A stretch of 64,000 nt of DNA from a virus, in IMG/VR virus record IMGVR_UViG_3300032069_000007, positions 16,288 to 80,287 of that record; one strand, written 5' to 3'. A program made the position numbers and the translations under genes. The notes under the pieces were generated by a model, which had not been told where the DNA came from, made no database searches, and saw only the letters and a list, made by a program, of their open reading frames with translations. This document shows positions 1 to 64,000 of the stretch, in pieces. Every line of letters begins with the position of its first letter. Within the stretch, counting starts at the first letter, position 1.

Positions 1-1
1 G

Positions 2-640
2 CTGGACGAAACCTCGCGGGCGTTCCATGCTTTCTCGATCTACCGGGACGGTGGTCCGCGCCGCACCCTCAAGGCCGTGGATGAGGCGTTACGACCAAGT
101 AGGCCACAAAGAGGCCATAAGGAGGCCACGGTTTCCGGTGTTGTTAAACGATGGAGTGCCAAGTACTGTTGGGTGGACCGCGCCAGGGCCTACGACAACC
201 ACGTAGACCAGGAGCGGAGAAGAATTCGCGAAGAACAGATACGCCAGACCGAAGAAGCGCACTTCAAGATCGGCGAAAAGGCGCTCGAGAAAGCAGGGCG
301 GTCGCTCGACGTCTACCAGCCAGCGACCGTTACGCTTCAACAGGAGTCCGATGAGGAAGGTAGGATTCAGCTCGTCCGCGTGGTGCGGGCCAAGATCACT
401 GCGCAGGGCATAGCGGCACTGATGAGGGCGGGAGTCGAAATCCAGCGGCTGGCCCTGGGTCTCGCTACGGGCAGGGAACATGATAGAGACGAGTATGTCG
501 AGCAGTTTGCTGGACAGCTTCAAAGACTTGCCAGCAAGCACGAAACTCCGAGTCCTCGCCCTCGCAGCAGCTCAGCCGACCCCGGCGCCGACCCCGGTCC
601 CGACGTTGACGGAGTGGACGCTCGCGCACCGGCTGATTAG
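2..640 (+). CDS. Terminase small subunit-like protein (5' partial)
   Basis: Frame is open from the window edge (LDETSRAFHAFSIYRDGGPRRTL...WSAKYCWVDRARAYD), a pattern typical of TerS-like proteins; lies directly upstream of TerL. Confidence 0.7.
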   Translation: MDETSRAFHAFSIYRDGGPRRTLKAVDEALRPSRPQRGHKEATVSGVVKRWSAKYCWVDRARAYDNHVDQERRRIREEQIRQTEEAHFKIGEKALEKAGRSLDVYQPATVTLQQESDEEGRIQLVRVVRAKITAQGIAALMRAGVEIQRLALGLATGREHDRDEYVEQFAGQLQRLASKHETPSPRPRSSSADPGADPGPDVDGVDARAPAD

Positions 641-2255
641 GGGCAGCGTCTTCTCATTCGACGGACACGAATACCTCCGCGAGATTTACAGCGCACTCGA
701 CGGCTGGTACGAAGACACCGACGTCGTGATCGAGAAGGCTGCTCAGATGGGCGCCTCTGAATGGGCCATATCTGCGGCCTTCTGGTTCGCCGACGTGGTT
801 CCGGGAACGCGCGTCATCTACTGGTTCCCTACGGACACCGACGTGGCTGACTTCTCGCGTGACCGGATCACGGCCGCTATTGCCGACAGCGAGCACCTAC
901 AGGAGATCGTGGGCGGCGGTCGTGCGATAGCCGAGGCCGCCAAACGTAGCCGCACCACGGGACCAGACGTCGACAATGTACACCTCAAGAGCGTCCGGTC
1001 GTCCCTGATCTACTTCCGAGGGATGTTTGCCAAGAGGCGCGCAAAGAGCATCCCGGCGGACTTCCTGATCTTCGACGAGCTTGACGAGGCGCCGCCAAAC
1101 AACCTGGCTCAGGCGCGGGAGAGAATGTCGCACAGCCCGTGGAAGTGGGTGGTCTCGCTGTCCACCCCTTCCCTGCCGGACTTTGGCATCGACGTGAGCT
1201 GGCGGCAGTCCGACCAGCGCTTCCTACACCTGGAGTGCGGTTGCCGGGAGGGGACAGTCCTCGAGGATAACTTTCCGGAGTGCATCGGGCTGAGCGGCGA
1301 CGGGCAGGACGTCTGGCTGCGCTGCCCCAAGTGCGGCAAGGAGCGGCTCGACCCGTGCTGGCTTGCGACCGTCGGCGAGTATGTTGGCTGGATCCCGCGC
1401 TATCCGGAGAAGAAGGCAAAGCGCGGTTACCACCTCTCGCAGCTTTTCTCGACGGCCATCTCTACCCGCGCGGTGTGGACCGAGTTCACCAGCCCCAAGG
1501 TCGACATCGCCGAGTTTCACAACTCGAAGCTCGGACTTCCCTATGCCGGCGACCGCGTTCCACTCACGCGCGAGCTGCTCGCACAATGCCACGGCGACTG
1601 GCCGCTTGCCGCGGTCGGGCAAGACGTCTGCATCGGCATAGACCAGGGAGATCAACTTCATATCGTCGTGACGAAGCCCGACTTCAATACCGGTCTCGTA
1701 CGCGTCCTCAACGCGCGTATCATAGAAGAACGCGACCCCTGGCCAGAGGCGTACCGGCTGATCGACAGCTACGTCAACGCCACGATCGTCATCGACGCGC
1801 TGCCGAACAAGGCAGACGCGCGCCGGCTGGTTGACCGGTACAAGGGCCGCGCTTGGATGTGCTACTACTCCGACCAGCAAAAAGATGTCATCAGCCAGGA
1901 CTCTGACGAAACGGATCCCGATCGCGGCTGCAAGGTCACGGCGCACAGAACCGAGACGCTCGACCGCGTTGTGGACGCCTTCAAGCGGACTGCCGCCGGC
2001 CTCAAGACGGGCATTGTCCTGCCGCACGCCTCAGTCCCGATCAACAAGCCGATCTACGATCACCTGTGCGCCCTCGCCAAGATCAAGCGCCCCAAGGTCA
2101 TCAGCATCGGCGGCACAACCCGCGAGACAGGCGAATACACCTACGTCTATATCGAAACCGGCCCCGACCATTTCGCCCACGCCATAAATTATAGTTGCGT
2201 GGCCCAAGCTCTGTACAGGCGACCCGACACCATCGAGTTCTGGGGTGCAGACTGA
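480..2255 (+). CDS. terL: Terminase large subunit (lambda gpA-like ATPase + nuclease)
   Basis: VIEKAAQMGASE (Walker A variant), LIFDELDE (Walker B), STP coupling motif, CxC...CPKC Zn site, IGIDQG nuclease motif, C-terminal DHFAHA. Confidence 0.92.
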   Translation: MIETSMSSSLLDSFKDLPASTKLRVLALAAAQPTPAPTPVPTLTEWTLAHRLIRGSVFSFDGHEYLREIYSALDGWYEDTDVVIEKAAQMGASEWAISAAFWFADVVPGTRVIYWFPTDTDVADFSRDRITAAIADSEHLQEIVGGGRAIAEAAKRSRTTGPDVDNVHLKSVRSSLIYFRGMFAKRRAKSIPADFLIFDELDEAPPNNLAQARERMSHSPWKWVVSLSTPSLPDFGIDVSWRQSDQRFLHLECGCREGTVLEDNFPECIGLSGDGQDVWLRCPKCGKERLDPCWLATVGEYVGWIPRYPEKKAKRGYHLSQLFSTAISTRAVWTEFTSPKVDIAEFHNSKLGLPYAGDRVPLTRELLAQCHGDWPLAAVGQDVCIGIDQGDQLHIVVTKPDFNTGLVRVLNARIIEERDPWPEAYRLIDSYVNATIVIDALPNKADARRLVDRYKGRAWMCYYSDQQKDVISQDSDETDPDRGCKVTAHRTETLDRVVDAFKRTAAGLKTGIVLPHASVPINKPIYDHLCALAKIKRPKVISIGGTTRETGEYTYVYIETGPDHFAHAINYSCVAQALYRRPDTIEFWGAD

Positions 2256-2272
2256 ATCTCGGACTCCGGGCC

Positions 2273-2302
2273 TTGACACATCGGCCTACGCCGTGATAAA
2301 GT
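2273..2302 (+). promoter_or_regulatory. sigma70/sigmaA-type promoter, probably leaderless transcript of the HNH gene
   Basis: TTGACA (2273-2278), 18-nt spacer, TGa-TAAAGT extended -10 (2294-2302); ATG 2309 follows after 6 nt with no SD. Confidence 0.75.
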
Positions 2303-2308
2303 ATTGGT

Positions 2309-2974
2309 ATGACAGTCGAGAGCATTGTATTCAATGGCATAACATTCAGGCGATACCCAAACTCAAGCAAAAGAACGGACAGGGTATACTACTGTCCTGG
2401 GTCGGGTGAGAGAGCACGAGGCGTTCAGCGCCTGCACGAAGAGATCTGGAAGGCCCATAACGGTCCGATTCCGCAAGGATGCCATATCCACCACACGGAC
2501 GGCAATCCGCTGAACAATGAGTTGGCAAACTTGGCGTGCATCCCGGCAACACAACATCGAGAATTGCACTTAAAGGCGCTGAGTGCGCGTAGTCGCTCCC
2601 CAGAGAACGTGGCTTTCTTGAAGCGGATTCAGCCACTAAGTGCGGCTTGGCACAGGACGTCTGAAGGTCAGGCATGGCACAAGGAGAACGGCAAGCGAGC
2701 CTGGGCGCGGCGACAACCTGTATCGAGGGTTTGCGACTATTGCGGCAAGACCTACATGTCGCTTGCGAGGCGTAAGTCCGACCGGTTCTGCTCGAAACGC
2801 TGCCTTTCCGCGGAGCGCCGTCAGGCTGGGATTGACAATGAATCTAGGATGTGCGCCAACTGCGGACTGCCTTTCCTGGCGAACAAATACAAAAGGACGC
2901 GGACGTGTTCCCGCACTTGCGCTTGGGTCCTTCGCCGCCTGAACGGTAAAACCGTTTCCCCCACCTCCTCATGA
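2309..2974 (+). CDS. Free-standing HNH homing endonuclease with C-terminal Zn ribbons
   Basis: LHEEIW...HIHHTDGNPLNNELANL HNH motif; CDYCG...CSKRC and CANCG...CSRTC. Confidence 0.9.
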   Translation: MTVESIVFNGITFRRYPNSSKRTDRVYYCPGSGERARGVQRLHEEIWKAHNGPIPQGCHIHHTDGNPLNNELANLACIPATQHRELHLKALSARSRSPENVAFLKRIQPLSAAWHRTSEGQAWHKENGKRAWARRQPVSRVCDYCGKTYMSLARRKSDRFCSKRCLSAERRQAGIDNESRMCANCGLPFLANKYKRTRTCSRTCAWVLRRLNGKTVSPTSS

Positions 2975-2990
2975 TCCGCCTCTGACCCCC

Positions 2991-3012
2991 TGCGGCACTT
3001 TAGCAGTGTAAG
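2991..3012 (+). promoter_or_regulatory. Conserved intergenic motif, copy 1 (candidate phage late promoter)
   Basis: TGCGGCACTTTAGCAGTGTAAG, identical to 7218-7239; upstream of GGAGG SD and GTG 3034. Confidence 0.75.
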
Positions 3013-3033
3013 CTAACTCTTTGGAGGATACAA

Positions 3034-3408
3034 GTGCAACGAGTAACCGGAGCCGGCCTGCGGCGAGCTGCGGCGAGCCGAGTGGTTTCCTTTGCTAGTG
3101 TCGTGACTGCCACCTTCCAGGTGCCAGCGGGATGCAACCATATCTCCCTCCAGCCCCAACTCCTCTCCAACGGCACTGCGCGCGTGCTCTACTCGCCCTC
3201 GTCGAGCGCGCCAACGGCGACTGCGAACGACGGCGCTATGGCGCATGAGGAGCTTTGGTCGGATAGCGTGACGCCCGGTCAGTTTGTCACCCTTCGGCTT
3301 GTCAAGGCCGCTGATTATACCGATCAGACGGGCGGCGCCGCCGACCAGACCGTGGTCGGATTCTACAGCGACCTGGCCGGCCGCAGCACCGGCGCGCCGA
3401 GCCCGTAG
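3034..3408 (+). CDS. Hypothetical virion protein
   Basis: GGAGG SD; follows the conserved motif; beta-rich composition. Confidence 0.65.
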   Translation: MQRVTGAGLRRAAASRVVSFASVVTATFQVPAGCNHISLQPQLLSNGTARVLYSPSSSAPTATANDGAMAHEELWSDSVTPGQFVTLRLVKAADYTDQTGGAADQTVVGFYSDLAGRSTGAPSP

Positions 3409-3417
3409 GAGCCCAAG

Positions 3418-3861
3418 ATGGCGATCACAGTTGAGGAGAAAAAGCCCCTGGGGACCGCCACGGGGCTTCCGAACGCCGATTCGGTCAGTGCCGGGAAGCT
3501 CGCGGGGCCTCTTGCGGCCCTGATCGAGGGCGCTCCCGCTATCAGCCAATCCGGAAACGACTACACGATCCAGCTCAAGGATGCGAAGGGCGTCAACATA
3601 GCCGGAAACTGGTTGGCCCGCATCTGGTGGTCTGACGTTGCCGCAGGTGCGGTGACTGCGGCGACGATCACGAACGCTGCCGTCTCCGGCGTGCGCCTGC
3701 GCGTCATCACCGGGACGGGCGACGCAAACTGCCGCGACATGGAGTGGGTCTCGACCTCCGGAGGCGTGGCCAAGTTCACGGCCACTGGTTCCGGAACCAA
3801 CTGGCTGAACGTGGCCTGCCAGGGCAACGTGTACAGCGCGCAGTTCACCCTGGGGAGCTGA
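3418..3861 (+). CDS. Virion protein with Ig-like domain
   Basis: AGGAG SD; QLKDAKG...WWSD...WLNVA segment is paralogous to the N-terminus of the next gene. Confidence 0.7.
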   Translation: MAITVEEKKPLGTATGLPNADSVSAGKLAGPLAALIEGAPAISQSGNDYTIQLKDAKGVNIAGNWLARIWWSDVAAGAVTAATITNAAVSGVRLRVITGTGDANCRDMEWVSTSGGVAKFTATGSGTNWLNVACQGNVYSAQFTLGS

Positions 3862-3863
3862 AG

Positions 3864-6800
3864 ATGTTTAAGGGTACACGTGCTCGCGGCGGCGGAGTAA
3901 TCCCGACGGATGCGTCGGTCACTGTCGCAAAGCTGACCGCCGACGTGGTCGACGCGATCGTAGGCACGCCGGACCTCACCGTTTACGGCAACGAAGCGTC
4001 AACCCTCGAGGTCGTTTGCCAGCTCAAGGATGCGTCAGGCAACAATCTCACGCGCAAGACCGTCCTCCGCGCCTGGCTCTCGGACTCACCGGCCGCAGGT
4101 GTCACGACGGCCGCGGACTTCACCGCGTGCTGGGATCCCGCCGCGCTCGAAACGATTGTGGCCAACAAGGATTGGGACGTCCTCACAGACGCGAGCGGCA
4201 AGGCGACTGTGACCGTTAGCAAGGTCGGGAACGCCGTTACCCTCTACCTCAACGTCGCGATCGAGGAGCAAATCACCTCTGTCGAGTTCACAGTTGGCTC
4301 GGCAGTCGAAAGCGTTGGGCAGTATGGTCTCTTCGAGATCGCCCCCACGGTTGAGACCGCTTCCGTCTATCCTTACTGGCCGTACGATACCTCCCCGAAC
4401 GGCAACATCCCTGCCGGCGTCGGCGTCAGCATCGACGGCCTGTTCTCGAACGATAACTGGCAGACTTACGTCGTGCAGCCCGGGTTCTACTTCCAGGATT
4501 ACACGCACGAGACGAAGTACGACGGTGTCAATCCATACGACTGGATGTACCCCTCCGGCGAGCCCGGCTGGAGAATCAGGTTTACCCCGACCACGGTTGG
4601 GACCTGGAAGTACAAGGTCAGGGTTAAGGACGCGGCTCACCCCGCCGGGGTGCTGAGCGACGAAAAGTCCTTCTACTGCCGGGCCAGCAGCAACCACGGC
4701 TTCATCAAGGTCAGCGCCAGCGACTGGCGCTATTTTGAGACCTCCGACGGCGCGTACGTCAATTTCATGGGCCTCTCTTATTGTCCGGGCACGCAGGATT
4801 TCAAGAAGGCACTTTTTGAGAAGTACGGTGCCAATCGAATAAACCTGGTTCGACCGTGGTGGGAGGGTTCTCAGGGCCCAGTCCTGTTCGGACTGAGCGG
4901 GCAGAATCTGGACATGGGCGAGTGGCAGGGCGATCCGAGCGACGATGTCAGCGTCGACTATGCCGAGGCCAGAAGCGGGGAGATATTCTCCGGCAAGATA
5001 GTCGCCAACGCGACGGCCTTTATCAAGGCGCACGTAAAGCCGTCAACGACGTATAGATATGCGGCGTGGGTCAAGGCCGTGGGGGTCACTGGAACGGGAA
5101 CGTATGGGGTCTATCTCGAACCGGAGGCTACCCCCCTGGGAGATGCGGTTCATCCTACAGACTGGACGGAAATCTCGGGCAGCTTCACAACCGGCCCGAC
5201 GACCTATCTGCTAAACTGGGTCAAGCTCATAATGGCCAACACGACTGCCGGCGCAATCCACTTCACAGATGTCTCGCTGAAGGAAGATCTCGGCGGCGGC
5301 ACCTATGGCCCGGAGTTACTCAACGTGCCCAGCTTCAATAAGCAGACGTACATCTCCCAGAGGGAATCGTGGAAAGCAGACCAGGACGTAGAAGTCGCCA
5401 GGACGAACGGCGTTTACCTCAAGGTCGTGCTGCAGTGCAAACAGGATCGCATCTTCGGCAGCATTGCACCCAGCGGCGCAGGACAGGCGTTTGACCAGAG
5501 CGGCGTCACTGTCTATGCCAGCGACAGCCATGCAGGTCGCACGTACCAGCAGTATTACTGGCGCTATATCATCGCCCGGTACGGTTACGCCACAAATATC
5601 CACTCCTTCGAATTCTGCAACGAGGGAGACGGATTCCTGGCGAGCTGTATTGCTGCGGTCGAGGCGTTTGCCTCCTACTTCCACAACAACGACCCGAACG
5701 ACCACCTCTGCACGACCAGCAACTGGGGCAGCGCTTTCCCCACGACGGAGATGTGGTCGGCTTTGGTAACACCGCACGTCGGGTATATGGATCGCCATCA
5801 GTACGTCGGCAAAGGCGCCGACCCGCCGCTTCAGTATGAGTACGGCTGGCACGACGACGGACATGGGGGGCTGGGAGACCTGCGGGACGCCGCGCAGTAC
5901 AGGAGCTCGCCATACAGCCTCCACTTTGCAAAGTCGGAGGTTGACGGCAGCAACAGGACTATAAAAGCCTGGCCGATCCCGGTTACTCCTGGCCACGATT
6001 ACACGCTCAGTTGGTGGCTAAAGGGTATAGATCTGACGCTATGCCCAGGCGTCAGTCAGGATTGGCAGTTCCCCAGCATCATAATTCACTGGGTCACCGG
6101 CTGGCAGTGCTGCTATACCGGCGATATGATACAGCCATCCGGGCCGAGCAAGCTGATCGGCACATTTGACTGGACTCACAGGACCATCCCCAACACGCAG
6201 CAGGGCGAGACGACGTTCACCGCCCCGAGCGATGCCCACTACATAGAACTCATACTCAGCCTTGGCTATCTGCTCGGCGACGTCTGGTTCGACGATGTGA
6301 CCTTGTTCGACGAGACGGACCAGGTGGCGGTCGAGATCCCAAACGGCAATTTCGATCAACCCAGCGGTACGCGGATGGAGTACGACACGGCACTCTGCCA
6401 CTACTCTGTCGGAGGGGAACTCGGGTACGGAACCCGGAGGCAAGTCCACAAGCCGATGACGCGGGGAGAGTTCGCCATAACCGATGGGGTCGGCGATCAC
6501 GACGAATTGGTTAACGACAGTGAGGGAGTCTGGTTCAGGAAACTCGTCTGGGCGCACATCAACGCCTTCGGCGTGATCGATATGTACTGGTATCCGCAGA
6601 ACCTGGATGCATACAACCTCCACTACTACGTCAAGGCATATCAGGCGTTTATGGCCGGCATTCCGCTCTCCAATGGCCACTATGAGGACATCGCCGCCAC
6701 CATCTCAGGCTCGGCAGCGCTCAGGGTCTTCGGACAGAAGGACCTTACGAACAACCAGCTCCACCTCTGGATTGACAACGCGAACGACACCTGGAAGAAC

Positions 6801-7013
6801 GTCGTGGACAAGGTAGAGATCCCGCCGGCGTCCGGCCAAGTCCAGATCCCAGTGATCGACGACGGGTTTTACTACGCGGACGTGTACGACCCTGCTACGG
6901 GCGAAATCACAGGTCGCCTAGATGGCGTATACAACAATGGCCTGCTCACCCTCCAGGTGACCGACCTCATGACCGACATCGCCTACAGAATCTACTTAAC
7001 GCCGAAAACCTAG
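3864..7013 (+). CDS. Large virion-associated glycoside hydrolase-like protein (Ig-like + DUF5060-like + GH-A clan barrel with CBM-like inserts)
   Basis: ATG 3864 preferred; PGFYFQDY...WRIRFTPTTVGTWKY (DUF5060-like); FEFCNEG and RGEF candidate catalytic Glu motifs; two CBM4_9-like segments (VKPSTTYRYAAWVK..FTDVSL; VTPGHDYTLSWWLK..VWFDDVTL). Confidence 0.7.
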   Translation: MFKGTRARGGGVIPTDASVTVAKLTADVVDAIVGTPDLTVYGNEASTLEVVCQLKDASGNNLTRKTVLRAWLSDSPAAGVTTAADFTACWDPAALETIVANKDWDVLTDASGKATVTVSKVGNAVTLYLNVAIEEQITSVEFTVGSAVESVGQYGLFEIAPTVETASVYPYWPYDTSPNGNIPAGVGVSIDGLFSNDNWQTYVVQPGFYFQDYTHETKYDGVNPYDWMYPSGEPGWRIRFTPTTVGTWKYKVRVKDAAHPAGVLSDEKSFYCRASSNHGFIKVSASDWRYFETSDGAYVNFMGLSYCPGTQDFKKALFEKYGANRINLVRPWWEGSQGPVLFGLSGQNLDMGEWQGDPSDDVSVDYAEARSGEIFSGKIVANATAFIKAHVKPSTTYRYAAWVKAVGVTGTGTYGVYLEPEATPLGDAVHPTDWTEISGSFTTGPTTYLLNWVKLIMANTTAGAIHFTDVSLKEDLGGGTYGPELLNVPSFNKQTYISQRESWKADQDVEVARTNGVYLKVVLQCKQDRIFGSIAPSGAGQAFDQSGVTVYASDSHAGRTYQQYYWRYIIARYGYATNIHSFEFCNEGDGFLASCIAAVEAFASYFHNNDPNDHLCTTSNWGSAFPTTEMWSALVTPHVGYMDRHQYVGKGADPPLQYEYGWHDDGHGGLGDLRDAAQYRSSPYSLHFAKSEVDGSNRTIKAWPIPVTPGHDYTLSWWLKGIDLTLCPGVSQDWQFPSIIIHWVTGWQCCYTGDMIQPSGPSKLIGTFDWTHRTIPNTQQGETTFTAPSDAHYIELILSLGYLLGDVWFDDVTLFDETDQVAVEIPNGNFDQPSGTRMEYDTALCHYSVGGELGYGTRRQVHKPMTRGEFAITDGVGDHDELVNDSEGVWFRKLVWAHINAFGVIDMYWYPQNLDAYNLHYYVKAYQAFMAGIPLSNGHYEDIAATISGSAALRVFGQKDLTNNQLHLWIDNANDTWKNVVDKVEIPPASGQVQIPVIDDGFYYADVYDPATGEITGRLDGVYNNGLLTLQVTDLMTDIAYRIYLTPKT

Positions 7014-7039
7014 CATAGGGACTCGAGCGGCCGACCTCG

Positions 7040-7081
7040 TGACGCATCCTCAGTGCGTCATGACGCATCCTCTCTGCGTGC
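7040..7081. repeat. Tandem 21-bp direct repeat, each unit with dyad symmetry
   Basis: TGACGCATCCTCAGTGCGTCA / TGACGCATCCTCTCTGCGTGC; the junction forms the palindrome TGCGTCATGACGCA. Confidence 0.7.
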
Positions 7082-7217
7082 TTCTGGATCACGCAGTGGC
7101 CGCGTCCCTGATCCTCGCCTTGATCTCCTCGGCCTCAGCCTGTCCACAGCCGTTTCCACCGCCCAACAGGACGCTCCAGGTCGGCTCCTTCCAGGTCTAT
7201 CTTCGGCCCCAACTCCG

Positions 7218-7239
7218 TGCGGCACTTTAGCAGTGTAAG
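7218..7239 (+). promoter_or_regulatory. Conserved motif, copy 2, upstream of portal
   Basis: TGCGGCACTTTAGCAGTGTAAG. Confidence 0.75.
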
Positions 7240-7256
7240 GCGAAAGGGCGCACGGC

Positions 7257-9107
7257 ATGGGGCTCAGGCAACGACTCGCGGGCGCGTGGCACGCGCTCGT
7301 TGGGGGCGAACCACAAATCACGCAGTTCATGACACCCGACGTCCAGCAGGCACTGGCGTCGCCTGAGCACGTCAGTCTCCTGTCGGCGGTATCTGAGATC
7401 GTGCCGACCCTCTTGCCGGATGTCGTCAAAGCCCTCCGCGGGCGCGATCCCCACTTCAAGCAGCTCACTGAGTTCGACTACGTCGGCCTCTACCAGGGAG
7501 TCCGCGAGCCATTCCAGATCACGACCCTGACCTTTGACCTCTTGCGCCAGGTCTCGGAGAAGTGCCCGCCAGTCGCGGCCGTCATCCTGACCCGCGCAAA
7601 CCAGGTCGCCAGCTTTGCCCAGTTGCCGGACTCCAAGACCGATTCCGGCTTCAGGGTAGCGCTCCGGGAGCCCGAGGCAAAACCTTCCGCAGAGGACAAG
7701 CAGCGGATGCGCGCGCTCGAGGACGCCATCCTCGTGTGCGGCTTTACGCCAGGTGATGCATCCCGCGACGAGTATCCCGAATATACGAACTTCGAGCAGA
7801 TGGTGCGAGCAGTCGTGCGAGACACGCTGACGCTCGACGCGATCTGCCTTGAAACGATCCCGGGCAGGAACGCGAAGGCGTATCCCGTCGTTCGCTGGTT
7901 TCCAGTCGATGCCGCAGAGATCCGGCTGACGAGGCCGGAGACGTACAGATCGACCCGCCAGCAGCAAGGCGATGCAGATCGGGTCATCCGGTATGTCCAG
8001 ATGCGCGACGGCCGCCTCCTGTCCGAGTTTACGGCACAGGAGCTTTACTATTACAGGCGCAACCCATGCACCAACGTCCGGCGCGAGGGATACGGCACAT
8101 CAGAGCTCGAGATACTGATCGGGGTCGTGACCGCGATCCTGTATGCGCTCGACTACAACCGCAGCTACTTCCATCGCGGCAGCGTCCCGCCCGGGATCCT
8201 CTCGCTAATCGGAAACTACTCAGACGAGCAGCTCCTGGAGTTCCGCCGACAGTGGCACGCGATGTGCCGGGGGGTCGGGAACTGGTGGAACGTGCCAGTC
8301 TTCGGCACGAGGGAGGGACAAGGCGCGGTCTGGACTCCGCTCAGAGCGACCTCGCGCGATATGGAGTACCACATGTGGCTCGCGTTCCTCATTACGATCA
8401 CGTGTTCCGTATTCTCCATCCATCCGGAGGAGATCGGCATGCAGGCGTGGTCGCCCCAGAGCCGGGCGCCCCTTTCCGAACCATCGCCCGTTGCCCGGCT
8501 CCAGCAGAGTCAGGACAAGGGGCTGGTCCCCCTTCTCAAGAGCGTGCAGACGCTGATGAACGAGGCCATAGTGTGGCGGATCGAGCCCCGCTTCATCTTC
8601 AAATGGGTCAACATCGACGACTTCGACGAGGAGCGAGACGTCCGACTCCGCCAACAGCGCCTCGCTGCAGGACTGAGCACAGTAAATGAAGAGCGCGCCG
8701 AAATGGACCTCGAGCCGTTCCCCAAGGACAAGTTCTACGGCGACGTGCCGCTGAACCCGATCTCCTTCCAGCTCTTCCAGATGTCGCCAGAGGCGCAAGA
8801 GGTGCAAGCACGCGCCCAGCAAATGATGGGCGGACCGCAGATGCCCCAGCAGGGCCAGGAAGAGGAAGAAGAGCAGCCCGGTGCCGACGAGATGCACGCC
8901 ATCCTGGGCGGTGGGAAGGAACTGGCGCCGCCGGCCCCTCAGCAGGGCCAGAAGGTGCCCGGGGGCGGAGTGCCGCCGGGTGCTGGTTTGCGAGGAAAAC
9001 AGATGCCGATCCAGCGGAGCCTGGCCGGGCCCAAGCGCAGGCTGTACAAAGCAGACCGTGACTATCGGATTTTCGAGGTAGTCGTTGATGACGAGGAGGA
9101 AAATTAG
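7257..9107 (+). CDS. Portal protein
   Basis: DTLTLDAICLE, PVDAAEIR, GYGTSELE, YNRSYFHRGSVPPGIL, DMEY, FSIHPEEIG, GLSTVNEERAEMDLEP are typical phage portal motifs. Confidence 0.93.
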   Translation: MGLRQRLAGAWHALVGGEPQITQFMTPDVQQALASPEHVSLLSAVSEIVPTLLPDVVKALRGRDPHFKQLTEFDYVGLYQGVREPFQITTLTFDLLRQVSEKCPPVAAVILTRANQVASFAQLPDSKTDSGFRVALREPEAKPSAEDKQRMRALEDAILVCGFTPGDASRDEYPEYTNFEQMVRAVVRDTLTLDAICLETIPGRNAKAYPVVRWFPVDAAEIRLTRPETYRSTRQQQGDADRVIRYVQMRDGRLLSEFTAQELYYYRRNPCTNVRREGYGTSELEILIGVVTAILYALDYNRSYFHRGSVPPGILSLIGNYSDEQLLEFRRQWHAMCRGVGNWWNVPVFGTREGQGAVWTPLRATSRDMEYHMWLAFLITITCSVFSIHPEEIGMQAWSPQSRAPLSEPSPVARLQQSQDKGLVPLLKSVQTLMNEAIVWRIEPRFIFKWVNIDDFDEERDVRLRQQRLAAGLSTVNEERAEMDLEPFPKDKFYGDVPLNPISFQLFQMSPEAQEVQARAQQMMGGPQMPQQGQEEEEEQPGADEMHAILGGGKELAPPAPQQGQKVPGGGVPPGAGLRGKQMPIQRSLAGPKRRLYKADRDYRIFEVVVDDEEEN

Positions 9108-10100
9108 ATGGCTGTAGAAGCCCAAGTGAAGTTAATCACGGATCGGGTAGCAGCGGGCCGGCAACTCGCCCGATCAAACTACGTTGATGGGCCGGGCGGC
9201 GACTTCTGGGCGTTGGTGGACGCCGCGCAGGATGAGACGTTCGAGAACCGCGTGAAGGGCACTAGCCTGACCGCCCTCGACTCGCGCCTGGCGCAGGGCA
9301 CGGACTGGTCAACGTCCGAACTCAGAACGATATTCGAGAACATGCGGGCCTACTTCCGGGACGACCTCGGGATAGCGCCGATCAGCAACAGCCATTTCGC
9401 AGGCTGGCTCAGGACCTACCTCCCTGCGCAGAGCGTTCCGGGCGGCCACTGGCGCGTCCCCTGGGACTGTGCAGAGGCGCTCGTGGAGGCGCTTGGAGCA
9501 TCCGACAAGTTGCCCGCATATTGCGTGTTCCCAAAGGGGACCCGGATCGACACAGGCAACCCGGCCAACGCTAAAATGCACCAGTTCGGCAGCCTTGACG
9601 CAAGCGGCGTGTGGACGGTCGTGGACGGCGCACTCGACAGCACGAAGATTGTCGGCGCGGGCGTCTGGGTTATCGCACTGGACGCCAACGACCTCCAGGC
9701 GATCTGGCGCTGTGTCTGCCAGAACGGGATAGACTACAAGGATATCGAGATCAGTTGGGCGATCACTCAGCAGTGGTCAAGGCGGCTCGCGGGCGCGCAG
9801 GCGCTCGCAGCCAATGCGACCGTTGGGGCCACGACCATCCAGGTTGCCTCGACTGCCAACTTCACCGTCGCCGACTACATACTGCTCTACAAGTCCGACG
9901 CGGTGCAGGAGGTCGTCCAGGTGAAGGCCCTGCTGACCGGTCCCGTGCGCCTTGAGTTGGAAACGCCCATCGTGAACGCCTACGCCATAACCGTGGACCA
10001 GGCGATCCCGCTGTTTACCAACGTGAGCTTGCAGACAAGAGAGCTGGGCACCGGGGCTGCGGGCCTATATGCCTACCCGGACAGAATCATCGCACTATAA
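9108..10100 (+). CDS. Hypothetical virion protein
   Basis: GAGGAGG SD; directly after portal; short similarity to 46458..47306. Confidence 0.7.
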   Translation: MAVEAQVKLITDRVAAGRQLARSNYVDGPGGDFWALVDAAQDETFENRVKGTSLTALDSRLAQGTDWSTSELRTIFENMRAYFRDDLGIAPISNSHFAGWLRTYLPAQSVPGGHWRVPWDCAEALVEALGASDKLPAYCVFPKGTRIDTGNPANAKMHQFGSLDASGVWTVVDGALDSTKIVGAGVWVIALDANDLQAIWRCVCQNGIDYKDIEISWAITQQWSRRLAGAQALAANATVGATTIQVASTANFTVADYILLYKSDAVQEVVQVKALLTGPVRLELETPIVNAYAITVDQAIPLFTNVSLQTRELGTGAAGLYAYPDRIIAL

Positions 10101-10104
10101 CGGC

Positions 10105-10794
10105 ATGAGTAGGGGCGTTCTGATACGGCTGAAGGTTCCGCGCGACCAGGATCCGGAGAGCGCGCTCGCCGAGCTCGCGAAGGCCCTCGGGATGCACCAC
10201 CCGGCCCGCCAGGCCGAGCGGGAGTGGGCCGAGCACGAGTTTCGGCTCGAAGCGGACACGTTCAGGCGGCAATTGGCCGATGACCTGACTCGGTACAGAG
10301 TTGGCGGCTTCGAGAAAGGTAGAAGCCAGGCCGAGTGGTGGATGAAGCGGCACATCCGGCAGTCGTACCTCCACGGGTTTGTCGAGGGCAAGATCGCCGC
10401 TGGCGGCTACGAGAGGATTGCCCTCAATCCTGAAGAGGAAAAGTGGCTCAAGAAACTGCGCTACGACGAGTACCGCTACCTGCGCAGGTTCCTGGACGAC
10501 ATCGACGCCCGGCGCGGCGTGATGGACTATCGGCGCCGCATGAAGATGTACGGCGATGCGATCTCCGGCCCCTACTGGGCGGGTTGGGCGCTCGCCAATA
10601 AGAGTACGCGCAGAATCATCAGGTGGGTATACGCGGAGGAGGCCGAGCACTGTGATACCTGCCTCGAATTGAACGGCCGGGAGTGGACAGCACCGGCGTT
10701 TGTGAAGTGGGTCATGGAAACCGGGATCCTGCCAGGGCAGAACACGCAGTGCTTGTCGAACTGCAAGTGTCACCTGGAGGAGCGTTTTGTCTGA
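10105..10794 (+). CDS. MuF/SPP1 gp7-like head morphogenesis protein
   Basis: EHCDTCLELNG...PGQNTQCLSNCKCHL Cys pattern; located near portal. Confidence 0.8.
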   Translation: MSRGVLIRLKVPRDQDPESALAELAKALGMHHPARQAEREWAEHEFRLEADTFRRQLADDLTRYRVGGFEKGRSQAEWWMKRHIRQSYLHGFVEGKIAAGGYERIALNPEEEKWLKKLRYDEYRYLRRFLDDIDARRGVMDYRRRMKMYGDAISGPYWAGWALANKSTRRIIRWVYAEEAEHCDTCLELNGREWTAPAFVKWVMETGILPGQNTQCLSNCKCHLEERFV

Positions 10795-10829
10795 CTGAAT
10801 CTACTATTTGAATCGGAGGTTTATCGAAG

Positions 10830-12593
10830 ATGAGATGGCTTGGAAATATGCTTTTGACCAGAGCGTTCAAGAACGACCATAAGGCCCTTATCATCCGCCC
10901 TGAGAAGGGGGAGCGGGTCGACACCCTCTTGGAGTTGCAGGACCAGCAAGGCGTGGCCAAGTTCGCGGTCGACTCCAACGGCTCAGTCCGCACGGACTTC
11001 AACGCGGAGGTGGAGCGGGCACCGGCACGCAGACTGAGGATTGAGACCTATCGAAACGTTGATGTCAATGGTGAGAGTATAGACCTGTGCCATGTCAGCA
11101 ACGGAGTACTAGGTTTCGAGTTCCAGTATGGATATGCCTCGCCCTGGGCTAACTGCCACAACTACGTGACCATCTACGGTATTCGCGTAATGGGTTGTGG
11201 CGCCGATTATCTGTACTCTGATGGAGTTCAGGCAGGGGGGCCGTTCGCTGGGAGCATTTACGGTTCTGGGTTCTGGACTGCCATGACAGGATTGAAGTTC
11301 TTCAATTCTGCCGGTACTGAGATAGACCCTGATGGTCTCGATCCTACCGATACGAGTTTCTCGGTCGAGTTTACTCGTTGGATAGGGGCAAGTGTCGGGG
11401 CCACGACCAACGGCCCACAGTTTACCCTGACGGCCAACAAGACCCCGATGATTTACCTGGCCGACAAGGATGCCGCAGAGATATATCGCAATGACAAGAA
11501 CACCTATGGAGAGGCATTGGTACTAGCTAGTGCTGGGGTAAACAGAGGGTTGATCGGCAAAGTGATTGATGTGGGCGAGGTTCGGTCACACGATGTAGCG
11601 CAAAACGAGAAGTACAGGATTTACTTTTGGGTTCAGACTGTGACTGGTACGGGGGGCACCCTCACTGTTCGTATACATCCAGCCGCTAGGCTAAATACTG
11701 TGGGAGGATACCACTTTGCAAACTACGCTTCCCTCAATTTCACCGCGGGGGGTGGAGGAGCATGGGCAGCAGGCGCATGGAATTATGTCGAGGTGTCCGC
11801 AGAGCATTTTCGTCCTGGCACGAACATGGTTGTTTTCGATGGTGGCGGTATGACCACACAGAACAATCTGACGATTGGGGTAGATACAACCGTCGTCACG
11901 AGTATGCGCAACAAGGCTTACCAACTCTACAACGCAGCCGGAGCCTACTGGAAGATGATTACCCACAAATACACCTTCTATCGTGACATGGATAAGATAG
12001 ACATGGCCCCCAGTATCCACGGTTCGGATGCACAGAACGGTTATGCAGGCGTGGGGAAGTGTTGTCCTACCTACAACTTCGGTATGCTCCACAACTTCTA
12101 CCGGTGGCCGACGCACGAAAACTTCGGCGAGAGACTCCGGCAAACTGGCTACAAATGGTACTCCCCGAACCGAGTTACTTACAACGGGGTTGACATCATT
12201 CCTGGCACGACTATTCCTTGGACGGATACGGGAGGTGGATGGTTAGCAGGTGGCAATACTGTCCTGCGGATGGAGCCTCCAGCGTATGACCCATACGATG
12301 CCGCAGGAATCAAGTTCTGGAGAAGTGATGACCTCCGCAAGTCCGGGGTGATAACCGTCACTAAGGGCGCATCTACTGAAGACCTGAGCGTCGTCTTGGA
12401 GAAGTTTGTTGATAGACCCTATTGGTGGGGTGTAGGTGATGTTCCTGCCGATGCTGCACAGTTCAATGACATTGTGTTGTACTTGGGACGTGTCTCAGGA
12501 GGGGTCTACGCTCGAAAGAATGACTATTTGAACACCGATGTCTTGCCGGTAGTGACACTTGACCTAAGCTCGATGGTGCGCTATTTCAAATGA
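10830..12593 (+). CDS. Virion fibre/appendage-like protein, lower-GC module
   Basis: GGAGG SD; Gly/Thr/Asn/Tyr-rich beta composition; visibly more AT-rich codons after about 11030. Confidence 0.65.
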   Translation: MRWLGNMLLTRAFKNDHKALIIRPEKGERVDTLLELQDQQGVAKFAVDSNGSVRTDFNAEVERAPARRLRIETYRNVDVNGESIDLCHVSNGVLGFEFQYGYASPWANCHNYVTIYGIRVMGCGADYLYSDGVQAGGPFAGSIYGSGFWTAMTGLKFFNSAGTEIDPDGLDPTDTSFSVEFTRWIGASVGATTNGPQFTLTANKTPMIYLADKDAAEIYRNDKNTYGEALVLASAGVNRGLIGKVIDVGEVRSHDVAQNEKYRIYFWVQTVTGTGGTLTVRIHPAARLNTVGGYHFANYASLNFTAGGGGAWAAGAWNYVEVSAEHFRPGTNMVVFDGGGMTTQNNLTIGVDTTVVTSMRNKAYQLYNAAGAYWKMITHKYTFYRDMDKIDMAPSIHGSDAQNGYAGVGKCCPTYNFGMLHNFYRWPTHENFGERLRQTGYKWYSPNRVTYNGVDIIPGTTIPWTDTGGGWLAGGNTVLRMEPPAYDPYDAAGIKFWRSDDLRKSGVITVTKGASTEDLSVVLEKFVDRPYWWGVGDVPADAAQFNDIVLYLGRVSGGVYARKNDYLNTDVLPVVTLDLSSMVRYFK

Positions 12594-12741
12594 GGGTTGC
12601 GCCAAGGACGCGCAGATCTAAGTGGGCGCGCTGCTCACGATAACTTTGACGGGATCAACGGCGATTGGGCGCATCGTGGAGTCGCCGGTGACTTGGCTTG
12701 ACCTCTACTACGAGGAGAAATAACCGAACCCGGAGGCATAT

Positions 12742-13977
12742 ATGGAAGCACAAACAACGTTCGCCGAGCGCTGGGCCGTAGCGAAGGGCATCAAGTCCGA
12801 CCTTGCCGACGCGCTTGAAGATGAGGAAGAGGCCGTCGCGGATTACGACGAGCAACTCGAGGAGGCCGGCGAAGGCAAACTCAGGGAAGACCTGACGGAG
12901 ATCCGCGATGACGAGAAGGACCATGCGCGGCGACTCCGGCGCCATCTCAAGCGGCACGTCGCGGGCAAGAGTTTTGCCGACCGCTGGGCCCTCGAAAAGT
13001 CCAACCCGAGCCTCATCCGCCGCACGCCAGGGCATCCTGCCCACCAGGCGTTGCTGGACGTTGGGGCGCGCTACCACGGCACGATTCGCGACCCGAGAAA
13101 CGGGGCAGAGCATCACGTTTACTCAGTGCCGCAGAAGATGAACTTCCAAGGCACGGCTATTTCGGCCAACACTGCCGCGGGGTGGCACCGCCTATCAGGG
13201 AACTGGGCACCCATGGCTACGCCCTCCCGCCACACGCACCGCTGGTCGTCATTTGAAAACCCGGAGAGAACAGCCCGACACGTGCTCCACGGGTTCACAA
13301 ACCCAGAGCATGCCGAGGCCGCACTCAAGGCGACTCATCGGTTGACGCAAAAGTGGCAGAAACCTGCGGCTCTGGGATCGCCCAAGAAGTCCTTCGCCGA
13401 GCGGTGGGAAGTGGAAAAATCCCACGTCAAAGGCCATTACCGCCAACGCGGCTCCAAGCGCTCTTGGGTCAAGCCGCACGAGCGGAAGGACACTCCGGGT
13501 GCCCCGCGGCAGGAACCAGCGGCGGGTATCCAAACCCCGTACCGCACGCGACAGGAAGTGGAGCGCGAGACGTCGGAACTCTTCCGGGATGCTGACGTGA
13601 TCTCGACCTACACCCGCAAGGACGCCCTGGCAGACGGCACGCTCGTTGACCTGACAAAGTGGGCCTCATCCGGGCCGGAAGGTATGATGGGCGGCTTCAA
13701 GGTTCCGGTCGCGGTAACGTCCGCTGTCTGGGGCGAGATCAACGACATCCCGAAGTCGAAGCAGGGAATTCAGGACGTTCGGGGTCGCGCGCACGATGTG
13801 CTCACGATGGCAGTGCTTGCGGCAAGGAGTGCGAAGCCGGGTAACAGCGAAGTCCTGTTCCGCGTCATCATGGACATCTCCGCAACCCGGGGCCGATACC
13901 AGACCTACAAGTTGAACATTGGGCCAGGGGATGTGGGCGAGCCCGTTGTGACCATTATGAGGCCCGAAGAGGACTAG
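12742..13977 (+). CDS. Modular protein: ferritin-like helices + unknown + basic hairpin + DUF6573-like
   Basis: EEEAVADY...DEKDH; C-terminal YTRKDALADG..GFKVPVAVT..GPGDVGEPVVTIMRPEED; modules separated by FA(E/D)RWx(V/L)xK(S/G) repeats. Confidence 0.75.
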   Translation: MEAQTTFAERWAVAKGIKSDLADALEDEEEAVADYDEQLEEAGEGKLREDLTEIRDDEKDHARRLRRHLKRHVAGKSFADRWALEKSNPSLIRRTPGHPAHQALLDVGARYHGTIRDPRNGAEHHVYSVPQKMNFQGTAISANTAAGWHRLSGNWAPMATPSRHTHRWSSFENPERTARHVLHGFTNPEHAEAALKATHRLTQKWQKPAALGSPKKSFAERWEVEKSHVKGHYRQRGSKRSWVKPHERKDTPGAPRQEPAAGIQTPYRTRQEVERETSELFRDADVISTYTRKDALADGTLVDLTKWASSGPEGMMGGFKVPVAVTSAVWGEINDIPKSKQGIQDVRGRAHDVLTMAVLAARSAKPGNSEVLFRVIMDISATRGRYQTYKLNIGPGDVGEPVVTIMRPEED

Positions 13978-13987
13978 GAGGGCCAGG

Positions 13988-14146
13988 ATGGCTGAAGCCG
14001 TTCCCGAACCCGCATTGTGGGCAGCCAAGCCGCAGCCTGACCGCAACGTCGGCGACGGGTGGCCTGCTTGGGACATTGAGTGCGATCGCTGGCGCGACCC
14101 AGAACGACCAAGGGAGCAAAGATGGCGCCGACCGAAACCGCAGTAA
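13988..14146 (+). CDS. Small hypothetical protein (52 aa)
   Basis: AGGAGGG SD and ATG; fills the gap between genes; below the ORF-track cut-off. Confidence 0.35.
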   Translation: MAEAVPEPALWAAKPQPDRNVGDGWPAWDIECDRWRDPERPREQRWRRPKPQ

Positions 14147-17100
14147 AGCCCGTTCTGGATTTGCACGACCTCGAGAAGTCGAGGGTGAGGGCGTACACCC
14201 GGCGTGGATCGAGTGGTCAGCCAGTTCAGGTTGCCGAGTATCAGACGAAGGTCCAGAAGAGACCGCAAGCCCCCGGCGGGCCGCGTCTCACGGTCGCGCG
14301 TCAGCCAGCAACTCGCTCTGCCAGAAGCCGGTTAGCCTCTGCCTCGTCGATGCGCTTCCCATCGCGCAGAAGGTCGGCGTACAGGACGTCAGCACGCACC
14401 CAGTCCGCATCCCAGGGTGAGCGGCGCTCCACGGCATCCAAGGAGGTCTTGCCTTCGTCCTCCGACTCGACCCAGGAACGGCAGACGGTGTCGCCGTCCA
14501 AAACCCAGTATGTTAGTTCGCGGTCTGGCACTGTCCGGTCCACCCCCAAGGTCATTATACCACGAACAGCAGCGGCAACGACATCGGCGGCGCTCAGCCG
14601 CAGAATATCCAACCTCGAGAGCACCGGCAACGGTCACGAGGTCGCAAAGTATGCGGCGGCGATCGCGGCTCACCTCAAGGACGCACCGACGCCCTTCAAG
14701 GGAACGTGGGAGGACAAGCGACAGCCGACAGGCGACATCCCGGACCTACTGCAGCTTGCAGAGAGTGCCAAGCCGAACTTTGAAGCGAGTCTGGGGAGGA
14801 TCGCTGATCGGCACGGCGGGGCTAGTGCCTGCCGCATCAAGCAGGAACAAACGCTCAGGACGCGGATGCGCGACAAGGGCCGGCCCGCTGATACCGTGAC
14901 GGACATTCTCGGCGGCCGGATCATCACCGATGACCCTGCGCACATCGCTCCCGTTCTTCGAGAGTTGCGAGAACTCTATCCCGTAGTAGAGGATGAAGAT
15001 AAGTTCGCCCACCCTACGTCCTTTGGCTACTGCGCCCGGCACGTGCTGGTCAAACTGCCGAGCGGCCTTACGGCCGAAGTCCAGGTCAACCTCCGAGAAT
15101 CCATCGAAATCCAGGATGTCGTCAGCCACCCGATCTACGAGGAGCTTCGCGCACCGAAGCGCAGGACCGTCGAAGAGCGCCAGGCGTTGCTCGCGAAGGT
15201 GGACGAGATACGGGGCCGGTACGCCGAGGTTCTGCGCAAGGCGACTGCGGCTCTCGGATTGGTGGTCAAGTCGCTCGTTGTTCGGTCCGTTGCGGCCTTC
15301 CAGGAGGCGAAGCACCCGCGAGTGCCACAAGGGCAGCGGGATGCCGAGGGTCGAACCGGCGGCGAGTTCGCGCCCAACCGCACCGGCAGATATACGCGGA
15401 AGGTCGTGACGCCGCGCGGCAACGTCGTCTACGTGTACCCGAAGCGCGTGGCCCAGGCCCGGCAGTCGGCCAAGTTTCGAGGGATGCAGAAGTTGGCGGG
15501 AAAACTGCCGACAATCCGCACTGCCCTCTCGCAGGATATCCGGCGCAGGGACCTCGAGGAGCGAAGAGTCTGCGCCGTTGCAGTCGCACTGATAGACAGC
15601 CTGCACTTCCGGGTCGGCACAGAGGGGGCCGAGACCGCCGGCGAGCCGACGTACGGCGTGACGACGCTTTTGGGTGACCACGTGCGCAACACGGACGCCA
15701 AGATCATCTTCCAGTTCCGCGGCAAGAAAGGGGTCCAATGGTCGCGGGAACTCCACAAGCCCGATGACCCGGATCTGGCGAGCGCCGTGGAGCAGATCTT
15801 GAGCGGCGTCGGACCGGACGAGCGCGTTTTCCGCTTTCGGGGCGCGCGCGGTCTCGAGCCTCTGACCGGGTATCGTGTTGAGAAGTACCTCAAGAGGTGG
15901 AACACGACGCCGAAGGCGTTCAGGACATTGCACGGGTCATACCTGGCGCACAGTGCGCTGTCACAATTTGTCAGCCAGCACCGCGGTCAGCGGCAGTCCA
16001 GGAAGCAGGTGAAAGCAGATATTCGCGAGGTCTGTAGCTATGTTTCCGCGGAACTGGGGAACACGCCCGCGATCGCGAAGCGGAGCTACATAATGCCGGA
16101 GATCATCCGAAGCTACATTGAGTCCGAGGGCACAAGGGTCGAGCCAGACCTCAAAATGGGGAAATCATTGGACGTCTGCCAGCTCTGGATTTTGGCAAAC
16201 GAGCACGGTCAGGTCCGCGGGTTCCTCCACAATGCGACGGAGCACGTCGAGCGGTTCGCGGACCAGCTCGCAAAGGCCCGAGTGGAGAAGTCCGACCAGG
16301 AGGTCGAGAAGTCACAGTTGGGGCTGCCGTACCATCTCGAAGGCGGGGTTGGCTCGGCGCACAGGGGGGCCAAGAAGCGGCTCGGCAGGCGCGCGCTGAT
16401 AGTCCGGACAGGCCGACAGCCAAAAGCGGCAGGCGATCCCGACCTGTCGCGGAAGATCAAGCGCATTGTCGGAGTCGTTGATACCCGCCAATACGAGGAG
16501 ATCGGCGACACGTGGAAGCCCATCGCCGGTAGTGGGACAGTGAACCAATGTGCGCGCTGCGGGAAGGACCATGAGGTTCATGCGACGGTCGAGCTTCAGG
16601 ACGGCACGCACGCCGTAGTCGGCACGAGCTGCATGAAGGCCGACAACATGGAGATGGCGCTGCGCTTCGAGAAGCTCGACCGGGCGGCCAGGCGGCTGCG
16701 GCAGCTCGAAGCCGAAAAAGCAAAGTACGATAGGGAAGTGCAGCAGTACCAGGGGGCGCTCGCGGAGGTCAGGGCGATGCCGAAGCCTCCGATCGAGGTC
16801 GTTATTGCTGAGGACCACCCTTGGTCACGGTACGAGTACAGAATGGGCGAAGCTAGGTGCTGGGGCGAGAAGCCCGATGATCCAGAGCGGCGCATGTGCG
16901 TAACATCGAACTGGGAGACGAAAGAGCTCGTGAAGCGCGGGATCCCGCACGGGCGGCGTCCTTACCCACTCCACGAATTTGACAGGGAAATCGCCAAGGT
17001 GAAAAGGCGGATCGAGGCGGTCAAGGCAGAGTCGGAAGTCGAGAAGTCCTCTCTCTCGCGCGCGCGCAAGATAGTCACGGAGATGTACGAAAATCTTTCA

Positions 17101-20100
17101 AGCGATGCCACGCTCGAGTTCGCTCAAGACGGCGAATGGTATATCGTTCCCCGCATTGAGAAGGCCGGCGCTGCGACAGCAGAACCAAAACAGAAGGAGT
17201 GGTGGTCAGGAGCTGCGACCGGAGACGAGCGCTGGATCACCGTCCATCCGGACCCGGGCAGTCCTGAGAACTACCGCCACGTCAAGGTTCGGCTCAGGCC
17301 CTCCGGCAAGTGGCACATCATCGCCGGCGGAACCGGCCTCGAGCACGAAGAGATCGTTCCGAAGCACAAACTGACGCCGGAAGAACGGGAGCGCTACGAG
17401 GAGCGCCGGAAGAAGATGGAGGGGATCCGCAAGGAGCGCGAAAAGGGCCTTGAGCGGCTGACCGAGGTGCGGGAACAGCACACGAGCGTAAAAGCCGAGC
17501 AGATGGGGATAGCACCCACACTGACCGAGGACACGCGGCGGGCCGTCGAGCACAGGGCAGAGACACGGGCGGAGGATGCCGGCCTGACCGGAGACGACCG
17601 GGACCGGTTTGTAGCCCGCGCTGTCCACGAAGCTGAGACGCGGCACCACGCTTACGTGCGCCGGGCTTGGGATCGCCTTTACTATCAGGCTCACAAGATC
17701 GCCCAGGCAGAGGACCCGGAGCTCGCCGTTGGCGAAATAGCGAAACGGCACGACGAAGAGGAGGATCGGGCCGCTGATGAAGCCGCGGGCAAGGTGGAAT
17801 CGAGCCTGCGAGAGATGATCGGCAAGCCGGCCTCCTCGGGTGAACCGGAGGCTGAGGAGCCGAAGGCTGAAGTTGCCATCGCCGAGACCGAAAGAGCTCA
17901 GCCGATTTACCGGCCGCCGAAGGTCAAGCCGATCTCCTCCGTGGAGCAGGCTATGAAGATCATTAGCCTGGAGAAGCAATCCCGCAAGATGATCGCAGAA
18001 GGCCGGAAGGAGCTTGCGAAGCTGCCCGAGGAGGAACTGTCCGGGACAGGAACGCTCGAGCAGTTTCAGATTACCGCAGAACTTGCGGACGAGCAGGGCG
18101 CGATGGCTGCTGCTATCCGCTCCGTCGACGATGCCAGGCGCGCCAGCCTCAACTCTACGCTGGTCCGCTTGGCCGACGAAACGTTCCGATCCGAGGAGGG
18201 AGCGTACGAGCGATACGGCAAGAAGCGGTACGACATTGGCCGGGCACAGGTCACAGGCGCCCTGGATGCACTGACCGGGATCTCTACCCGGTTTATAGGT
18301 TCTTCTTTCATAGACAGGCCGCTGGTGGAGGCGCTGGGAGTCGAGGCTGCGGCAATGCTCGCAACCCGCGAGATTCTGCAAAAGCGTGGGAGGCTCGACT
18401 TGGACGACGTCATAGCCGATATGGAGAGCTACCACGCGGGCGAAGCGATGAGGATCGCGCAAGAGGCCGTAGCGCAGCACGACGAGCTCGAGGGGATGCG
18501 GAAGACGGTTGACGAATCCTCTGCGCGCGCGCTCGTTGAGGGCGGGGAGACAGGAAGGCTTTTCTCCACTGCCCAGGCCCTCGCTTTTGACGGCGAACTG
18601 AACGTAGACGCCGTAAGACACTTGGGCACGGCGATAGGATCCTTGCATGCGTCCGCGACGGTCATGGCGATGCTCCGGGCGGCGAAGTCCGGGAAAGGCA
18701 AGCTCGACGAACTCAAAGTGAACATTACAGACGAGGGCGATGTCGCTCTCATTGACAGGATGTTGCACCTCCGCGGTCACTACAAGGTCACGCACGACCC
18801 TGAGACCGGCACCACCTCGGTCCTGCTTAATCCAAAGTCGCTGGCCCGCTACATGAAGTTTGCAGCCAAGGAGCGCGAAGAGTCCGACTACGCGAAGGCC
18901 CTGCAGAACGGCACAGCGAAAATTGATGTCTCGGCAGCGCCGGAGGGCTGGAAGGACCGGTACACAAGCCCCATAGACCGCCAGGAGAGAGACTTCCATT
19001 GGAAGCCGATCCAGCGGCGCGCACAGGAGTTTTTCCTCAGCCAATGCACCGGCGACGACGGCGGCGCCCTGATCGACCTGGAAGTAGGAGGCGGAAAGAC
19101 GATAATGGCGCTCGGCGCGATGGGATTCCTCCGCGACCAGGGGAAAGTGCAAAAGATGCTTTACATTGCACCGCAGGAGTCCCTGGTGGGCCAGGTCCTC
19201 GGCGAGGTCGGGGGATTCACCGACTGGAAGTCGAATCAGGTGCGCGGAGGCGCAAGGGCAAGTCTTGACGACATCAGGGGGCGCTATTCCGACCCTTCGT
19301 TCGTTCAGGTGGTTTCTGCCCCTACGGTGGGCGCAGACGTCCGCCGACTGGAGCAGCTTGGGGTAAACCCATCGGACTTCTTCCGCGAGCTCGGGTACGA
19401 TGGAATGGTGGCCGACGAGGCCCACAAGTTGGTGTCTGGCGTCGGGGGGGGCAAGAACGCCCGCGCGCTCAGGCGTATGCGTATGCGCTACAACCTGGCG
19501 ATGACCGGCACGCTCGTGACCAACGCGATCTCTCAGCCCTTCGACCTTGTCCGGTGGGTCGCGGGAGCAAAGGTGGACAGCCGTGCGAAGATTCTGCGCA
19601 AGTATGGGGAGGTCGGGCTGGGAACCACGGCATGGCAGGACGCTGTCAACGCCGACGTCCGCCAACAGGTGGATCGGCACACATTCCACGGGGCCGGGAC
19701 CATCAAAGCCAAGCTCTATCGTAACGAACTGAAGGTGGGCCTCTCGGAGACGCAGCGGCAGGACCTTGCCCAGGCGGTTAAGGCGGACAAGGTGCGCCGT
19801 GATGAGTATGCCAAGTCCAGGCCAGCCACTCCCGAAAAGGCCGAGCAGGCGCGCAGAAAACTCGACTTCGACCGCGACCGCGAGGTCTTCGAGATTCTCC
19901 ACAACCGGGACTGGAAGCAGAACGACAGGTTGCGCGAGATCGCAAAGACGATCAAGCGGACGGTGGCCGACAACCCTTCACAGAAGTTCATCCTAGTGGC
20001 CGATACTGATTATGGACTCTCTGCCATCCGGTCGGTCACGCGGATGCTGGCTGATCTGGGCTACGGCGACAGGACAGCACTTTTCGCGAGTCAGGACGCC

Positions 20101-20424
20101 TCCGGTCAGGCGATCTCACAGAAGAAGATGATGCGCGAACAGGCCCGCTTCGCGGTCGATTCTAGCTGCCAGTTCGCGGTACTTGCCGCTCCGCAGGCGA
20201 TCGGGCGCAATATGGAGGCCGCCGGAGTCTTGGTACACGTCACGCTCCCGCCGGACGCCGGGTCGGAGAAGCAGCGGACAGGGCGCGCCTGGCGCGAGGG
20301 CCGGCAGGGAGATGTGAACGAGACGCTTTTCTATACCGACCAACATCCGTTTGATATGAGCCGCCTGCTGCAACTGAGGCGGACCGCAGGTCCGCTCGCC
20401 GCCATATCAGGAGGCCAACCGTGA
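14122..20424 (+). CDS. Polyvalent protein: RelA/SpoT-like nucleotidyltransferase + topoisomerase IB + Zn finger + SNF2 helicase
   Basis: RIK..TDILGGRI..GYCARH..AEVQV..SHPIYE (RelA/SpoT); FRVG, GKKG, KAFRT, LGNT, RSY (TopIB catalytic set); DLEVGGGKT, VADEAH, MTGT, QRTGRAWR (SF2/SNF2); ATG 14122 with AGGGAG SD. Confidence 0.85.
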   Translation: MAPTETAVKPVLDLHDLEKSRVRAYTRRGSSGQPVQVAEYQTKVQKRPQAPGGPRLTVARQPATRSARSRLASASSMRFPSRRRSAYRTSARTQSASQGERRSTASKEVLPSSSDSTQERQTVSPSKTQYVSSRSGTVRSTPKVIIPRTAAATTSAALSRRISNLESTGNGHEVAKYAAAIAAHLKDAPTPFKGTWEDKRQPTGDIPDLLQLAESAKPNFEASLGRIADRHGGASACRIKQEQTLRTRMRDKGRPADTVTDILGGRIITDDPAHIAPVLRELRELYPVVEDEDKFAHPTSFGYCARHVLVKLPSGLTAEVQVNLRESIEIQDVVSHPIYEELRAPKRRTVEERQALLAKVDEIRGRYAEVLRKATAALGLVVKSLVVRSVAAFQEAKHPRVPQGQRDAEGRTGGEFAPNRTGRYTRKVVTPRGNVVYVYPKRVAQARQSAKFRGMQKLAGKLPTIRTALSQDIRRRDLEERRVCAVAVALIDSLHFRVGTEGAETAGEPTYGVTTLLGDHVRNTDAKIIFQFRGKKGVQWSRELHKPDDPDLASAVEQILSGVGPDERVFRFRGARGLEPLTGYRVEKYLKRWNTTPKAFRTLHGSYLAHSALSQFVSQHRGQRQSRKQVKADIREVCSYVSAELGNTPAIAKRSYIMPEIIRSYIESEGTRVEPDLKMGKSLDVCQLWILANEHGQVRGFLHNATEHVERFADQLAKARVEKSDQEVEKSQLGLPYHLEGGVGSAHRGAKKRLGRRALIVRTGRQPKAAGDPDLSRKIKRIVGVVDTRQYEEIGDTWKPIAGSGTVNQCARCGKDHEVHATVELQDGTHAVVGTSCMKADNMEMALRFEKLDRAARRLRQLEAEKAKYDREVQQYQGALAEVRAMPKPPIEVVIAEDHPWSRYEYRMGEARCWGEKPDDPERRMCVTSNWETKELVKRGIPHGRRPYPLHEFDREIAKVKRRIEAVKAESEVEKSSLSRARKIVTEMYENLSSDATLEFAQDGEWYIVPRIEKAGAATAEPKQKEWWSGAATGDERWITVHPDPGSPENYRHVKVRLRPSGKWHIIAGGTGLEHEEIVPKHKLTPEERERYEERRKKMEGIRKEREKGLERLTEVREQHTSVKAEQMGIAPTLTEDTRRAVEHRAETRAEDAGLTGDDRDRFVARAVHEAETRHHAYVRRAWDRLYYQAHKIAQAEDPELAVGEIAKRHDEEEDRAADEAAGKVESSLREMIGKPASSGEPEAEEPKAEVAIAETERAQPIYRPPKVKPISSVEQAMKIISLEKQSRKMIAEGRKELAKLPEEELSGTGTLEQFQITAELADEQGAMAAAIRSVDDARRASLNSTLVRLADETFRSEEGAYERYGKKRYDIGRAQVTGALDALTGISTRFIGSSFIDRPLVEALGVEAAAMLATREILQKRGRLDLDDVIADMESYHAGEAMRIAQEAVAQHDELEGMRKTVDESSARALVEGGETGRLFSTAQALAFDGELNVDAVRHLGTAIGSLHASATVMAMLRAAKSGKGKLDELKVNITDEGDVALIDRMLHLRGHYKVTHDPETGTTSVLLNPKSLARYMKFAAKEREESDYAKALQNGTAKIDVSAAPEGWKDRYTSPIDRQERDFHWKPIQRRAQEFFLSQCTGDDGGALIDLEVGGGKTIMALGAMGFLRDQGKVQKMLYIAPQESLVGQVLGEVGGFTDWKSNQVRGGARASLDDIRGRYSDPSFVQVVSAPTVGADVRRLEQLGVNPSDFFRELGYDGMVADEAHKLVSGVGGGKNARALRRMRMRYNLAMTGTLVTNAISQPFDLVRWVAGAKVDSRAKILRKYGEVGLGTTAWQDAVNADVRQQVDRHTFHGAGTIKAKLYRNELKVGLSETQRQDLAQAVKADKVRRDEYAKSRPATPEKAEQARRKLDFDRDREVFEILHNRDWKQNDRLREIAKTIKRTVADNPSQKFILVADTDYGLSAIRSVTRMLADLGYGDRTALFASQDASGQAISQKKMMREQARFAVDSSCQFAVLAAPQAIGRNMEAAGVLVHVTLPPDAGSEKQRTGRAWREGRQGDVNETLFYTDQHPFDMSRLLQLRRTAGPLAAISGGQP
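14301..14531 (-). CDS. Nested antisense small acidic protein (76 aa), candidate antitoxin/immunity protein
   Basis: GTG 14531, GGGGGTG SD (14547-14541), TGg-TATAAT (14562-14554); the overlapped sense frame reads as Ser/Arg-rich low-complexity sequence. Confidence 0.6.
   Translation of the reverse strand: MPDRELTYWVLDGDTVCRSWVESEDEGKTSLDAVERRSPWDADWVRADVLYADLLRDGKRIDEAEANRLLAERVAG
14554..14562 (-). promoter_or_regulatory. Extended -10 promoter for the nested antisense gene
   Basis: TGGTATAAT on the minus strand; no clear -35. Confidence 0.55.
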
Positions 20425-20511
20425 CCGTTCGTGATAGAACGTGCGCGTTCATCCGCGCGGCGATCCGGGCCCACCTGAGACGCTATCGGGCATGGCCGAA
20501 GGGGGACAGCG

Positions 20512-20784
20512 GTGGCTGAAACAAAGCACCTATCGGGGCTCATCGCCCATCAGTCGCTCCTCACGCACCGGCTCGCAGGTCGCGAGAAGGACCTCGAGGA
20601 GCACATGGACAAGATCGAGCAGGCACTCAAAGTCAACGCCGAACGACAAGAAGGTTGCCGACGCCAGGGGAATCCGGAAGAGCTTTCGCGGCTTGTGGCA
20701 GACGAGAAGAGGCTCACGGCTGCTTACCAGCGACTTGCCGAAGTCGTGGGGCGCATTCATATCGCCCCAGTGAACGAGGAGTGA
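20512..20784 (+). CDS. Hypothetical coiled-coil protein
   Basis: GGGGG SD and GTG; helical heptad pattern. Confidence 0.6.
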   Translation: MAETKHLSGLIAHQSLLTHRLAGREKDLEEHMDKIEQALKVNAERQEGCRRQGNPEELSRLVADEKRLTAAYQRLAEVVGRIHIAPVNEE

Positions 20785-20790
20785 TAAACA

Positions 20791-21129
20791 ATGTTGATGC
20801 TTATGCTAAGCAAGGAAGAGCGGTCTGCCCTGATGCGGCAAGTAACCGAGCGGATGCGGACCGTCGTCAAGGACTATCGCCGGACGCACAACATCACTCA
20901 AGCTCGACTTGCACGCCAACTTGATTGTGGGAGTCCCGCCGTGATTGGCAACTACGAGAACGGCAAAACTATTCCCCATTTCTTCACGCTGACCCAACTG
21001 TTTCTGGTGTGCGTACAGAATGCCCCGGAAGATGTCCTCGACATGATGAGGCGTCTGGGTTTGCCGGTCGACGAGGCCCTAGTAGAGATCCGATCGGGAA
21101 GGGGGGTCCCCGAATGCCAGCGTGGTTGA
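20791..21129 (+). CDS. XRE-family HTH transcriptional regulator
   Basis: YRRTHNITQARLARQL..SPAVIGNYENGKTIP. Confidence 0.85.
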   Translation: MLMLMLSKEERSALMRQVTERMRTVVKDYRRTHNITQARLARQLDCGSPAVIGNYENGKTIPHFFTLTQLFLVCVQNAPEDVLDMMRRLGLPVDEALVEIRSGRGVPECQRG

Positions 21130-24062
21130 GAGCGGAAGACGAAGATAAGTGGGATAAGGCGAAGGCGGCGGCAAAGGAGTCCTATCCGGACATGAAGGAA
21201 GACGATGACCGCTACTGGGCTATCGTCACATCCATATTCAAGAAGATCGGAGGCAAGGCCGGAAAGAAGTCGCTTGCCGCGCCGACGATGGTGGTCGCCG
21301 TCGGGGGGTATGATCCGCTGTTCAAGTCCGAGCGGCCATCGGTTACCGAACAGGGCGATAAGTTGTACATCCGCACCCCGTACCACACTGGCTTCATAGG
21401 CGACATCAGGGACATTCCCGGTCGGAGATGGGATCCGGACCGCAAGGTCTGGATCGTCGGCAAGGAGCACAGAGAACGGGTCGACGGCATCATAGGCAAG
21501 CATTTCCGGGAAGAGGAGCACCCGCGCGCTCCTGCTGGCCTGCCCGAAGGTGGCCAATTTGTACCCAAGGAGGGCATTGGGGCCAAGGGCCAACAACAAG
21601 CACAACCGTCGGGGGGCACGGTCGAGGGGGCGAAGGAGCCACCCACGCAGAAACAACTGGACTATATGGGCAAGTTGGTTGCGGAGCTAAGACAGGATTT
21701 GACCGATCGGCGGTTTAGTCCGCCGACGTACAATCACGGCCCGTTGCCGTTTGAGAAGCAAGCAATCCTCAATCTAAGCGATGCCTTAGAGGCGCGGCAA
21801 CCTTCCCAGAGGCTTATCGAATACATCGACCGCCGATTAGCCAGCAGTCTCTTGGAGGCTATCGAATCTATGCACGACATGCCAAGGCGGCAAGCCTCCC
21901 TCGTGATCGACGCACTCCGCAGTGGTTCCCTCCGCCAACTCGCCCAAGCGGTTGCGAACACACCGGGTTATTCGGAGGAGGCGTTTGAGGGCGCTAAGCG
22001 ACGGCTCGACGCTCGCAGCGTCGACATCGTGAAGGAACTGGCCCAAGAACTCGGGGTTACGTTGACTCCGAGTGATGCTCAGCCCAGTAAGTCCTTGCGC
22101 CTCGTGCTCAAGGGGCAGTTATTCGGAACGGGCGTCCCGACCATCTACATAGTCCGCCACGGCAAGACCCACATGAACGGGGAGGGTGAACAGCCGGATC
22201 TCGTCCGCGGCTGGCTCGACCCACCGCTCGACGAAAAGGGCAAAGATGAGGCGAATAGGCTCGCAAAGGTCTTCGATTCAGTCCCGCTCACCAAGGTGTA
22301 CACTTCCGATCTCAAACGATCAGAGGAGACCGCCAAGGTAATAGCTGCCGAGACGTCTGCGCCCATAGAGGTCTCTAGGGCCTTCCGGCCCTGGAACCTT
22401 GGCCGTCTTCAGGGATCCAGCTCCAGGCAGTCCACGCCCACCATCCGAAAGTTCGCAGGACAGAATCCCACTACTCCCGTGCCAGATGGCGAGTCCTTCG
22501 AGGACTTCAAACACCGTTTCTTGGATGGCCTCAAGGGGCTAATGGACGATCTGGAGTCCGGGAAACCGCGCAGCGTCGTTATCGTGACCCACTATCGCAA
22601 CCTGAAGCTCGCACACGCCTGGGCCGCCGATGGCGGCAAGGCCGAGAAGGTCGACGTGAAGACTTTCCTCGCTGACGATATGCCGACCGGATATATCGGC
22701 AAGCTAACCTACGAAGGCGGCAAGTGGCATTTCGGAGCTGCGGAGGCGCAGATAGACGGAGCGATGCCCGAGGCCAAGAAATCTGTTTGCGGAACATTGG
22801 TAGTCGTTCTTCCTTCCAAGCGTGCGCCGGGTCCTCGGTTGGTGCTGAAGGGCCACAAGTTGCACTACCAGACGGACTTCCAGGGGATCTCCGTGTCCGT
22901 TGAGAATCGCAAGGGCAGCATCCGCCGGGGCAAGCAGAAAGGTGGCAAGGAGTGGGAAATGAAGATGTTCTACCTGTACGGCCGGATCCCGTACACCAAG
23001 GGCAAGGACGGCGAGGCCGTTGACTGCTTCATCGGCCCAAACAAGGAAAGCCAGAAGGTCTTCGTTATTCACCAGCGGACGCCAGACGGCAAGCACTATG
23101 ATGAGGACAAGTGCATGCTCGGGTTTGACGATGAGGAGCACGCCCGCGACGCTTTTCTGGCGCACTACGACTCACAGAAGTTCCTCGGCGAGATCACGGA
23201 GATGGGCATTGACAAGTTCAAGGAGAAGCTCAGTGAGACCCGCGAGTCCCCTAAGATGATAAAGAGTTTGCCGCAGCAGATCATCGTCCAGAAGTGGCGC
23301 AAGATAAAAGTCAAGGATGGCTTGACCATTCGAGTCCCTGGGGGGCCGCCAGTGGCGCCCAAGGGCAAATGCTATAAGCTAGTCATCGCTGAGGGCGCGG
23401 CGATTCAATGCTTCGCCCGGAAGGCTGATGCGGCGCGAGCGGCCAGGAAGATGAACGGCCAGGACCTGTGCGGCTTCTCATACGTGGACATCCCGACGTA
23501 CCCGGACGGCAGAAAGGTTCGGGTCCACAAAGCGTGGCCGGAAGGGTCCCGTGTAGGAAGTTCCAAGGATGTCCACCGGGCCCTAAAGGAGATGGGGCAC
23601 GAGGTCATCACTGGCAAGGGCGGGTTTCACATCAGGGGCAAGGGTTTTGTCTCGCTCGCCCAAGCGCGCAGGATGACCGGGATAAAGGCACCCAAGCGGA
23701 ACTTTCGCGGGAGGATCGGGCCGTACGGGGATCTGGCCTGGGTAGCGGCGATCAACAGGGTCCGGGTCGGCAAGGCGCTGGATAACCCAATTCCCGTTGT
23801 GTTGGTCGAGAAAAGCGACAAGACTGAGGGCATGACGATCCGCATAAAGCACCTTACGCCGGAACAGAAGGAGCGCATCGCGAACTTGATGGGTCCCTGG
23901 CAGTGGATGGGCCACGTTGGGACATCGCGGCCAACGGTGTTCTTCGCCGATGGGGACCGCGACTTTGGTCCGCAGGTCGAGGTAGACGGAGCACGGGTTG
24001 GAGGATTAACCCCAGATCTCGGCAAGCAGTACGAGGCGCACAAGGGCGTATTCGAGGTTTAG
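21114..24062 (+). CDS. Polyvalent protein: HARP-like + histidine phosphatase + inorganic pyrophosphatase-like domains
   Basis: ATG 21114; IPGRRWDPDRKVW (HARP-like); IYIVRHGKT..TSDLKRS..GES..VTH (His phosphatase); VENRKGS..YGRI..KDGEAVDCFIG..DEDKCMLGF (phage PPase-like). Confidence 0.8.
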   Translation: MPAWLRAEDEDKWDKAKAAAKESYPDMKEDDDRYWAIVTSIFKKIGGKAGKKSLAAPTMVVAVGGYDPLFKSERPSVTEQGDKLYIRTPYHTGFIGDIRDIPGRRWDPDRKVWIVGKEHRERVDGIIGKHFREEEHPRAPAGLPEGGQFVPKEGIGAKGQQQAQPSGGTVEGAKEPPTQKQLDYMGKLVAELRQDLTDRRFSPPTYNHGPLPFEKQAILNLSDALEARQPSQRLIEYIDRRLASSLLEAIESMHDMPRRQASLVIDALRSGSLRQLAQAVANTPGYSEEAFEGAKRRLDARSVDIVKELAQELGVTLTPSDAQPSKSLRLVLKGQLFGTGVPTIYIVRHGKTHMNGEGEQPDLVRGWLDPPLDEKGKDEANRLAKVFDSVPLTKVYTSDLKRSEETAKVIAAETSAPIEVSRAFRPWNLGRLQGSSSRQSTPTIRKFAGQNPTTPVPDGESFEDFKHRFLDGLKGLMDDLESGKPRSVVIVTHYRNLKLAHAWAADGGKAEKVDVKTFLADDMPTGYIGKLTYEGGKWHFGAAEAQIDGAMPEAKKSVCGTLVVVLPSKRAPGPRLVLKGHKLHYQTDFQGISVSVENRKGSIRRGKQKGGKEWEMKMFYLYGRIPYTKGKDGEAVDCFIGPNKESQKVFVIHQRTPDGKHYDEDKCMLGFDDEEHARDAFLAHYDSQKFLGEITEMGIDKFKEKLSETRESPKMIKSLPQQIIVQKWRKIKVKDGLTIRVPGGPPVAPKGKCYKLVIAEGAAIQCFARKADAARAARKMNGQDLCGFSYVDIPTYPDGRKVRVHKAWPEGSRVGSSKDVHRALKEMGHEVITGKGGFHIRGKGFVSLAQARRMTGIKAPKRNFRGRIGPYGDLAWVAAINRVRVGKALDNPIPVVLVEKSDKTEGMTIRIKHLTPEQKERIANLMGPWQWMGHVGTSRPTVFFADGDRDFGPQVEVDGARVGGLTPDLGKQYEAHKGVFEV

Positions 24063-24065
24063 AGA

Positions 24066-24263
24066 ATGCCAATGCCGAGCCGACACGTTTGCGCCGGATG
24101 CCGTCATCTTCGCGAGTGGCCCCGTTGCGCGGCTTTTCCAGGGGGCATACCGCAGGAGATACAGCGGCAGGAACACTTTCACATCGCGCCCTATCCGGGC
24201 GATCGAGGAATACACTTTGAGCGGAACAAAGAGATCAGGCATGAGAACCGAAGAGCTGCGTAA
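24066..24263 (+). CDS. Small Cys/His metal-binding protein
   Basis: CxxCxH..CAAFPGGIPQEI..H..PYPGDRGIHFE pattern. Confidence 0.7.
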   Translation: MPMPSRHVCAGCRHLREWPRCAAFPGGIPQEIQRQEHFHIAPYPGDRGIHFERNKEIRHENRRAA

Positions 24264-27009
24264 GAGCCACGTCAAAGGCCACTGGCGCAAGACGGGGAGG
24301 GGCAACAGGGTCTACGTCCGCCCTTACGACACTAAGGTTCAGAAGAAGCCGACAGAAGGAGCCGGGCGCCCGAATTACCCCCGAATTAGCCCCGAATTAC
24401 CCCCGAGTGCCCTCGCCCATCCGGAAATGGCCGCGGCCGTCGCCGCACCAGTCCTAGAACGCACCGGCCTGCTCGATGAGAACAAGAAGTACCGCCTGGC
24501 CTACAACGCCGATGCCGGCATGATGTGGACCTTGCTCAGGCAGCAGCACTACAAATTCCCCGTTGCGGCCGCCGGGACAATTCGTGAGACCCTTCAGAAC
24601 TCGCTGGACGCCATTCGGAAGCGGATCGACGCCGGGGAGATAACCGAAGGTCGGTATTCGGTCACCTGGGACCCTGACGAGGATCGCCCCGGCTTCGGCA
24701 AGCTCACCATCGAGGATAACGGCGGCGGGATGGGAATAGACCAGATTCAGGATCTTTACCTGACGGCTGGCGGTTCCGGCAAGCGCGGAGACAAAGGCAC
24801 TCTCGGCGGTTTCGGAGTTGCCAAGGTCATCATACTCGGCACGGTTGCGACGTCCGAGGCTGAACTCCTTGATGACCAGAAGGGAAAGACTGGCCGCTGG
24901 ACGCTCGAGAGCCGCGACTACCGGATCACGAGCGATATGATGGGCCGGGCGGACATTCGCGGCAAGGAACTGAAGACTGACAGTTACCTCGATGGTCTGA
25001 AGCTGACCTTCGAGGGGTTCATCCAGGGTATGGACAAGTGGGGGGCAGATCAGGCCCTCAAGCAAGCCATCGAGCTAAGCGAGTTCCCCGACGACGTGAA
25101 AGTGACGTTCAACGGGACCGAACTGCCATCGAAGTTGACGCTCTCTCCCGAAAACGAAAGCCCGTACAGTCTCCCGGAGGTGAAGGGCAACACGGTCGCA
25201 TTGCACTGGGTTGCTGATGACAGGCTGTATGGCCTACAGACGGCCGTCCGCTTTTGCAAGGGCGACCAGAAGTTGTTTCAGTTCGTGGAGTCGCGAGGCG
25301 GCCCGATCGCTGGCTGGCTCGTAGTAGACGTCACGACACCTCACGCGCCAGCCGATGACGACTATCCCTTCAACACTGCGCGGTGCGCGCTGTCCTCAGA
25401 GATGAGAGAAGCGGTCAACGCCGTCGTGCAACATTACATCGCGGACCCGCTCTCGGCGACACTGCCCCCGCCGGACTACCAGAACGTCATGCGCATCTCC
25501 GCACACGACCGCCGGAACACGACAGGTCGGACAATTGTGCTCCGCGGCGAGAAGGGCCACCCCCTGACCGATTACGATTGGAAGAAGCACCAGACTGTTG
25601 TCAAACTGTGGGGCGATTTGGTCGAATCACTCTACAGGCAGGCGGGATATGAGGCGATGCCGGAGGTCGGGATCGACACACAAGAAGAACACGATGCCTG
25701 TCACATGAGCAACCCGGACGGCACGTACGAGATCCTCCTGAATCCAGAGCACTTTCCAGAGCATTCCGAACCGATCACGCAGGCATTCTGGCTCAGGGAC
25801 ACCCTGATCCACGAAATGACGCACCGTAAGCGGCACGAGCACGACGAGTTCTTCGCAGCAGAAGAGAATTTGCTTCGCCATCGCCTCTCGGACCCGGAGG
25901 TGCTGGCCCGGACGTTCGCGGCGCTGGCGCCGTTAGGCGACATAGGGTTCAAACTGCCGGAATCGCGGCGGGAGGCGGGGGAAGCACTTTATCGCGGACA
26001 GGCGGAGGGGTTTTATCCTAACGGGGTGTTCACGAACTACGAGGGTCATATTCGCCAGGAGCTGGCCGACCTCTACGAGGACTACAAGCATGACCTGCCA
26101 GCACCGACAGAGGAAGAGGACCTGACCTACAGCCTCCAGTTCGACCCCGGATACGAGGTGGACCCCCTCCGTGGACCGAGGCTGTTCACGCAGGATTGGT
26201 GGCAGAAGTGGTTCGAGTACCAAAAGGCGGACGACCTGTACCAAAACCCAAGCAGCGACAAGGCCAGAGCGATCATCCGGCGGGGGTTGCTGTACGGACT
26301 CGCGCTGCTCGTAGCCGGGGCGCAAGAAAGGTACAGAGCGCTGGAGGAGGGCATGCAAGACATTCCAATGGCGCAGAGGAATGCGGCGCAAGAGTCGGAT
26401 CCCAAGGGCTACTATCACCATCGCCTTGCGACGTTGCAACTTCACGCGAGAACCGCAGATGTTTGGAGGAGCTACTTTCAGACCCTCCCGGCGAAGGTCG
26501 CCAGGCTACTCATGATCGAGCCAACCGTATTCGCCAAGCCGGAACCGCTGGGCACTGCCCGCCAAGCTACCCGGGCGCTCGTCGAGTCGGCGGCCGAGAA
26601 GGTGAGCGATCTCTTCTGGCGCAAATCAACAACGGCCAGCGACCCGCAAAAGTCCGACCTCTGGGATGAGGCACACCGCGCTGTGCAGCCAGGGAATTGG
26701 CGCTGGGCAGACAAGATGGAGACGTTCTCTTGGCTTGAGAAGACTGGCCTGGTCGGTGCTGACAATGCTGATCTGGTAGTCGAATACTTCCACGGGCTGG
26801 CGGGCGCCGCTGACCTGCGTGCGCGAGATCACGAAAGCCAGCAGAGCAAGGCCGAGGCGCTGGCTTACAAGGCGACGGCGGATGCGATCGCCCTGGCCTG
26901 CCGAGGCAAATCGCCAGGCCGGACCGAAGACAAGCAGCCCGTGCTTTTCTCTCTGGGTCCATTGCCAGCCTTGTTCGGCTTGAATGAGGAAGCAGAGAGG
27001 GCAGACTGA
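24241..27009 (+). CDS. GHKL (Hsp90/MORC/TopoVIB-like) ATPase + HExxH metallopeptidase-like protein
   Basis: IRETLQNSLDA, IEDNGGGM, GGSGK..GGFGVAK; LIHEMTH..HDEFF; starts with LRKSHVKGHWR. Confidence 0.8.
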   Translation: MRTEELRKSHVKGHWRKTGRGNRVYVRPYDTKVQKKPTEGAGRPNYPRISPELPPSALAHPEMAAAVAAPVLERTGLLDENKKYRLAYNADAGMMWTLLRQQHYKFPVAAAGTIRETLQNSLDAIRKRIDAGEITEGRYSVTWDPDEDRPGFGKLTIEDNGGGMGIDQIQDLYLTAGGSGKRGDKGTLGGFGVAKVIILGTVATSEAELLDDQKGKTGRWTLESRDYRITSDMMGRADIRGKELKTDSYLDGLKLTFEGFIQGMDKWGADQALKQAIELSEFPDDVKVTFNGTELPSKLTLSPENESPYSLPEVKGNTVALHWVADDRLYGLQTAVRFCKGDQKLFQFVESRGGPIAGWLVVDVTTPHAPADDDYPFNTARCALSSEMREAVNAVVQHYIADPLSATLPPPDYQNVMRISAHDRRNTTGRTIVLRGEKGHPLTDYDWKKHQTVVKLWGDLVESLYRQAGYEAMPEVGIDTQEEHDACHMSNPDGTYEILLNPEHFPEHSEPITQAFWLRDTLIHEMTHRKRHEHDEFFAAEENLLRHRLSDPEVLARTFAALAPLGDIGFKLPESRREAGEALYRGQAEGFYPNGVFTNYEGHIRQELADLYEDYKHDLPAPTEEEDLTYSLQFDPGYEVDPLRGPRLFTQDWWQKWFEYQKADDLYQNPSSDKARAIIRRGLLYGLALLVAGAQERYRALEEGMQDIPMAQRNAAQESDPKGYYHHRLATLQLHARTADVWRSYFQTLPAKVARLLMIEPTVFAKPEPLGTARQATRALVESAAEKVSDLFWRKSTTASDPQKSDLWDEAHRAVQPGNWRWADKMETFSWLEKTGLVGADNADLVVEYFHGLAGAADLRARDHESQQSKAEALAYKATADAIALACRGKSPGRTEDKQPVLFSLGPLPALFGLNEEAERAD
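24369..24407. repeat. 11-bp tandem repeat (about 3.5 copies) inside a CDS
   Basis: CCCGAATTACC CCCGAATTAGC CCCGAATTACC CCCGAG. Confidence 0.8.
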
Positions 27010-27260
27010 TGGTTGCCGGAAGCAGTCTAAGAGGTCTCAGGCCCGTACCGGGGGCACCGGGCCTGGACTGGGCGCGAATGGAAGTGTTTGAGGGCTGGCT
27101 CGTGTTTATCACGGACCAGATGAACTATGTCCAGTTCTTTGTCCCAATGGTCGCCGTACCCTCTGCGAGGTCTGTAGAATTCGCGGACGGCCTCGATTGG
27201 TGCCCGCCAGACGCCGTGACCACCGTGCTCGCTGAGTTGAGAAGGGAAGTGCTGAATTGA
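27009..27260 (+). CDS. Hypothetical protein
   Basis: TGATG overlap with the upstream gene; stop overlaps the next start. Confidence 0.6.
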   Translation: MVAGSSLRGLRPVPGAPGLDWARMEVFEGWLVFITDQMNYVQFFVPMVAVPSARSVEFADGLDWCPPDAVTTVLAELRREVLN

Positions 27261-27541
27261 CTGTACAATATGACACTCCACCGGACATGATGCCGGAGAT
27301 CAACCGCCTTCTGGTGCTCGCCGTCGGGTCGGTGAGGAGGGCGCATTTCGCGCAGGTGTTCCGGGCCGAGGTCGGGCCGCTGTTCGAGGGCCTGTCGAGC
27401 CTCCGGTACGACCAGATCGAGGAAGCGTTCCTGGACCAGATGGAGGCGGCATTCGACCTAGCTGGCAGTGTGCGGGATGCCTTTCAACTTAGAGATCGAT
27501 TGACAGCGGAGAGTGACCCACAAGATGGCAACCGTGGTTAA
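27257..27541 (+). CDS. Hypothetical protein
   Basis: Start overlaps the upstream stop; helical composition. Confidence 0.55.
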   Translation: MTVQYDTPPDMMPEINRLLVLAVGSVRRAHFAQVFRAEVGPLFEGLSSLRYDQIEEAFLDQMEAAFDLAGSVRDAFQLRDRLTAESDPQDGNRG

Positions 27542-30500
27542 GGTCTTAGGCAGGCAGGGCAACCGGCTCAACATCGCGCGCCGGGAGTGCTCCTGCGAGG
27601 TCAAGTTGCCGTTTGGCCTGCGCTTCACCGACGGCGGCAAGATGCACCGGGTCCACGTCTGCCCGCAGTGCGAGCGCCTCCACGGGTACGAGGACATCCG
27701 TAAGGGAACCCTGCTGCGCAGTCAAGTCGTCTTCGCCCCCGGGTTGCCGCTCTTATCGAAGGCACTCGAGCTCAAGGCCGGCCAGCGCTGGGTAACGCTG
27801 CATCCGGATGCCGAGAACCCAGAAAACTACGTCCACGTCCTGATCCAAGAGCACCCCGATGGCACAGCAAGCGTCATTCGGGGAGCTGAGGGCAAGCTCA
27901 ACTACCTGCGGCTGACAAAACTCAAATCGCCGGAGGACTGGCAGGAATCCGGAAAGCGCCTTGCCGAGGAGCGCGAGAGGCGGCGGAAAGAGCGTGAGGC
28001 CGCGATGACCGAAGAGGAGCGCCAGACCACGCACGACGTAGAAGCTGGCATACTGGCCCGCAAGGAGCTGGAGGACGCCAAGTACGTATCGCAGGTGATG
28101 GAGGCGCACGGGATAGGCGAGTCCGACTGGAAGCTCGAAGAAAAGACCTTGGTAGCCCTGCCGGGGAAGTCACGCGAGATGGCCGAGAAGCAGCACCTCC
28201 GCAAGATGGTCACGGTGGCGAACAAGCTCGTGGACCGCACGCGCAAGGATCTGCTGGACGCTCACGACCGATTGGCCGAAGCCGAGCTCGGCGATATGCC
28301 GCTCGGGGACGTAGGTATCGAGCGGCCACTCGAGGGCAAAGGAAGCGGGTATATCGCCGCAGTCGAGAACGCGGCAGAGGCGGCTGGTCTAAGCGTCAGG
28401 CAGAAGATCGCGGAGAAGGAGGACATAAGCTGGAGAGGGTTCCTTGACCGAAGCGACGGCGATCCTCTCAAGGCTGCCGAGAAGCTCGCAGCGGTCCAGC
28501 GCCTGCACGCAGCGCTCCGCGAGGTTCGTGAACCGATCAAGGAGCTCAGAACCGCCGGCCTATTGGATAGGCCGCTGAAACCGGAACTTCCGCCAACCGA
28601 GAAGATCGCTGACATCCTCGTGGCGCAGAAGCAGCACACCGACTACGAGCGGCAGTACCGACAGGTGAAGGGTGAGATAGAGGAACACGGGGTTCCCAAG
28701 GCCGCTCTTGAGGTCGTGACGGAACTCAGGCCGGAGGAGGTCGAGGAGATCATCAGGGCCGCTGCCGCAAAGCCCTTAGACGAGGAAGCCGCCAAGGACA
28801 AGGTCGCCGAGGAACTGGCCGAGGATGCGATGCAGCGTGCGGCCGAGAGGCTGCTTGCGACCGCCGACAAGGAGGAGGCCCTTCAGCCACTCCGCAAATA
28901 CGTGACGATGGGGCATTACGACAGTTTGAACCGCTCCTGCCTCGCGGCAACGCGCACCCCCCTGCCCCTCGGCCGTCTTCAGGCCGACATCCTGGGACCA
29001 GAGGCCAGTGCCCAGGTGCTCGCCGCCCATCTCAGAGAAACGCTCTCGGACACGGATTACAGGGCAGCACTCCACGGCGTTGCCAACTACCATCGCAACT
29101 ATCAGCGGCAGGCAAGCGAACAGGCCCTCCAGTCGTACGCGTCGACAAAGCAGCAGGCCGACGAACTCTCCGAGCGCCCGATATCCGACATCGGGTCTCT
29201 TGTTGAGGCACAGGTTGCGAATGCCGACCGGATTGACCTCGTTGACGAGGCGCGGGAGACTCTCGGCGTGGCGCTCGGACGGCTGGAAGCTACGGCTGCG
29301 CTTGTCCAAGCGCTTGAGCTTCAACACGCACGCAAGGGAGTGCCGGAAGAGCTGCGGGTTCCGCTCGGTGCTATCTCAAATCAGCAGGCCATTGCGCAAG
29401 CGCGCGTGCTGGGACTCAGCCACCCTGTCATGGAGGAGATGGAGCCGGGGGTGGAACCCGATTACCGAATCGACTCCGACGGCGTCAACAAGTTCCTGAC
29501 TATCTTGCCGAACGGGGCAGCCAAGCTCGTGACGAAGCCCGATCGGGAGCTCGCAGAGAAGCACGCACTCGCAACCGAGATCAAATCAGGTAGGCGGGAT
29601 CAGAGGCACTGGCTCCCCGCAGGAATTGTCTCGAGGCCGCAGAGCACATTCGAGGATCCCGAGAAGCGCGCGGTGCAGTTCTCGGAACCGCTCGAACTCA
29701 GGCCCAAAATGCGGTATGCGGAGGTCAACCGCGGACTCAAGCACTATATCGCGCGGCGTCTAGCGGACGGCCAGGACCCTGAGAGCCTGCGTTCCGACCT
29801 GCTTTCGGCAGAGTTCACCGCGGACCTGCCGGACGATCTTCTGGGAGACGGCGGCGGATCCTACTACAAGGCCCTAAGCGACCTCGGCTGGTTCACCTAC
29901 AACCAGGTAGAAAACAAGTCCCCGGAGGGGCTGGAGGCCATAGCCGAACACGCAGTTGAGGAGTACGAACGCGAACACGGGGCGTCTGAGGAGGTCGCCG
30001 CCCTCAACTCGCAGTCCATCCCACTGAAAGACAGCCCGGTGTGCTACGAGGCTCTCTACAGGGCCGTTGCGGCTCACCCCGAAGCCAGGGTAGCGTTCAA
30101 GGCTCTCTCCGAGCTGACGCCGGAGGAGCGCGGGCTGATCCAGCGCTTCTTCTACCGGGTCATGACCGAGGAGAAGTCGCCCCAGGAAGAGGCTGAGGAG
30201 AAGAGGCTTACCGCAAGACCGACCCAGGCCCCGGCTAGGCAGGAGGCGCTGTGGGCCGAGCAAGAGGTGCCCGCAGAGACGACGGAGGCCCGGAAACCCG
30301 CCAAGCCAGGACGCGAGACCCCGTGGACCCGCTACGTCAAGGCGCAGGGATCTGTCCAACATGCCTATGAGAGTGTCCAGGACGTCATGAGAGGCGCCGT
30401 CTCGGCGCAGTTCGCCAAGCACATGGGAGGCATACTTGGCCGCGAGCTGAAGACCGGCAACAAGCGCATCGCAAACTGGGATGACCACCTTCTCGGGCTC

Positions 30501-33500
30501 GTTTCTCCAGAACGACAACAGCAGCTCCTGGAGGCGCGGCAGGCAGAAATGGCGCGCAAGCACGCGAGGGTCGCGACTCGCGCCCGGGGCAAGTTCGCAA
30601 CGGAGGAGCGGCTCGGCATCAGGCGTGAACGCGCGGAGGCCCTCGATCGGGCCATCCGTGGAGCTGCGCTCTCGCTGTTCAAGGAGAAGCCGCTGCCCGC
30701 GATCGAGCGGGTTACGATCGGCGCCCGGGCGGAGAAACAGCTCCAGTCCATCTTCCCCTACGTTGCCCAGAACTTTGAGGTTGACCGGCCGGTAGACATC
30801 CCTCACGATGTAAATATGAGCGAAGGTGAGATGGTAAAGCAGCAGCGCGCGGTGAAGCTGATCGAGGGCCTGAAGCGGCTTTCGCTCAACCTGGGCGTCG
30901 GCACCGGCAAGACCCTGGTCGCGTTGGGCAGCTTCTCAGACCTGCAAGCACGCGGCGCAGTCAACCGCGCCATCTTCGCTGTGCCAGCCAGCCTTACGGC
31001 GCAGTTCGGGTGCGTTCGGGGCGACACGGAACTCTGTGACCCTATCCGCGGACTCACCATGACATTTGAGGAGTGGCTGCTTTCGGGCCTGAGGCCCTTT
31101 GTCTGGACCCGGGCCGCGGGTGGACAAGTAACCATCGAACTGGCGTCTCGCCCATTCCTGAAGGGCCTTGATCGGATGTATCGCGTGGAGACGGACGATG
31201 GAGCGTCAATTGTTGTGACCGCAAAGCATCGCTTCCTTACGCCGAAGGGTTGGAGGCCGTTGTGCGAGTTGCCCGTCGGCTCGCTTGTTTCTTGCGCCGT
31301 CGCTCTGAAGCGTGCAACAAGCGATGCTCACGGTGGCTCCCGAGCAACTGGAGATTATCGATCCGGTTGTCATCCTTTTGGCCATTACGGTGATGAACGA
31401 GCTCATCCGGCTCCAGATAACGGCCAACGTGCTTTTCCATTATCAGGCGGTGCTCGAGATAGTAACCCAGTGAATTTGCCTGAGGGTGGTCCGGCACAAA
31501 CAACGCGATGTAGCCAGCAGAACGCCGAATCCGACCTCCCTTCCAGTTGTTTGCCTTTTCGCCCTTGTGACGGTTGGCATTGCCGAGTCTTGGAACGTCG
31601 AGCTTCTTCAGGCGAAGCCGAACCGCATCCTCGCTTGCGCCGTTATCCAAAATGCGGGCTATCTCCGAACACGACCGCCCCTGCTCAGCCAACTCTCGCA
31701 ACCGCTCGTCGCTCCACTCGTACCCAGGTGGCCTGCGCCCGTTCAGGCGGAGTTTCCGCATTCGACGAAGGACGGTCGCTTGTGTTGTCCCAAAGTAACG
31801 AGCCAGCCAAGATAGCGATCTCCCTTCTTGAACGAAGCGGCGGAGGTCGTTCTCATCTATGGAATGAGGTCGACGACCAGTGCGCAGAGCCTCGGAAAGC
31901 CCAAGAGCCCTCACCCGACGAGCCAAGTAGCTCTGACTCCTCCCGGTCTGCCGTGACATCCAAATGCAGGTTCGATCCTCGGCAACCCAATCCCGCAGTT
32001 GCTGATCCGGGACGGCGGCGTATTCTGGGAGACTTGGCGGAGTCAGTCCCAATTCAAGCAAGCGCCGCCGAAGCGTGTGCCGTGCAAGGCCGAATTGGCG
32101 CTCCATCCAAGCCAGCGACCTTCCCTGGCTGTGGTAGCGCCTCAATGCCGTTTCATCAACCTGTTTCGTCGGTTGGCTCATGCACCCAGTATAGCACAAT
32201 TCGCAACATCTCGGAAGTGGGGCTTGCCCTTGTCTTCGACATCGCAGTTGCACGGACACACAACTACTGGGCTGGCGGGTTCTGGAATCACAATTCGGAA
32301 GCCTTGAGGTTCTACGAACCTGGCAGGTTCAAATGGTTCGCCGACCCGACGGCCAGCGCTGAGGACCGCCGGGCCGCCTATACTGATCCCGATCGGCAGA
32401 TATGCGTTGTCACCCATCAGGCCCTCAGAGACGACCTCGTCTGGGCGGTGGGCCAGGATCGGTTCGGGGGCAATGTACGAAAAGCGGAAGACTGGATGCG
32501 TGCGGCTCCCGAGGACGAACGCAGGCACGAGGTACGTGCGGCAGCGGAGAAACAAGGGTGGAAGTGGGACATGTGTTTGCCGTACGAGGCTCCGGTGGCG
32601 ATGGCGGACGGAACAACTCGCAGGATCGGAGATCTCGTGGAATCCCGATCAAGCGATCCCGTGCTGTCACTCAACCTTCAGAGCGGTAGGTTGGAGGCCA
32701 AGTCAGTGTCCGATTGGTTGCGCTTGGAGTGCCCGCACCCCCAACTCTACCGAATCCTCGCGGGCGAAGCAAGCGTGATATGCACAGGTGATCATAAGAT
32801 ATGGACACTCGGTAGGGGGTATGTCCGCGCTTGCGAGGTGCGAGTAGGTGACCGACTTTTGGCTTTACAACCGACCGACTCTCTGCTAGAATTGGAACAC
32901 GATACCTTGAACCGGGGTGACAGAAATGGCAGTGAGGGATATGTTGGTCGGAACGCTTCTGGGCGATGCCTCGATGGGCCAGAGCGCTGCCGGGACGCCG
33001 CGAGTAACGATCAAGCACTGTCCCGCGCAAGAGGATTATCTATTCCACAAGTACGATCGACTGAGATCAATATGCCCATCTGCGCCGAAGTTCGTCAGGA
33101 ACGGGGGATGGGGCGGCGACCTCTGGGTCTTTCAGACGAGCTGCCTGGATTGGTTGCGGCAGTACCGGGAGATGATGTGGCGCGACGGGAGGCGTCGGAT
33201 TGCCGACGCCGTGAAGGATCACTTGACCCCGGAGGCACTGGGTTACTGGTATATGGACGACGGTTCGCTGTCGAACGGGTGTGCCACACTCAGCACACAC
33301 AGGTATTTGCGGGAAGATCAACGGAAGCTGCGATCTTGGATCCGCCAACTGTACGAGATCGAGGTTCTGGAACGCTACGACCGAAGGCACGACCGGTTTT
33401 ATATGGCGATGCGCAGAGAGGCGACGCGCCGGTTTGTGGCACTTCTGAGTCCCCACGTGCCGGAGTCCATGAGATACAAGCTGAATGTGCCGAATGCGGA

Positions 33501-35084
33501 GTTGCTGCCGTACATAGCGCCAACCCCGGAGGCCCTGCCGGGACGACTGTGCGTGATCTGCGGTCAGCGGTATGCCTTTCAGCAGGTCTGCGACTCTCCG
33601 GAATGCAAGCAGACCAAGAGGGACTGCGACAACCGGCGTTGGTACGACGCGCACGCTGCCGAGATCTCGGCGAGAACTCACGAGGAGCATCTGCGGAATC
33701 TCGGAGAGGGAACGTGCGAGGTGTGCAAGAGTCAATTCCTCCGCACCAGTCGCCTCCATGTACGCACGTGCTCGGCGGCATGTCGAGCGGAGTGGAAACG
33801 CCGTCGGGCCCTGGCATGGTACTACCAGAACTGCGATGCCATGAAGCACCAGTAACCTCAGTCGAGTTCACAGATGCGCCTGCGTTTGTCTATGACATAA
33901 CGGTGGAGGAGAACCACAACTTCTTCGGCTACGGCCTCCTCGTCTCCAACTGTCTTGTTGATGAGGGTCAGGATATTCTCCGCCGGCTTCATAAAGCCGA
34001 CAGCCTGATGCAGCACGCCATCGACGCTCTGTCATATCACACTCCCTATTACATCTATTCCACGGCCGACCCCGTCAAGAACGACTGGTCGGAAGTCCAC
34101 GACGTTTTGGCAAAGGTAGCACCCGACCGTTATCCCGCCGCCAGCCGGGAGGAGTTCCACCGCCGTTACGGAATCGACTGCCTCCAGACTCAGCAGGCGC
34201 TCAGACAGGAAATGCACCCATTCGCCTATGCCGAGCGTATTCCTCTGGGCATCGTGGCAAGCAGGAGGCAGGAGCCAGTGCAGCTCTCTGCCCCAGAGCA
34301 ATCCGAGTACGACGGTGTCCTCCAGGCATATCGAACCGCGCAGACGGCACGGCGCGCCGGAAAGGTAGACGATGCCGTCCCCGCGTTGCGGCAGATGAAC
34401 CCCCGTGCCTTCGAGGGCAAAAACGAAGCCGAACAGCGGACAGAGGCGGGGAGGATGTTGCAGTTCCTCTCGGCCGCCAGAGACTCCGCGCTGGACCGAA
34501 TCGTCAACGCAGGTTCGGTGCGCGGGGCAGGCGTGCGCATACCGGCCAAACTTGAAACATTGCACGCGTTCGTGCAGTCACGAATAGCAGAGAAGGGCGC
34601 TGGCCTCGTCTTCGCGCACTCGATAGAGGCGCAGAACCAGATCGCGGGATACCTCAAGAGCAAGGGGATCAAGGTGGGCACCCTCTCAGGGTCTGACCCC
34701 GGGGCGAAACGCGAGCGCACGCGCCAGGACTTTCAGGCCGGCAAGTTTGACGTCCTCTGCCTCAGCGATGCTGGATCGACGGGGCTCAACTTGCAGAGGG
34801 CCGCATTTTGCTGTAACTTCGACTCGCCGTATACGGCGAAGACCTACGAGCAGCGGATCGGCCGCATGGAGCGGCTGGGCCAGACCAACCCTGATATGAA
34901 GGTTCTGGATCTGGTTACGACCACTCCCTACGAGCGCGGCCGGAGGCGACTCCTGGAGCGCAAGGGGAAGCTGCGGGAGGCGCTGACCGCGCCTTACGAA
35001 ATGCTTGATGACACCGATTTGGGGAGAGAAATCGCTGAGGCGCGAAGCAGTGAGATCGAGAAGGCAGTACTTAAAGCCGCTTAG
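27513..35084 (+). CDS. Giant SNF2-family helicase protein containing two inteins
   Basis: LGVGTGKT (Walker A); AVPASL..QFG|SE (motif Ia, split by intein 1); M|CLVDEG (Walker B, intein 2); [22 protein letters not shown]; start may be ATG 27525. Confidence 0.9.
31237..32181 (-). CDS. HNH homing endonuclease with 4 HTH repeats, antisense inside intein 1
   Basis: [35 protein letters not shown]; NWKGGR; four LRxxxxxGRS-like HTH units; ATG 32181. Confidence 0.9.
32188..32216 (-). promoter_or_regulatory. Extended -10 promoter for the nested HNH gene (leaderless)
   Basis: TGc-TATACT (32196-32188), 6 nt, then ATG; weak -35 TTCCGA at 17 nt. Confidence 0.7.
32864..32892 (+). promoter_or_regulatory. 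sigma70-type promoter inside intein 2
   Basis: TTTACA (32864-32869), 17 nt, TGc-TAGAAT (32884-32892); SD GGGGTGA at 32914-32920. Confidence 0.75.
32926..33855 (+). CDS. LAGLIDADG homing endonuclease + Zn ribbons, in the +1 frame inside intein 2
   Basis: [11 protein letters not shown] and [11 protein letters not shown] (two-motif LAGLIDADG); CVICG, CDSPEC, CEVCK, CSAAC. Confidence 0.9.
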   Translation: MAVRDMLVGTLLGDASMGQSAAGTPRVTIKHCPAQEDYLFHKYDRLRSICPSAPKFVRNGGWGGDLWVFQTSCLDWLRQYREMMWRDGRRRIADAVKDHLTPEALGYWYMDDGSLSNGCATLSTHRYLREDQRKLRSWIRQLYEIEVLERYDRRHDRFYMAMRREATRRFVALLSPHVPESMRYKLNVPNAELLPYIAPTPEALPGRLCVICGQRYAFQQVCDSPECKQTKRDCDNRRWYDAHAAEISARTHEEHLRNLGEGTCEVCKSQFLRTSRLHVRTCSAACRAEWKRRRALAWYYQNCDAMKHQ

Positions 35085-35085
35085 T

Positions 35086-35352
35086 ATGGATCACCAAGAG
35101 GTTCGTAAGATGCTTGGTTGGCAGCGGCAACTAGCCCTTATATTCGACGCGTTCGAGCGTGTGCGTTGGGCCGAGGTCATGCGAGAACTTCGGAGGCTCG
35201 TCTCCGGCGGCACAAGAATGGCTGAGGTGATGCAGCACTGGGTTATCGTCGAAGATGCGTGCGGTCTACGCCTGATGACGCGCGAGCGGGCGGAGGCCGA
35301 GTTGGAGGCTTGTGTCGTGATTCCGCAGGACTTGTACAGACCGCACGGATAA
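35086..35352 (+). CDS. Hypothetical protein
   Basis: ATG 1 nt after the SNF2 stop. Confidence 0.55.
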   Translation: MDHQEVRKMLGWQRQLALIFDAFERVRWAEVMRELRRLVSGGTRMAEVMQHWVIVEDACGLRLMTRERAEAELEACVVIPQDLYRPHG

Positions 35353-35382
35353 GATCGTCACTCATTGACAACTGAATAAGCC

Positions 35383-35426
35383 GAACTGTCGAGGACAAGG
35401 GGCTTCGAGAGCTGAACTGTCGAGGA
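35383..35426. repeat. 13-bp direct repeat x2
   Basis: GAACTGTCGAGGA at 35383-35395 and 35414-35426 (31-bp period). Confidence 0.75.
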
Positions 35427-35429
35427 TAG

Positions 35430-35468
35430 AGCGCTCACCCTCCCGTTGGGGGTGGGCGCTTTTTTGTT
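35430..35468 (+). terminator. Rho-independent terminator
   Basis: AGCGCTCACCCTC-loop-GGGGGTGGGCGCT followed by TTTTTGTT. Confidence 0.8.
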
Positions 35469-35483
35469 CCCGGGAGGAGGGCA

Positions 35484-35789
35484 ATGGCAAAGAAGCAAGA
35501 GCCACAGGACTCAACAGAACGGCTGCGGGGCGCGATGGCGGACTCTGCTGTCCGCCTCTCGCACAGCAGGCATCGTGCGGAGGTCATAGCCGGATGTGCA
35601 GACAGGCTGCATGACCGGGCCGCAGAGCGGATCGGCGAGCTGCGCCAACTTATCGCTGCGGCCAGGTCTGACGCGGATCGCGAGGCGCTGGAAGGCGAGT
35701 ACCTGACCTTACTCGCGGCGCGGGCCCGGGCGGCGCAAGTCAAGGGCCTGGCACAGCGTGACGTAGAGCGGCTCTCGGGGGTGGCGTGA
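35484..35789 (+). CDS. Hypothetical helical protein
   Basis: GGAGG SD and ATG; directly precedes the sigma gene. Confidence 0.7.
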   Translation: MAKKQEPQDSTERLRGAMADSAVRLSHSRHRAEVIAGCADRLHDRAAERIGELRQLIAAARSDADREALEGEYLTLLAARARAAQVKGLAQRDVERLSGVA

Positions 35790-35790
35790 C

Positions 35791-36420
35791 ATGATTGCGC
35801 AGGACCCAACCCACCAATCCACGCCGCACGAGTTGTTCGACCGCTACCAGATGCTCGCCCACAAAATGGCCGGCCTCGCCAAGGTTGACCCAGAGACGAG
35901 AAGAGACCTGGACCAAGAGGCCCTGATCGCTCTCTATGAAGCCAGCCAGAAGTACGATGCCGGACGTAGGTTGCCATTCCCCAGTTTTGCGCGCATCTAC
36001 ATCCGGGGGAGGATAAATCACTATCTTCGCGACCACCTCGACATGATCCGAACGCCCTGCCGTGTCTGGGAGGGGGGCGGCCCACCAGTGCCCTGTATTT
36101 TGGAAGCCGACTACGGCTTCCAGACGCTACAGAAACAAGCAGATTTTGACGGGTACGACTGGCACCCGGGCCTCGATAATCTGCCGGACCAGGGACGGGG
36201 GCAAGTCCTCAGGGCGATAACGAGAGCTCTGGCCGCGATCCGAGTAAGCGCAGTCGACCGCCGGATACTAGCCGCAGTTTTCTTGGAGGAACGCGAGCCG
36301 GAGGAGACCGCGAAGGTCCTCGGGGTCGCTCCTCAGCGGGTGCAGGATGCCATAGACAGGCACCTCGGCAAGCTCAGATGGAGGGTGGCCCAGATGCTGG
36401 AGTTCTATGCGGCACTTTAA
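35791..36420 (+). CDS. Phage RNA polymerase sigma factor (SigB/F/G/FliA-like)
   Basis: Region 2 DLDQEALIALYEASQKYD..FPSFARIYIRGRINHYLRD; region 4 EETAKVLGVAPQRV. Confidence 0.9.
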   Translation: MIAQDPTHQSTPHELFDRYQMLAHKMAGLAKVDPETRRDLDQEALIALYEASQKYDAGRRLPFPSFARIYIRGRINHYLRDHLDMIRTPCRVWEGGGPPVPCILEADYGFQTLQKQADFDGYDWHPGLDNLPDQGRGQVLRAITRALAAIRVSAVDRRILAAVFLEEREPEETAKVLGVAPQRVQDAIDRHLGKLRWRVAQMLEFYAAL

Positions 36421-36429
36421 AGGTGGTAA
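36408..36429 (+). promoter_or_regulatory. Conserved motif, copy 3 (degenerate), overlapping the sigma stop codon
   Basis: TGCGGCACTTTAAAGGTGGTAA, upstream of the prohead protease. Confidence 0.55.
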
Positions 36430-36506
36430 CGTCACGGCTGCACCTGCGGCCGGGGTTAGGTATCCCGTCAGGGGTAGACCGGCCCCGGCCGTGGGGCTTG
36501 ACCTAT

Positions 36507-38687
36507 ATGGCACAAGAAAGCTTCAACATCCCACTTGAGATCGTCAAGGCCGAGCGGACCTCAGACGGCCAGATGCGCATTCACGGCATCGCGAGCGACG
36601 AGAGCCTCGACCTGCAGAACGAGGTCGTCAAGGCAAGCGGCCTGGCCGAGTCCCTCGAATACCTCAAGACCTGGGGCAAGTTCAACGACGACCATAAGCG
36701 GATTTTTCTCGGCGATATAGATCAAGCTGAGATTACGACACGCGGGGCGCTTGCGGCAAAAGGCCTGCCCTGCAGGCCGGACCAGGTTAGCACGCCGTGT
36801 GTCTACGTTGCTGGCTATCTCTTCCCCAAGGTCGCCAGGGCGAGACACTATTGGGACGTAATCCAGTCCGGTGGCCGGGTCGGGATGTCGGTACAGGGAA
36901 GACCGCTTGCTGCGCCGATAACCGTCAAGAGCGGGGACGGCCAAAGCGAGCACCGCATGTGGACTAAACTCTTCGCCAACCAGGTTGCACTGACTGTCCA
37001 GCCCATCAATACCTCCACATGGGTCGGAATACAGAAGAGTTTTGAAAGGAAGTTTGGTGTCAAGATACCGAGGCGCCTGCGTTGCATATCCCGCAAGGTA
37101 GTGCCGGGTCGAAAACAGCGACTGTACGAGTTCGCCTCTTCGACTCCCGGGATTCACGCGGGGCAACTCGCCGATGGACTGCGCCGAAAAGGCCATGTGG
37201 TAAGCGTCCATCCCGCGCCTGTGAACCTGGGCATGCCGCACGTGATAACGACCCGCACCAACCGGGGCACTGAATATCGATTCCATATCTACCAGCGCTT
37301 CGGGAGGTCGCTCGGCACCGGCAGCGCCATAGTGGGCCCGGGCACGCCTGAGCCTGCAGGCGCTGCCCTTCGGACTCAGAGCCTAGAAGGGGCGGTTAAA
37401 CGACTGACACCGAGGCTGACCATCAAGAAGAAGAGGAAAAAGAAAATGCAGAAATCCATTGAAAGGCGCGAGGACGTGTCCGCGGCCGAGAAGAAGCGCG
37501 CCGCCGGCGAATATGGCGACGTGACCTACGCCGATCCGGTCAACAAGAAGTACCCACTGGACGCCGAGCACATCCACGCAGCGATAGCCTACTTTTCCAA
37601 GCCTAAGAACCAGGCGAAGTACTCGCCGGAGGAGCGGAAGCTCATGTGGGGGCGCATCAGGCGGGCGGCGAAGAAGCACGGCGTCGAGATGGCGAGCAAG
37701 AGTTTCGGCGAGCGATGGGGCATTGTCAAGGGACTAATAGACGACGAGCGATATGGATCGCACGTTGCGGCCGAGGCAGGAGTGAAGCACATCGGCACGC
37801 GGCACGACCCTGGCGAGACTGCGGATAACCCCAATGTTCATCATACCTATCGCTCGAAGAACCCCAAGTCTGGTGCTGAAGCCATTCAGTATCACCTCAA
37901 CCGATACGCGAATAGACGCGATGCTCTGCGGGTTGAGCATGACCCGAACGGCCAGTGGTCGAAAATCGTGCATACCAGGCCCGGACTCCCGACCCACACG
38001 CACCTCGTTACAAGAGGTAGGCACGTTCAGAAATCACAGGGCTACGACGGGCAGTACGACCTCACGCAATGCGTTTCCGAGGAGGAGGCAAAGAGTCAAG
38101 TGCCAACTTTAGATTTTCAGTCCATCGGGACGATGACGCCGGGCGAGATCGTGAAGGCGTGGCGGTCGGTTACACAGCCGAAAGAGGCAGTCCTGCACCC
38201 GCCCGAAGAGCTCAGGGCCTACAAGGTGGCCTTGGGAGCGGCCGCCCGCGAGCACAGTCCCGCCTGGGCTGCGGGAATCGCGAAATCCCAGGGCTGGTCG
38301 CCAGCGGCCGATATGACGGAACTTGACATCGGCGTCTGGATGGCACTCGCCGAGATGTCAGAAGACGATGTCGCCAAGGCCATTTCCAGGGGCGAGGCAG
38401 AGGTCTGCAAGTCGCTTTCGGCAGGCTACGGCCTGGACCAAGCCACAGTCCATGACGGTTGGCAGGACCTGCTCAAGAAAGCGGTCGCCGGAAACCAGTC
38501 GGGGTGTGACCTCGAGGCACCGGAGAAGCCGCTTGACGACAGCCGATCTCAAGGCGAACTGCCGGATGAGAAGAAGCGCAAAAAGAAAAAGCCGACCGAA
38601 CCGGGCGACAACGATCTGGAAGGCGTGCCCGATCCGCCGGAGAAGCCACTCGACGATAGCCGCTCGCAGGGGAAGTTTCCGAGTTAG
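36507..38687 (+). CDS. Prohead protease with modular C-terminal extension (DUF6582-like domain)
   Basis: GIASDESLDLQNEVV, NDDH, GMSVQG, VALTVQPIN; YADPVNKKYPLD..RIRRAAKKHGVE; PEKPLDDSRSQG x2; ATG 36507. Confidence 0.85.
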   Translation: MAQESFNIPLEIVKAERTSDGQMRIHGIASDESLDLQNEVVKASGLAESLEYLKTWGKFNDDHKRIFLGDIDQAEITTRGALAAKGLPCRPDQVSTPCVYVAGYLFPKVARARHYWDVIQSGGRVGMSVQGRPLAAPITVKSGDGQSEHRMWTKLFANQVALTVQPINTSTWVGIQKSFERKFGVKIPRRLRCISRKVVPGRKQRLYEFASSTPGIHAGQLADGLRRKGHVVSVHPAPVNLGMPHVITTRTNRGTEYRFHIYQRFGRSLGTGSAIVGPGTPEPAGAALRTQSLEGAVKRLTPRLTIKKKRKKKMQKSIERREDVSAAEKKRAAGEYGDVTYADPVNKKYPLDAEHIHAAIAYFSKPKNQAKYSPEERKLMWGRIRRAAKKHGVEMASKSFGERWGIVKGLIDDERYGSHVAAEAGVKHIGTRHDPGETADNPNVHHTYRSKNPKSGAEAIQYHLNRYANRRDALRVEHDPNGQWSKIVHTRPGLPTHTHLVTRGRHVQKSQGYDGQYDLTQCVSEEEAKSQVPTLDFQSIGTMTPGEIVKAWRSVTQPKEAVLHPPEELRAYKVALGAAAREHSPAWAAGIAKSQGWSPAADMTELDIGVWMALAEMSEDDVAKAISRGEAEVCKSLSAGYGLDQATVHDGWQDLLKKAVAGNQSGCDLEAPEKPLDDSRSQGELPDEKKRKKKKPTEPGDNDLEGVPDPPEKPLDDSRSQGKFPS

Positions 38688-38697
38688 CCGCAGAAGA

Positions 38698-38719
38698 TGC
38701 GGCACTTTAGTAGTGCAGA
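38698..38719 (+). promoter_or_regulatory. Conserved motif, copy 4, upstream of scaffold/capsid
   Basis: TGCGGCACTTTAGTAGTGCAGA. Confidence 0.75.
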
Positions 38720-38757
38720 TAGCCGTGGCGTGCCTGTGATGCAGGAGGTACGCAGTT

Positions 38758-39396
38758 ATGGGAAAGCGTAAGGACGAAGACGTCGACGACATCCTCGATC
38801 GCCAAGCTGAGGACGAGGACGAGGAAGAGTTGGAAGGCGAAGGCGACGAGGAGGAAGAGGGCGACGAGGAGGAAGAGGGCAACGAGGAAGAGACCGAGGA
38901 GGAAAAGAGGCGTTCGGCCAAGCGCAAGTCCCTCACAGATATTCTGAGGGAGGACGAGCAGTCGGCTGAGGCGCTCGACGTTGCACCGTTCCTCACGGAA
39001 CTGTCCCAGGCCATCGGCAAGTCGCTTGAGACGATGGAGGGCCAGATCGTCAAGAAGCTCACCAAGCACATCGATTCCCGGCTCGCCGAGATCGGAGACG
39101 CGGTGCTTGACCAGGGCGCGACCGTCAAGGAACAGGCCGAACTCATGAAGAGCTTTGGGGAGGCCATTGAGCAGATCGGGAAGGAGCCGCAGGCGCGAAA
39201 GAGCAAGCCCTACGGCGTCAACACACCTCTGATCGAGAAGTCGGACGGTGGCCGCTCGCGCGAGGAGATGCAGAAGCTCATCATGAAGGCGTGCCAGGAT
39301 AGGAAGCTGGAGGCCGACTGGGTCACCAGGGCAGAGGACCCCGCGTACCCGGACGACCTTCTTGCCAAGGCACTGGCCAGCATCGCCGTCGAGTAA
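38758..39396 (+). CDS. Capsid scaffolding protein
   Basis: Acidic N-terminus, coiled coil; between protease and capsid; AGGAGG SD. Confidence 0.75.
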   Translation: MGKRKDEDVDDILDRQAEDEDEEELEGEGDEEEEGDEEEEGNEEETEEEKRRSAKRKSLTDILREDEQSAEALDVAPFLTELSQAIGKSLETMEGQIVKKLTKHIDSRLAEIGDAVLDQGATVKEQAELMKSFGEAIEQIGKEPQARKSKPYGVNTPLIEKSDGGRSREEMQKLIMKACQDRKLEADWVTRAEDPAYPDDLLAKALASIAVE

Positions 39397-39485
39397 CCGC
39401 AGTGTGACAACCGAGCAGCCCCACGTTACCAGAGCAGCCGTAGTTTGACGTTGCCCACGAATACTACGCAAAGGAGGAAGCGTCA

Positions 39486-40970
39486 ATGATTGGCGTTTCA
39501 GACCAGTTCGTGGGTCTTGCGAACTACACGGACCTGATGGGGGGCTTCGGAATCTCCAGCGCCTTCGAGGTGCAGGAGCTCCAGAAGGCCCTGACAACCG
39601 GGCAGGATATCGTCGCGGCCGGCCCACAGGGCGGCCAGGCGCTTCGAGTACAAAGCCTGGAAAATACGCTTAAACTTCTCACGTACAGGGCTTCAGATTT
39701 GGCCCTGTGGCAGAGGATGGCGAAGAAGACGGCGTTCTCGACTGTCGAGGAGTACAGCCGATTGGACAAGCTGGCGATTGAGATGCCGGCGTTCGTCGGT
39801 GAGAACCCGGACCAGAACGTAGCCGCCGAGCGGTGGGTCGAACAGGACCAGAGCTATAGCCGACAGGTCGCAACCGTGCGGTTCATGGCCATCAAGAAGG
39901 CCGTGACCCTCGCCGCGACGTTCGTGCGGAACATCGTCCAGGACATCGAGGCGCACCAGACCCAGATAGGAACTCTGGAGCTCCTGGGGCGCGTCGAGGC
40001 TGGGATGTTTTACTCCGACAACCGGGTGAACCTGTTGGCCTGGGACGGCTACCCGGCGTTGATGCAGAAGTTCACGGGCGTCGTGCCGTACACCGGCACC
40101 TACAACAGCGTGGCGTACACCACTGCCGCGTGGCCGAGCGGTGACTTCAAGGACATCATCGTCGACTGCGAGGGCAACCCGCTCTCGGAGGAGTATCTGG
40201 AACTCGGGCAGCAGATCACGAGAACCCACTACGGAAAGCTCGACGTGCTCTTCATGAGTCCGAGGGCGAAGTCCGATCTCTACAAGCAGCTCTATCCTGC
40301 TCAGCGGATAATGATGCCGCCCACTCCGGATGGCCGCGTTGGGATCAACTTCAGCTTCTACATGGGTTCCAACGGAGAGTCGGAGCTCCTTTCCGACGTG
40401 TTCATTGGACTCCGAAGGCCGAAGGCTGTTGCGGATAGCGGCGCTCCGACCGCGCCCCAGAACGGCACCAACATCACGATTGCAGCGGCCTCGTCCGCCA
40501 CATCGAAGCTGGAGACCGACACCTACTACTACTATCTCTCGAGCGTCGACGGACAAGGCCGGGAGTCAGTCACGACGTCGAAGAACCAGGCGGCGACAGT
40601 CGGCCAGAAGATAACCCTGACCGTCAAGACGGCGTCCTGGCAGACAGGCGCGGTTCAGTGCCGGGTCTACAGGAACAAGGGCACTGACGATATCACGAAG
40701 GCATCGCTGATCGTGACGCTGCCGAAGCCTGACAGCGGCGACATCGCCTACGTGGACGAGAACCAGTCGAGGGAGAACTGCTCAATTGCGATGGGGTTCA
40801 CCTGGGACGCCGATCAGGTGGTTGCGTTCAAGCAACTCGCACCGCTGATGAAGCTCCCCTTGGCCATCGTCAGCACGGCCAAGCCCTTCTTGATCCTACT
40901 GTACGGCACTCCGGTGCTGTACGCTCCGAGCAAGTGCATCCTCTATTCCAACGTAGGGATGCTGACGTAG
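39486..40970 (+). CDS. Major capsid protein (Herelleviridae-like pattern) with beta-sandwich insertion
   Basis: LQKALTTG..ALRVQSLE..STVEEY..LAPLMKLPLA..LLYGTPVLYAP; AAGGAGG SD. Confidence 0.9.
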   Translation: MIGVSDQFVGLANYTDLMGGFGISSAFEVQELQKALTTGQDIVAAGPQGGQALRVQSLENTLKLLTYRASDLALWQRMAKKTAFSTVEEYSRLDKLAIEMPAFVGENPDQNVAAERWVEQDQSYSRQVATVRFMAIKKAVTLAATFVRNIVQDIEAHQTQIGTLELLGRVEAGMFYSDNRVNLLAWDGYPALMQKFTGVVPYTGTYNSVAYTTAAWPSGDFKDIIVDCEGNPLSEEYLELGQQITRTHYGKLDVLFMSPRAKSDLYKQLYPAQRIMMPPTPDGRVGINFSFYMGSNGESELLSDVFIGLRRPKAVADSGAPTAPQNGTNITIAAASSATSKLETDTYYYYLSSVDGQGRESVTTSKNQAATVGQKITLTVKTASWQTGAVQCRVYRNKGTDDITKASLIVTLPKPDSGDIAYVDENQSRENCSIAMGFTWDADQVVAFKQLAPLMKLPLAIVSTAKPFLILLYGTPVLYAPSKCILYSNVGMLT

Positions 40971-41052
40971 GTGACCTAGACGAGGGCGGCAGAAACTGGG
41001 GCCGGAGGCGGAGGACCAGGACCTCCGGCCCTGGGCCCTCCAGGAGGATAGC

Positions 41053-41448
41053 ATGAGAGAAAAGGTAGCACGGTACGACATGGCGACGGCGCTCGGCTAC
41101 AGGCCCGCAGGCGTCACGATCGTGAACTTGGAGAAGCTCGGAACCATCAGTGCAGCGGATGGGCTGGACTACTTCGTCGTTCCCTACAAAGGTGAAATCG
41201 TCCATGCGCAGATGAGCTTGAGTAGCACCGGCGGGACCAGCGGGACCAACACGGCCGAGCTTAACCTGAACGGCGTTGCGCAGTTCACAGGGAGCATCGA
41301 TTGGAACGCCTCGGTCAAGTACAAAGACCTGGGCGTCAGGGCCATCAAAGTCAAGAAGGGAGACATTCTCCACCTTGATATCAACGCTGTGGCAACTAGC
41401 GGGTCACCAGCCGATATGAGGCTGAAGTTGCTCCTTGCCCTCAGTTAA
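41053..41448 (+). CDS. Head decoration-like protein
   Basis: AGGAGG SD; follows MCP; beta-rich. Confidence 0.65.
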   Translation: MREKVARYDMATALGYRPAGVTIVNLEKLGTISAADGLDYFVVPYKGEIVHAQMSLSSTGGTSGTNTAELNLNGVAQFTGSIDWNASVKYKDLGVRAIKVKKGDILHLDINAVATSGSPADMRLKLLLALS

Positions 41449-41455
41449 GGAGACG

Positions 41456-42001
41456 ATGATCGTGATGTACGCAATACACGTCGATGGGCTGTCCGGCGAG
41501 GTGGAAACCTCGTACGGGACTGTGGTCTTCGACGAGAACGGCGACGGGATCTGCACGCTGGACCAGACGTGGGCGTTCGCCGGCGATAAGGGGTTCTGTG
41601 TTCAACTCCTGCCGGGTCAGGCGCCCGAGGAGGGGTCTCCCGTCGAGGATAGCCTCACCCTTGGCGTCGTGGTCGAGACCATTCCCGTTGAGACCGAGCC
41701 CATAGTGATCCCAGACCCAACGGCACAAGACCCGGCCATTCCCATTGACCCTAGAGAGGCAGGGAATACCTCGCCGCTCGAGGAGGGGGAGCCCCCGGTC
41801 GGTCTGGAGGGGAATCCGATCGCCGTTGGCGAACTGGCGGCCAACGAGCCGGACGCTGAGGGCGAAGGCACAACCCCGGGCGTTGTGGGGAGCAGCTATG
41901 CGGACCTACGGGCAATGGCGACTGCACGCGGGATCAAGTACGTCGGTGTGACGAAGGCCGACCTCATTGCGGCACTAGAGGCCGGTGAAACGCCGGCCTA
42001 G
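41456..42001 (+). CDS. Virion protein with C-terminal Rho-N/HeH-like motif
   Basis: YADLRAMATARGI...TKADLIAALE; Pro/Glu-rich linker. Confidence 0.7.
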   Translation: MIVMYAIHVDGLSGEVETSYGTVVFDENGDGICTLDQTWAFAGDKGFCVQLLPGQAPEEGSPVEDSLTLGVVVETIPVETEPIVIPDPTAQDPAIPIDPREAGNTSPLEEGEPPVGLEGNPIAVGELAANEPDAEGEGTTPGVVGSSYADLRAMATARGIKYVGVTKADLIAALEAGETPA

Positions 42002-42268
42002 CGCCGACAGGGGCCGCGCAAAACGGAAAGTAGCACGCCGACGGTTTGCACCCGGTGCGGATACTGCTGTTGGGACTGGAAAGGCGGCGATCCGCAGAAC
42101 AAATGTGAATACTTGGCGGAGGACATGCGCACTTGCACGGTCTATGATCGGCGGGAGGAGGTTGGTAGGGGATCATGCTGCATCTTCCCGAGCGATCCTC
42201 GGATACCCGTTGACCTGCCCGAGCATTGCGGATACGTTCGCCACTGGGGTGACCAGGGATTGATCTGA
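42002..42268 (+). CDS. CxxCxxCC (YkgJ-like) metal-binding domain lacking a canonical start codon
   Basis: CTRCGYCC..CEYL..CTVYDRR..C.IFP..CGY in frame right after TAG 41999-42001; its TGA overlaps ATG 42268 (TGATG). Confidence 0.6.
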   Translation, partial: RRQGPRKTESSTPTVCTRCGYCCWDWKGGDPQNKCEYLAEDMRTCTVYDRREEVGRGSCCIFPSDPRIPVDLPEHCGYVRHWGDQGLI

Positions 42269-43836
42269 TGCCGACGTATTACCTCTCGGACACTGACATA
42301 ACCGCGCTGACCCTGGAGCAGTTGGCGACTTCGGCCCCTTCGGCGTTAGATGAGGCTCAGGGTTGGACGGTCGATAAGAAAGTAGCCCTTGCATCAGCCT
42401 ATAAGCCGGACACGATCCGGGCAGCAACTACCTTTGTTACGGAGCCTACCGCGTTCAGTGCGCTTGGCTACAGGACAGTCGCGGTGCTCTCCGGCAACTT
42501 CGCCGCTGGGAATTGGGTTCTGTCCTGGAGGGTCAAGTCTAATGCCTACTACGCGCAGAAGGGGTATGTCAAGTTCCGGCTGTGGCGGAGTACGAACGCC
42601 GATGGATCGGGCGCCACACAGATAACGCCGGGCTGGCAGAGCTCGATCGAGATCGGGTTCACGGCTGCCGGCCAATATCAGACCGGCACCGTTACCTGGG
42701 CTAGCGGTTCAACCGTAACCCTGACCAACGAGTATCTTTTCCTTGAGGTTGAATGGTATGCCACGGTCTCCGGCGGAAACAACGCGGCGGCTGTCTACTG
42801 GGTCCACAACGAGGGAGCGGCGGAGCAACTTGTCACTCCGGCCCTGGGACAGAGTTACAGCCGCTCGGCCTCGGCGGGGATAGGGGTAGTTGCTGTTGCC
42901 ACACGGCAGGTGGCTTATGGACGTGCGGCAAGCGCTTCAGTCAGCTCCGCGGCTTCGTCGGGGAGAGGTGCCGTTCTGGCAAGATCGGGGGGCGCATCCC
43001 TCTCAGTCGCTGCTGCAGCGAACAGGGTTCTTGGCAAAGTGAGATCAGCGGCGGCGGGGATTGGTGTGGTAGCAACGGCGGTGAGGGCAGTTGCTTTCGG
43101 GAGAAGTGGATCGGCGGGGATAGGGGTCTCACCTTCGGCAGCCAGGGCTTTTAGCGGCTTTCGGTCGGCATCAGCAAGTGTAAGTGTGGCCGGAACTGCA
43201 TCAAGAACGTTCTCAGGAATTAGGCTGGCTACGGCCTCGATGTCCGTAGCGGCGTCAGCGGCCAGAATCTACGGCGCACTGAGAGAAGCCGCAGCCTCCA
43301 TTTCCGTTGACGCGATTGCGGAGGCTATCAAGAGCGGCGGGCAGGCATTCTTCAGGACAGCAGAGGCCGCCATATCGGTGATTGCAACCGCCACAAGGCA
43401 GGTCAGTCTGAACAGGTCGGGGGCGGCCTTGGTCTCAGTCGGTGCGGGGGCAGATAGGATTATCGGCAGGATCAGATGGGCGGCGGCCAACATTAGTGTG
43501 GCAGGGTCGGCAGCGAAGGTGGTCAGCTTCGGGAGGACCGGTTCGGCGGCTGTAGGCGTCTCGGCATTAGGGACAAGAGCCGTCGGCGCAGTTCGTTCGG
43601 CGTCGGCGAGTGTGAATGTGGCCGGAATCGCAGCACGAGTATTTGCCGGCAGGAGGCCCGCAGCAGCCAGTGTTGCTGTCTCGGCGTCGGCATCACGAGC
43701 GTTCTCGGCATTCAGGCGGGCGGCAGCAACAATCCTTGTGGGTGCTGTGGCCTTGGCCTACAAGGGCGGAGGCGGAGTTGGCAAACACCTCCACATGGGC
43801 CTAGACAAACTACGGAAGGTATTTGGAGGGATATGA
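42268..43836 (+). CDS. Fibre-like virion protein with about 15 x 20-aa repeats
   Basis: RSASAGIGVVAVATRQVAYG-type repeats after a globular N-terminal domain. Confidence 0.75.
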   Translation: MPTYYLSDTDITALTLEQLATSAPSALDEAQGWTVDKKVALASAYKPDTIRAATTFVTEPTAFSALGYRTVAVLSGNFAAGNWVLSWRVKSNAYYAQKGYVKFRLWRSTNADGSGATQITPGWQSSIEIGFTAAGQYQTGTVTWASGSTVTLTNEYLFLEVEWYATVSGGNNAAAVYWVHNEGAAEQLVTPALGQSYSRSASAGIGVVAVATRQVAYGRAASASVSSAASSGRGAVLARSGGASLSVAAAANRVLGKVRSAAAGIGVVATAVRAVAFGRSGSAGIGVSPSAARAFSGFRSASASVSVAGTASRTFSGIRLATASMSVAASAARIYGALREAAASISVDAIAEAIKSGGQAFFRTAEAAISVIATATRQVSLNRSGAALVSVGAGADRIIGRIRWAAANISVAGSAAKVVSFGRTGSAAVGVSALGTRAVGAVRSASASVNVAGIAARVFAGRRPAAASVAVSASASRAFSAFRRAAATILVGAVALAYKGGGGVGKHLHMGLDKLRKVFGGI

Positions 43837-44327
43837 TGATTAAGACTAGCAGAGAAGCCAAGGCACGAATATGTGTTCGTGGCTCTGTCCTGGTCGAGCA
43901 CAGGAACAAAGAGGGCAAACTGCTCTTTCGTAAGCGGTTTGAGAACACGGTCATGCTCCACGGCCTGACCTGGCTACGGGCGCGCGCAGGCAATGGCAGC
44001 GTAGACCCAGCAAACTACATCGGCCTGTCGTCAAACACGAGCGCGCCTGCCAACACAGCGACCGATCTACTCGCGACGGTCTTTACTGATGATGGGCTTG
44101 CGCGGGCGTTAGGAGCTTATGGCGTAAGTGGAGACTACGCTTTCACGATCTATAAACTGTTCACGAAGGGCGCGGGGGCAGACAAGACGGTTGGCAGCCT
44201 TGGACTCTACTACGCCGCCGCCACGCCAGACAACCTGTTTGCCGGCGTCGTTTGCACGCCGTCCGCCATTCTGACAAACGGAGATACGCTGGCGATTACA
44301 TGGACCGTGACGATGGCGGCTACATAG
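43833..44327 (+). CDS. Virion structural protein
   Basis: GGAGG SD, ATGA overlap; YIGLS..TDL..GLARA..NGDTLAITWTV. Confidence 0.7.
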   Translation: MMIKTSREAKARICVRGSVLVEHRNKEGKLLFRKRFENTVMLHGLTWLRARAGNGSVDPANYIGLSSNTSAPANTATDLLATVFTDDGLARALGAYGVSGDYAFTIYKLFTKGAGADKTVGSLGLYYAAATPDNLFAGVVCTPSAILTNGDTLAITWTVTMAAT

Positions 44328-44336
44328 AGGACTGAG

Positions 44337-44867
44337 ATGCCCGAAGCCTATCTGGACCAAGCAAGATGGCTGTCGATCCTCGTCACAGACATGCAGGACG
44401 TAGGCATAACCGGCCTCGCGTACACCGATGTGGCGGTGTATTACCAGAAGAGCGATGGGACCGTTACTGAACTTGCGCTCACCGCTCAGACCTGGCGAGA
44501 GGCCGGCCGTGGGCTTTACGACGCATACTTCCCCGCTGGCGCCTTCGACACCCTTGGCGGGTTCGTCTGGTGGTGCGTCGCTGCCGGCGCGACCGACTAC
44601 AGGGCAACCGTTGACGTCATGGTGCCCGTTGCAGGGGCTGGATCGGTCCAGAGGACCATCGCGCTTCTCTGCGGTGGCAATCCCGTCATTGGTGCAGAGG
44701 TCTGGCTCACAACCGACCCTGCGGGTGGGAACGTGGTTGCAGGGACAGAGACGACCAACGACGCAGGCCAGGTAACATTCCTGGTCGATGTCGGCCTTAC
44801 CTATTACGTTTGGTGCAAGAGCGCAGACGCTCGATTTTCAAACCCAACACCCTGGCAGGTGACCTAG
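44337..44867 (+). CDS. Virion structural protein (Ig-like beta domains)
   Basis: GAGG SD; GRGLY; TNDAGQVTF. Confidence 0.65.
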   Translation: MPEAYLDQARWLSILVTDMQDVGITGLAYTDVAVYYQKSDGTVTELALTAQTWREAGRGLYDAYFPAGAFDTLGGFVWWCVAAGATDYRATVDVMVPVAGAGSVQRTIALLCGGNPVIGAEVWLTTDPAGGNVVAGTETTNDAGQVTFLVDVGLTYYVWCKSADARFSNPTPWQVT

Positions 44868-44868
44868 T

Positions 44869-45741
44869 ATGGCGGATCTGACGATACAGGGTACGCCGAT
44901 TGGCGGGGCGGTTCCGCCGATAGCACCGGAATTGGTCGCGGTAGACGACGTCAAAGCCGAGCTTGTTATGAACACGACGAATGAGTTCACGAGCTTCATG
45001 GCAGTGATGGGCAACCAGAGCCAGCAGGAGGAGGCGATTCAGAACGCCATCAACTGGAGCGTTTCCAGGGCTGAGCGCGAACTCAAAAGCGACCTCCGGA
45101 AGAAGGTGATCAAGTGCTATCCTGCGGCGAATCTGGTGAAGGGCGTGGATTACGACGTCGACGAGGATCCATACGATTTCTTCCATACGGACTATCAATC
45201 CTTCGGCTATATGGTCCTGCGCCATCGCCCAGTCCAGAGCATCCAGAAGGTTGACCTTCGGTATGGACCGGCCTTTGAGATACTGACCTACCCGATGGAT
45301 TGGATCAGGTGCAACCGGAAGTTTGGGCGGCTCTCCGTCCTGCCGACAGCGAGTGCCTTTGGTGCGATCGGGCCTATAGTTTTGGCCTCCGGCTATTTCT
45401 TCCTCCCGATGATGCTCGGGTGGGTCCGAGACATCGTGCCACAGATGATCTGCGTTGACTACACGAGCGGCGTTGATGCCACCGACCCAGAGTTCGCCGA
45501 ACTGAGGCACCAGGTGGCAAGGCTCGCGACCGCCGAGATCTTCCGGATCATCGGCAGGGCCTATAAGCCGGGTATCGGCAGTTACTCCGTTGGAGAGGAC
45601 GGGGCAAGCGAGTCGGTGTCGCTGACGCGCGGGGCAGGCGTTCTTTTCCAATCAGAGATAGCGCTGATCGAGCAGGACTGGGCGCGCTTTGTGGCCCGCT
45701 GGTTTGAGAGCCAGATGCCGATCCAATTCCAGGTAATTTGA
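44869..45741 (+). CDS. Head-tail adaptor (neck) protein
   Basis: YDF..DY..LRHRPVQSI..PQMICVDYTSG..SYSVGEDGASESVS; position. Confidence 0.7.
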   Translation: MADLTIQGTPIGGAVPPIAPELVAVDDVKAELVMNTTNEFTSFMAVMGNQSQQEEAIQNAINWSVSRAERELKSDLRKKVIKCYPAANLVKGVDYDVDEDPYDFFHTDYQSFGYMVLRHRPVQSIQKVDLRYGPAFEILTYPMDWIRCNRKFGRLSVLPTASAFGAIGPIVLASGYFFLPMMLGWVRDIVPQMICVDYTSGVDATDPEFAELRHQVARLATAEIFRIIGRAYKPGIGSYSVGEDGASESVSLTRGAGVLFQSEIALIEQDWARFVARWFESQMPIQFQVI

Positions 45742-45742
45742 C

Positions 45743-46444
45743 ATGGCAACGCCAGTCGATTTCAGCGTAGCCCGACATCGTGATTTCATCAACCGCCGGG
45801 GCGAGGCGATCACGTGGCAGAGGGCCCTCCCCTGCTCCTGCCGTAATCCGATCTCGGGCGAGTACGACCGGACGCACACACCCTGCGGCGGCACAGGGTA
45901 TCTGTACACGCCCCAGGCCGTTTCCGACTACCGCGCGCTACTGAGAGACGTGTCGCATAACCAGGTGCTTGCGTCATTCGGCGCCTTGATGCTGGGCGAC
46001 ATCATCTGCACAACTATGCCGGACGAGATAGCGATCGCCGTGGGCGATCTCATCGTAATCCCAGGCCGAACCTTCCGGACGGCGCACAACGTCGTTCGCG
46101 CCCGCGGTAACCCGCCGGTCGACACGAAACTCGATGCCCTGAGATGGACTCCGGTTAAGTCCATCACGAGGGTTTGGCAGGCTGGCCACGGGGATTACAC
46201 ACAGAACGGCGTCGGCGTCGTGGATCCGGAGTACGAGCTTTCGGGGGACAGCGTTAAGTGGCTCACGCCAGATGGCAGCGTCCATAACCCCGCGGTTGAC
46301 TCGGTTTACAGTGTCGAATACGCATATTCGCCAACATATATCGCGATCCCGGAGAGAGTCTCTCTGCGGAGGCCGATCGAGGGTGTCTTTATGCCGCAGA
46401 GGGCCGTTCTGCGGCTGAAGAACCCGGAGGACTTCAGGACGTAG
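45743..46444 (+). CDS. Head closure / neck protein
   Basis: CSC..CGGTGYLY, GDLI; position. Confidence 0.65.
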   Translation: MATPVDFSVARHRDFINRRGEAITWQRALPCSCRNPISGEYDRTHTPCGGTGYLYTPQAVSDYRALLRDVSHNQVLASFGALMLGDIICTTMPDEIAIAVGDLIVIPGRTFRTAHNVVRARGNPPVDTKLDALRWTPVKSITRVWQAGHGDYTQNGVGVVDPEYELSGDSVKWLTPDGSVHNPAVDSVYSVEYAYSPTYIAIPERVSLRRPIEGVFMPQRAVLRLKNPEDFRT

Positions 46445-46457
46445 TTGACGACAGGCC

Positions 46458-47306
46458 GTGGCGCTACCAAGGAGGGCGACCTTGAGTCAACTCTTACAAC
46501 CAGTAAACGTAAAGACCCTGACGGATAACATGGCCAGGGTGTACGAGCGCCTGGACACCATTCTTCAGTTGAACGTCGGCGAGGCGAACCTTCATGCGCT
46601 GGCTGCCTACGCGGTGATACTCGGTCTCGGGACGGGGCTTGACGACTACTACCCGACCAAGGATATGCTCGACGCGATGAAGGGCATGGCGGACAACGTC
46701 GAGACCGCTGCGGCCACCGCCTCGATGATGCAGGCCGCGCTCGCGGCCGTGGACCAGCACATGAGTCTGCGCGGTACAACAGATGACGCACAGTCCGGCA
46801 TCGTTGACATCGCCACGTACGCGACTTACTACAACAAGTCGCCTGCCGACCCCACCACGATGCTTTACGTCCCGGAGTTCGGTGACCTCTACAACGCTAT
46901 CAAGGGCCGATATATGGACGTCAAGAACGTCTCCGGGTATGACCACGCGGACATGGGCCACTGGACAGTGGCCGGAAGTTTCGTGGACGGAAGCGCCCTT
47001 GACGACACCAAGTATGGGCTCGTCAAGCCGAAGCTCGTGGTTACGGGCGGGGGGTTCACGTCGAGCGACCACGTAGTCGTCGTCGTGACGGGCAAAAACC
47101 ACCTGGGAGCCACGGGCGTCCTGTGGCACTATACCAGTCCGGGCACGGATCTGGGTGACGGCACTTACTACTTCACCGAAGCACCGGAGAACGGCACTCA
47201 GGTTCAGTGGATCCGTGACGTGACCGGCATCGCGATCACCGGAGGTGGCCTGGCCGGCAGCGGCACGGCGAAGGTAACAGGATCGCGGGCCAGAGTCCTC
47301 CCGTAG
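46458..47306 (+). CDS. Hypothetical virion protein
   Basis: Long ORF in the structural operon; start uncertain. Confidence 0.65.
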   Translation: MALPRRATLSQLLQPVNVKTLTDNMARVYERLDTILQLNVGEANLHALAAYAVILGLGTGLDDYYPTKDMLDAMKGMADNVETAAATASMMQAALAAVDQHMSLRGTTDDAQSGIVDIATYATYYNKSPADPTTMLYVPEFGDLYNAIKGRYMDVKNVSGYDHADMGHWTVAGSFVDGSALDDTKYGLVKPKLVVTGGGFTSSDHVVVVVTGKNHLGATGVLWHYTSPGTDLGDGTYYFTEAPENGTQVQWIRDVTGIAITGGGLAGSGTAKVTGSRARVLP

Positions 47307-47336
47307 AGGGGACATCTTAGAGGGACACACCGGCCA

Positions 47337-48002
47337 ATGACTGCAATCCTCGACATGGACGGACTCGGCGAGTTCAGGGAGACGCTCAACCGCATACGGG
47401 CGCGAGTATCGGATCTGCGGCCTTATCTGAATCGGGTCGCCATCGAGGTTCGTAAGGGCTTTGCCGAGATGTTCAACACCGAGGGGGCGGCGGGCGGCGA
47501 GAGGTGGAAGCCGCTTGCCCCCTCGACAATCGCGGCCAAGCAGCAGATGTTCGAGGCCGGGGAGATACGCGGCCGCATCCGGGGGATTCGCGCACGCCTG
47601 CGGGCCAGCCAGTTGCAGGCGGGAGAGATGCCCGGGATCCTGATCCGCACGGGCGCGCTCAAGGACAGCGTCGTGAGGCGCGGGTTCAGGGGCAACATCC
47701 ACAGGATCGGGGGCGATGGTCGCTCGGTGGAGCTCGGCACCTCGGTGCCGTATGCGGCAGTGCATGAGTACGGCGGCACACACGAGTACCCGATCGCGCC
47801 GGTCAACAAACCGGTTCTTGCGTGGTTTGGGATCCAAAAGGGCGGAAAGCCCGGCTGGTGCTACGCACGCATGGTTCCAAGACACCCACCGCTCGCCCGC
47901 CGCTCCTTCCTGGTAGTCACGGAAGACGCTTGGAACGAGATTATGAGGCTGAGCGAAGAACTTCTCTCCGGGGCCGAGGCGCCGGTGTCGGCGGAGGATT
48001 AG
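47337..48002 (+). CDS. Tail completion / virion morphogenesis protein (Mu gpG, P2 gpS-like)
   Basis: WKPLAPST..ILIRTGALKDS..GTSVPYAAVHEYGG..ARRSFL. Confidence 0.85.
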   Translation: MTAILDMDGLGEFRETLNRIRARVSDLRPYLNRVAIEVRKGFAEMFNTEGAAGGERWKPLAPSTIAAKQQMFEAGEIRGRIRGIRARLRASQLQAGEMPGILIRTGALKDSVVRRGFRGNIHRIGGDGRSVELGTSVPYAAVHEYGGTHEYPIAPVNKPVLAWFGIQKGGKPGWCYARMVPRHPPLARRSFLVVTEDAWNEIMRLSEELLSGAEAPVSAED

Positions 48003-48006
48003 CCCA

Positions 48007-48828
48007 ATGGCCAGGATCCACATCATATCCGTAGGGAACGTCAAAGACTCGGTTAGCGTGGACGTCGAAGCCGATCGGGTGCCGACAGGGGTTATCAGCT
48101 TTTTTGCCCGAAGAACCCCGCCGGATCCCGCCTCCGGCAAATACGGCGATGCCTGCGCTAAGACCGACCTCTCGCCTACCAAATGGCGTGTGACACTCCC
48201 GGCAGAAGTGTACGTTGGTGCGGGTCGGCCGGCACGTCTGTTTTACATCACCGCGAAGGATGGCGGTGAGCAACCCGCAGATCAATACTCTGCTTATCTG
48301 ACGCCGGCAGGCGAGCTTGAAGGCGCGGGAGCCGTCTGGGTCGGCATCTCAGACGTCGAGGACATTGACGAGATTGCCCTGATCCTCGTAAAGATCCTCA
48401 AGGACAACCGCAAGGGCATCGAGTCCCGGATGCAGCAGATCGAAGCAGGCACGACCGTCAAGCAGATCGTCTATGGCCTACCAGAGCGGATTGAGAGCTA
48501 TCCGGCAATCTGCGTGGCGCAGGCCAACTTCCAGGAGCAGTACGCCGGGCCGGACTATATGCGAATGGCGAACGTCGGCGCGGAGGTGTACGGCTATATC
48601 GCGCACGACAGCCCGACCACGCAGGAGCGATTGGTCGCGGTATTTGGCCGCGCGGTGCAGCGGATCCTGAACCAGATCGCCTACGAGACGATCGAGCTTT
48701 CCACAGACGTCACGATCACCTACTGCGAAGCACCGAGCCTTCAGTTCGGCGACCAGTGGAACGGGCAGAGGTTCCTTGCGACCTGGGTGTGCGGCTGGCA
48801 GGCTCGGCTGGCCCTGACGGAGCCGTAG
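48007..48828 (+). CDS. Tail terminator-like protein
   Basis: Position before the tail tube; YPAICV motif. Confidence 0.55.
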   Translation: MARIHIISVGNVKDSVSVDVEADRVPTGVISFFARRTPPDPASGKYGDACAKTDLSPTKWRVTLPAEVYVGAGRPARLFYITAKDGGEQPADQYSAYLTPAGELEGAGAVWVGISDVEDIDEIALILVKILKDNRKGIESRMQQIEAGTTVKQIVYGLPERIESYPAICVAQANFQEQYAGPDYMRMANVGAEVYGYIAHDSPTTQERLVAVFGRAVQRILNQIAYETIELSTDVTITYCEAPSLQFGDQWNGQRFLATWVCGWQARLALTEP

Positions 48829-48833
48829 TGCCG

Positions 48834-48855
48834 TGCGGCACTTTAGCAGTGTAGA
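48834..48855 (+). promoter_or_regulatory. Conserved motif, copy 5, upstream of tail tube
   Basis: TGCGGCACTTTAGCAGTGTAGA. Confidence 0.75.
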
Positions 48856-48923
48856 GAGTGACGCAACCATAACCTGATCCCGAGTGCAGAGATGCCGTGG
48901 CGTTGCCATCGAGGAGGACCTAG

Positions 48924-49901
48924 ATGGCAACAAAATTCTACACTCCCGGGTATCGAAATGCGATGGCCATGAAAAAGCCGGGCGGTTCGACGTGGGTCAA
49001 TCTGCCGATCTTGCCTGGCACTGGCTTTGCGATGCCCTACAACTACCAGATTCCGCCGGTGATCTCCGGGTTCAACGTTTACCAGTTCAACGCCGTGGAG
49101 GGGCTGCAGTTCGCGACCATCAACCTGCAAACACTGATCATGAAGAGCTGGTGGTCGGGGTCGAAGGCCGATCTGTGGGAACAGTGGTTCCCCGAGAGGA
49201 AGGATAACGACGACGTTCTGGACCTGGGCAACGGCACCGACCCGTGTCTCGAGTTCTGGTTCGGTTCGGCAGAGGGGCCGACCTCACCAGAGGGGCGCGG
49301 TTTCACATTCAACCGGGGCAAGGTGAACTGGGTGAGGCTCAGCGCGAGCCAGGGCGACCTGGTCAGGTTATCCATGCAGATTCTTGCGACGGGGTTCGCG
49401 GCCATCACCACGATCCCCGCGGAGATCAAGATCATAACCGATCCGCCGGCGGCGAGCCAACACGTCGAGCTGGGCGGTGCACTTACGCACTCGCCGGGCC
49501 CGACTGGCACTCCGGTCGTCTCGTGGGAACTCACACTCATGAACAACTTGATGCCGTCTCCGCTCCTGAACTCCGAGGTCTATCCGTACGAGTTCAACGC
49601 TGGTCAGTTCACGGCTTCGATGAGGCTGGTCATGCCCGTGGCGGTGGACCTGCCGACCGAGGCTGGACCCGGATTGCTGCCGACCGCGTGCGAATTCACG
49701 ATAAAGTGTCCGACGGACCGGCGTGAGCCGCCCGGCAGCGAGACCGACGCGATGACCTTCAAGGTCATGAACTATCTGGCATTCGACCCGCGCGAGAGAA
49801 CAGTAGCGCTCCCGCGCCAGCTCAAAGAGGTCAACTACGCGTGTCTGGGGAAGTGGCAGACCAACGACCAGACCATGTCCAGGCCAATCGAATTTGTGTA
49901 G
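48924..49901 (+). CDS. Major tail tube protein
   Basis: GKVNWVRLSASQGDLVRLSM..WELTLMNNL; GAGGAGG SD; precedes chaperone and tape measure. Confidence 0.7.
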   Translation: MATKFYTPGYRNAMAMKKPGGSTWVNLPILPGTGFAMPYNYQIPPVISGFNVYQFNAVEGLQFATINLQTLIMKSWWSGSKADLWEQWFPERKDNDDVLDLGNGTDPCLEFWFGSAEGPTSPEGRGFTFNRGKVNWVRLSASQGDLVRLSMQILATGFAAITTIPAEIKIITDPPAASQHVELGGALTHSPGPTGTPVVSWELTLMNNLMPSPLLNSEVYPYEFNAGQFTASMRLVMPVAVDLPTEAGPGLLPTACEFTIKCPTDRREPPGSETDAMTFKVMNYLAFDPRERTVALPRQLKEVNYACLGKWQTNDQTMSRPIEFV

Positions 49902-49912
49902 GAGGCAAGACA

Positions 49913-50512
49913 ATGCAGCACGTGACGTTTGAGTGTCTGGTCAGGTTCGTCTCCAGCGAGGGCGATATTTACGTCCTTGCCGATGCTGACGACCTGATGG
50001 CCGTGGAGGGAAGCATCGCGCGCGGCGAAGAGTTTGCGGCGGGGGTCTCCGGAGGGCGACCCCGAAAGGGAAAGGCCGAGCCAAAGGAGCCGAAGATAGA
50101 CCCGGCACAGGTCGCAGCCGTCCAGATGCAACTCGCGGCCGACAGGGCCTTCCTAGAGCAACAGAGGCGATTGGTAGTCGCATACGGCCAGGCCGCGGAG
50201 ACCATGACCGCGGTGATGCACAGGTGGACCTACCGCGAGTACTATTCAGCGCTCGAGGAGGCCCGTCGCTACGCATCAGACCTGTCCGCACCGACTGTTG
50301 ACCAGGCTGCCTTCCGGACGGCGATACTGGCCAAGTGCATCGAGTCCTGGAGCGTAGACGACCCTATCACTCGGGATGCTATTGAGAACCTGCCGCGGCA
50401 GATCGTGGAGACGCTGTTTGCCAGATTGCAGAGGAGGAGCGAGCCGACGAGCGATCGGCTCGATTTTCTTCGCGCTGCTAGCGTACGACTTAACCAGGGG
50501 ACAGGTAACTAA
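49913..50512 (+). CDS. Tail assembly chaperone (G-like)
   Basis: GGAGG SD; CIESWS..PITRDAIENLP; position. Confidence 0.75.
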   Translation: MQHVTFECLVRFVSSEGDIYVLADADDLMAVEGSIARGEEFAAGVSGGRPRKGKAEPKEPKIDPAQVAAVQMQLAADRAFLEQQRRLVVAYGQAAETMTAVMHRWTYREYYSALEEARRYASDLSAPTVDQAAFRTAILAKCIESWSVDDPITRDAIENLPRQIVETLFARLQRRSEPTSDRLDFLRAASVRLNQGTGN

Positions 50513-50711
50513 CCCTGACCGGGTAACGCTATCCGTCCAGCTGTGGCTCTTCTGGCATAGGTTTGGGGGGATCCCGGGCGATCTCTGGGATTACCCCAGA
50601 TACATCGTCGAGGAGTTTTTCGCCTTTGATGAGGCGATGGGCGACGCGTCGTCGGGACCGAAAGAGGTTCCGACAACGGAGGAGGCCAAGAGCGCGAATA
50701 GTCTGTCCTAG
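50466..50711 (+). CDS. Chaperone extension (GT-like) in the +1 frame
   Basis: LWLFWHRFGGIPGDLWDYPRYIVEEF after GAT TTT CTT C; no convincing start of its own. Confidence 0.55.
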   Translation, partial: FFALLAYDLTRGQVTNPDRVTLSVQLWLFWHRFGGIPGDLWDYPRYIVEEFFAFDEAMGDASSGPKEVPTTEEAKSANSLS

Positions 50712-51829
50712 CTGAGTGCGCTAGGTCTTGTCTCTGGCACCTTCGGGGCGGGTGCTCCGAAGTCCGAGACGTTTGGCCGGACTATTAAGGCGGCCCGGCG
50801 GATATTCTCCGCCGCGATGACATCTGCGGCCCCAGCGAGGCCGCAAGACGTGCAAAGGAAAAGACCTTGAGCCTTACGATTTCTTCTATCGATATGCCCA
50901 CAAAGAGGGCACGTGATGCTGGTGTTCCCACGGTCCACGATGACCACGGGGACTCCGACCAAGCGCGCCTTGTAGTCGATAAAGGTTTTGAGTTGCAAGA
51001 AGCTCCAGGAAGAGAACGTGTCCCGCTGGTGGCGCCTAACTGTCGTCAGAGAGCGGCGCTTGAGGTCCTCAAGCGCGATACCTCTTTTCGTGTCTTCGGC
51101 CTTGGATACTATCTTCTTGGAGATGCAGTGGTTGACATGCCTTGCGAATCGGCTCTCGTGCCTGCGGCGCTCCCGAAGGAGCCTGCGGCAGGAGAGGGTG
51201 CCTTTGCTCTGGAGTTTAGCCCTGAGCCTCCGGTGCCGTTTTCTGAGGCCGTTGACGAGCGCGCCCGAGAACATCTCGCCGTCGGAGTCCGCGGCGATCT
51301 GCTTGATGCCGAGGTCCACGCCGAGAACATCGACCGGCTCGATCGGATCGGGTTCGGGTACGTCGCAGGCGGCCAGAAGGTAGAAACAACCGTCGATCAG
51401 CGCGAGGTCGGACTCCCCGGCGCGGTACTTGAGAAGCTCGCGGTCACGGGGTCCGCAGACGAAGCGGAGGAACACCCGCCCTTCGACAGTCGATATCGAA
51501 ACCAGCCTCTTGTGGGTCAGCCAAGTCAGGCTGAGATTGTCATAGGGGATGGACCCGTGGCTCCGGAAGTTGCATTTGTGTGTGCGCCCTTTGCCGTACG
51601 CGTCGGCGACTTTCGCTATACATCGCACGGCGATGCGGGAGGGCAGTGCGAACCCCTGGCGGATGGGGCGGTAGGCTAGTCTGTGTATGGGGAATCGGCG
51701 GAATGTCTGAGCGTTCCAGGCCAGCTCGCTCGCCCAATTACAGGCGTCGTTGGCCCGCTCCAGCGTGCGTTTCAGGGCCTCGGCCTGTGCCGGGTCCGCG
51801 AGCAATTTGACCCTGGCGGTAAGCGTCAT
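50708..51829 (-). mobile_element. tnpB: IS200/IS605-family TnpB RNA-guided nuclease, no TnpA nearby
   Basis: RuvC-I LGVDLG, RuvC-II IALEDL, CPLCG..CTSCG Zn finger, RuvC-III ADVIAAENI; ATG 51829. Confidence 0.93.
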
Positions 51830-51838
51830 GGCAAGGAT

Positions 51839-51867
51839 ATTGTAGCACTCGCCGCAACCCAAGGCAA
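51839..51867 (-). promoter_or_regulatory. sigma70-type promoter of tnpB
   Basis: TTGCCT (51867-51862), 17 nt, TGc-TACAAT (51847-51839), 9 nt, ATG. Confidence 0.7.
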
Positions 51868-51898
51868 GCATTTTGTTTGCAATTAGGAGGGCCTGACC

Positions 51899-54800
51899 GT
51901 GCCGGAGGGGACAGAGCGCGAGGCCAAACTTAAGTTTCAAACGGAGGGCGCGGAGCAGCTCATCGGGTCGCTCGACCGACTAATCGAGCGGCTTGAGCGC
52001 GTCCAGTCGGCGGTGGGAGGTGGAGCCGCCGCACAGCCCTCAACCGGTTACGGGTCCGCAGCCGCCACCCAGCCCGCCGCCGTGCCAGCCGGCGGCGGGC
52101 TGTCCCTGTTTCAGTCCCAATCCGCAATACCACTTCAGACCGGCGGAGTCCCAAGCCCGCAGCAGCAGGCACTTCAAGCCCAGGGGCACATCACCACCGC
52201 CACCCCTACCTCTTGGCGGATGACCGCAGGCGGCGTCTATGCGCCGCCCGGTTACGCCGCCCCTGTGCAGGGTGCCCTTGTGCCCGTCGCAGGTGGGCTG
52301 CCTGCACTCCCACCTCAAGCGCCCGCCCCAGCGCAACCAGCGGGAGCACAGCCAACACCAACGGGTTATGGCCCGACGGGGCTCGACCCATTTACCTCCA
52401 TCGTCGCGTACGCGGCCTACCGGCAGACTGGTGTTCTCCCGGCAGGGTTGGGCTATCAGTACCTGCACCAAGCCGCAATCGGCGCAGCCGGTGGGTATAC
52501 GATCAACCAGCTCACCGCCCCGGCCTGGCAAATCGAACAGGCGTATGCGACAGGACAGTACGTTACCCCAGAGGCACGTGGACGCGCAATGTGGGGGCTT
52601 GCGCAGCCTGCGGGTGCTATTGGCGGCGGCATAGGGCTCGGTGTGCTTGGCGCCATTATTGGAAGCATCGTCCCCGGGGTGGGTACAGTCGTCGGGGGAG
52701 CGGTTGGTGCAGGTTTGGGCGGGACGCTCGGCTACGGGCAGGGTGGGGCTTACGCTGGCGTTCGGATGGCCGACCTATCCCGGCAAGAGCAAATCAGAGT
52801 CCTAGCCGAACAGCTATCCCGGCGCGCAGGCGGCGGACTCGGCGAAGCTGGCGGGATAATAGGGATGCTCTACTCGACCGCCGCCCAAGCTGGCCAAGAT
52901 GCCGACAGCGACGCATTGCGGGCGGCTACTCTGGACCTGGCCCGGGGTGTTGGAGCACTTACGCAAGCTGCACCCCAGCTTGCACAAGCACCCGGCATCC
53001 TCCAGTGGGCTGGGCGGTTGCAGGCTGGCGGACCCGAGACCTTCCCACAGTTCGCTGAACAATTCGGAGGGCTGATGGCGCGTCCGGAATCCGCGACCCT
53101 CGTTCAGAGAATGGTCAGGACAGGCGGCGGACCGGCGGTACGCACGCTCCTCGCCCGCGCAGCCACGTACGCTGCGCGCGGGGACATGGCGAACGCGCAG
53201 GTCATCATCGACGCAATCGCACGCGAAAACACCCGAACAACCTTCCAAGGCACAGCACTCCTGCCAGGGCCCGCAGGCACCATTGAGGTCCCCTTCGGAG
53301 GGAGGGGGACTTACGAAGCTGAGCTTGCGCAGGGCCGGGAGCTCATGGAGTGGGGGCCGCAGGTCAGGGCAGCTCAGCAATACATCGGACTGTTCGGCGC
53401 CTGGGGTGCCTATTGGGGTGCCGAGGCCGAGGCGCGTGGCTACGCTGGCGCAGACTGGGCAGGTGCGGGTGGCCGCGGATACGCGATGCAGGCCCAGCGC
53501 CGGGATGCCCAAGCGCAGGTTGAGCGCCTGGGTGTACTCATAGACCAAATGGAGGGGTCGCCTCAGTACGAGACAGACCCCCTTTGGCGGCAGCAACTTG
53601 CCCAGTATAAAGCGCAGAGGGCCGCGCTTGCGCCCGTAGCAAGCGGGTACGCCGCAGCCAGAGCTGGGGTCGGGTATTACGGGGCGATGGCGCAGGCCGG
53701 TATCGCGGGCGCGGGCGCAGCCGTAGCAGCCCGAAGGACGCTGGGGTTGCCGTGGGCTGGGGCGCTTGAGGAGCGGCGCGGTGCAGAACTTGCCCTTGGC
53801 GGCGCCTACGAGTGGTTTGCAACTCAGGCGGGCGTCCCCGTTGAAGAGGCCGCGCAGTACCGTGCAATGGCCGCAGGCCAGCGGGCCCAGGCACTTGGAA
53901 CCAGGTTTGAGGCAATCGAAGCCCAACGCCTGGCGGTGGAAATCCCAGCAAAAGCAGAGTATGGGATCGCGGGCACTAGAATGGGTGCGGCGGTGGCTCG
54001 CGGCGAGATATGGACGCCGATTTTTGCCGAGATGTTCGACGAGATGCGGACAGCCGTTGAGAAGCAGGTGACTGCGAAGAAGAAGGAGATCGCGGACACA
54101 GTAGCTGAGGCCGCCGCATACGGACTGAGCCGCGAGCAGATAGCGATCAGACTCCAGCCTCGGCTTGCGGAACTCAGGGGCCTTGAGGCGCAGTTGCCGG
54201 GTATCGCACGGCAAGCATACGAGATGGAGTTCGCCCGCCGGGGGATTCCTGTTGCAGCAGCGCAGCAGATAGCCGGGGCGCAACTGACCGGCCTCTTCGG
54301 AGCGGGAATGGCATACGGGCCAGCCCTCACGACGGCACTTGGCGGCCAGCGAGAGGCCCTGGCAATGCGGGTTGACCTCGCCCGGGAGGCGTGGCAGCGC
54401 GCCGCCGCCATGAACAACCCGGAGTTGGAGCGCCAGGCAGCCGCCCAGTACGCAACAGCTGTCGCTGAGCAACAGGGGCTACCCCCCCAGCAGATTAGAA
54501 CCTGGCAGGCCGGCGAGCAGATGATACCGGGCTACCAGATGGGCGCTGGCGGGGCAGAGGCGGCGAGAGCCAGGATGGCCTATGGTATGCTCGGCGCGCT
54601 GCCTGCGGCGCGACAGCAGATTGCCGGCGCATACCAGATAGCTGACATAGCCGGACAAGCGCTCGGGCGCGCGCAGGTTCAGGGGCTGGGGCCGCAGGTG
54701 TTGGCCGAGTTTGGCCAAGCCTGGCAGCAGGCGCAGACGCAGGCGGCGATGACGACCCTTCAGGCCCTGGCACCCGGTCTGCCAGCCGCTACTGAGGAAG

Positions 54801-55492
54801 CGATGGCTCAGGCCGACTTTCAGCGAGCTGTCCTCGGCATGACCTGGACTAGCCGGGGGAGCCTCCGACAAACCGTTCGGCAGCAAATGGGCGCCAGCTA
54901 CCAGGCGGTGCAGGATCTGGTTGGTCAAAGGGACGCCGCCATGCGGGAGGCCCGAACGCCGGAGGAGCGCATACGCCTGGCCCGTACCTATAACGACTCC
55001 ATCCGGCAAGCCTGGATGGGGGTCGTCTCCGCCGAACAGCAGCTCGAGCAGGGGTGGCAGGAACGCATCGTAAGCGCATTCTGGGGGATGCCCGCCAACG
55101 CCAATCTTGCACTCGAGGAGTTCAACTACGCTGGCGCAGTGACGCGAGGCGGGGCCTTTGGCCGGCACCTCGGCGGAACGTCAGCCCAGACGGAATACTA
55201 TAGGCGGCAGCCGCTTTACGGCACGAGCTACGCAGGCGCCGGACTCTTTAATGTGCCCCTGACGTTCATGTCCAGTGGACTTGCGGGAATCAGCCAGGGA
55301 ATGCCGTGGGGCGCGGGGACACCCGACCTTGGTGCGCTCGCCAATGCGAGCCTCGTCGGGGGCGCGATAGAAGCGCACATACACGTCCACGTCCATTACC
55401 CGGACGGCTCCGAGACCTACCACAAGGTAGTTCAATCGGTTGATGTGAGCAATGTCTTTGCGAGGAGGGTGCCGGTCCAGAGTGGAAGCTAA
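51899..55492 (+). CDS. Tape measure protein
   Basis: AGGAGG SD; Ala/Gly/Gln-rich helical; hydrophobic GAIIGSIVPGVGTVVGG segment; follows the chaperone. Confidence 0.8.
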   Translation: MPEGTEREAKLKFQTEGAEQLIGSLDRLIERLERVQSAVGGGAAAQPSTGYGSAAATQPAAVPAGGGLSLFQSQSAIPLQTGGVPSPQQQALQAQGHITTATPTSWRMTAGGVYAPPGYAAPVQGALVPVAGGLPALPPQAPAPAQPAGAQPTPTGYGPTGLDPFTSIVAYAAYRQTGVLPAGLGYQYLHQAAIGAAGGYTINQLTAPAWQIEQAYATGQYVTPEARGRAMWGLAQPAGAIGGGIGLGVLGAIIGSIVPGVGTVVGGAVGAGLGGTLGYGQGGAYAGVRMADLSRQEQIRVLAEQLSRRAGGGLGEAGGIIGMLYSTAAQAGQDADSDALRAATLDLARGVGALTQAAPQLAQAPGILQWAGRLQAGGPETFPQFAEQFGGLMARPESATLVQRMVRTGGGPAVRTLLARAATYAARGDMANAQVIIDAIARENTRTTFQGTALLPGPAGTIEVPFGGRGTYEAELAQGRELMEWGPQVRAAQQYIGLFGAWGAYWGAEAEARGYAGADWAGAGGRGYAMQAQRRDAQAQVERLGVLIDQMEGSPQYETDPLWRQQLAQYKAQRAALAPVASGYAAARAGVGYYGAMAQAGIAGAGAAVAARRTLGLPWAGALEERRGAELALGGAYEWFATQAGVPVEEAAQYRAMAAGQRAQALGTRFEAIEAQRLAVEIPAKAEYGIAGTRMGAAVARGEIWTPIFAEMFDEMRTAVEKQVTAKKKEIADTVAEAAAYGLSREQIAIRLQPRLAELRGLEAQLPGIARQAYEMEFARRGIPVAAAQQIAGAQLTGLFGAGMAYGPALTTALGGQREALAMRVDLAREAWQRAAAMNNPELERQAAAQYATAVAEQQGLPPQQIRTWQAGEQMIPGYQMGAGGAEAARARMAYGMLGALPAARQQIAGAYQIADIAGQALGRAQVQGLGPQVLAEFGQAWQQAQTQAAMTTLQALAPGLPAATEEAMAQADFQRAVLGMTWTSRGSLRQTVRQQMGASYQAVQDLVGQRDAAMREARTPEERIRLARTYNDSIRQAWMGVVSAEQQLEQGWQERIVSAFWGMPANANLALEEFNYAGAVTRGGAFGRHLGGTSAQTEYYRRQPLYGTSYAGAGLFNVPLTFMSSGLAGISQGMPWGAGTPDLGALANASLVGGAIEAHIHVHVHYPDGSETYHKVVQSVDVSNVFARRVPVQSGS

Positions 55493-55775
55493 GGGGTTCA
55501 GAGCGAGAAGTGCGCGCACCTTGTGCGCGTGCGTTAACCGCGCCGCGAAGCAGACGGTCGCTGGCGGCCTCTGCAGGGTCACGGCGGAGGCCTGTCCACT
55601 CGACAGCCTGCTCTCCGCACTGAACGGGGTTGGGGGTTGGAGCTATATCGAGGCGGTGCAGAACGAGACAGGTTGCGCCATCACCGCTCGCAAGGTAGAC
55701 ACGCGCTCGACCGCCCCTTCCGGCCACGTCACGACCTACAACCTGCCCGCCAAGTGTGTGGGCCTCGACCACTGA
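55452..55775 (+). CDS. Small tail protein
   Basis: Fills the gap between tape measure and tail-tip genes; start uncertain. Confidence 0.45.
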   Translation: MSLRGGCRSRVEAKGFRARSARTLCACVNRAAKQTVAGGLCRVTAEACPLDSLLSALNGVGGWSYIEAVQNETGCAITARKVDTRSTAPSGHVTTYNLPAKCVGLDH

Positions 55776-55783
55776 GGTAACGA

Positions 55784-58159
55784 ATGCCATTGCAAGGAAA
55801 ACGCTGGCTACCCAAAGCCCAGGTGACCGTGGCGGATCTGCACGTGGGGTTCGGCCTCTGTGAGCAACCGGGGTACGCCAAGACGGATAAGGTGGCAGAC
55901 CTCGGACTGATGAACGTATATGAGTCTGAGGCGATGTCCTACAACAACGTCCTAGACTGCATCCATGCAAATCCCGCGTTCCCGATACTTCCCCACCATA
56001 ACCTGATAGACTGCGACACTCTGGAGCAGCGGTGGCCGTCGGTCGCGGTGCCGTCGCTTGAGGCTCCGGCTTATCCGTGTGTTCCACTTCACGTGATCCT
56101 ACGGTCCGAGACGACAGAGGTGACGAACCCGCAATTCGACCGGTTCGAGTACCACGGCGTCCACGCGATGTTGGCGCACGGTGCCCGCAACGACCCGAAG
56201 GGGCTGAACCTGGTGGTCGGAAGCAAATACAAGCTCGATACGCAGGGGTTCACGGTTCTGAAACGCCATGTCATAGGTGACAGCAAGAACATCGGACCGC
56301 GGTTCATAGTCCAACTCGACTGCAACGACGGCGGCGAGCAGCAGATCGAGGTGCGATTCACGATGCAGAAGGGCATCGAGGTCTATCGGCTTGACGTCGC
56401 GGCAAGCAAGGCCTATCTTGTCGGCCGCCTCCGGTCCAGCGACAGCCAGGAACGAACCGTGGCATTCGAGGCACAGAGAGACGAGGACAGGGGCTGGGAA
56501 TGGCAGCACCTGAAGTCGGTAGATCAAACGGGCCTCTCGCTGATGCTGCTGAACGGCGTTCTCCTGATCTGGATGCACGGGGATCTCACGCCTCTTGCGG
56601 TGTCGCTTGTTGACCGCGCAACTGGACTCACCACGGTGACAAAGTTCTCGGCAATCAGGCTCTACGTCCACGGCGGCAGGTATCTCTACACGAGCATTCA
56701 CCCGGTCAAATTCGCCACGACCGCTTATATGATAGGGCCGGAACACAACACGGGGTTCATGCGCAGCGCCGCGACGCCAATCCGGTACATCTACAGTCGG
56801 CACCTGAATGGCGGAGAGGTCACGATCGAGGACGCGCTTGAGATTCGCACAACCTTCCGCTACAAACTCACCATCGCGAACCCGGAAGAAGGCCGGATCA
56901 CTCTCAAAGATGAGAATGGTAACGACGTGGTGACGCCCTACGCCTCGAAAACGGCGACCGTCGAGTCTGTGACGCCGGTGATATCGCCCCTCTTCCTGCA
57001 TCCCGGAGGCTCGGGCGTTGTGTACGACGGTCCCTATAGCCCCAGAGCAATCCGGTTGGGCATGCAGTTCGACTGGAATAATCTCACGATCTACACACAG
57101 GGAAACCTGACGTTCCCGAACCGGCACGGCGAGTGGCAGGCAGGTTGGCCGTCGGATCACGGGTACGGGCATCGAGCAATGGCGATAGACCTGGGATGGC
57201 TGGAGACCACGACCCGGCAGTGGGGCCTCCAGCGTCAGCTCACCGGCATAGCCGGAGGCGAGATCGCCTGGGATCGGAAGGAAGCACCGGAGTCGGTCGT
57301 AAGCGTCTCGGTTGAGGATCTCTCCAAGATTCCTCGCGAATACCTGCTGATGAATGTTCCGTGGATGGACGGCTGGTGCCACTATTACGCCATACGCTTC
57401 CTTGCTCGGCTCGCAGGTCTCACCGATGAAGCGATGGACTTCCCGTACTGCGACTCGCCGGACTGCTCGAATGCCGACCACTACCATCTGCCGATGGGCG
57501 AGGGCGGCAAGCCGCTGATGTACTTTCCCCCCGGCACACCGGCCTGGGCCGCGATGCTGGAAATCAGAAAGCTCGTCGGGTACGTGATGTACTTCGACGC
57601 TATGGGCAAACTTCGGTATTACCCGTGGGTGCGGACATCGCCTGGGCCCTTCAAACGCATCTACCGGGAGGTCTACACTCCCGCCGAGGGCAACACGGGC
57701 GAGATAAGACATTTCGCGTATCGGCGATCCACAGCCACCATCCGGAATACGTTCACGATTCTCGGAGTCGACGCCTACGCACCACTCTGGCGGCCCGTAA
57801 TCGCCCATCGCGGCGATTGGGATAGCATCTACAACCCCAGCGCACCCAATTACGTCGGCTTCCGGAAGCCCTTCGCCTGGTCGGACTCACGGTTTACCAA
57901 CCTGGACTACGCGAGCGAAGCGGCCGATCGCATGTTTGCCCTGTTGCGTCTCCCGAGCGAAGAGGTGAGCTTCGAGCTCGCGCTTGGCGACCCGGAGATA
58001 TTCCCGCTCGACGTGATCGGGATCGATGAGAGAAAGACCCCCGCCGGAGTGGGGCACCCGGCAAGGGCGTTCTTCGTAACAGCCGTGCAACACGACATGG
58101 AGATGGGGATGCAGCAGTCGCGTTACACAAGCGTTGTCAACGGGAGGTGGATCGTCTGA
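55784..58159 (+). CDS. Tail tip / baseplate hub-like protein
   Basis: GAGG SD; MYFDAMGKLRY; position. Confidence 0.7.
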   Translation: MPLQGKRWLPKAQVTVADLHVGFGLCEQPGYAKTDKVADLGLMNVYESEAMSYNNVLDCIHANPAFPILPHHNLIDCDTLEQRWPSVAVPSLEAPAYPCVPLHVILRSETTEVTNPQFDRFEYHGVHAMLAHGARNDPKGLNLVVGSKYKLDTQGFTVLKRHVIGDSKNIGPRFIVQLDCNDGGEQQIEVRFTMQKGIEVYRLDVAASKAYLVGRLRSSDSQERTVAFEAQRDEDRGWEWQHLKSVDQTGLSLMLLNGVLLIWMHGDLTPLAVSLVDRATGLTTVTKFSAIRLYVHGGRYLYTSIHPVKFATTAYMIGPEHNTGFMRSAATPIRYIYSRHLNGGEVTIEDALEIRTTFRYKLTIANPEEGRITLKDENGNDVVTPYASKTATVESVTPVISPLFLHPGGSGVVYDGPYSPRAIRLGMQFDWNNLTIYTQGNLTFPNRHGEWQAGWPSDHGYGHRAMAIDLGWLETTTRQWGLQRQLTGIAGGEIAWDRKEAPESVVSVSVEDLSKIPREYLLMNVPWMDGWCHYYAIRFLARLAGLTDEAMDFPYCDSPDCSNADHYHLPMGEGGKPLMYFPPGTPAWAAMLEIRKLVGYVMYFDAMGKLRYYPWVRTSPGPFKRIYREVYTPAEGNTGEIRHFAYRRSTATIRNTFTILGVDAYAPLWRPVIAHRGDWDSIYNPSAPNYVGFRKPFAWSDSRFTNLDYASEAADRMFALLRLPSEEVSFELALGDPEIFPLDVIGIDERKTPAGVGHPARAFFVTAVQHDMEMGMQQSRYTSVVNGRWIV

Positions 58160-60411
58160 TGGGTGAGACGGCCGTTATACATCTCCTCGTGGCGCATTCG
58201 GTCGCCGAGAAGCCGGAGGTTGACTGGGTGCCGGACATAGCCGAGGAACGGGACCGTGCCGTACTGCTGGACAAGGTCTGGATTGACCCACTGACCGGCA
58301 CACTGATGCTTGCGCCGAAGCAGATCAGGCAGTACGCGACCGTAACCGGCGATATGGCGCGACTGAGGAAGGGGGCGGGCTACACCGTGCCGACCGCTGC
58401 GGCGTGGGAAGACGCCGAAGTCGGGTTCGCTGGGAACTGGTTCCTGCTCTCGAAGGACAACCCTACTGAGGAAGTCGAAACTTCAGAGACGTACGCCGCA
58501 GACCAGGCATTCTTCGTGGCCCTGTTTCTCTTCGGCAGCGGTGGGGGCAAGGTCAGACAGGTCGCCTCGCTTAAGTTTGGTCAATACGAAGTCAAGGTGC
58601 GCTCCGACGGCTACACTGCACTTTACGAGGGTTCAACCTTCAAGGGCGCCGGCTACCTTCTGGGCGACCGCAACAAGACCTCTCCTGCCGAGGGCTATCT
58701 GCCGTGGGCCTATGGCGACCAGGCACTCTATGGCAACTGGCTGCGACTGTTGATCCTGCCCTTCAACCGTTACCAGATCGCCTTCATTCCTCTCGACAAT
58801 CTGGGCGGTGGTTGGCTCTACTCGGACACGAGCCGGGACAACAAGACCGCCTGGGGAATCACTACCGCTGGCCCGTTCAAGTTCAGTTTCCCCGATACGC
58901 AGGAGCCACAGAAGGCCCTGATCCAGGTGATGCCGATCGTCTACGAAGCGGCCGGGAGCCTCATCACCGCGACCAAAGTGCTGCCACACAAGCCAAGCAT
59001 GGCGCCGGAGAAGGTCTCTGCGTGCGACGCGCCGAATGGCACGGGCTACGAGCTCACGATCGTTGACCCGAACAATAACAATCAGGAAATCACGACCTGG
59101 AACGGGACCAAGGACAGGGTGCGGGCAAAGGTGAGCCTGACGGGGGCCTCAGGCAACACGCGCGTGACCCCGTTCTATTACCGCCCTCAGGTACGCTGGG
59201 CAGCACAGCGGACGGCCGTCGCGCCTGCAGAGATAGTATTGAATCCGCCAAAAGACTACGACAACCTCACGTTCAACGCGGGCAAGAGCGACGTGGCCGC
59301 AGAAGCGGGAAACAGCATCGCGTTCATCCCAAGGAACACCGACGCGATGAAACTGCTATCGGGCAAGTCCTATCGTGCCCTCACCGTGAAAGACCCGACC
59401 GAGGGTGAGCTCTTCTGTGGCTTCAGCGATGCGGCTGTGGATCTCGGTCGGCCGGGATCCGAAGAGGTGGTGGACATGCAGGCGCAGTCCATCGTAGCAC
59501 GGGATTTCTGGGCGCTGCTTGAGAAGACCGTGATGCCGGACGATTGGATCATGGACGGCCTCTACCACTACGACGTGATTAAGCGACTGTTCGCCCTCTC
59601 AGGCATACCCGACGACCGGATGGACGTGGACAGTGTTGGCGTAGGAGATTGGGACGGACGGTTCGATTGCGACTGGGCGTACAAGAAGGTGTGTTTTCCC
59701 GTGAAGGGGGGAATCACGGCAGCAGAGGCCGCGCGCTCGATCCGGGACAACTTCTCCAACTGGATACTGGACTGCGCGCCCGTACTTGTGCCAGGGTCGG
59801 GGAACGTCTACAAGGCACGATATAAGTCCAGCGCGGTCCCTTCGCCGCCACCCGCTCCCGTGAGAATACTGTACCGGAGTATGGTCGAGAAGGGTTGGCA
59901 GAACTGTTTCTGGGGCGACTATAGAGAATGGCACGACCCGGTGCAGGCGAACTACATCCAGGTGATCGGCGCCACCGTCCACGGCGTCACGATCGAGTCC
60001 GTCTTCGAGGACACCGCCAGCCAGAACCCTGAGACGCCAGAGGGGGATCGCGACGACTTCTGGATCGGGAAGAAAGTCCCCGTCATCAAGCGCGACGACA
60101 ATCTGAGGAGCCAGGAGATCTGCGACGCGGTTAAAGAATGCCTGAAGGCGCGCCTCTACTGTCCGCCGTACTTGACCAAGCCCCGCACGATGGCGCGCTG
60201 GACGGCGATGTGGGATGCTCTCGTTCAAGTCGGGAGTTATGTGCGCCTGGAACGAAAGGGGCTGTGGCGGGTGCTCTCGGCCTTCCCTGTGAGTCTGCCT
60301 GAGAACAAATTCGCCGACCCTGCAAAGCGGGACACAAAAGTCGATGCCAAGGCAGGGCAGCACGATTACCGGAGGGTGATGACCTATGTCGGCGAACGCG
60401 TCGGCGATTGA
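58159..60411 (+). CDS. Tail tip protein, probable paralog of the preceding gene
   Basis: TGATG coupling; MDGLYHYDVIKRLFALSG resembles MDGWCHYYAIRFLARLAG. Confidence 0.7.
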   Translation: MGETAVIHLLVAHSVAEKPEVDWVPDIAEERDRAVLLDKVWIDPLTGTLMLAPKQIRQYATVTGDMARLRKGAGYTVPTAAAWEDAEVGFAGNWFLLSKDNPTEEVETSETYAADQAFFVALFLFGSGGGKVRQVASLKFGQYEVKVRSDGYTALYEGSTFKGAGYLLGDRNKTSPAEGYLPWAYGDQALYGNWLRLLILPFNRYQIAFIPLDNLGGGWLYSDTSRDNKTAWGITTAGPFKFSFPDTQEPQKALIQVMPIVYEAAGSLITATKVLPHKPSMAPEKVSACDAPNGTGYELTIVDPNNNNQEITTWNGTKDRVRAKVSLTGASGNTRVTPFYYRPQVRWAAQRTAVAPAEIVLNPPKDYDNLTFNAGKSDVAAEAGNSIAFIPRNTDAMKLLSGKSYRALTVKDPTEGELFCGFSDAAVDLGRPGSEEVVDMQAQSIVARDFWALLEKTVMPDDWIMDGLYHYDVIKRLFALSGIPDDRMDVDSVGVGDWDGRFDCDWAYKKVCFPVKGGITAAEAARSIRDNFSNWILDCAPVLVPGSGNVYKARYKSSAVPSPPPAPVRILYRSMVEKGWQNCFWGDYREWHDPVQANYIQVIGATVHGVTIESVFEDTASQNPETPEGDRDDFWIGKKVPVIKRDDNLRSQEICDAVKECLKARLYCPPYLTKPRTMARWTAMWDALVQVGSYVRLERKGLWRVLSAFPVSLPENKFADPAKRDTKVDAKAGQHDYRRVMTYVGERVGD

Positions 60412-60700
60412 CCCGATTGAGGTGTATTCCTGCGAGGCCGGTAAACATCATGAATTGCCGGGGATCGGCCCGAAGGTCTGCCCGCGCCCAAGTTGCCCCG
60501 GGTACGGAGAGATCCTGAAGCGCCTGGGCCCTCAAGTCCCCTATGGGTATTTTCTGTACCGCGCCTTCTGTCCAAATTGCGGCACGCGGGAGCTGGTAGT
60601 CACCAGTCCGGGCGAGGTCCATCAGTGCAAGGACTGCGGCTGGCCGAAGATGGAAACCTGCCGCAGCGGGAGGGCGCAGCATGCCGGCCGTACTGGTTAA
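60386..60700 (+). CDS. Small Zn-ribbon protein
   Basis: CxxxxH, CPRPSC, CPNC, CKDC; GGAGG SD. Confidence 0.6.
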   Translation: MSANASAIDPIEVYSCEAGKHHELPGIGPKVCPRPSCPGYGEILKRLGPQVPYGYFLYRAFCPNCGTRELVVTSPGEVHQCKDCGWPKMETCRSGRAQHAGRTG

Positions 60701-63700
60701 GGAAAACTGGCGCAAGAAGACGTTCACCGTAAGCGGCACGATGCACTTCCGCACCGCTTTTATCGGTGAGGATTACACGTCGGGCAGCGGTTGCCAGGTC
60801 GGCAAGAAACTGGAGATAACCTTCCCCTGGCCGCTCAACGTGAACTTCATCATCGAGCAAGCCGCAAGAACACTCTGGGAAGCGGATCACTACTCTGGCT
60901 GCAACAACCCGGAGTGCAGCGGATGCCAGGGCCAGACGACCCACACGGTACATCCGCCGCTCGGTCCGCCGTGCTTTTGCTGCCCGCCGGACCCCAATTA
61001 TCAGGCTAACGTCCACCCAATTCACCTGCACGTCGGCTGGGGCGCGATTGCAGGAGGATGGACTGGACAGTGCGACGTCGACTTCGACTGGGACTACAAC
61101 CTCGACCAGAGACCTTACGGGCCGCACTGCGTTCCGGAGGCCGCGACGCAGTACTGCGATGTGGATGATTACGAGGTCCCGTTCAGTGTCACCGTCGAGT
61201 GCTGGACTGACCTGTTCATGGAGGTTGTGCCCTACTACGACCAGGCCGGTTCAAGGTGCGAAGCCCTTCCGGGCGGCGTGTTCGAGGAAACCTACTGCGA
61301 GCACCAGGCCGACCGAAACGGGTCCTATCTGCCTGACATTCGGATGAGGTTCGGCGAGCAGATTCACCCCGAGCGACAAGAGAACGGTGATTGGGTCGGC
61401 GACGTAGCGGTTCACGCACAGATGACGGTAGGCGGCGTGACCCACACATACGAGGCGGTCGTCGAACGCCTGGCCGTTGATTGGACCGACAACACAGTCG
61501 AAATTCACGGCGAAATCGAATGCAGCGCGTATGGGTGCGCCAGTCGCCCGGTCGAGGAATACATCGTCGCGACGTGGCTCCGGAGCTTCACCGAGGCGGC
61601 TACAGGCAATGACCCGGGCATCTTCCACTACGATCACGAGCACCCGGTGTACAACGCGGCCCTCCGGGTCCACCTGGACGACAACAGGTTCGCGTTCGGG
61701 TGCCGCTACGCGCATACAACGTTGCCGGGCATTCCAGACCCGGCGCCCACGTTCACGACCGACTATTGGAACCATGCAGGCAAGATCACAACCCCTTACC
61801 ACGGAACGATCGCGGAAAGCGACGGCACTCCCGTAACGGGCGTGGACATGAAGCTGAGGCACGGGGTCAGGCCCGGCTACCAGATAGTCGGAGGCGAGGG
61901 GCAATGGAGTTGGAGTCTGCCGACGGCGACCGAAGTCTCTTTCGTTGACGGTGCAGATGTGCCCTGGAATGGCTGGTGGAAGCTCATCTCTGATGCTGTG
62001 GGAACCATCGCGGACCCGGGCGGCCCATACATCATCTTCGAGAACGTCGCGGAATACTTCGACGTCCCAGAAGAGCCGCCGGACGATAACTACGTCAGCC
62101 AGGGCCTGGTCAACATTACGAACGCAGATGCGCTCTACGACCCGTTCTACCCGCAATTCCATGACCCGCCGGAGACGATAGAGTTTGACCTCAACAACGG
62201 GGCCATCCCCGACTACACTGACTCCAGAGTGCTCCTGAAGCCGAGTCTCGCTCTTGATGTGCTCCACTGGCAGGCCGCCAGGGTGGACATTGGGCTCGAC
62301 TACGGGCAGGAATCCGATCCAATCCTGAGTTTCGACGGGAACGGTTGGACTAAGAGCAGGGAAGGCCTCGAGGTCACAAGTGACAATGGGGTGAAAGTCA
62401 CCGGCGCCCAGATCGGCGACTGGATAAGTCAATCCTTCCTGGCGACAAAGAAGCGCCTGACCGGGGCCAGATTTGCGCACCTGCACTGGCACTCGGACGC
62501 GGCTGGCGACATCACGTTCTCGGTCAACGGCAGATGGTGGCTCCTCACTGCTGATGCCGCCGGCGAGCATGAGTCCGTCATCGATCTTTGCAGGCCGAAC
62601 TATACGGAAAGTGCAGATCAGGTCCAATCAATCATCCCGATTGAGCTGCCCAAAAACCTGAATTTGCCGCCGCTTCCCCCCGGGGGAACGCACGGGACCG
62701 ACCTCGGAACGGGGTTTGGCGTCGGCAGGATAGACGAGGTGAAGTTTGAGTTCAACGTGGCGGGGACGTACATAATCAGGACGATCACCCTGTACCGGAA
62801 GACGCAAGCGGAGGGTGGCTTCATTCGCATAGACCTCAATCCACAGTCTGGATTTAACAACGCGAGGGCAACCAACCCGATCGACGGGATCCCGGGCGGA
62901 GAGCAGGGCGGCGGCGATTGTGGCCTGTACTATGCAGGCCAGCAGGATGATGGCACCCATACCTGGGAATGCTACCTCTACCGCGCCGGAATCGTGATCG
63001 TTGACGGCGCGGTGGTCGGCGAAATCGTAATCGGCGGGCCGCAGCTTACGAGCGGTTTCGTCTACGACGGCTGGACTTTCGCGATGGAGCGGATGGCCTC
63101 GGGGATATTCTGGTGTATCCCATTCGACGACTACTCAACCCCAACCGAGTCGCCAGCCGCCAACGGTATAGTGTCCCTCGTCCGCCTTGACCCTCCAAAG
63201 ATCGGGGGCAACCTGGCCGTTCCTGACACCTGCGTCGGGTACCTCGACAGGATTGCTGGCGAGCTTGCGGACCAACAAACGCTCAGCGCGACCGTCAGGT
63301 TCGATGTCGCATGCTACGCCGTCGGCTTCGGCAACGTCATCGGTTCGATCGAGAAGTGGACCAAGGGGGACATCCACGGAATAGCGTACAAGGACAACGA
63401 CCCCGGCTTCGCGCCTGGGGCCAAGGTGACTATAGTTGCTGACGGCGTAACGCAAAACGTCCAGACGAACAGCCTCGGCTACTTTCGATCTCATCCGGTC
63501 AGGGCACGCGCGCTCGACGCATCTGCCACTGTCACAGGAAAGGCCGGAACAACGGTGACAGTCTATCCGAGGAACCGGCACTACGGCCGGGCAATCCCCG
63601 TCGGGGAGGCGGGCGGGGCGGCGGGACTCGATCTCGCCATCGCGCCATTCGGGCGTATCTACAGGGTCTACACTATAGCCTCGGACGTTTACGTGGGGCA

Positions 63701-64000
63701 CTCTGACAACGGAGGCAAGAGCTGGACAGAGCAGCAGATCACAACGACTGCCGATGCCGACTCTCCCTCAATTGAATGCGACGCAACCGGCCAACTCTGG
63801 CTCCTCTACGGGCGATCGGGAGCAGTGGTCATGCGGCACTCTAACAGTGAGGGAGACACTTGGAGCGCTGAGGTGAATGTCGGGACTGGCACCCACCCGG
63901 AAATATACTTCGACCCACGAAGCGAGATTATTACCGTCTATTGGGTGGACGCGGACGCTGGTAAGATTTACGCTCGGCGACGCACCGCCTTCGGATGGAT
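60681..64000 (+). CDS. Large tail/receptor-binding protein with Asp-box (BNR) repeats (3' partial)
   Basis: GGGAGG SD, ATG 60681 (MPAVLVKENW...); frame open to the window end, so absent from the ORF track; SDNGGKSW and SNSEGDTW Asp boxes; Cys-rich N-terminus. Confidence 0.75.
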   Translation, partial: MPAVLVKENWRKKTFTVSGTMHFRTAFIGEDYTSGSGCQVGKKLEITFPWPLNVNFIIEQAARTLWEADHYSGCNNPECSGCQGQTTHTVHPPLGPPCFCCPPDPNYQANVHPIHLHVGWGAIAGGWTGQCDVDFDWDYNLDQRPYGPHCVPEAATQYCDVDDYEVPFSVTVECWTDLFMEVVPYYDQAGSRCEALPGGVFEETYCEHQADRNGSYLPDIRMRFGEQIHPERQENGDWVGDVAVHAQMTVGGVTHTYEAVVERLAVDWTDNTVEIHGEIECSAYGCASRPVEEYIVATWLRSFTEAATGNDPGIFHYDHEHPVYNAALRVHLDDNRFAFGCRYAHTTLPGIPDPAPTFTTDYWNHAGKITTPYHGTIAESDGTPVTGVDMKLRHGVRPGYQIVGGEGQWSWSLPTATEVSFVDGADVPWNGWWKLISDAVGTIADPGGPYIIFENVAEYFDVPEEPPDDNYVSQGLVNITNADALYDPFYPQFHDPPETIEFDLNNGAIPDYTDSRVLLKPSLALDVLHWQAARVDIGLDYGQESDPILSFDGNGWTKSREGLEVTSDNGVKVTGAQIGDWISQSFLATKKRLTGARFAHLHWHSDAAGDITFSVNGRWWLLTADAAGEHESVIDLCRPNYTESADQVQSIIPIELPKNLNLPPLPPGGTHGTDLGTGFGVGRIDEVKFEFNVAGTYIIRTITLYRKTQAEGGFIRIDLNPQSGFNNARATNPIDGIPGGEQGGGDCGLYYAGQQDDGTHTWECYLYRAGIVIVDGAVVGEIVIGGPQLTSGFVYDGWTFAMERMASGIFWCIPFDDYSTPTESPAANGIVSLVRLDPPKIGGNLAVPDTCVGYLDRIAGELADQQTLSATVRFDVACYAVGFGNVIGSIEKWTKGDIHGIAYKDNDPGFAPGAKVTIVADGVTQNVQTNSLGYFRSHPVRARALDASATVTGKAGTTVTVYPRNRHYGRAIPVGEAGGAAGLDLAIAPFGRIYRVYTIASDVYVGHSDNGGKSWTEQQITTTADADSPSIECDATGQLWLLYGRSGAVVMRHSNSEGDTWSAEVNVGTGTHPEIYFDPRSEIITVYWVDADAGKIYARRRTAFGW

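Follow-up and report, generated by a model that had tools for sequence, protein, structure and literature searches.

The window (the whole stretch of 64,000 nucleotides analysed here) is best explained as most of the genome of an uncultured tailed phage of ~80–88 kb whose head module is of Herelleviridae (SPO1/Twort) type and in which a single short motif, [LIVM]xK[SAG], very likely the recognition site of the prohead protease, recurs in the capsid protein, the scaffold, and the protease and also, nonrandomly placed, in giant multi-enzyme proteins encoded between portal and protease. We propose, with moderate confidence, that these giants are polyvalent proteins whose propeptides and joints would be read by a Herelleviridae-type Lys-specific prohead protease; they probably enter the capsid and undergo trimming or cutting inside it, an entry that we propose because the motif of the capsid protein, scaffold, and protease is also found at enzyme-module borders. 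The genes for TerL, portal, protease, scaffold, and major capsid protein (MCP) are all on one strand and flank the giant-gene block (Table 1), and the genes from portal to protease, namely g12742 and four giant ORFs, are all co-oriented and make up about 22 kb. The most likely starts of giants 1, 2, and 3 are 14122, 21114, and 24241, and that of the protease is 36507; because the likely start of giant 2 is 21114, IGK59↓G of the long 20925 frame falls outside the protein (arrows mark the cut, which is assumed to follow the Lys). The portal protein contains three motif copies (VVK58↓A, LLK428↓S, and LYK598↓A; 0.7 expected), while the Sigma-70-like factor contained none in the count and is context, not a substrate. 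No MuF domain, which the original prediction placed at the border of the block, was detected in the domain searches of the block.

Table 1. Features of the head region of the window, with positions in the window and the evidence for each assignment.
Feature	Position	Strand	Evidence
Portal protein, 616 aa	7257..9107	+	PHROG portal families, E 1.7e-34
g12742, 411 aa, small polyprotein-like head-block protein	12742..13977	+	4 sites vs. 1.0 expected, z 3.1
Giant 1, 2100 aa from ATG 14122	14122..20424	+	Pfam; HMMER vs. 1.8 billion representatives; AF2 of Topo module
VVK397↓S joint (long-frame numbering)	15262..15273	+	HMMER alignments from query 385–387; site = query 383
MGK695↓S joint, C-terminal end of topoisomerase IB fold	16156..16167	+	Topo alignments end at query 665–690
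VEK989↓S joint, 6 aa past ~200-aa module	17038..17049	+	Relative P0050
Giant 2, 982 aa from ATG 21114, seven sites	21114..24062	+	Pfam; P0010 gene call; comparison with P0011, P0016
InPase module between VLK642↓G and MIK780↓S (K579, K717 in 21114 numbering)	22842..23267	+	Homolog projection, AF2
Giant 3, 922 aa	24241..27009	+	GHKL/RIIA-like ATPase region; zincin-like HEMTH at 25810–25824
Giant 4, 2523 aa, about 1639 aa without inteins	27513..35084	+	Pfam; homologs; paralogy
Sigma-70-like factor gene, between giant 4 and protease	35791..36420	+	Pfam Sigma70_r2, E 4.4e-7
Prohead protease fusion, 726 aa from M44	36507..38687	+	PHROG head maturation protease; homolog alignments
Scaffolding protein, 212 aa	38758..39396	+	PHROG scaffold; 5 sites vs. 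0.7 expected
MCP, 494 aa, SPO1/Twort type	39486..40970	+	PHROG 752, E 7e-59; PDB 9vel, E 4e-43
Predicted MCP maturation site LQK34↓A	39579–39590	+	Alignment with 9vel, 5lii

Homologs of the MCP were found in 707 phage records, mostly Herelleviridae, and the protein matched 9vel (E 4.3e-43) as well as 5lii and 9row (E about 1e-12). LQK34↓A has as its aligned counterparts LNK↓A in Gp6.1 (9vel) and VVK24↓S25 in 5lii, the 463-aa precursor of a Twort-like MCP that, minus 24 residues, corresponds to the mature-length 9row (439 aa); the site is also kept in four MCPs that are ~30% identical (L002–L005), and we predict it to be the MCP maturation site, at the position of the mature N-terminus. Relatives' scaffolds present 10–14 sites (about 1.5 expected, z 7–11), and the window protease presents 11 (2.9 expected). 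This protease matched PHROG 1028 (E 1.9e-10) and, in tblastn, Herelleviridae records labelled prohead protease/peptidase S78 (25–31% identity over >90% of the domain; E 1e-8 to 7e-4); Pfam S78 gave no match for the window protein, and neither did a PDB sequence search. NDDH and G-[FM]-S-[IV]-[QE]-G, both invariant among the proteases of five clade members, are candidates for the catalytic His and Ser. Alignments of four close homologs and five clade members indicate a 14-aa N-piece (IVK↓A), the protease domain to IQK220↓S, an MCP-N-arm-like region, poly-Lys with MQK359↓S, DUF6582, a variable cassette at 441–552 (IVK451↓G ... VQK552↓S), and a conserved C-domain with five more sites; conserved motif sites are found on both sides of the protease domain in the five clade members. 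The cultured Bacillus phage CP-51 (Herelleviridae) presented a comparable pattern (protease, 9 vs. 1.3; scaffold, 13 vs. 1.4; MCP, LNK26↓A). We take the motif as very likely the protease's rule because it lies at the aligned MCP maturation site, saturates scaffolds, and flanks the protease domain; the earlier claim of Herelleviridae-type cleavage after Lys is backed by the MCP alignment (5lii/9row, 9vel) and by this saturation. Some copies in the protease and MCP are probably buried and uncut.

Beyond the homologous MCP and protease, the window shares with Herelleviridae (SPO1 Gp6.1, 9vel; 5lii/9row; CP-51 gp32–34) L/V-x-K↓S/A at the aligned MCP position and an equally motif-saturated scaffold and protease. 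It differs in that identities are only about 25–30%, the genome is smaller (about 80 kb against 130–150 kb), the protease carries about 550 additional residues of fused modules, and about 22 kb of giant enzyme genes are inserted between the portal and protease genes, which are adjacent in CP-51.

Every tetrapeptide listed in the original prediction was found at the ORF named, i.e., LEKS, VVKS, MGKS, VEKS (three times), and IEKA in giant 1; LFKS, VLKG (twice), MIKS, VHKA, VGKA, and VEKS in giant 2; LRKS in giant 3; LSKA and IEKA in giant 4; IVKA, IQKS, MQKS, VQKS, IAKS, and VCKS in the protease; IGKS, LMKS, IEKS, and LAKA in the scaffold; and LQKA at the MCP N-terminus. Additional sites were identified in giant 1 (LRK387↓A, LAK732↓A), giant 4 (IRK64↓G, VPK396↓A, VRK1657↓A, LHK2161↓A, VLK2521↓A), the protease (VVK85↓A, IVK451↓G, VAK667↓A, LKK701↓A), and the scaffold (IMK177↓A). 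Compared with composition-preserving shuffles, the anticipated excess in head over tail proteins was observed for protease, scaffold, and MCP (19 copies vs. 5.1 expected, z 6.2) and for small head-block ORFs (10 vs. 3.5, z 3.5, an excess owed to g12742 and a doubtful 110-aa ORF), with tail and downstream ORFs flat (9 vs. 8.4). It did not extend to the four giants (25 vs. 17.8, z 1.8, p about 0.05), whose count we regard as near chance because the reversed motif scores alike (23 vs. 17.9). Reversed-motif, Arg, Glu, and acidic-P1′ controls were flat in the core head proteins of the window. A gp21-type Glu-cutting protease was also considered as a candidate and rejected, as the core head proteins show no excess of [LIVM]xE[SAG] (1 vs. 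5.4) and the protease is of Herelleviridae type.

The placement of the motif within the giants is nonrandom. When Pfam, HMMER, and paralog alignments are used to delimit domain cores (limits drawn after the sites had been seen, though from independent alignment coordinates, and with few sites), only 4 of the 23 motif lysines lie inside cores, compared with 196 of the 292 remaining lysines (Fisher p = 3.5e-6) and 14 of 21 reversed-motif lysines (p = 0.002). Inter-core stretches, which include regions without an assigned fold, contain 19 sites (5.7 expected) and cores contain 4 (9.5 expected); motif lysines are a median of 18 aa away from a module or protein end, whereas the median over all lysines is 61 aa (permutation P = 0.0006). 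Sites thus map to domain borders as anticipated, with cores avoided and ends favoured; protein by protein, the claim that sites mark module borders stands for giants 1 and 2 and g12742 (N-termini and borders) and not for giant 3, with its one N-terminal site, or giant 4, with sites at its ends.

Pfam domains in giant 1 include RelA_SpoT (E 1.5e-8), Topoisom_I, and ResIII/DEAD. In order, the protein comprises a 19-aa propeptide (LEK↓S), a basic tag with an S/R-rich stretch and RelA/SpoT, an HPR motif with topoisomerase IB, a helical linker with three sites, a ~200-aa stand-alone-family module, a 39-aa piece, and an SNF2/ResIII helicase module of 1086 aa, which contains no sites (about 3.2 expected). 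The topoisomerase IB block is bounded by K397↓S on one side and K695↓S on the other; homology to HPR plus topoisomerase IB begins 2–4 aa downstream of VVK397↓S in three polyvalent relatives, and MGK695↓S lies in a loop with pLDDT<50 after the last Topo helix of the AF2 model. K387, K397, and K732–744 are predicted by AF2 to lie in long helices, not loops. In relative P0050 (1127 aa), a 92% identical helicase ORF is separate and starts 3 aa upstream of VEK989↓S; because its first residue is Leu, it may represent a truncated gene call, not a separate gene.

Giant 2 comprises a helical N-module, an HPR-motif region, a histidine phosphatase (Pfam His_Phos_1), an InPase (Pfam, E 7e-41), and two or three small C-terminal modules; as AF2 is confident for two segments only, most of its "linkers" are without an assigned fold. 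Stand-alone InPase proteins (143–155 aa) project to residues 560–580 through 709–731, around the confident AF2 block at 582–710, and the C-terminal InPase site is found at the aligned position in eight diverged multi-domain relatives. When giant 2 is compared with P0011 and P0016, K780↓S, K869↓A, and K950↓A coincide with mosaic breakpoints, and P0011 presents the joint LxK↓[SA]LPYHLEGG three times; LPD1 was seen in relatives P0011 and P0012 only. The InPase region also matches PHROGs annotated "minor head protein" and "virion structural protein".

The smaller g12742 consists of a propeptide (1–15), an EncFtn/rubrerythrin-like part (16–86; ferritin-like matches weak, E 0.005–0.009), a His-rich part (87–226), and a basic tag with DUF6573 (227–411; E 1.3e-26), and F-A-[ED]-R-W-x-x-x-K↓[SG] is repeated at three of its joints. 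N-terminal propeptides ending in the motif are present in g12742 (K15), giant 1 (K19), giant 3 (K8), and the protease (K14); short propeptides of this kind were counted in 6 of the 14 head-block ORFs of the window but in just 2 of its 24 remaining ORFs, and in relatives in most head-block ORFs, with none in the tail ORFs of L002 and L003. In T4 and SPN3US/phiKZ, packaged and ejected proteins are processed by prohead proteases (T4 gp21; SPN3US/phiKZ gp245/gp175), which cut propeptides, some as short as 10–24 aa, at a motif shared with MCP and scaffold (PMC5694885, PMC10052503). As in T4 internal proteins and Alt (capsid-targeting sequence), the short N-terminal propeptides described here end at the head-maturation motif; however, the T4/SPN3US proteases require Glu before the cut (L/I-x-E, A/S/G-x-E) and come from another protease family, and their substrates are mostly single-function proteins that lose an N-terminal piece rather than multi-enzyme chains cut internally.

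Since the T4 and SPN3US cuts in internal proteins almost all remove N-terminal propeptides, the giants could be packaged and lose their propeptides only, internal copies staying uncut and whole multi-enzyme chains being delivered. The essentially terminal sites of giants 3 and 4, the predicted helices around several internal sites, and the near-chance overall count fit this reading, which we nonetheless consider unlikely, given that internal sites are significantly close to module borders and match mosaic breakpoints and the split ORF, that InPase-flanking sites are kept at the aligned position in eight diverged relatives, and that the scaffold, although helical, is presumably cut at sites of this type.

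The single site of giant 3 ends an 8-aa propeptide (MRTEELRK↓S) that precedes the shared basic tag SHVKGHWR.... Giant 4 contains two inteins (31014–32294 and 32580–33950) that its homologs L006 and L007 lack, and presents a Zn-ribbon-like N-piece with IRK64↓G and LSK83↓A directly before an RWVTLHP module, common to giants 1 and 4 (paralogy E 1e-16), followed by an SNF2-type helicase. Its sites lie near the ends, apart from K1657 and K2161, which are inside the helicase and not conserved in a close homolog, and K396, which is conserved and inside the paralogous N-module core; these three look like chance occurrences. The prediction that giants 3 and 4 are cut into separate enzymes is therefore not supported; because their sites sit at or near the ends, they would be trimmed, not split.

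Polyvalent proteins carry 2–15 unrelated enzyme domains per chain, are encoded beside portal/terminase genes, and are predicted to be packaged, to travel with the DNA, and to yield functional units through processing, which is assigned to an in-chain zincin MPTase (Iyer et al. 2017, PMC5512222); packaged and processed multi-enzyme polyvalent proteins are thus an already published idea. The HEMTH of giant 3 could be the processing enzyme proposed in that literature; its region gave a weak WLM match (E 0.04) and low-score SprT/YgjP-like look-alikes (0.75–0.76). A zincin metallopeptidase of this kind might cut the chains before or after delivery, with the Lys motif irrelevant to the giants, and relative L003 does present an ATLF-type zincin match (6859–9591). 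We consider such self-processing very improbable: Pfam MPTase-PolyVal matched none of the giants, the zincin evidence is below threshold, and a zincin explains neither why the joints carry the exact motif of MCP, scaffold, and protease nor why cores are depleted of it.

Giants 1 and 2 resemble polyvalent proteins in their several unrelated catalytic domains per chain, their portal-terminase packaging-gene context, and the signature domains InPase and RelA/SpoT, and differ in that joints and N-termini carry the capsid maturation protease motif and no clear MPTase is present. To our knowledge, Iyer et al. do not describe topoisomerase IB or histidine phosphatase modules, nor cut-site-plus-tag cassettes. 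Some Dar proteins of phage P1 (DarB helicase-methylase, DarA, DdrB) are proteolytically processed during head assembly (PMC5512222); like the proposed cargo giants, they include very large, helicase-containing proteins that are packaged in the head and injected. The capsid and protease types differ, and the one sequence tie observed is a PHROG "DarB-like" family that matches only the InPase region.

The giants might instead be intracellular early or middle enzymes (replication, recombination, anti-defence) encoded within the head cluster and never met by the protease, with the joint motif reflecting flexible or helical linker composition and the shared ancestry of joint peptides. Against this stand the co-orientation of all genes from portal to protease, a separate replication/recombination module (DnaB, Mre11/Rad50, and a methylase are encoded elsewhere by the phage), and the association of polyvalent proteins bearing InPase and RelA/SpoT with virion genes, seen both in published work and in PHROG annotations, although the domains are typical of DNA-metabolism enzymes, inteins usually occur in replication-type proteins, a sigma factor gene lies within the block, and the giants have neither numerical enrichment, a detectable MuF domain, nor an identified known capsid-targeting signal. 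N-terminal motif propeptides are moreover common to giants, MCP, and protease, and the depletion in cores, including the giant 1 helicase module, suggests that the giants are exposed to the protease, as such avoidance would not otherwise be expected; we therefore regard non-cargo giants as quite unlikely.

Under the preferred reading, in which the prohead protease acts on polyvalent giants, we infer protease specificity, packaging, internal-joint cleavage, and ejection from sequence features. The prohead serine protease would cut after Lys in (L/I/V/M)-x-K↓(S/A/G), taking the 34-residue N-terminus off the MCP, breaking down the scaffold, and releasing itself from its own long C-terminal extension. 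g12742 and the giants would enter the prohead and meet the same protease, which would strip g12742, giant 1, and giant 3 of their N-terminal propeptides (8–19 aa) and split g12742, the N-terminal half of giant 1, and giant 2 into separate enzymes at module joints; the large helicase modules, nearly without sites, would remain intact. The enzymes of the block (a RelA/SpoT-like nucleotidyltransferase, topoisomerase IB, histidine phosphatase, InPase pyrophosphatase, GHKL ATPase, and two SNF2-type helicases) may thus be products that this phage would deliver alongside its DNA.

The genes from terminase to tail follow one another on the + strand in the order listed below, in a window with a GC content of ~61% that covers bases 16288–80287 of an IMG/VR record of 80,287 bp (completeness estimate ~93%); phage-encoded Mre11/Rad50, DnaB, and DNA methylase are located upstream of the window. 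The major capsid protein (MCP) is of the SPO1/Twort type (match to PDB 9vel "Gp6.1", E 4e-43) and also matches 707 phage records at <30% identity, mostly Herelleviridae; the protease domain presented 25–31% identity to Herelleviridae prohead proteases and no real match among PDB sequences. The original prediction had named portal/MuF as one limit of the block; a MuF domain was looked for and not found. An alignment-based scan of viral contigs yielded four relatives at ~30% identity, while a single-protein query against the viral contigs gave no matches; two further relatives, L006 and L007, are upstream parts only, taken from a metagenome scan. The sigma-70-like gene (regions 2 and 4), which follows giant 4 and runs into the long frame of the protease, is kept in L006 and L007. 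A TnpB-like gene (OrfB_IS605 plus a Cas12f1-like TNB domain, E 3.6e-17) is inserted antisense among the tail genes.

Coordinates of genes and features in the window
Feature	Position	Strand
Large terminase	480–2255	+
CBM-containing protein, 1089 aa	between terminase and portal	+
Portal	7257–9107	+
Three small ORFs, then g12742, then four giant ORFs	3′ of portal	+
g12742, 411-aa head-block ORF	12742–13977	+
Two-helix acidic segment, g12742 aa 16–86	12787–12999	
Giant 1	from 14122	+
Basic region, giant 1 aa 35–250	14182–14830	
F-x-E-x-x-H-P-R...G-G, before Topo IB block	15298–15360	
~200-aa module, giant 1 aa 791–983	16450–17028	
110-aa ORF	20441–20773	
Giant 2	21114–24062	+
F-x-E-x-x-H-P-R...G-G, giant 2 N-part	21504–21570	
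Giant 3	from 24241	+
HEMTH motif, giant 3	25810–25824	
Giant 4	from 27513	+
Inteins, giant 4	31014–32294 and 32580–33950	
Sigma-70-like factor	35791–36420	+
Protease fusion, 769 aa	3′ of sigma-70-like factor; protease domain 36507–37040	+
MCP N-arm copy, protease aa 306–345	37293–37412	
Protease cassette, aa 441–552	37698–38033	
Scaffold, then 494-aa MCP, then tail genes	3′ of protease	+
Mature MCP N-arm, MCP aa 30–75	39573–39710	
TnpB-like gene	50708–51940	-

Five lines of sequence evidence make it very probable that this protease family cuts by the rule (L/I/V/M)-x-K↓(S/A/G), with the arrow marking the predicted cut. In alignments, the MCP site LQK34↓A falls on LNK↓A of 9vel, which we take to be SPO1, and on VVK24↓S25 of 5lii (463 aa), presumably phi812; 9row, a second deposit of the 5lii protein, has 439 aa and begins 24 residues later, at the residue after the Lys, so that the link to MCP cleavage comes from the lengths of deposited PDB chains. 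In HK97, the cut is K103↓S104. L-x-K↓A-L is kept at the MCP position in four uncultured relatives (MCPs ~30% identical), and the scaffolds of these relatives contain 10–14 motif copies (~1.5 expected, z 7–11). In CP-51, a cultured member of the Herelleviridae, the annotated head maturation protease contains 9 copies (1.3 expected) and the scaffold 13 (1.4 expected), and the MCP reads LNK26↓A. Finally, the protease domain is flanked in 5/5 clade members by F-x-x-P-x-E-[IL]-x-K↓[AS] on the N-terminal side and by N-T-x-T-W-x-x-[IV]-x-K↓S on the C-terminal side. Cleavage after Lys in a KS context, which had been taken as established for Herelleviridae-type precursors, is consistent with these five lines, though the cleaved bond of the Herelleviridae MCP is stated in no paper found by our literature searches.

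All tetrapeptides originally listed are present in the sequence. When counts were compared with composition-preserving shuffles, the predicted head-over-tail enrichment was borne out for the core and small head proteins, with a flat tail block, and failed to extend to the giants. No enrichment was found in the core head set for reversed-motif, Arg-for-Lys, Glu-for-Lys, or acidic-P1′ controls. The 110-aa ORF, which is Arg/Ser-rich, is probably no gene, yet 2 of the sites counted for the small head-block ORFs lie in it. Because the giants exceed expectation little more with the motif than with its reverse, their motif count is indistinguishable from chance; that they are not cargo at all is a reading to which we assign a small probability.

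Observed and expected motif counts
Proteins	Observed	Expected	z
Protease	11	2.9	
Scaffold	5	0.7	
Protease + scaffold + MCP	19	5.1	6.2
g12742	4	1.0	
Small head-block ORFs, pooled	10	3.5	3.5
Tail block	9	8.4	0.2
Four giants	25	17.8	1.8
Four giants, reversed-motif control	23	17.9	1.3

Domain cores were delimited from Pfam envelopes, HMMER alignments (1.8 billion representatives), the limits of the inteins, and an alignment of paralogs. The cores were drawn after the sites had been seen; inside them lie 4/23 motif lysines of the giants, as compared to 196/292 other lysines (Fisher p = 3.5e-6) and 14/21 reversed-motif lysines (p = 0.002). Shuffling within segments gave 5.7 expected sites for the inter-core stretches, where 19 are found (P < 0.001), and 9.5 for the cores, where 4 are found (P = 0.035); the helicase module of giant 1 (1086 aa) contains none (~3.2 expected). 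Motif lysines lie at a median of 18 aa from the closest end of a module or protein, as against 61 aa for lysines overall (permutation P = 0.0006), and 12/23 motif lysines are ≤20 aa from an end, as compared to 22% of all lysines. FoldIndex-type disorder scores did not separate the sites from other lysines. Depletion of the motif in folded cores is the expectation for proteins that must survive exposure to the protease.

In giant 1 (long frame), the homology of three polyvalent relatives to the HPR+Topo block starts 2–4 residues downstream of VVK397↓S, and the Topo alignments stop near MGK695↓S; in an AF2 model of the Topo module built from a Topo-only alignment (mean pLDDT 81.5), K695 lies in a low-confidence loop right behind the last Topo helix. 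Residues 791–983 align end to end with ~100 stand-alone proteins of 190–210 aa, and VEK989↓S is located 6 aa downstream of this module; in a 92%-identical relative of 1127 aa, the helicase module is an ORF of its own, starting 3 aa before K989. K387/K397 and K732–744 lie in long helices of the AF2 prediction. The ~200-aa module, for which no Pfam model was found, belongs to a large stand-alone family with conserved Cys/His motifs (>100 representatives at E<1e-22). A very basic, Ser/Arg/Thr-rich low-complexity region follows the N-terminal tag and, by analogy with T4 internal proteins, could bind DNA inside the head. The F-x-E-x-x-H-P-R...G-G motif, of low AF2 confidence, recurs in giant 2.

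Stand-alone InPase proteins (143–155 aa) project onto residues 560–580 to 709–731 of giant 2, where the confident AF2 block over the InPase (582–710) is flanked by K579↓G and K717↓S (VLK642↓G and MIK780↓S in the long frame); because this model (9 sequences) is confident for 4–50 and 582–710 only, most giant 2 borders are drawn from homology alone. The C-terminal InPase site occupies the same aligned position in eight multi-domain relatives, with identity down to 41%. Homology to two mosaic relatives, P0011 and P0016, breaks at K780↓S, K869↓A, and K950↓A (long frame), and the joint LxK↓[SA]LPYHLEGGxGSxH is present three times in P0011. The InPase region also matches PHROG families whose annotations read "minor head protein" and "virion structural protein". 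An InPase-containing protein is also found ≤10 kb upstream of the protease in 4/4 relatives (L002–L005), as a solo protein of 238 aa, a 538-aa protein, a 1542-aa protein with Topo IB, and a partial form; head-block InPase is therefore a clade trait.

Placement of the sites at N-termini and module borders is supported for giants 1 and 2 and g12742, and less well for the other two giants. Giant 3 presented no site beyond its N-terminal one. In giant 4, IRK64↓G and LSK83↓A directly precede a module common to giants 1 and 4; the protein also contains three core sites in its interior and, at the C-terminus, two trivial ones. Of the core sites, the helicase pair K1657 and K2161 is not conserved in the L006 homolog, while K396 (paralogous N-module) and the terminal sites are kept. 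Two inteins split the SNF2-type helicase of giant 4; they are missing from 82–93%-identical homologs on L006 and L007 and are therefore recent insertions.

Short N-terminal pieces ending in the motif were identified in g12742 (K15), giant 1 (K19 from ATG 14122), giant 3 (K8 from ATG 24241), the protease (K14 from M44), and the MCP (K34); such pieces are present in 6/14 head-block ORFs of the window versus 2/24 others, and, among the relatives, in most head-block ORFs and in zero tail ORFs of L002 or L003. Removal of propeptides only, with the joints left uncut, is a reading that we consider unlikely. In g12742, three joints follow the pattern F-A-[ED]-R-W-x-x-x-K↓[SG], and a fourth copy of it stands at the start of the protease cassette; this cassette is wholly different among four homologs (73–86% identical), yet x-x-K↓S closes it in each. 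The cassette is paralogous to g12742 aa 64–127 (37% identity, E 1e-4). The acidic segment of g12742 presented an E..H-type pattern and two sub-threshold matches, Rubrerythrin at E 0.0045 and EncFtn-like at E 0.0089. A ferritin-like module may thereby travel in the capsid, similar to encapsulin cargo. The mature MCP N-arm is also found as a copy in the protease extension (86 aa at 35% identity, E 8.6e-4), where R↓S replaces the K↓A of the MCP; through this copy, the protease could attach to the inside of the shell.

The giants most likely belong to the phage polyvalent proteins described by Iyer et al. [quoted passage not shown] Processing of polyvalent proteins has been ascribed to an in-chain zincin MPTase (PMC5512222), whereas here the joints carry the capsid protease motif instead. 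Self-processing by a zincin seems very unlikely to us: no MPTase domain was found above threshold in the giants, although giant 3 contains a HEMTH zincin-like motif (sub-threshold WLM match, E 0.04; weak SprT/YgjP look-alikes) that may mark a polyvalent-protein metallopeptidase. Prohead protease cutting of packaged, ejected proteins is established in T4 and SPN3US/phiKZ, and T4 capsid-targeting propeptides have 10–20 residues (PMC5694885, PMC10052503). The T4 and SPN3US/phiKZ proteases belong to another family and cut after Glu, in contrast to the Lys motif found here. Our preferred reading, which we hold to be about evenly balanced, is that the Lys-specific prohead protease would remove the N-terminal pieces of g12742, giant 1, and giant 3, and would separate the modules at the joints of g12742, of giant 2, and of giant 1 in its first half, while the helicase modules would remain whole. 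The concept is a variant of polyvalent proteins and of prohead-protease processing of internal proteins, both already known; to our knowledge, the combination of joints in the capsid protease code with retained N-terminal tags is undescribed in the searched literature.

After the predicted cut, three modules would begin with a common basic peptide, S-[HR]-V-[KR]-[GA]-[HY]-x-R. A more tentative and rather doubtful extension is that cut-site-plus-tag cassettes form a plug-and-play cargo system of Lys-motif-delimited modules. Many modules would open with a conserved peptide that is kept after the cut (here K↓SHVKGHxR, in three copies; in a relative K↓[SA]LPYHLEGG, likewise in three) and would be swappable between phages by recombination at joints, still being loaded, freed in the capsid, and injected as at least 10 separate enzymes; the protease gene would itself act as a carrier through its variable cassette.

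If the joints are cut, the capsid maturation protease would have a second role in processing polyproteins, one familiar from RNA viruses. One quarter of the phage genome would then be devoted to enzymes that are made in advance, packed, and injected before any gene expression (topoisomerase IB, an alarmone-type synthetase, helicases, a phosphatase, and a pyrophosphatase), and the processing of polyvalent proteins without MPTase would be accounted for. A simple sequence rule would follow, in which the MCP, scaffold, and joint motifs of one phage predict virion cargo and its mature ends across a large phage group. Cut joints would also provide a ready-made template for packing foreign enzymes into capsids of the Herelleviridae type.

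Follow-up and report, generated by a model that had tools for sequence, protein, structure and literature searches.

A Gene Nested Antisense in the Reading Frame of a Phage Polyvalent Protein May Encode an Inhibitor of the Adjoining RelA/SpoT-Like Domain

Results

Organization of the locus

Among the virion head genes of an 80-kb phage lies a plus-strand open reading frame that encodes a protein of about 2100 amino acids, preceded by terminase and portal genes and followed by the gene for a His_Phos_1 plus InPase protein. A RelA/SpoT-like domain shares this frame with topoisomerase IB and helicase domains and, with several unrelated enzyme domains in one ORF among head genes, the product is a polyvalent (cargo) protein, a class in which the available text of PMC5512222 records RelA/SpoT domains. 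The features of the locus are collected in Table 1, where coordinates refer to the window, i.e., the whole stretch of 64 kb that was analysed.

Table 1. Features at the nested locus
Feature	Position	Strand	Basis or remark
Host ORF, polyvalent (cargo) protein of about 2100 aa: RelA_SpoT, Topoisom_I, ResIII/DEAD	14122..20424	plus	Pfam
Ser/Arg/Thr-rich filler over the antisense gene and its putative promoter	14302..14562	plus	Composition
RelA/SpoT-like pyrophosphokinase domain	14833..15138 (Pfam core); modelled module 14563-15450	plus	PF04607
Antisense gene, 76 codons; product probably an inhibitor/immunity protein for the RelA/SpoT-like domain	14301..14531	minus	ORF 14531 to 14304, GTG 14531-14529, TGA 14303-14301
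Extended -10 box TGGTATAAT, putative promoter	14554..14562	minus	Sequence
Shine-Dalgarno-like GGGGGTG, 9 nt ahead of the GTG start	14541..14547	minus	Sequence
GC-rich hairpin past the antisense stop, possible terminator	14259..14289	minus	Fold, without statistical support

The host frame begins at an ATG with a conserved ribosome site, AAGGGAG, at 14110-14116. Divergence between related sequences drops and a wobble bias sets in at this ATG, plus-frame selection is detected over 14125-14300, and from the ATG the frame is open in 4 of 4 sequences with no stop before 20424. Ahead of the RelA/SpoT-like domain the frame passes through a filler with 22 Ser and 14 Arg among 87 residues and a pI of 12, which ends in VIIP, in agreement with the original prediction of a Ser/Arg-rich sense frame. 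An intein reading of the filler was dropped, since intein ends of the type Cys/Ser...His-Asn were not seen in the plus frame.

The antisense gene is enclosed wholly by this host frame and adjoins the probable toxin domain, with its end some 260 nt upstream of the RelA/SpoT module as modelled, in the same ORF. The domain had been placed about 300 nt away, which holds approximately: the Pfam match starts about 270 nt from the putative promoter. The minus-strand -10 box, the GGGGGTG site, the GTG start and the 76 codons are all present as originally noted, and the product is acidic and contains tryptophan as had been claimed (8.75 kDa, pI 4.4, 19 Asp/Glu, 4 Trp); its C-terminus, given earlier as IDEAEANRLL, is instead ...NRLLAERVAG.

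The motif TGNTATAAT occurs once in the whole window, where 0.27 occurrences are expected, and from this follows that the promoter is not literally of the same type as those of other nested genes, as had been suggested. The box TGGTATAAT is identical in the three related contigs L002, L004 and L005. Because of the box, the plus frame has to use the minor Ile codons ATT-ATA here, a combination found in 0 of 23 other Ile-Ile pairs. The GGGGGTG site is kept in the relatives, with a variable spacer behind it, and a Val in the homologue P0005, described below, aligns with the start position of the antisense gene. A generic promoter and terminator scan found neither at the antisense locus, and the hairpin past the stop codon has a z-score of 0.13 versus shuffled sequence and lacks a U-run.

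Selection acts on the minus frame

The antisense register is rich in open frames as long as this one, with 46 open runs of at least 76 codons within 45 kb of coding DNA, and the ORF by itself therefore proves nothing. What exceeds chance is a codon-usage outlier, frame-specific selection, and the placement of the unique -10 box immediately before the start. The codon-usage log-odds (sense minus antisense) over 14290-14531 is -0.19 to -0.23 per codon, the lowest of 1354 scanned windows (mean +0.40, sd 0.15), so that the filler has the worst sense-frame score of them all, and in a six-frame scan the minus frame is the best one over 14251-14662.

Consider next the substitutions that separate the antisense gene from its counterparts in the three related contigs, 23 events on essentially one deep branch, when these are resolved by their effects in both frames. 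The rates are 0.036 for dNN, 0.349 for dNS, 0.10 for dSN and 0.27 for dSS. The minus-frame ratio dNN/dNS is then 0.10 (p = 0.0006), which corresponds to purifying selection, while the plus-frame ratio dNS/dSS is 1.29 and not significant, i.e., there is no plus-frame constraint. In the neighbouring RelA/SpoT region (14641-15470) the pattern is reversed: the plus-frame ratios are 0.23 (p printed as 0.0000) and 0.36 (p = 0.0005), and the minus-frame ratios are 0.73 and 1.16, neither of them significant. Two first-position changes leave a Leu unaltered in the minus frame and exchange R/K in the plus frame. At non-wobble sites the filler has diverged at 6 of 154 sites, less than the catalytic domain with 19 of 267. 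The three contigs all retain the antisense ORF with its promoter box, ribosome site and start, and the ORF is also intact in the P0005 lineage; substitution quality by BLOSUM, from the P0005 protein alone, was about the same in both frames (-0.30 versus -0.33).

The minus ORF is thus a genuine protein-coding gene, nested antisense in an open plus frame, as had been proposed from its signals: purifying selection is confined to the minus frame, the signals are kept in three related contigs, and there is a homologue of 58% identity.

Relatives of the 76-residue protein

This homologue, P0005, matches with an E value of 1.2e-19 and is paired with the protein P0009; their contigs are a JGI contig of 4353 nt and a Logan contig of 4320 nt. 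When its gene is decoded antisense, the plus-frame IIP and a T-x-N-G-x-x-x-A-K motif are retained, which suggests that the gene is nested in the P0005 lineage in the same way as here. Further matches, P0004 and P0010, are gene calls from the same close lineage, and three more from an exhaustive search (P0006, P0007 and P0008) were dismissed as tandem-repeat or TPR artefacts.

With the 76-residue protein and P0005 as queries, tblastn gave zero matches in 50,697 phage records, and blastn of the region gave no match. Searches for further loci gave the contig L002 and two close contigs from metagenomes, L004 and L005, and no others; contigs from four sediment runs added no new variant, one of them (X4) being an L004-type sequence. 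Locus DNA was matched in sediment metagenome DNA assemblies only and in none of the RNA runs. When the first 400 residues of the large protein were used in word-index searches, only the genome's own gene call was returned.

The profile search suggested in the original prediction matched no family: Pfam, PHROGs, NCBIfam and PADLOC contain none for the 76-residue protein or for P0005. Tis1_ImmP (PF24154) had no match at E <= 10 in a six-frame search of the whole phage record, and the four family members had none to it when compared with Pfam. Profile comparison with PDB sequences gave weak Kelch-repeat-like motif matches only, which were judged spurious.

The predicted fold

An AF2 model of the 76-residue protein has a pLDDT of 79.9, where the five models span 42 to 80 and two are confident; a single-sequence model (pLDDT 52.8) is uninformative. 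Among 48,161 PDB chains the top structural match is Tis1 (6ox6_B), a weak one with Z = 5.6, an rmsd of 4.9 A over 65 of 76 residues and 20% identity, below the noise level quoted for the tool. Foldseek against the PDB gave no match at E <= 0.001, and a second structural comparison with the PDB none with Z >= 5. The language-model look-alikes include a single Pfam family, again Tis1_ImmP, with a score of 0.83. Among viral structures, small unnamed phage proteins match best, with TM scores of 0.71 and 0.62. The YXXY neutralisation motif, which pZFD antitoxins (ATfaRel2, the CapRel C-terminal domain) carry on a pseudo-Zn-finger fold, is absent from the 76 residues, and among the structural matches listed there is no pZFD antitoxin chain.

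The RelA/SpoT-like domain and the predicted complex

The domain matches PF04607 with 35.4 bits, where the curated cut-off is 27, and in alignment with RelSeq (1vj7) the equivalents of R241, K243, D264, R269, Y308, H312, E323 and Q325 are retained, among them the catalytic Asp (D264) and Glu (E323). The adenosine-type signatures of Tas1/Apk1 and Apk2 are GxN in syn3, RYT in syn2 and YH in syn4 (PMC12226406). These (p)ppApp-toxin signatures are not present in the domain, which reads ..GGR, ..ARH and ..VN at the syn positions; syn2 and syn3 are nearer the RSH type (..R, ..H), and syn4 fits neither. There is no sequence match to Tas1 (6ox6_A). The RelA/SpoT-like domain is a putative toxin.

Modelled together, the 76-residue protein and the RelA/SpoT module score 0.76, 0.76 and 0.78, with 0.08 for the best control, although these alignments have 3-4 rows only and the score may stem from a predictor that has memorised the solved Tas1-Tis1 complex. 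The model passes a mark that 58 of 80 solved complexes, and 2 of 110 mismatched pairs, also attain. In the complex the pLDDT of the small partner is 83-84, and the runs have at least 63% of their contacts in common. The predicted interface on the module comprises residues 104-108, 150-156 and 188-206, which by the RelSeq alignment fall on the catalytic cleft and include the HPTSFGY loop (equivalent to RelSeq 302-308); on the small partner it comprises residues 47-60. The 76-residue protein is thus predicted to bind the catalytic cleft of the RelA/SpoT-like domain. Together with Tis1 as the best, if weak, PDB match, this lends computational support to the original suggestion of a built-in immunity protein.

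Discussion

Proposed explanation and its alternatives

We find it probable that the antisense gene, placed in the linker ahead of a RelA/SpoT-like domain that is carried as virion cargo, encodes an inhibitor that binds the cleft of that domain. Its extended -10 promoter, of host type, would express the gene independently of the late structural operon. The product would be a small acidic protein of beta-sheet plus helix that occupies the pyrophosphokinase cleft and covers the acceptor-nucleotide loop HPTSFGY and neighbouring elements, a mode of action modelled on that of Tis1 and IapK toward Tas1 and Apk2. The enzyme would then stay silent in the phage-producing cell, and perhaps also in lysogens exposed to a sibling phage. 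On the plus strand this DNA would be read as a Ser/Arg-rich linker free of constraint, from which follows that toxin domain and antidote would be inherited as one block with the giant ORF unbroken.

A real antisense gene might, alternatively, encode something else, such as a lysogeny-expressed moron, a regulator, an anti-defence protein or an assembly factor, with its position being incidental. This is unlikely, since the complex model lies far above its controls and on the catalytic cleft, and since structural alignment of the AF2 model and language-model features both give Tis1, a rare family, in searches that the antitoxin hypothesis predates. That the likeness to Tis1 is under the usual significance level, that the protein matches no sequence family and has unnamed small phage proteins as its best viral structural matches, and that the genome tolerates other nested genes with no relation to toxins, all speak in favour of such another function.

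It is also conceivable, and we consider it quite improbable, that the inhibitor gene is real and the nesting is not. The RelA/SpoT protein would then start internally, e.g., at GTG 14488, or the N-terminal 60 codons would be a separate product, and the plus-frame continuity over 14301-14531 would be fortuitous. The database protein P0011, with 1978 aa, implies precisely this start; the plus frame of the overlap is without amino-acid constraint; and its openness, in a genome where open frames this long are common, seems to need just two purine-ending codons before two Tyr codons. However, the plus-frame selection, an in-frame 27-nt indel, and the strong, conserved ribosome site and ATG together indicate that translation starts at 14122, after which all four sequences remain open to the end of the host frame. 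Furthermore, the plus frame has no ATG, GTG or TTG from 14531 up to where the RelA/SpoT fold begins, and even with a start at 14488 the plus-strand gene would share 44 nt with the antisense gene.

That there is no functional antisense protein at all, the minus ORF being a mirror of a Ser/Arg-rich disordered linker and the box and conservation being due to chance or to nucleic-acid-level effects, is very improbable: a sense frame rich in S/R/T/A does automatically yield a protein-like antisense frame rich in D/E/L/V/A, antisense ORFs this long are common, P0004 and P0010 are calls on the same close lineage, the P0005 substitution comparison left the frames unseparated and no RNA run was found to carry the locus DNA, but the constraint lies on the minus frame and not on the plus, with the reverse in the adjacent RelA/SpoT region, the filler has diverged less at non-wobble sites than the catalytic domain, the unique extended -10 box lies precisely ahead of the start, and the protein folds in models with a pLDDT of about 80-84.

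Relation to known systems

The cleft-binding inhibitor that we favour has its nearest likeness in Tas1-Tis1 of Pseudomonas aeruginosa (PDB 6OX6), a type VI (p)ppApp synthetase effector, in that an immunity protein of about 76 residues faces a pyrophosphokinase of RelA/SpoT fold. Tis1-type inhibitors occlude the acceptor site of the toxin (PMC11782079), and the covering of the acceptor-site loop predicted here is how such domains neutralise toxins. In contrast to Tas1-Tis1, there is neither sequence nor profile similarity, the structural score is weak and the syn motifs are of RSH type. The enzyme resides in a capsid-delivered phage protein rather than a T6SS effector, and the candidate immunity gene is antisense inside the toxin ORF rather than a downstream gene.

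In the MuF-Apk2/IapK/Aph1 modules of temperate phages (PMC12226406; PMC5576092), a head-associated RelA/SpoT-like toxin is likewise accompanied by an adjacent cognate immunity gene, which for MuF-Apk2 toxins is IapK (PMC12226406). Their toxin domain sits at the C-terminus, with the immunity genes behind it in the same orientation, whereas the domain here is internal to a multi-enzyme protein of 2100 aa and the candidate immunity gene is upstream, intra-ORF and on the opposite strand. No Aph1-type hydrolase was identified here.

The pZFD antitoxins of type II toxSAS systems (ATfaRel2, 73 aa; PMC11782079) are small, compact beta/alpha proteins that bind a toxin of RelA/SpoT fold directly and so neutralise it, as the inhibitor proposed here would. 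In tRNA-modifying toxSAS they obstruct the ATP donor site, and they are co-directional operon partners; the protein here has neither YXXY nor a structural match to them.

Antisense overlapping genes with signals of their own and purifying selection have been described in Pseudomonas aeruginosa and E. coli O157 (PMC8850804, PMC9927249). The present case differs from those in that the embedded frame is constrained and the host frame is an unconstrained passenger, and in that the two products are a predicted functional pair. The multi-enzyme ORF among head genes with a RelA/SpoT domain is like the polyvalent proteins of phages and conjugative elements in the available text of PMC5512222, in which a search by terms showed no passage on an immunity or inhibitor gene, nested or otherwise, for their domains.

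Implications

We suggest tentatively, as a possibility somewhat short of even, that phages with cargo toxins write the antidote backwards into the linker of the toxin's own frame as a regular design principle that standard annotation misses. The cassette here precedes its domain, in a lineage without sequence similarity to published pairs, which may point to a mobile unit of toxin domain plus antisense immunity, or to flanking genes having fused repeatedly over an immunity gene on the opposite strand. A nested antisense gene would account for the truncation or wrong start that gene callers give such ORFs, as in the database call here with its start at 14488, and the frame-resolved selection test is a simple way to find further cases.

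If confirmed, the locus would be a toxin-immunity pair that shares a single stretch of DNA, with one strand for each partner, and an unusually clean case of an antisense gene in a bacterial virus that is under protein-level selection while the annotated frame drifts. It would illustrate how a toxin domain in the interior of a giant virion protein can have an antidote of its own with the ORF unbroken, and alarmone biology would gain a phage-delivered enzyme of RelA/SpoT type together with a candidate new family of inhibitors.

The Antisense Gene and Its Reading Frame

On the minus strand, inside the large host ORF that encodes a RelA/SpoT domain, a −10 box, a G-rich ribosome site, a GTG start and a 76-codon frame for an acidic, Trp-containing protein are all present, as the original prediction had it. 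The protein has a pI of 4.4 and four Trp residues, while His and Gln are absent. It contains the NRLL that was predicted to be its C-terminus, but it is slightly longer and ends ...NRLLAERVAG. The TGNTATAAT box occurs only once in the 64 kb. The plus frame over the gene had been described as Ser/Arg-rich, and its measured composition agrees (25% Ser, 16% Arg, pI 12).

Positions of the antisense gene, its host ORF and the predicted contacts of the RelA/SpoT module
Feature	Position	Strand	Detail
Extended −10 box TGGTATAAT	14562-14554	-	sequence
G-rich ribosome site GGGGGTG	14547-14541	-	sequence
Antisense ORF, GTG start at 14531, 76 codons, TGA 14303-14301	14531-14301	-	sequence and translation
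Host-ORF ribosome site AAGGGAG and ATG	ATG 14122	+	strong, conserved
Host ORF	end 20424	+	RelA_SpoT, Topoisom_I, ResIII/DEAD domains (Pfam)
Predicted contact	module residues 104-108		loop after phosphate-binding helix, just before catalytic Asp (RelSeq alignment)
Predicted contact	module residues 150-156		HPTSFGY loop, RelSeq 302-308 equivalent
Predicted contact	module residues 188-206		helix after catalytic Glu (RelSeq alignment)

Coding Potential and Selection in the Overlap

The open antisense frame is by itself no more than is expected by chance: in this register, in which the two strands share their wobble positions, the plus genes of the window contain 46 open runs of at least 76 codons. 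Moreover, a sense frame rich in Ser, Arg, Thr and Ala is converted by the genetic code into a protein-like antisense frame rich in Asp, Glu, Leu, Val and Ala, so that the minus ORF might be a mirror-image artefact. For these two reasons, evidence that separates the frames was sought. When sense and antisense are scored in 1354 sliding windows with a codon-usage model trained on the other plus genes, the mean score is +0.40 (sd 0.15), and the windows at 14230-14531 are the only ones in which antisense is clearly above sense (−0.07 to −0.23 per codon); a marginal dip is also seen near 31533 (one window, −0.04). A six-frame scan chooses the minus frame over 14251-14662.

Selection was assessed with three related contigs, L002 (IMG/VR), L004 and L005 (both from JGI metagenomes), which are 85-87% identical to the window over the wider region and about 90-92% identical at this locus. 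The antisense ORF, its −10 box, ribosome site and start are kept in all three. In an OLGenie-type count, each possible change is classed by its effect in both frames, and the overlap contains 23 substitution events. The rate is 0.036 for changes that are non-synonymous in both frames (dNN), 0.349 for those non-synonymous in plus and silent in minus (dNS), 0.10 for those silent in plus and non-synonymous in minus (dSN), and 0.27 for those silent in both (dSS). Changes that alter the plus protein only occur at the silent rate (dNS/dSS 1.29), whereas those that affect the minus protein are under-represented (dNN/dNS 0.10, Fisher p 0.0006). The neighbouring RelA/SpoT region (14641-15470) is the mirror image of this, with ratios of 0.23 and 0.36 in the plus frame (printed p 0.0000 and 0.0005) and of 0.73 and 1.16, both non-significant, in the minus frame. 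Two of the five first-position changes in minus codons are silent Leu exchanges (CTG/TTG), with Arg/Lys swaps in the plus frame.

HMMER, run exhaustively against 1.8 billion representatives, gave one true distant homologue of the small protein, P0005 (115 aa, E 1.2e-19, 58% identity), which has a sibling, P0009, in a Logan assembly; three other matches were rejected as repeat artefacts. Decoded onto the other strand, P0005 residues give the plus-frame IIP that corresponds to the TATAAT box, and also T-x-N-G-x-x-x-A-K-x-A, a motif that agrees with the beginning of the RelA/SpoT module in the window; a Val of P0005 is aligned with the antisense GTG start. From these three correspondences we infer that the same nested arrangement is present in the P0005 lineage, at about 40% divergence.

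The minus ORF, judged by its sequence, is a real protein-coding gene. A nested antisense gene is almost certainly what is seen here, and a mirror-image artefact is very improbable.

Probable Translation through the Antisense Gene

Divergence from L002 is about 25% and without phase bias upstream of the host-ORF ATG, against about 12% downstream, where 14 of 18 changes fall in wobble positions. An in-frame 27-nt indel (14148-14176), a deletion in all three relatives, lies in the N-terminal part of the cargo protein, and the plus frame is under selection over 14125-14300 (dNS/dSS 0, p 0.013). None of the four sequences has a plus-frame stop before the end of the host ORF, and the stretch from the antisense gene up to where the RelA/SpoT fold begins has no canonical in-frame start. 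From this and the start at 14122 it follows that ribosomes must read through the antisense gene. The database call of the host protein, P0011 (1978 aa), has an internal GTG start at 14488, a choice that apparently makes room for the antisense gene; a 44-nt overlap nevertheless remains, and the constrained N-terminal 60 codons are orphaned. On a related contig the antisense gene is itself called, as P0010.

An open plus frame comes at little cost: it requires only purine-ending codons, one of which is the minor Thr codon ACA, ahead of the small gene's two Tyr codons. It is plausible that two plus genes were fused across an opposite-strand gene.

A conserved segment after the indel (..RVRAYTR..VQVAEYQTKV) resembles a basic beta-hairpin motif, and the RelA/SpoT module ends, at about 15385-15450, in a stretch that is loosely similar (..RYTRKVV..VVYVYPKR). 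Either may mark a module boundary or serve as a packaging or processing signal.

Phage Context

The virus record (IMG/VR, 80,287 bases) has 61% G+C, and the plus strand carries nearly all genes of the window. Genes for a gpA-type terminase and a portal precede the host ORF, and after them come several very large multi-enzyme ORFs. The host ORF product is what PMC5512222 calls a polyvalent protein; that paper has RelA/SpoT among the domains it lists for such proteins. The next large ORF (20925-24062) combines histidine-phosphatase (His_Phos_1) and inorganic-pyrophosphatase (InPase) domains. Its product is a further polyvalent cargo protein, with phosphorylated nucleotides or pyrophosphate as likely substrates, and may be relevant to the reaction chemistry of the RelA/SpoT domain.

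L005 aligns with the window up to 16256 and again from 17057, with about 440 nt between in L005 and about 800 nt in the window, evidently a domain-scale replacement or indel within the giant ORF. Elsewhere in the window, sustained coding signal on the minus strand is confined to 42931-43762 and 50708-51940, with three small ORFs (62-74 aa) and one larger ORF (410 aa). Within ORF 27513-35084 the six-frame codon scan prefers other frames at 31261-31912 (minus) and 32911-33742 (second plus), and long alternative frames are open there, one antisense (31240-32328, 363 codons) and one on the plus strand (32917-33855, 312 aa). These are consistent with inteins that have their endonucleases encoded antisense or in the +1 frame.

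The Small Protein and the RelA/SpoT Domain

No family in Pfam, PHROG, NCBIfam or PADLOC matched the small protein. AF2 with a four-row alignment gives a compact three-stranded meander with two helices (best pLDDT 79.9, pTM 0.66; three of five models poor). In a scan of 48,161 PDB representatives the first-ranked chain, by a weak match within noise (Z 5.6, rmsd 4.9 Å, 65 residues aligned, 20% identity), is 6ox6_B. This chain is Tis1 (76 residues), which confers immunity to the RelA/SpoT-like type VI toxin Tas1. That one of the few RelA/SpoT-toxin inhibitors would come out on top by chance has a probability of roughly 1 in 10,000, and the antitoxin idea predated the search. Independently of this, Tis1_ImmP is the one family shown among language-model look-alikes bearing any Pfam family (score 0.83, a lead only); the Tis1_ImmP profile did not match the small protein, and Foldseek with its model found no match in the PDB. 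The best viral-library (BFVD) fold matches are two unnamed proteins, A0A977KMG2 (73 aa) and A0A516KX65 (92 aa), with TM 0.71 and 0.62, rmsd 2.6-2.7 Å and E 0.02-0.04.

A complex with the RelA/SpoT module is favoured by prediction. Three runs that paired the 296-aa module (alignment A3) with the small protein (alignment A4) score 0.76, 0.76 and 0.78 against 0.08 for the best control. Among solved complexes 58 of 80 reach this mark, and among mismatched pairs 2 of 110; the shallow alignments used here lie outside that calibration, and a pass can also come from the predictor having learnt a similar solved complex, in this case Tas1-Tis1. The partner pLDDT is 83-84, and at least 63% of contacts are common to the runs. 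Among the contacts is the equivalent of RelSeq 302-308, which we take, from the published RelSeq structure, to be the acceptor-nucleotide site.

The RelA/SpoT domain is probably active, since both catalytic residues, Asp and Glu, are kept, as are most of those that bind substrate. Its syn2/syn3 signature is of the RSH type and not GxN/RYT, the signature of (p)ppApp toxins (PMC12226406). Its sequence matches to solved (p)ppGpp synthetases are weak, and none to Tas1 was found. It is likely that the small protein is an inhibitor of the adjacent RelA/SpoT domain, and the full model, with the inhibitor truly nested in a translated frame, is somewhat favoured.

Discussion

Tas1-Tis1, Apk2-IapK and the toxSAS antitoxins share one principle, in which a RelA/SpoT-fold effector has the gene of a small inhibitory protein next to it. 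Tis1-type domains neutralise toxins by occluding the acceptor site (PMC11782079), and IapK neutralises phage MuF-Apk2 toxins likewise (PMC12226406). The working principle is known already; what differs is the gene architecture. Unlike in those systems, the candidate immunity gene is here antisense, with its own putative promoter, within the ORF of the effector, and the embedded frame is constrained while the host frame drifts. The gene precedes the RelA/SpoT domain, and its family is nearly without relatives. No published case of such a nested antisense immunity architecture was found in the literature searched. An unregulated alarmone synthetase, if made late in infection, would plausibly be detrimental to the production of phage, and an inhibitor made from a host-type promoter, which would restrain the RelA/SpoT domain, would thus have a reason to exist.

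Follow-up and report, generated by a model that had tools for sequence, protein, structure and literature searches.

A +1-frame LAGLIDADG endonuclease gene nested within an intein of the SNF2-like helicase of an uncultured phage

In an uncultured sediment phage, the gene for a SNF2-like helicase carries an insertion in which intein splicing blocks and a LAGLIDADG homing endonuclease lie in different reading frames over the same DNA. This raises the question of whether the locus is one selfish element that codes twice, as an initial annotation proposed, or an ordinary intein disturbed by sequence errors, recoding or decay. The window, by which we mean the whole 64,000-nucleotide stretch of phage DNA that was analyzed, was compared with intein-less alleles and related loci. 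We consider it highly probable that the insertion, referred to here as intein 2, is a composite selfish element: a class 1 mini-intein with a linker that doubles, in the +1 frame, as the gene for an I-SceI-like LAGLIDADG homing endonuclease of free-standing type. The dual-coding interpretation has held up, with a separate +1 LAGLIDADG gene and a host frame kept open by selection.

Splicing lobes and nested endonuclease of intein 2

The features of the locus (window coordinates) are as follows.
27513-35084, + strand: SNF2-like helicase gene, 2523 aa, with two in-frame inteins (one uninterrupted ORF; Pfam Helicase_C and Intein_splicing)
32574-33950, + strand: intein 2, 459 codons (limits from alignment to intein-less P0027, P0028 and L002)
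32574-32888, + strand: N-terminal splicing lobe, with Cys1 and block B from T71 to H74 (AF2, Foldseek, conservation)
32864-32892, + strand: sigma-70-like extended -10 promoter candidate, TTTACA-17-TGcTAGAAT (score 10/12, TG present)
32914-32920, + strand: Shine-Dalgarno-like GGGGTGA, 5 nt before ATG 32926 (sequence, start context)
32916-33854, + strand: host-frame filler, a stop-free disordered linker under the endonuclease gene (stop counts, T/C usage, pLDDT)
32926-33855, + strand: nested homing endonuclease gene, +1 frame, 309 aa from the ATG, alternative GTG at 32917 (PF03161, model, codon-position GC)
33550-33790, + strand: zinc-ribbon-like repeats of the endonuclease, two copies of CxxC...Cx4-5C (Cys pattern)
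33831-33950, + strand: C-terminal splicing lobe, blocks F and G, ...HNFF...LLVSN (AF2, conservation)

The helicase gene is a single ORF of 2523 codons, not divided into two separate ORFs, and the splicing blocks share its frame, which is unbroken as first annotated. Intein 2 runs from CLPYE to LLVSN, is followed by Cys, and sits directly before helicase motif II, the DExH motif (between WDM and C-LVDEGQ); this motif reads DEGQ here and DEGH or DEAH in relatives. The insertion is missing to the exact residue in two homologs, P0027 and P0028 (1630 and 1624 aa; 97% and 64% identical), and a precise empty site is also found at locus L002 and in a contig from an independent metagenome, X2. A blastn search of GenBank phages with 30500-35084 gave no match, scans of viral contigs with P0001 and P0027 found no relative, and the scan with P0039 found a sole relative, the intein-less L004.

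Both lobes were modeled by AF2 with high confidence (pLDDT 94-98 for residues 1-100 and 96-98 for residues 420-459), and Foldseek placed them at an rmsd of 1.4-2.6 A from mini-inteins, the N lobe being 1.6 A from the Mtu RecA mini-intein. Intein_splicing (PF14890) was matched at E 4.5e-20, with the best stretch at host-protein residues 1695-2146. Among 40 relatives C1, T71 and H74 are conserved or invariant, and H448, N449 and N459 are conserved among relatives as well. The class 1 features of intein 2 are an N-terminal Cys, a block B TxxH, a C-terminal Asn with Cys at +1 and a Hint fold, although the penultimate residue is Ser458 rather than the His found in relatives and common, though not universal, in class 1 inteins. 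Serine at this position may slow Asn cyclization. Natural inteins without a penultimate His can still splice, and the selection that holds the host frame open is the one observation that points to protein splicing of intein 2.

Between the lobes, the +1 frame had been read as a full two-motif LAGLIDADG enzyme, and the nested gene indeed covers the whole LAGLIDADG_2 profile (PF03161, positions 1-168 of 168, E 2.4e-28). Its two motifs, LLGD (D17) and YMDDG (D114, D115), are invariant in an alignment of 25 sequences. The core of the model (pLDDT >94) resembles I-WcaI and I-SceI with a target-normalised TM of 0.76 and an rmsd of 2.2 A, and phmmer against the PDB returned I-SceI (E 6e-4). Codon-position GC over the filler region is coding-like in the +1 frame alone. 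The gene is bounded in its own frame by a TGA at 32908, which is 9 nt before GTG 32917 and 18 nt before the likely ATG 32926, and by its own TAA just before block F. The promoter-like TTTACA-17-TGcTAGAAT and the GGGGTGA reported earlier are both present at the positions listed above. Zinc ribbons had also been claimed; L006, L008 and L009, all nested relatives, conserve the Cys pattern in one to four copies, whereas Pfam detected no zinc ribbons and AF2 confidence is low over the same region, leaving motif conservation as the argument for them. The closest relatives of the nuclease are ~30-37% identical, and among the longer proteins searched its sole in-frame relatives are distant (27-30% identity).

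Since both ORFs overlap on the same strand, the nuclease could in principle be reached by a programmed +1 frameshift on the helicase mRNA, giving an N-extein-Hint-LAGLIDADG fusion and no independent nuclease. The absence of a private promoter at most other nested loci, where translation from the host mRNA would somehow be required, also speaks for such recoding. However, the TGA at 32908 closes the nuclease frame and leaves 9-18 nt for a shift, with no slippery motif noticed there by eye; a Shine-Dalgarno sequence and an ATG are in place, as are GGAG-type sites before the starts in many relatives; and the antisense HNH gene of the neighboring intein 1, described below, cannot arise by frameshift. 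We regard recoding as very improbable.

The open host frame and related loci

The host-frame filler, ~310 codons between the N and C lobes, had been described as Arg/Gly/Ala/Ser-rich and free of endonuclease motifs, and this is what its composition (R 12.8, G 12.8, A 10.2, S 8.0 and P 7.7%) and a Pfam search, which found no in-frame endonuclease domain, indicate. AF2 predicts the filler to be disordered, with pLDDT 28-50 and no secondary structure. There is no host-frame stop in intein 2, whereas 8.7 are expected when the nested gene is shuffled synonymously (p~5e-5), which rules out that the frame is open by chance. It is open purely through synonymous T-to-C choices in the nuclease gene: nuclease codons ending in a pyrimidine before AA, AG or GA have 0 T and 29 C, and those elsewhere have 44 T and 66 C (p 6.6e-6). 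The same T/C test pooled over 14 loci gave 0/310 vs 781/497 (p 1e-107). Because host-frame stops start with a T at the nuclease third position and replacing NNT by NNC never changes the amino acid, an open host frame costs the nuclease protein nothing. A synonymous change can always remove such a stop; the genetic code itself thus suggests a simple reason for the +1 bias described next, and this probably accounts for +1 being the usual nesting frame.

Among the 80 closest LAGLIDADG loci on viral contigs, 16 are nested in long ORFs, 15 of these in the +1 frame; the antisense frame was open across the LAGLIDADG match at 0/80. Nested loci mostly show a split Intein_splicing match, and their hosts are terminases and helicases. 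Stop depletion across homologs, a check suggested with the initial annotation, was run, and all 16 nested loci have 0 host-frame stops where 5-18 are expected. The alignment with P0047, P0080 and P0039, the last of which occupies the same DExH site, continues across the host-frame filler, and in related nested pairs the same bases give 55-70% amino acid identity in the nuclease frame and 32-38% in the filler. Selection thus appears to act on both frames, as recorded by the synonymous sites of intein 2 and by nuclease-frame conservation in the related loci. Nesting is clustered on the LAGLIDADG tree (6 changes vs 15.5 in shuffles), which is weakly resolved at depth and does not establish a single origin. 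The nested class looks common rather than rare in environmental phages, and since a nested nuclease lies wholly inside a longer ORF, it is hidden from gene callers.

The same helicase gene holds a second insertion.
31011-32294, + strand: intein 1, 428 codons, built alike but with its nuclease gene antisense (limits from alignment to intein-less homologs)
31237-32181, - strand: antisense HNH endonuclease gene in intein 1, ATG 32181, longest ORF from 32259 (HNH_3 PF13392)
The nuclease matches HNH_3 (PF13392) at E 3.8e-10 and carries HTH repeats, and the host frame of intein 1 likewise has 0 stops vs 7.8 expected (p~5e-5).

These results bear on the possibility that intein 2 is an artefact or a frameshifted canonical intein, its LAGLIDADG really being in frame and displaced by two compensating indels, whether sequencing errors or recent mutations. 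In-frame inteins of the PF03161 type do exist (P0037, P0032), and 24/80 of the viral loci have long own-frame LAGLIDADG ORFs. Against this, the +1 frame has its own stop before the first start (TGA) and another before block F (TAA), a host frame open by chance has p~5e-5, and the avoidance of third-position T reflects long-standing selection. The same layout recurs at 15 other loci with a GC content of 34-59%, and indels could not produce the antisense nuclease gene of intein 1. The assemblies point the same way: a Logan contig from run X1 covers the entire stretch and differs from it by 1 mismatch and 0 gaps, with the caveat that this DNA may have been assembled from the X1 sample itself, and short contigs of the independent metagenome X2 are exact matches to parts of the intein interior. 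An indel artefact, which the initial annotation had named first among the refuting findings, was not found in these comparisons; this alternative is largely refuted, and we rate it as extremely improbable.

Intein-less alleles and mobility

Both allele types occur in the sampled metagenomes. The X2 contig (66 kb, from an independent metagenome) represents a near-identical phage that lacks both inteins and in which 32533-34149 is replaced by 232 other letters on an otherwise identical background. Low-depth contigs of X2 are identical to parts of the intein interiors; among these, no intein-extein junction was bridged by 31 letters, and 24 letters were reached on one side. The replaced flanks define one further feature.
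33951-34149, + strand: downstream co-conversion tract, from the +1 Cys codon, with an upstream part at 32533-32573 (identity to L002; X2 contig)
Compared with the intein-less L002, the flanking tract is 53-62% identical in nucleotides, and the gene is ~90% identical elsewhere. Together with a near-identical intein-less phage, the ~240 differing flanking bases are the mark of homing with co-conversion, and the tract suggests that the nested nuclease cleaves the empty allele site-specifically.

From these patterns we infer splicing, cleavage and promoter use in intein 2, in the following cycle. Ribosomes on the helicase mRNA would meet no stop in the nuclease gene and would render it as a disordered linker of ~310 residues, after which the Hint lobes would splice out the complete insertion and restore a continuous helicase at the DExH motif. 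Translation of the nuclease would start independently, at a Shine-Dalgarno sequence and ATG of its own, probably on a transcript from its own extended -10 promoter, and the enzyme may cut intein-less alleles of co-infecting relatives. Repair would copy the element along with ~240 bp of flanking extein, including the splicing-required change from Ala, the +1 residue of the intein-less alleles, to Cys. Intein 2 supports the view of intein origin in which the splicing domain came first and the nuclease invaded later.

A less active state is conceivable, in which intein 2 splices and the nested nuclease is a frozen relic, no longer expressed or active. The loss of the penultimate His fits such decay, and the nearest nuclease relatives, at the identities given above, are too distant for recent purifying selection on this copy to be measured. 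Nevertheless, the 309-codon ORF is intact, both catalytic Asp motifs are kept and the predicted core fold is of high confidence; the coding sequence has a start codon and is preceded by a promoter-like site and a Shine-Dalgarno sequence; the nuclease frame is the conserved one in related loci; and the near-identical phage that lacks the element, with co-conversion-like flank differences, indicates recent mobility. We consider decay unlikely and favor an element that is still capable of homing.

Known systems and candidate promoters

The layout of intein 2 is already known, and the novelty implied at first did not survive comparison with published out-of-frame and antisense intein endonuclease genes (Gorbalenya 1998; 10.1101/2025.01.02.630785; 10.64898/2026.09.14.751524). 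Intein 2 enlarges, by a well-documented case from a phage, the recently recognized class in which the homing nuclease of an intein is a separately expressed, overlapping gene. One close parallel is the cyanobacterial dnaX intein, whose LAGLIDADG homing endonuclease is out of frame (Gorbalenya 1998; Phillips, DeSimone & Gogarten, 10.64898/2026.09.14.751524). The two share a same-strand, overlapping I-WcaI/I-SceI-like LAGLIDADG ORF between the splicing lobes, a disordered in-frame filler, a Shine-Dalgarno sequence before the nested ORF, frame-dependent selection and intein-free alleles alongside. They differ in that intein 2 is hosted by a SNF2-like helicase of an uncultured phage rather than by bacterial dnaX, its nuclease has C-terminal zinc-ribbon-like repeats and a private extended -10 candidate, and the helicase gene also holds intein 1 with its antisense HNH gene; mini-intein alleles were not encountered here.

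Non-canonical inteins of actinobacteriophages likewise keep the host frame open and have their endonuclease genes either on the antisense strand (LAGLIDADG, VSR-like) or out of frame (EndoVII-like), and Gosselin, Arsenault & Gogarten (10.1101/2025.01.02.630785) infer that a free-standing endonuclease gene invaded the intein and that transfer is ongoing. The same-strand +1 LAGLIDADG of intein 2 and the antisense HNH of intein 1 are not among the combinations they list. The present phage, moreover, is no actinophage isolate, and the layout is frequent among relatives (16/80) rather than rare. In the ShiLan element, an out-of-frame HNH gene is hidden in a phage DNA methylase, and leaderless expression has been proposed (Arsenault et al., Genes 2025, PMC11855218). 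As here, the insertion codes for a nuclease in a second frame and remains free of stops in the host frame; lacking a splicing domain, ShiLan leaves its insert in the protein, whereas intein 2 is predicted to be spliced out. A counterpart of ShiLan occurs in the same phage, whose N6_N4 methylase holds a +1 HNH gene with a candidate -10 ending 7 nt before the ATG. In fractured genes, reportedly described by Dassa et al. in 2009, a free-standing homing endonuclease gene lies between the parts of a split intein. They resemble intein 2 in having a free-standing-type endonuclease gene between intein halves, and differ in that the host of intein 2 is one continuous ORF with no stop or restart between the halves.

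The nuclease of intein 2 had also been credited with its own promoter. Both strands of the 64-kb window contain three extended -10 sites only, each just upstream of a selfish-gene start, and a fourth site precedes the methylase-nested HNH gene. Promoter-like TGcTAnAnT sites stand before the +1 LAGLIDADG gene, the antisense HNH gene of intein 1 (TTCCGA-17-TGcTATACT at 32216-32188, ending 6 nt before its ATG), the +1 HNH gene of the methylase and a TnpB gene. The positions just before selfish genes favor a private promoter, but the number of sites in the window is not above that in shuffles (3 distinct vs ~2.2); the positions alone are unusual. An extended -10 site was found at 2/14 other nested loci, or 3/15 including this window, against 0.49 expected; a private promoter is therefore not general to the class.

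It is tentatively hypothesized, with more doubt than confidence, that every selfish gene of this phage has a private host-type extended -10 and that unmodified host RNA polymerase transcribes the nested nucleases, outside the control of the phage program. The phage also encodes its own sigma factor. If the hypothesis were true, homing would have a time advantage over co-infecting genomes. The proposed timing of an early nuclease and a late helicase is speculation. Private extended -10 promoters combined with leaderless or short-leader mRNAs would constitute a concrete and testable expression route; the -10 element lies at leaderless distance from the ATG for three of the four selfish genes.

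Helicase gene, inteins and recent mobility

The source of the window is an IMG/VR virus record of 80,287 bp with a completeness estimate of 93%. Intein limits in its SNF2-like helicase were set by protein alignment with two intein-less homologs, P0027 (1630 aa, 97% identity) and P0028 (1624 aa, 64% identity), relative to which the helicase carries two precise insertions. The helicase, its inteins and the nuclease genes nested in them are as follows:

27513-35084, plus strand: SNF2-like helicase, 2523 aa (single ORF; Pfam)
31011-32294, plus strand: intein 1, between QFG and SEALRF (protein alignment)
31237-32181, minus strand: antisense HNH_3 endonuclease gene with HTH repeats, inside intein 1 (nested ORF)
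32574-33950, plus strand: intein 2, between WDM and CLVDE (protein alignment)
GTG 32917 or ATG 32926 to TAA 33855, plus strand: LAGLIDADG ORF in the +1 frame of intein 2 (sequence, Pfam)

Helicase motif II starts directly after intein 2. Intein-less alleles have Ala as the +1 residue at both sites; here it is Ser at site 1 and Cys at site 2.

The layout of intein 2 is not an assembly artefact. Compensating indels that would bring the nuclease into the helicase frame, a possibility raised in the initial annotation, are absent from a Logan contig of the probable source run, which covers 30800-34400 gap-free and with a single mismatch. A 66-kb contig (depth 15.9) assembled in a separate study from an independent sediment metagenome lacks both inteins, is almost identical to the window outside them, and at the intein 2 site has 232 other letters in place of 32533-34149. 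Short contigs of depth 2-3 from the same metagenome are 100% identical to the intein interiors, with no junction formally bridged. Compared with an intein-less viral locus, L002, nucleotide identity is 53-62% over ~200 nt downstream of intein 2 versus ~90% elsewhere, a drop characteristic of homing in which flanking extein is co-converted. The co-converted tract includes the essential +1 Cys. Judged by these comparisons, intein 2 is recently mobile. Motif II within the co-converted extein (33951-33971) reads DEGQ, versus DEGH or DEAH in all relatives. This is a caveat, as the spliced helicase may be less than fully active.

Nested LAGLIDADG gene and the open host frame

Just upstream of the two possible LAGLIDADG starts, the +1 frame is closed by a TGA at 32908, and GGGGTGA lies 5 nt upstream of the ATG at 32926. 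The product covers the entire LAGLIDADG_2 profile (Pfam, E 2.4e-28) and can be aligned with I-SceI. When folded with a 25-sequence alignment, in which both catalytic Asp motifs are invariant, its 190-residue core reached pLDDT >94, and the model matched I-WcaI and I-SceI at a target-normalised TM of 0.76 (rmsd 2.2 A). The full two-motif LAGLIDADG described in the initial annotation is borne out by profile, fold and motifs; cleavage of the intein-less allele by this protein is a prediction. The C-terminal 120 residues contain two CxxC...Cx4-5C repeats. Nested relatives have 1-4 copies of such repeats, and their earlier description as Zn ribbons is a motif-based, putative identification.

The splicing blocks had been placed in the SNF2 frame, on either side of an R/G/A/S-rich span without endonuclease motifs, and Pfam, conserved residues and composition agree with this. 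An Intein_splicing domain spans the insert, and no in-frame endonuclease was found in intein 2 with Pfam. Cys1, block B T71..H74, block F/G H448, N449 and N459, and the Cys at +1 are present. AF2 modelling of the whole intein gave pLDDT 94-98 for residues 1-100 and 420-459, whose lobes match mini-inteins, e.g. Mtu RecA (rmsd 1.6 A). For residues 105-418 the pLDDT is 28-50, and the model shows no secondary structure. The host-frame linker over the LAGLIDADG bases, here called filler, has a high content of R, G, A, S and P. Intein 2 is predicted to splice, with the caveat of a penultimate Ser in place of the His of its relatives.

The SNF2 frame does stay open across intein 2, and this is not expected by chance. 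Synonymous codons were shuffled within the nuclease ORF and host-frame stops were counted; none is observed over the LAGLIDADG ORF against a mean of 8.7 expected (p~5e-5), and none where the antisense HNH gene overlaps intein 1 against 7.8 expected. The exteins have codon-position GC contents of (0.70, 0.43, 0.78); the filler has (0.73, 0.59, 0.48) when read in the host frame and (0.59, 0.48, 0.73) when read in the +1 frame. The filler resembles the exteins in the +1 frame, so that this frame alone is coding-like. For a stop to arise in the host frame, a nuclease codon must end in T and the next two bases must be AA, AG or GA. At such risky positions the LAGLIDADG gene has 0 T and 29 C, whereas the counts at its other positions are 44 T and 66 C (p 6.6e-6). 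As an NNT codon can always be exchanged for NNC without an amino acid change, keeping the host frame open need not cost the nuclease protein anything.

Relatives and published cases

With intein 2 as phmmer query, the helicase proteins P0039, P0047 and P0080 align even across the host-frame filler, where all three have GLLVYGRRF-like strings that match the +1-frame YWYMDDG motif. In P0039 (full-length form P0188), a SNF2 homolog at 28% identity, the homolog of intein 2 interrupts the DExH site just as in the window helicase. A relative of intein 1 is also present in this protein but lies elsewhere than intein 1 does, within the Walker A loop, which suggests site switching of these inteins within one gene family.

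Viral contigs were scanned with the LAGLIDADG alignment, and the 80 closest loci were retained. A nested layout, defined as a same-strand long ORF in another frame that is open over the whole match, was found in 16 of the 80, with the nuclease in +1 in 15 and in +2 in 1. Host ORFs include large terminases, DEAD/DEAH and ResIII helicases and unknown proteins; in most, 350-490 residues separate the two parts of an Intein_splicing match. Stop-codon depletion, proposed earlier as a check across relatives, extends to 16/16 nested loci (0 host-frame stops versus 5-18 expected; GC 34-59%). Pooled over 14 distinct +1 cases (13 nested loci and the window), risky sites have 0 T and 310 C, and the remaining sites 781 T and 497 C (p 1e-107). 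In related pairs (65-71% nucleotide identity), the same bases give 55-70% amino acid identity in the nuclease frame versus 32-38% in the filler. On a LAGLIDADG tree with weak deep branches, nested genes cluster (6 changes of state versus 15.5 in shuffles), and the window gene is placed among them. The exception to the +1 rule, L014:2078-3091, is the sole +2-frame case; it lies inside a ResIII/Helicase_C intein, and its N-terminal extension is long and contains Cys-rich motifs.

The layout of intein 2 is already described. LAGLIDADG genes that run antisense or in an alternative frame were reported by Gorbalenya 1998 and Gogarten 2002, for the dnaX intein of Synechocystis and for an intein of Chloroflexus. 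Actinophage inteins hold LAGLIDADG or VSR genes in antisense and an EndoVII gene in frame 3 (Gosselin et al. 2025, 10.1101/2025.01.02.630785). Cyanobacterial dnaX inteins have a same-strand out-of-frame LAGLIDADG; there, too, the filler is disordered and a Shine-Dalgarno sequence is present, and omega values are frame-specific and alleles coexist (Phillips et al. 2026, 10.64898/2026.09.14.751524). An antisense HNH is not among the non-canonical intein types in the publications consulted. Our analysis adds the phage SNF2 setting, in which a single gene combines two nucleases nested in different ways, a count of how often viral LAGLIDADG relatives have the layout, the preference for +1 with its genetic-code rationale, and candidate private promoters on selfish genes of this phage.

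Promoter-like sites on selfish genes

The best sigma-70-like site of the region precedes the LAGLIDADG gene. Candidate extended -10 sites and the further genes concerned are as follows:

32864-32892, plus strand: candidate site TTTACA-17-TGcTAGAAT, ending 33 nt before the LAGLIDADG ATG
Intein 1, minus strand: candidate site TGcTATACT, ending 6 nt before the antisense HNH ATG (32181)
51867-51839, minus strand: candidate site ending 9 nt before the TnpB ATG (51829)
Upstream of the window: candidate site TTGGCT-17-TGcTATAAT, ending 7 nt before the ATG of the methylase-nested HNH gene
50708-51829, minus strand: TnpB (OrfB_IS605 / Cas12f-like TNB), amid an otherwise plus-strand phage block
35791-36420: phage sigma factor (Sigma70_r2, weak r4), immediately after the helicase gene
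L085:1966-4314 (G000:C1:10965-13313), same phage: N6_N4 DNA methylase, holding a +1-frame HNH gene
L085:2513-3226: HNH gene (HNH_2), +1 frame in the methylase, without an intein

With both strands counted, the 64-kb window has only three distinct extended -10 sites, a total not above shuffles; their unusual feature is position, not number. All four candidate sites have TGCTAnAnT in common. Their positions support the earlier proposal that the LAGLIDADG gene of this phage has its own promoter, and the nested genes may be transcribed from these candidates. The 6-nt gap before the antisense HNH ATG suggests that its mRNA is probably leaderless. The phage sigma factor would be consistent with an absence of host-type promoters from the phage's own genes. 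An extended -10 site was found in 2 of 14 other nested loci, so a private promoter is not a class property. An out-of-frame HNH in a phage DNA methylase is known as the ShiLan element (Arsenault et al. 2025, PMC11855218), which the +1 HNH gene in the N6_N4 methylase of this phage resembles, also without an intein.

Follow-up and report, generated by a model that had tools for sequence, protein, structure and literature searches.

A class-1 intein with a predicted HNH homing-endonuclease gene on the opposite strand in the SNF2-type helicase gene of an uncultured sediment phage

Inteins that overlap a separate endonuclease gene are an already described class (Gorbalenya 1998; Gosselin et al. 2025; Phillips et al. 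2026). Antisense LAGLIDADG inteins have been known since Gorbalenya 1998, in Synechocystis DnaX and a Chloroflexus SpoVR-like protein (also Gogarten 2002), and actinobacteriophage inteins with an antisense LAGLIDADG or antisense VSR-like endonuclease have been described (Gosselin, Arsenault & Gogarten, bioRxiv 10.1101/2025.01.02.630785). Same-strand, out-of-frame versions include an EndoVII-like endonuclease in frame 3 of the intein (Gosselin et al. 2025, bioRxiv 10.1101/2025.01.02.630785) and a +2-frame LAGLIDADG in a cyanobacterial dnaX intein (Phillips, DeSimone & Gogarten, bioRxiv 10.64898/2026.09.14.751524). In fractured genes, the source of the model in which a homing-endonuclease gene invades an intein, a free-standing endonuclease gene lies between the halves of a split intein (Dassa et al. 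2009, PMC2677866). In the DNA methylase of phage ShiLan, an out-of-frame HNH is hidden in an insertion whose splicing domain is undetectable and which is thought to be kept as a loop (Arsenault et al. 2025, PMC11855218). No antisense HNH version turned up in the literature that we searched.

The window analysed here (the whole 64,000-nucleotide stretch, from an uncultured sediment phage) contains an SNF2-type helicase gene (positions 27513–35084, plus strand) with two inteins within one ORF. The stop-free ORF translates into a precursor of 2523 aa, and predicted removal of both inteins would leave a helicase of 1636 aa. Pfam identified Helicase_C on the precursor, and SNF2-rel_dom, ResIII and Helicase_C on the intein-less relative P0006. 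The other long minus-strand ORFs of the window (13666–14268, 14746–15933, 17206–19902 and 29874–30806) gave no Pfam domains.

Intein 1 (31011–32294, plus strand; precursor aa 1167–1594) is a 428-aa class 1 intein that runs from Cys1 to a final His-Asn followed by Ser+1, with CVRGDTEL at its N-side end and WNHN|SEAL at its C-side end, and is inserted after helicase motif Ia (|SEAL). Its Hint N-terminal part (intein aa 1–98; 31011–31304) carries blocks A and B and was modelled by AlphaFold2 as beta strands with a pLDDT of 84–97, and its Hint C-terminal part (aa 390–428; 32178–32294; pLDDT 87–97) carries blocks F and G with the final HN. Both parts are conserved in nine related inteins, the C-part with the pattern ...D..V...NY.A.G.W.HN. 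The nucleophile Cys1 is invariant across the nine, as is N428 among the related inteins, and H73 of block B (T70-A-K-H73) is invariant in alignment A6. Folding is confined to these two parts, which together form a Hint domain in the AlphaFold2 model. VIA-align superimposed the model on the NpuDnaB mini-intein 4o1r with a Z of 21.3 and an rmsd of 2.0 A over 138 residues, and the top 27 structural matches were all inteins or Hint-type domains. Between the two parts lies a stop-free filler (aa 99–389; 31305–32177) that is the opposite-strand reading of another gene; its approximately 290 residues were predicted to be disordered (pLDDT about 35, secondary structure absent), and a Pfam search of the in-frame centre found no domain. 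The Pfam Intein_splicing score of intein 1 alone was 29.3 bits, under the 35.8 cut-off, so its class-1 membership rests on the motifs and the predicted fold. On the same motifs and model, intein 1 is predicted to be self-splicing. The intein polypeptide holds no endonuclease domain of the kind found within canonical inteins, and the host gene is a single uninterrupted ORF of 2523 codons rather than the two ORFs of a split intein.

On the opposite strand, between Hint residues 98 and 390, we identified an antisense gene for a predicted homing endonuclease (31237–32181, minus strand) of 314 codons plus a stop (31237–31239); its ATG lies at 32181, and relative to the intein frame it is in phase 1. 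Pfam assigned HNH_3 (PF13392) to the 314-aa protein with an E-value of 3.8e-10 and 39.7 bits (cut-off 24.8), along with the HTH families HTH_20, HTH_28 and HTH_7. The AlphaFold2 model (mean pLDDT 78.7) placed a beta-beta-alpha HNH domain after four modules of three helices each. The four helix-turn-helix modules (aa 10–193; 31603–32154; helices H10–43, H59–99, H110–143 and H158–193) presumably form the DNA-recognition part, and profile searches matched them to the tandem-HTH proteins 8vd6 and 2lvs. The HNH_3 core (aa 213–290; 31312–31545; WKGG ... HH ... N ... N ... H; pLDDT 86–95) overlaps the NWKGG motif at residues 212–216 and contains strands E261–264 and E277–280 and helix H283–309. H264, N272, N276 and H286 are invariant in nine sequences that are only 25–56% identical. 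By contrast, the basic C-terminal tail (31237–31304), which lies over the coding region of the Hint N-part, is not conserved and varies among relatives. I-HmuI (1u3e) was a weak profile match (E 0.004); Foldseek with the whole model found no PDB match at E ≤ 0.001, with I-HmuI at E 0.5 and a probability of 0.90. The protein is a putative nuclease, with a predicted target near the intein insertion site. The earlier note on this DNA had described a 428-aa intein (C...HN|S) with no recognisable in-frame central domain and a minus-strand gene with four HTH repeats, NWKGG and an HNH motif; coordinates, Pfam and AlphaFold2 agree on the former, and the HNH_3 score and the model bear out the latter.

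A called relative, P0018, is a 312-aa HNH protein 56% identical over its full length. Its compatibility with antisense reading of P0004 or P0005 was 46–53% against a background of 32–38%, which rules out an exact match to either and identifies it as a related copy from another contig. A 15-nt inverted repeat was found at 31197–31211 and 32093–32107. An invertible cassette was rejected, because one repeat arm falls within the HNH gene and neither of the related loci L065 and L003 has a counterpart of the repeat.

Like the described antisense-endonuclease inteins, intein 1 has a Hint domain in the host frame, an opposite-strand endonuclease between the splicing blocks, an unfolded in-frame centre, a sporadic distribution that suggests ongoing homing, and a proposed origin from a free-standing endonuclease gene that invaded an intein. 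It differs from them in its host gene, which encodes an SNF2-type helicase in an uncultured phage from sediment and carries a second non-canonical intein. Its nuclease of HTH repeats plus HNH_3 falls outside the four architectures listed by Gosselin et al. (2025), whose HNH cases are in frame. With the out-of-frame same-strand inteins it shares overlapping frames, a disordered in-frame region, a folded alternative-frame endonuclease and frame-dependent selection, but its endonuclease is on the opposite strand. The HNH gene therefore needs its own promoter and is out of reach of ribosomes on the host mRNA. As in fractured genes, a separately expressed endonuclease gene would lie between N and C splicing parts; unlike in those, the helicase ORF is continuous over its 2523 codons, so that splicing would be in cis and not in trans. 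As in ShiLan, the HNH occupies another frame of an insertion that is stop-free in the host frame, but here a complete Hint domain flanks it. The combination of an HNH_3 catalytic core with DNA-binding modules resembles I-HmuI-type enzymes (PDB 1u3e) and free-standing phage HNH_3 genes, and departs from the I-HmuI layout in its four tandem N-terminal HTH modules and in being antisense inside an intein.

The antisense-HNH intein design recurs in ten distinct members, the window and nine others, in line with the general class of element that the earlier note had proposed. They occupy helicase site 1 (the window and L065/L066), helicase site 2 (L003), terminase or terminase-like genes (L051, L052, L067, L070 and the L075 and L078 types) and another host gene (L081). 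The antisense phase is identical in all ten; the codon-aligned antisense phase could likewise be opened by synonymous changes alone, yet none uses it. Mini-inteins lacking the insert, the search for which had been recommended, were found at L050 and L069, where the filler is absent, and the remaining IMG/VR relatives of the HNH gene are small and free-standing. A DNA search of deposited phage records with the locus gave no match, and the intein protein had one weak partial match, to a different intein, among 50,697 deposited phage records. A profile scan of genome contigs with the intein alignment detected no antisense HNH and returned only canonical in-frame endonuclease inteins in one conserved gene of Polyangiaceae MAGs.

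An extended -10 promoter-like motif, TGCTATACT, lies at 32188–32196 on the minus strand, over the Hint codons Q-Y-S. The minus strand before the HNH start reads ...TGCTATACTGGGTGC ATG, with the -10 hexamer ending 6 nt ahead of the ATG, where the motif TGcTATACT had been reported earlier. The pattern TGNTATAMT has only two matches on both strands of the 64-kb window, one being this motif. A two-hexamer promoter scan of the minus strand before the HNH gene returned no site and no -35. Four of the seven loci examined have an extended -10 ahead of the HNH start, which reads TGcTATAAT in L065, TGgTATACT in L003 and TGgTATGAT in L070; the mini-inteins lack it. The match to this motif suggests that TGcTATACT may be used as a promoter. 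The leaderless promoter claimed earlier was deduced from the geometry and does not extend to the relatives: L065 has GGAGG 5 nt before the homologous HNH ATG, and L003 and L070 have leaders of about 27 nt with an SD-like sequence before the HNH start. In the window's phage, the HNH transcript may be leaderless. A search for RNA data covering the stretch returned none.

The open helicase frame across the HNH gene is kept by selection. With the HNH protein fixed, the helicase frame was open in 1 of 20000 synonymous-codon permutations and in 7 of 20000 resamplings from phage codon usage; about seven host-frame stops are expected by chance, and none was observed. The same shuffle test gave an open host frame in 0–8 of 5000 at each of seven loci including the window. 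The embedded HNH proteins have become suited to the overlap, with three dipeptides in 1824 aa that would impose a host-frame stop, compared with 41 in 1481 aa of free-standing relatives. Which frame is under selection changes along the element: HNH in the centre, Hint at the ends. Over the same DNA, identity between the window and its ortholog L065 is 43.7% when read as HNH and 24.5% when read as filler, and the differences by HNH codon position are 0.47, 0.37 and 0.66. Between the close relatives L075 and L078, 11 of 13 changes in the Hint-N zone are synonymous for Hint, and the changes over the HNH tail zone leave the Hint residues as they are and alter those of the tail; in the centre, seven of nine are synonymous for HNH and eight of nine alter the filler. 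These data support a filler that is stop-free and under no amino-acid selection. The earlier explanation, that the overlap is tolerated as spliced-out filler, fits this disordered, stop-free centre.

The insertion of intein 1 is in frame at a conserved site, and P0006, P0007 and P0009 lack the intein exactly at QFG|(A/S)EAL. The intein is absent from most of the 47 homologous IMG/VR loci, and P0006, with both inteins absent, matches the spliced helicase at 97.2% identity. Inteins 1 and 2 are also missing from a 66-kb contig of a different sediment sample (run X2), whose flanks differ from the window by 0–1 bases; beyond the inteins, only a short patch at each site differs. At intein 1, it has 0 differences in 483 nt upstream (30500–30982) and 1 in 229 nt downstream. 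The patch that differs between filled and empty alleles comprises 30983–31010 upstream and 32295–32304 downstream, the latter with the +1 codon, which encodes Ser in the window and Ala where the site is empty. The X2 contig carries 38 nt in place of these two segments, 14 of which differ, and its site reads ...CAGTTCGGG|GCAGAG.... Short low-depth contigs identical to intein-internal sequence are also present in run X2. The diverged patch could reflect co-conversion, target immunity or both, and the intein 1 element looks recently mobile.

The reading that we consider likely is a working two-strand mobile element, in which a class-1 intein has its homing endonuclease encoded separately on the opposite strand. 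The helicase mRNA would be read straight through both Hint parts and the filler, the first 98 and last 39 intein residues would form the Hint domain, join the helicase and discard the filler, and the sole constraint on the filler would be the lack of a stop codon. The nuclease would be made from its own minus-strand transcript, which probably starts at the extended -10 within the codons of the Hint C-part (TGcTATACT). During co-infection, it would cut or nick the intein-less helicase allele near ...TGQFG|AEAL..., and repair would carry the intein, along with the nuclease gene and a little flanking sequence, over to the intein-less allele.

Alternatively, an independent free-standing HNH homing gene could have settled in a safe harbour, the part of an essential gene that is removed from the protein, with its own target and spread and no service to the intein. 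The free-standing state of the other IMG/VR HNH relatives, the promoter-like signal of the HNH gene itself and the existence of mini-intein relatives without an HNH gene would fit this, and the HNH-core tree of embedded and free-standing copies, which had no starred branches and several long ones, does not place the embedded copies as one clade. We nevertheless judge it unlikely, given that near-identical genomes show only both-present or both-absent alleles, that none of the mini-inteins found occupies the window's own site, and that homologous Hint and HNH pairs occur in the same phase at at least four different insertion sites, which suggests joint movement.

We rate slightly lower still a fixed relic, in which the intein splices and the antisense HNH gene is defunct and decaying, its frames open because of a recent origin. 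In its favour, the HNH_3 score of L051 is weak (24.7 bits), and the L065 protein is shortened just before the HH motif, so that not every copy need be active. Such decay is at odds with the invariance of the catalytic residues at 25–56% identity, with the purifying selection seen in substitutions of the HNH frame, and with the presence/absence polymorphism between near-identical genomes, where the diverged patch falls exactly at the site. Finally, although the record is a metagenome assembly, a mis-assembly, inverted segment or sequencing error mimicking an antisense gene is effectively refuted, since a contig of the public sediment run X1 (possibly the source sample) covers 30500–34500 with 1 base different, the ortholog occurs in two separate assemblies (L065 and L066), the design is common to ten distinct relatives, an inversion would not leave the host frame stop-free, and conserved inverted repeats flanking the insert were not found.

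Beyond the working two-strand element of this locus, we tentatively propose, as a reading slightly short of an even chance, that Hint plus antisense HTH-HNH is one old, stable two-strand mobile lineage. A single ancestral invasion, which the HNH-core tree does not distinguish from several, would have fixed the antisense phase, and the lineage would since have hopped among terminases, two SNF2-helicase sites and other genes, retargeting via gain or loss of HTH/NUMOD modules and using its own promoter over Hint codons. The earlier idea that a free-standing endonuclease gene invaded a mini-intein fits L050, L069 and the free-standing HNH relatives, but the direction, gain or loss, is not proven by them. 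If the proposal is true, antisense encoding would be a durable alternative to in-frame endonuclease fusion, and two-strand elements would be widely mis-annotated as decaying inteins or mini-inteins.

Inteins with an overlapping separate endonuclease are the best living evidence for an origin in which the splicing domain came first and the endonuclease invaded later, and they show that phages can preserve long stretches of dual-coding DNA. Gene callers and annotators overlook such nuclease genes, and such loci offer compact mini-intein and nuclease parts for bench testing. To these, the present locus adds an opposite-strand HNH version, a naturally empty allele from a nearly identical genome, a map of the selected frame by element region, and two overlap geometries in one gene.

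The second geometry is that of intein 2 (32574–33950, plus strand), a 459-aa intein that runs from Cys1 to Ser-Asn followed by Cys+1 and lies just before helicase motif II. On the whole precursor (P0001), Pfam Intein_splicing scored 72.5 bits in two stretches, the best (aa 1695–2146) inside intein 2. A LAGLIDADG_2 endonuclease ORF (32917–33855, plus strand; Pfam 2.4e-28) lies in the +1 frame inside this intein, which matches the out-of-frame same-strand type and bears out the earlier claim of a second case with another nuclease family and geometry in the same gene. A promoter scan placed a promoter-like TTTACA-17-TGcTAGAAT (32864–32892, plus strand) before the ORF, and the host frame across it was open in 0/20000 and 1/20000 shuffles.

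The window belongs to an IMG/VR virus record of 80,287 bp, and its genes lie on the plus strand almost throughout. One of them, a stop-free ORF (27513..35084) of 2523 residues, encodes a helicase with SNF2-type exteins and two plus-strand inteins: intein 1 (aa 1167-1594, nt 31011-32294; CVRGDTEL...WNHN|SEAL) and intein 2 (aa 1688-2146, nt 32574-33950; CLPYEAPV...VSN|CLVDEGQ). An intein-less relative, P0006 (1630 aa), matched the Pfam families SNF2-rel_dom, ResIII, and Helicase_C. The earlier note had described intein 1 as a 428-aa intein of the C...HN|S type whose centre has no recognisable domain in frame, and this description held. Cys1, T70-x-x-H73, the terminal His-Asn, and Ser+1 were all found, and a Pfam search of the centre in the helicase frame returned no domains. 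An alignment of nine related inteins was used to build an AlphaFold2 model, in which residues 1-98 and 390-428 formed a Hint (splicing-domain) fold with pLDDT of about 90 or more, and residues 99-389 were modelled as disordered (pLDDT about 35, secondary structure absent). The folded part matched the NpuDnaB mini-intein (Z 21.3, rmsd 2.0 Å, 138 residues), and the structural matches ranked after it were inteins or Hint-type domains in 26 of 26 cases.

The minus strand of intein 1 carries the gene for a 314-residue protein (ATG at 32181, stop at 31237-31239), with the four HTH modules and HNH domain that had been read from the sequence. The protein matched Pfam HNH_3 at 39.7 bits (cut-off 24.8) as well as several HTH families, and was modelled as four three-helix modules followed by a beta-beta-alpha HNH domain (mean pLDDT 78.7). 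H264, N272, N276, and H286 were invariant in nine HNH homologs, whose profile weakly matched the I-HmuI homing endonuclease (E 0.004) and also matched tandem-HTH proteins. Relatives in deposited phage genomes are annotated as HNH endonucleases, with coverage of the query not exceeding about half. One arm of a 15-nt inverted repeat (31197-31211 / 32093-32107; 93% complementary, arms 881 nt apart) falls within the Hint N-part and its partner within the HNH gene; the repeat has no counterpart in the related loci L065 and L003 and is probably due to chance.

The HNH protein was held fixed while its synonymous codons were permuted or drawn from the phage's own codon usage. The shuffled sequences had a mean of about 7 stops in the helicase frame, which was open in 1/20000 permutations and 7/20000 sequences with phage codon usage; the open helicase frame across the HNH gene is not a product of chance. 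HNH codon position 3 faces helicase codon position 2, so a stop appears in the helicase frame when an NTY or NCT codon precedes a codon beginning with A. The dipeptides that force such stops occurred 3 times in 1824 aa of embedded HNH proteins versus 41 times in 1481 aa of free-standing relatives, a depletion showing that the nuclease protein has itself adapted to the overlap. L065 comes from another phage, in which the insertion site is the same and the exteins are only 42.7% identical to those of the window. Read in the HNH frame, the two were 43.7% identical over the same DNA; read in the frame of the intein centre (filler), they were 24.5% identical. Differences at HNH codon positions 1, 2, and 3 were 0.47, 0.37, and 0.66, respectively, as would be expected if the HNH frame is gene-coding. 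Two closely similar inteins of terminase type, L075 and L078, had 22 differences in 942 nt. In the Hint N-part, 11/13 changes were synonymous for Hint and altered the HNH tail; in the centre, 7/9 were synonymous for HNH and 8/9 altered the filler. Position-by-position comparison of the flanks of these inteins (L075:2501-3442 and L078:356-1297) gave 0/1500 differing bases downstream and 95/355 upstream, which suggests that recombination had a boundary at the intein, with the proviso that an indel could inflate the upstream count.

Scanning intein alignments against IMG/VR and JGI metagenomes yielded ten distinct members, all of them with an antisense HNH ORF and a host frame free of stops. They occupy helicase site 1 (the window and its ortholog L065/L066), a different site in a homologous helicase (L003), terminase large subunit or terminase-like genes (L051, L052, L067, L070, L075 type, and L078 type), and a further host gene (L081). 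Shuffle tests at seven loci gave 0-8 open host frames per 5000 runs each. The antisense phase was identical in 10/10 members although the codon-aligned phase could likewise be opened, synonymous changes sufficing, which points to common descent, a relationship that the HNH tree is too poorly supported to demonstrate. DNA-binding modules differed in number with the site: helicase site 1 has four HTH, L003 has two HTH together with NUMOD3 repeats, and the terminase copies have one or two HTH. Mini-inteins lacking the insert were also found (L050 and L069; 135-139 aa), with Hint parts and nothing between them, which puts the insert boundaries near residues 103 and 393 of the intein. The remaining HNH relatives in IMG/VR were small free-standing genes without a long opposite-strand ORF. 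Three Polyangiaceae MAGs (L082, L083, and L084) have a conserved gene with a canonical intein containing an in-frame endonuclease-like domain (…LVGDGH… motif); the C-terminal block of this intein resembles that of the antisense-HNH family, and no antisense HNH was found in the three inteins.

The second overlap proposed for the same gene was borne out. Intein 2 contains a LAGLIDADG_2 endonuclease ORF (32917-33855, plus strand; Pfam 2.4e-28) in the +1 frame, preceded by a promoter-like site at 32864-32892 (TTTACA-17-TGcTAGAAT), and its host frame was open in 0/20000 and 1/20000 shuffles.

Across 1630 residues, P0006 and the spliced helicase were 97.2% identical; P0006 lacks both inteins, and Ala stands at the positions of the window's Ser+1 and Cys+1 nucleophiles. 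Helicase motif II is DEGQ in the window versus DEAH in the empty allele. We compared contigs of three public sediment runs with window 30500-34500. In run X2, from a different study than the window's probable source sample, a 66-kb contig had 0 differences over 30500-30982 and one over 32305-32533, and jumped from 30982 to 32305 with 38 letters replaced, 14 of them differing from the window flanks. Intein 2 was also skipped, with a longer diverged patch (232 letters replaced). The same run has short contigs of low depth that match the interior of the inteins exactly, so filled and empty alleles appear to co-occur there. Differences clustered so tightly, precisely where the intein is inserted and with the surrounding DNA otherwise identical, would be expected from flank co-conversion or from target-site immunity in the course of homing.

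Antisense LAGLIDADG ORFs have been described in Synechocystis DnaX and Chloroflexus SpoVR-like inteins (Gorbalenya 1998; Gogarten et al. 2002). Actinophage inteins contain in-frame HNH, antisense LAGLIDADG, antisense VSR-like, and out-of-frame EndoVII-like endonucleases, for which invasion of inteins by free-standing endonuclease genes was proposed (Gosselin, Arsenault and Gogarten, bioRxiv 10.1101/2025.01.02.630785). Other known arrangements are LAGLIDADG in the +2 frame of dnaX inteins, where selection depends on the frame (Phillips et al., bioRxiv 10.64898/2026.09.14.751524), an HNH concealed in another frame of a methylase insertion that lacks a splicing domain (Arsenault et al. 2025, PMC11855218), and split inteins whose halves are separated by a free-standing endonuclease gene (Dassa et al. 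2009, PMC2677866). The suggestion of a general class of element stands, the design being shared by ten members; as a new class it has been overtaken by earlier work (Gorbalenya 1998; Gosselin et al. 2025; Phillips et al. 2026). We are fairly confident that the locus is best explained by the mechanism put forward in the earlier note, in which a free-standing endonuclease gene would have invaded a mini-intein and the overlap would be tolerated because the filler peptide is spliced out. A literature search for an antisense HNH within an intein found none; new here are the combination of antisense strand and HNH nuclease family in an intein, the presence of such inteins at two sites in SNF2 helicase, one gene with two different overlap geometries, and a natural empty allele.

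The minus strand before the HNH start reads TGCTATACT-GGGTGC-ATG, and had been taken for a leaderless promoter. With the usual 7-nt spacing from the -10 hexamer, a transcript would begin at the A of the ATG. The extended -10 motif TGNTATAMT had two matches only in 128 kb of searched strand. Similar motifs precede the HNH start in L065 (TGcTATAAT), L003 (TGgTATACT, with TTGTCA 18 nt before), and L070 (TGgTATGAT), and the motif was absent from the mini-inteins examined, even with the same Tyr codon kept. Its rarity, recurrence, and absence from mini-inteins make an own promoter for the HNH gene well supported as a sequence motif. A search for RNA runs containing this DNA gave none. The leaderless geometry is, judged from these loci, not conserved among relatives: in L065 the homologous ATG is preceded at 5 nt by GGAGG, a type of ribosome site used by many other genes of the window phage, and the leaders in L003 and L070 are about 27 nt long. 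The second motif match (TGGTATAAT; 14554-14562, minus strand) lies inside the gene for a 2114-aa protein, and nearby minus-strand ORFs had no Pfam domain. This protein (14080-20424, plus strand) includes a RelA_SpoT-like region (1.5e-08), a eukaryotic-type topoisomerase IB catalytic core (9.3e-26), and a DEAD/ResIII helicase, an unusual domain fusion for a phage protein.
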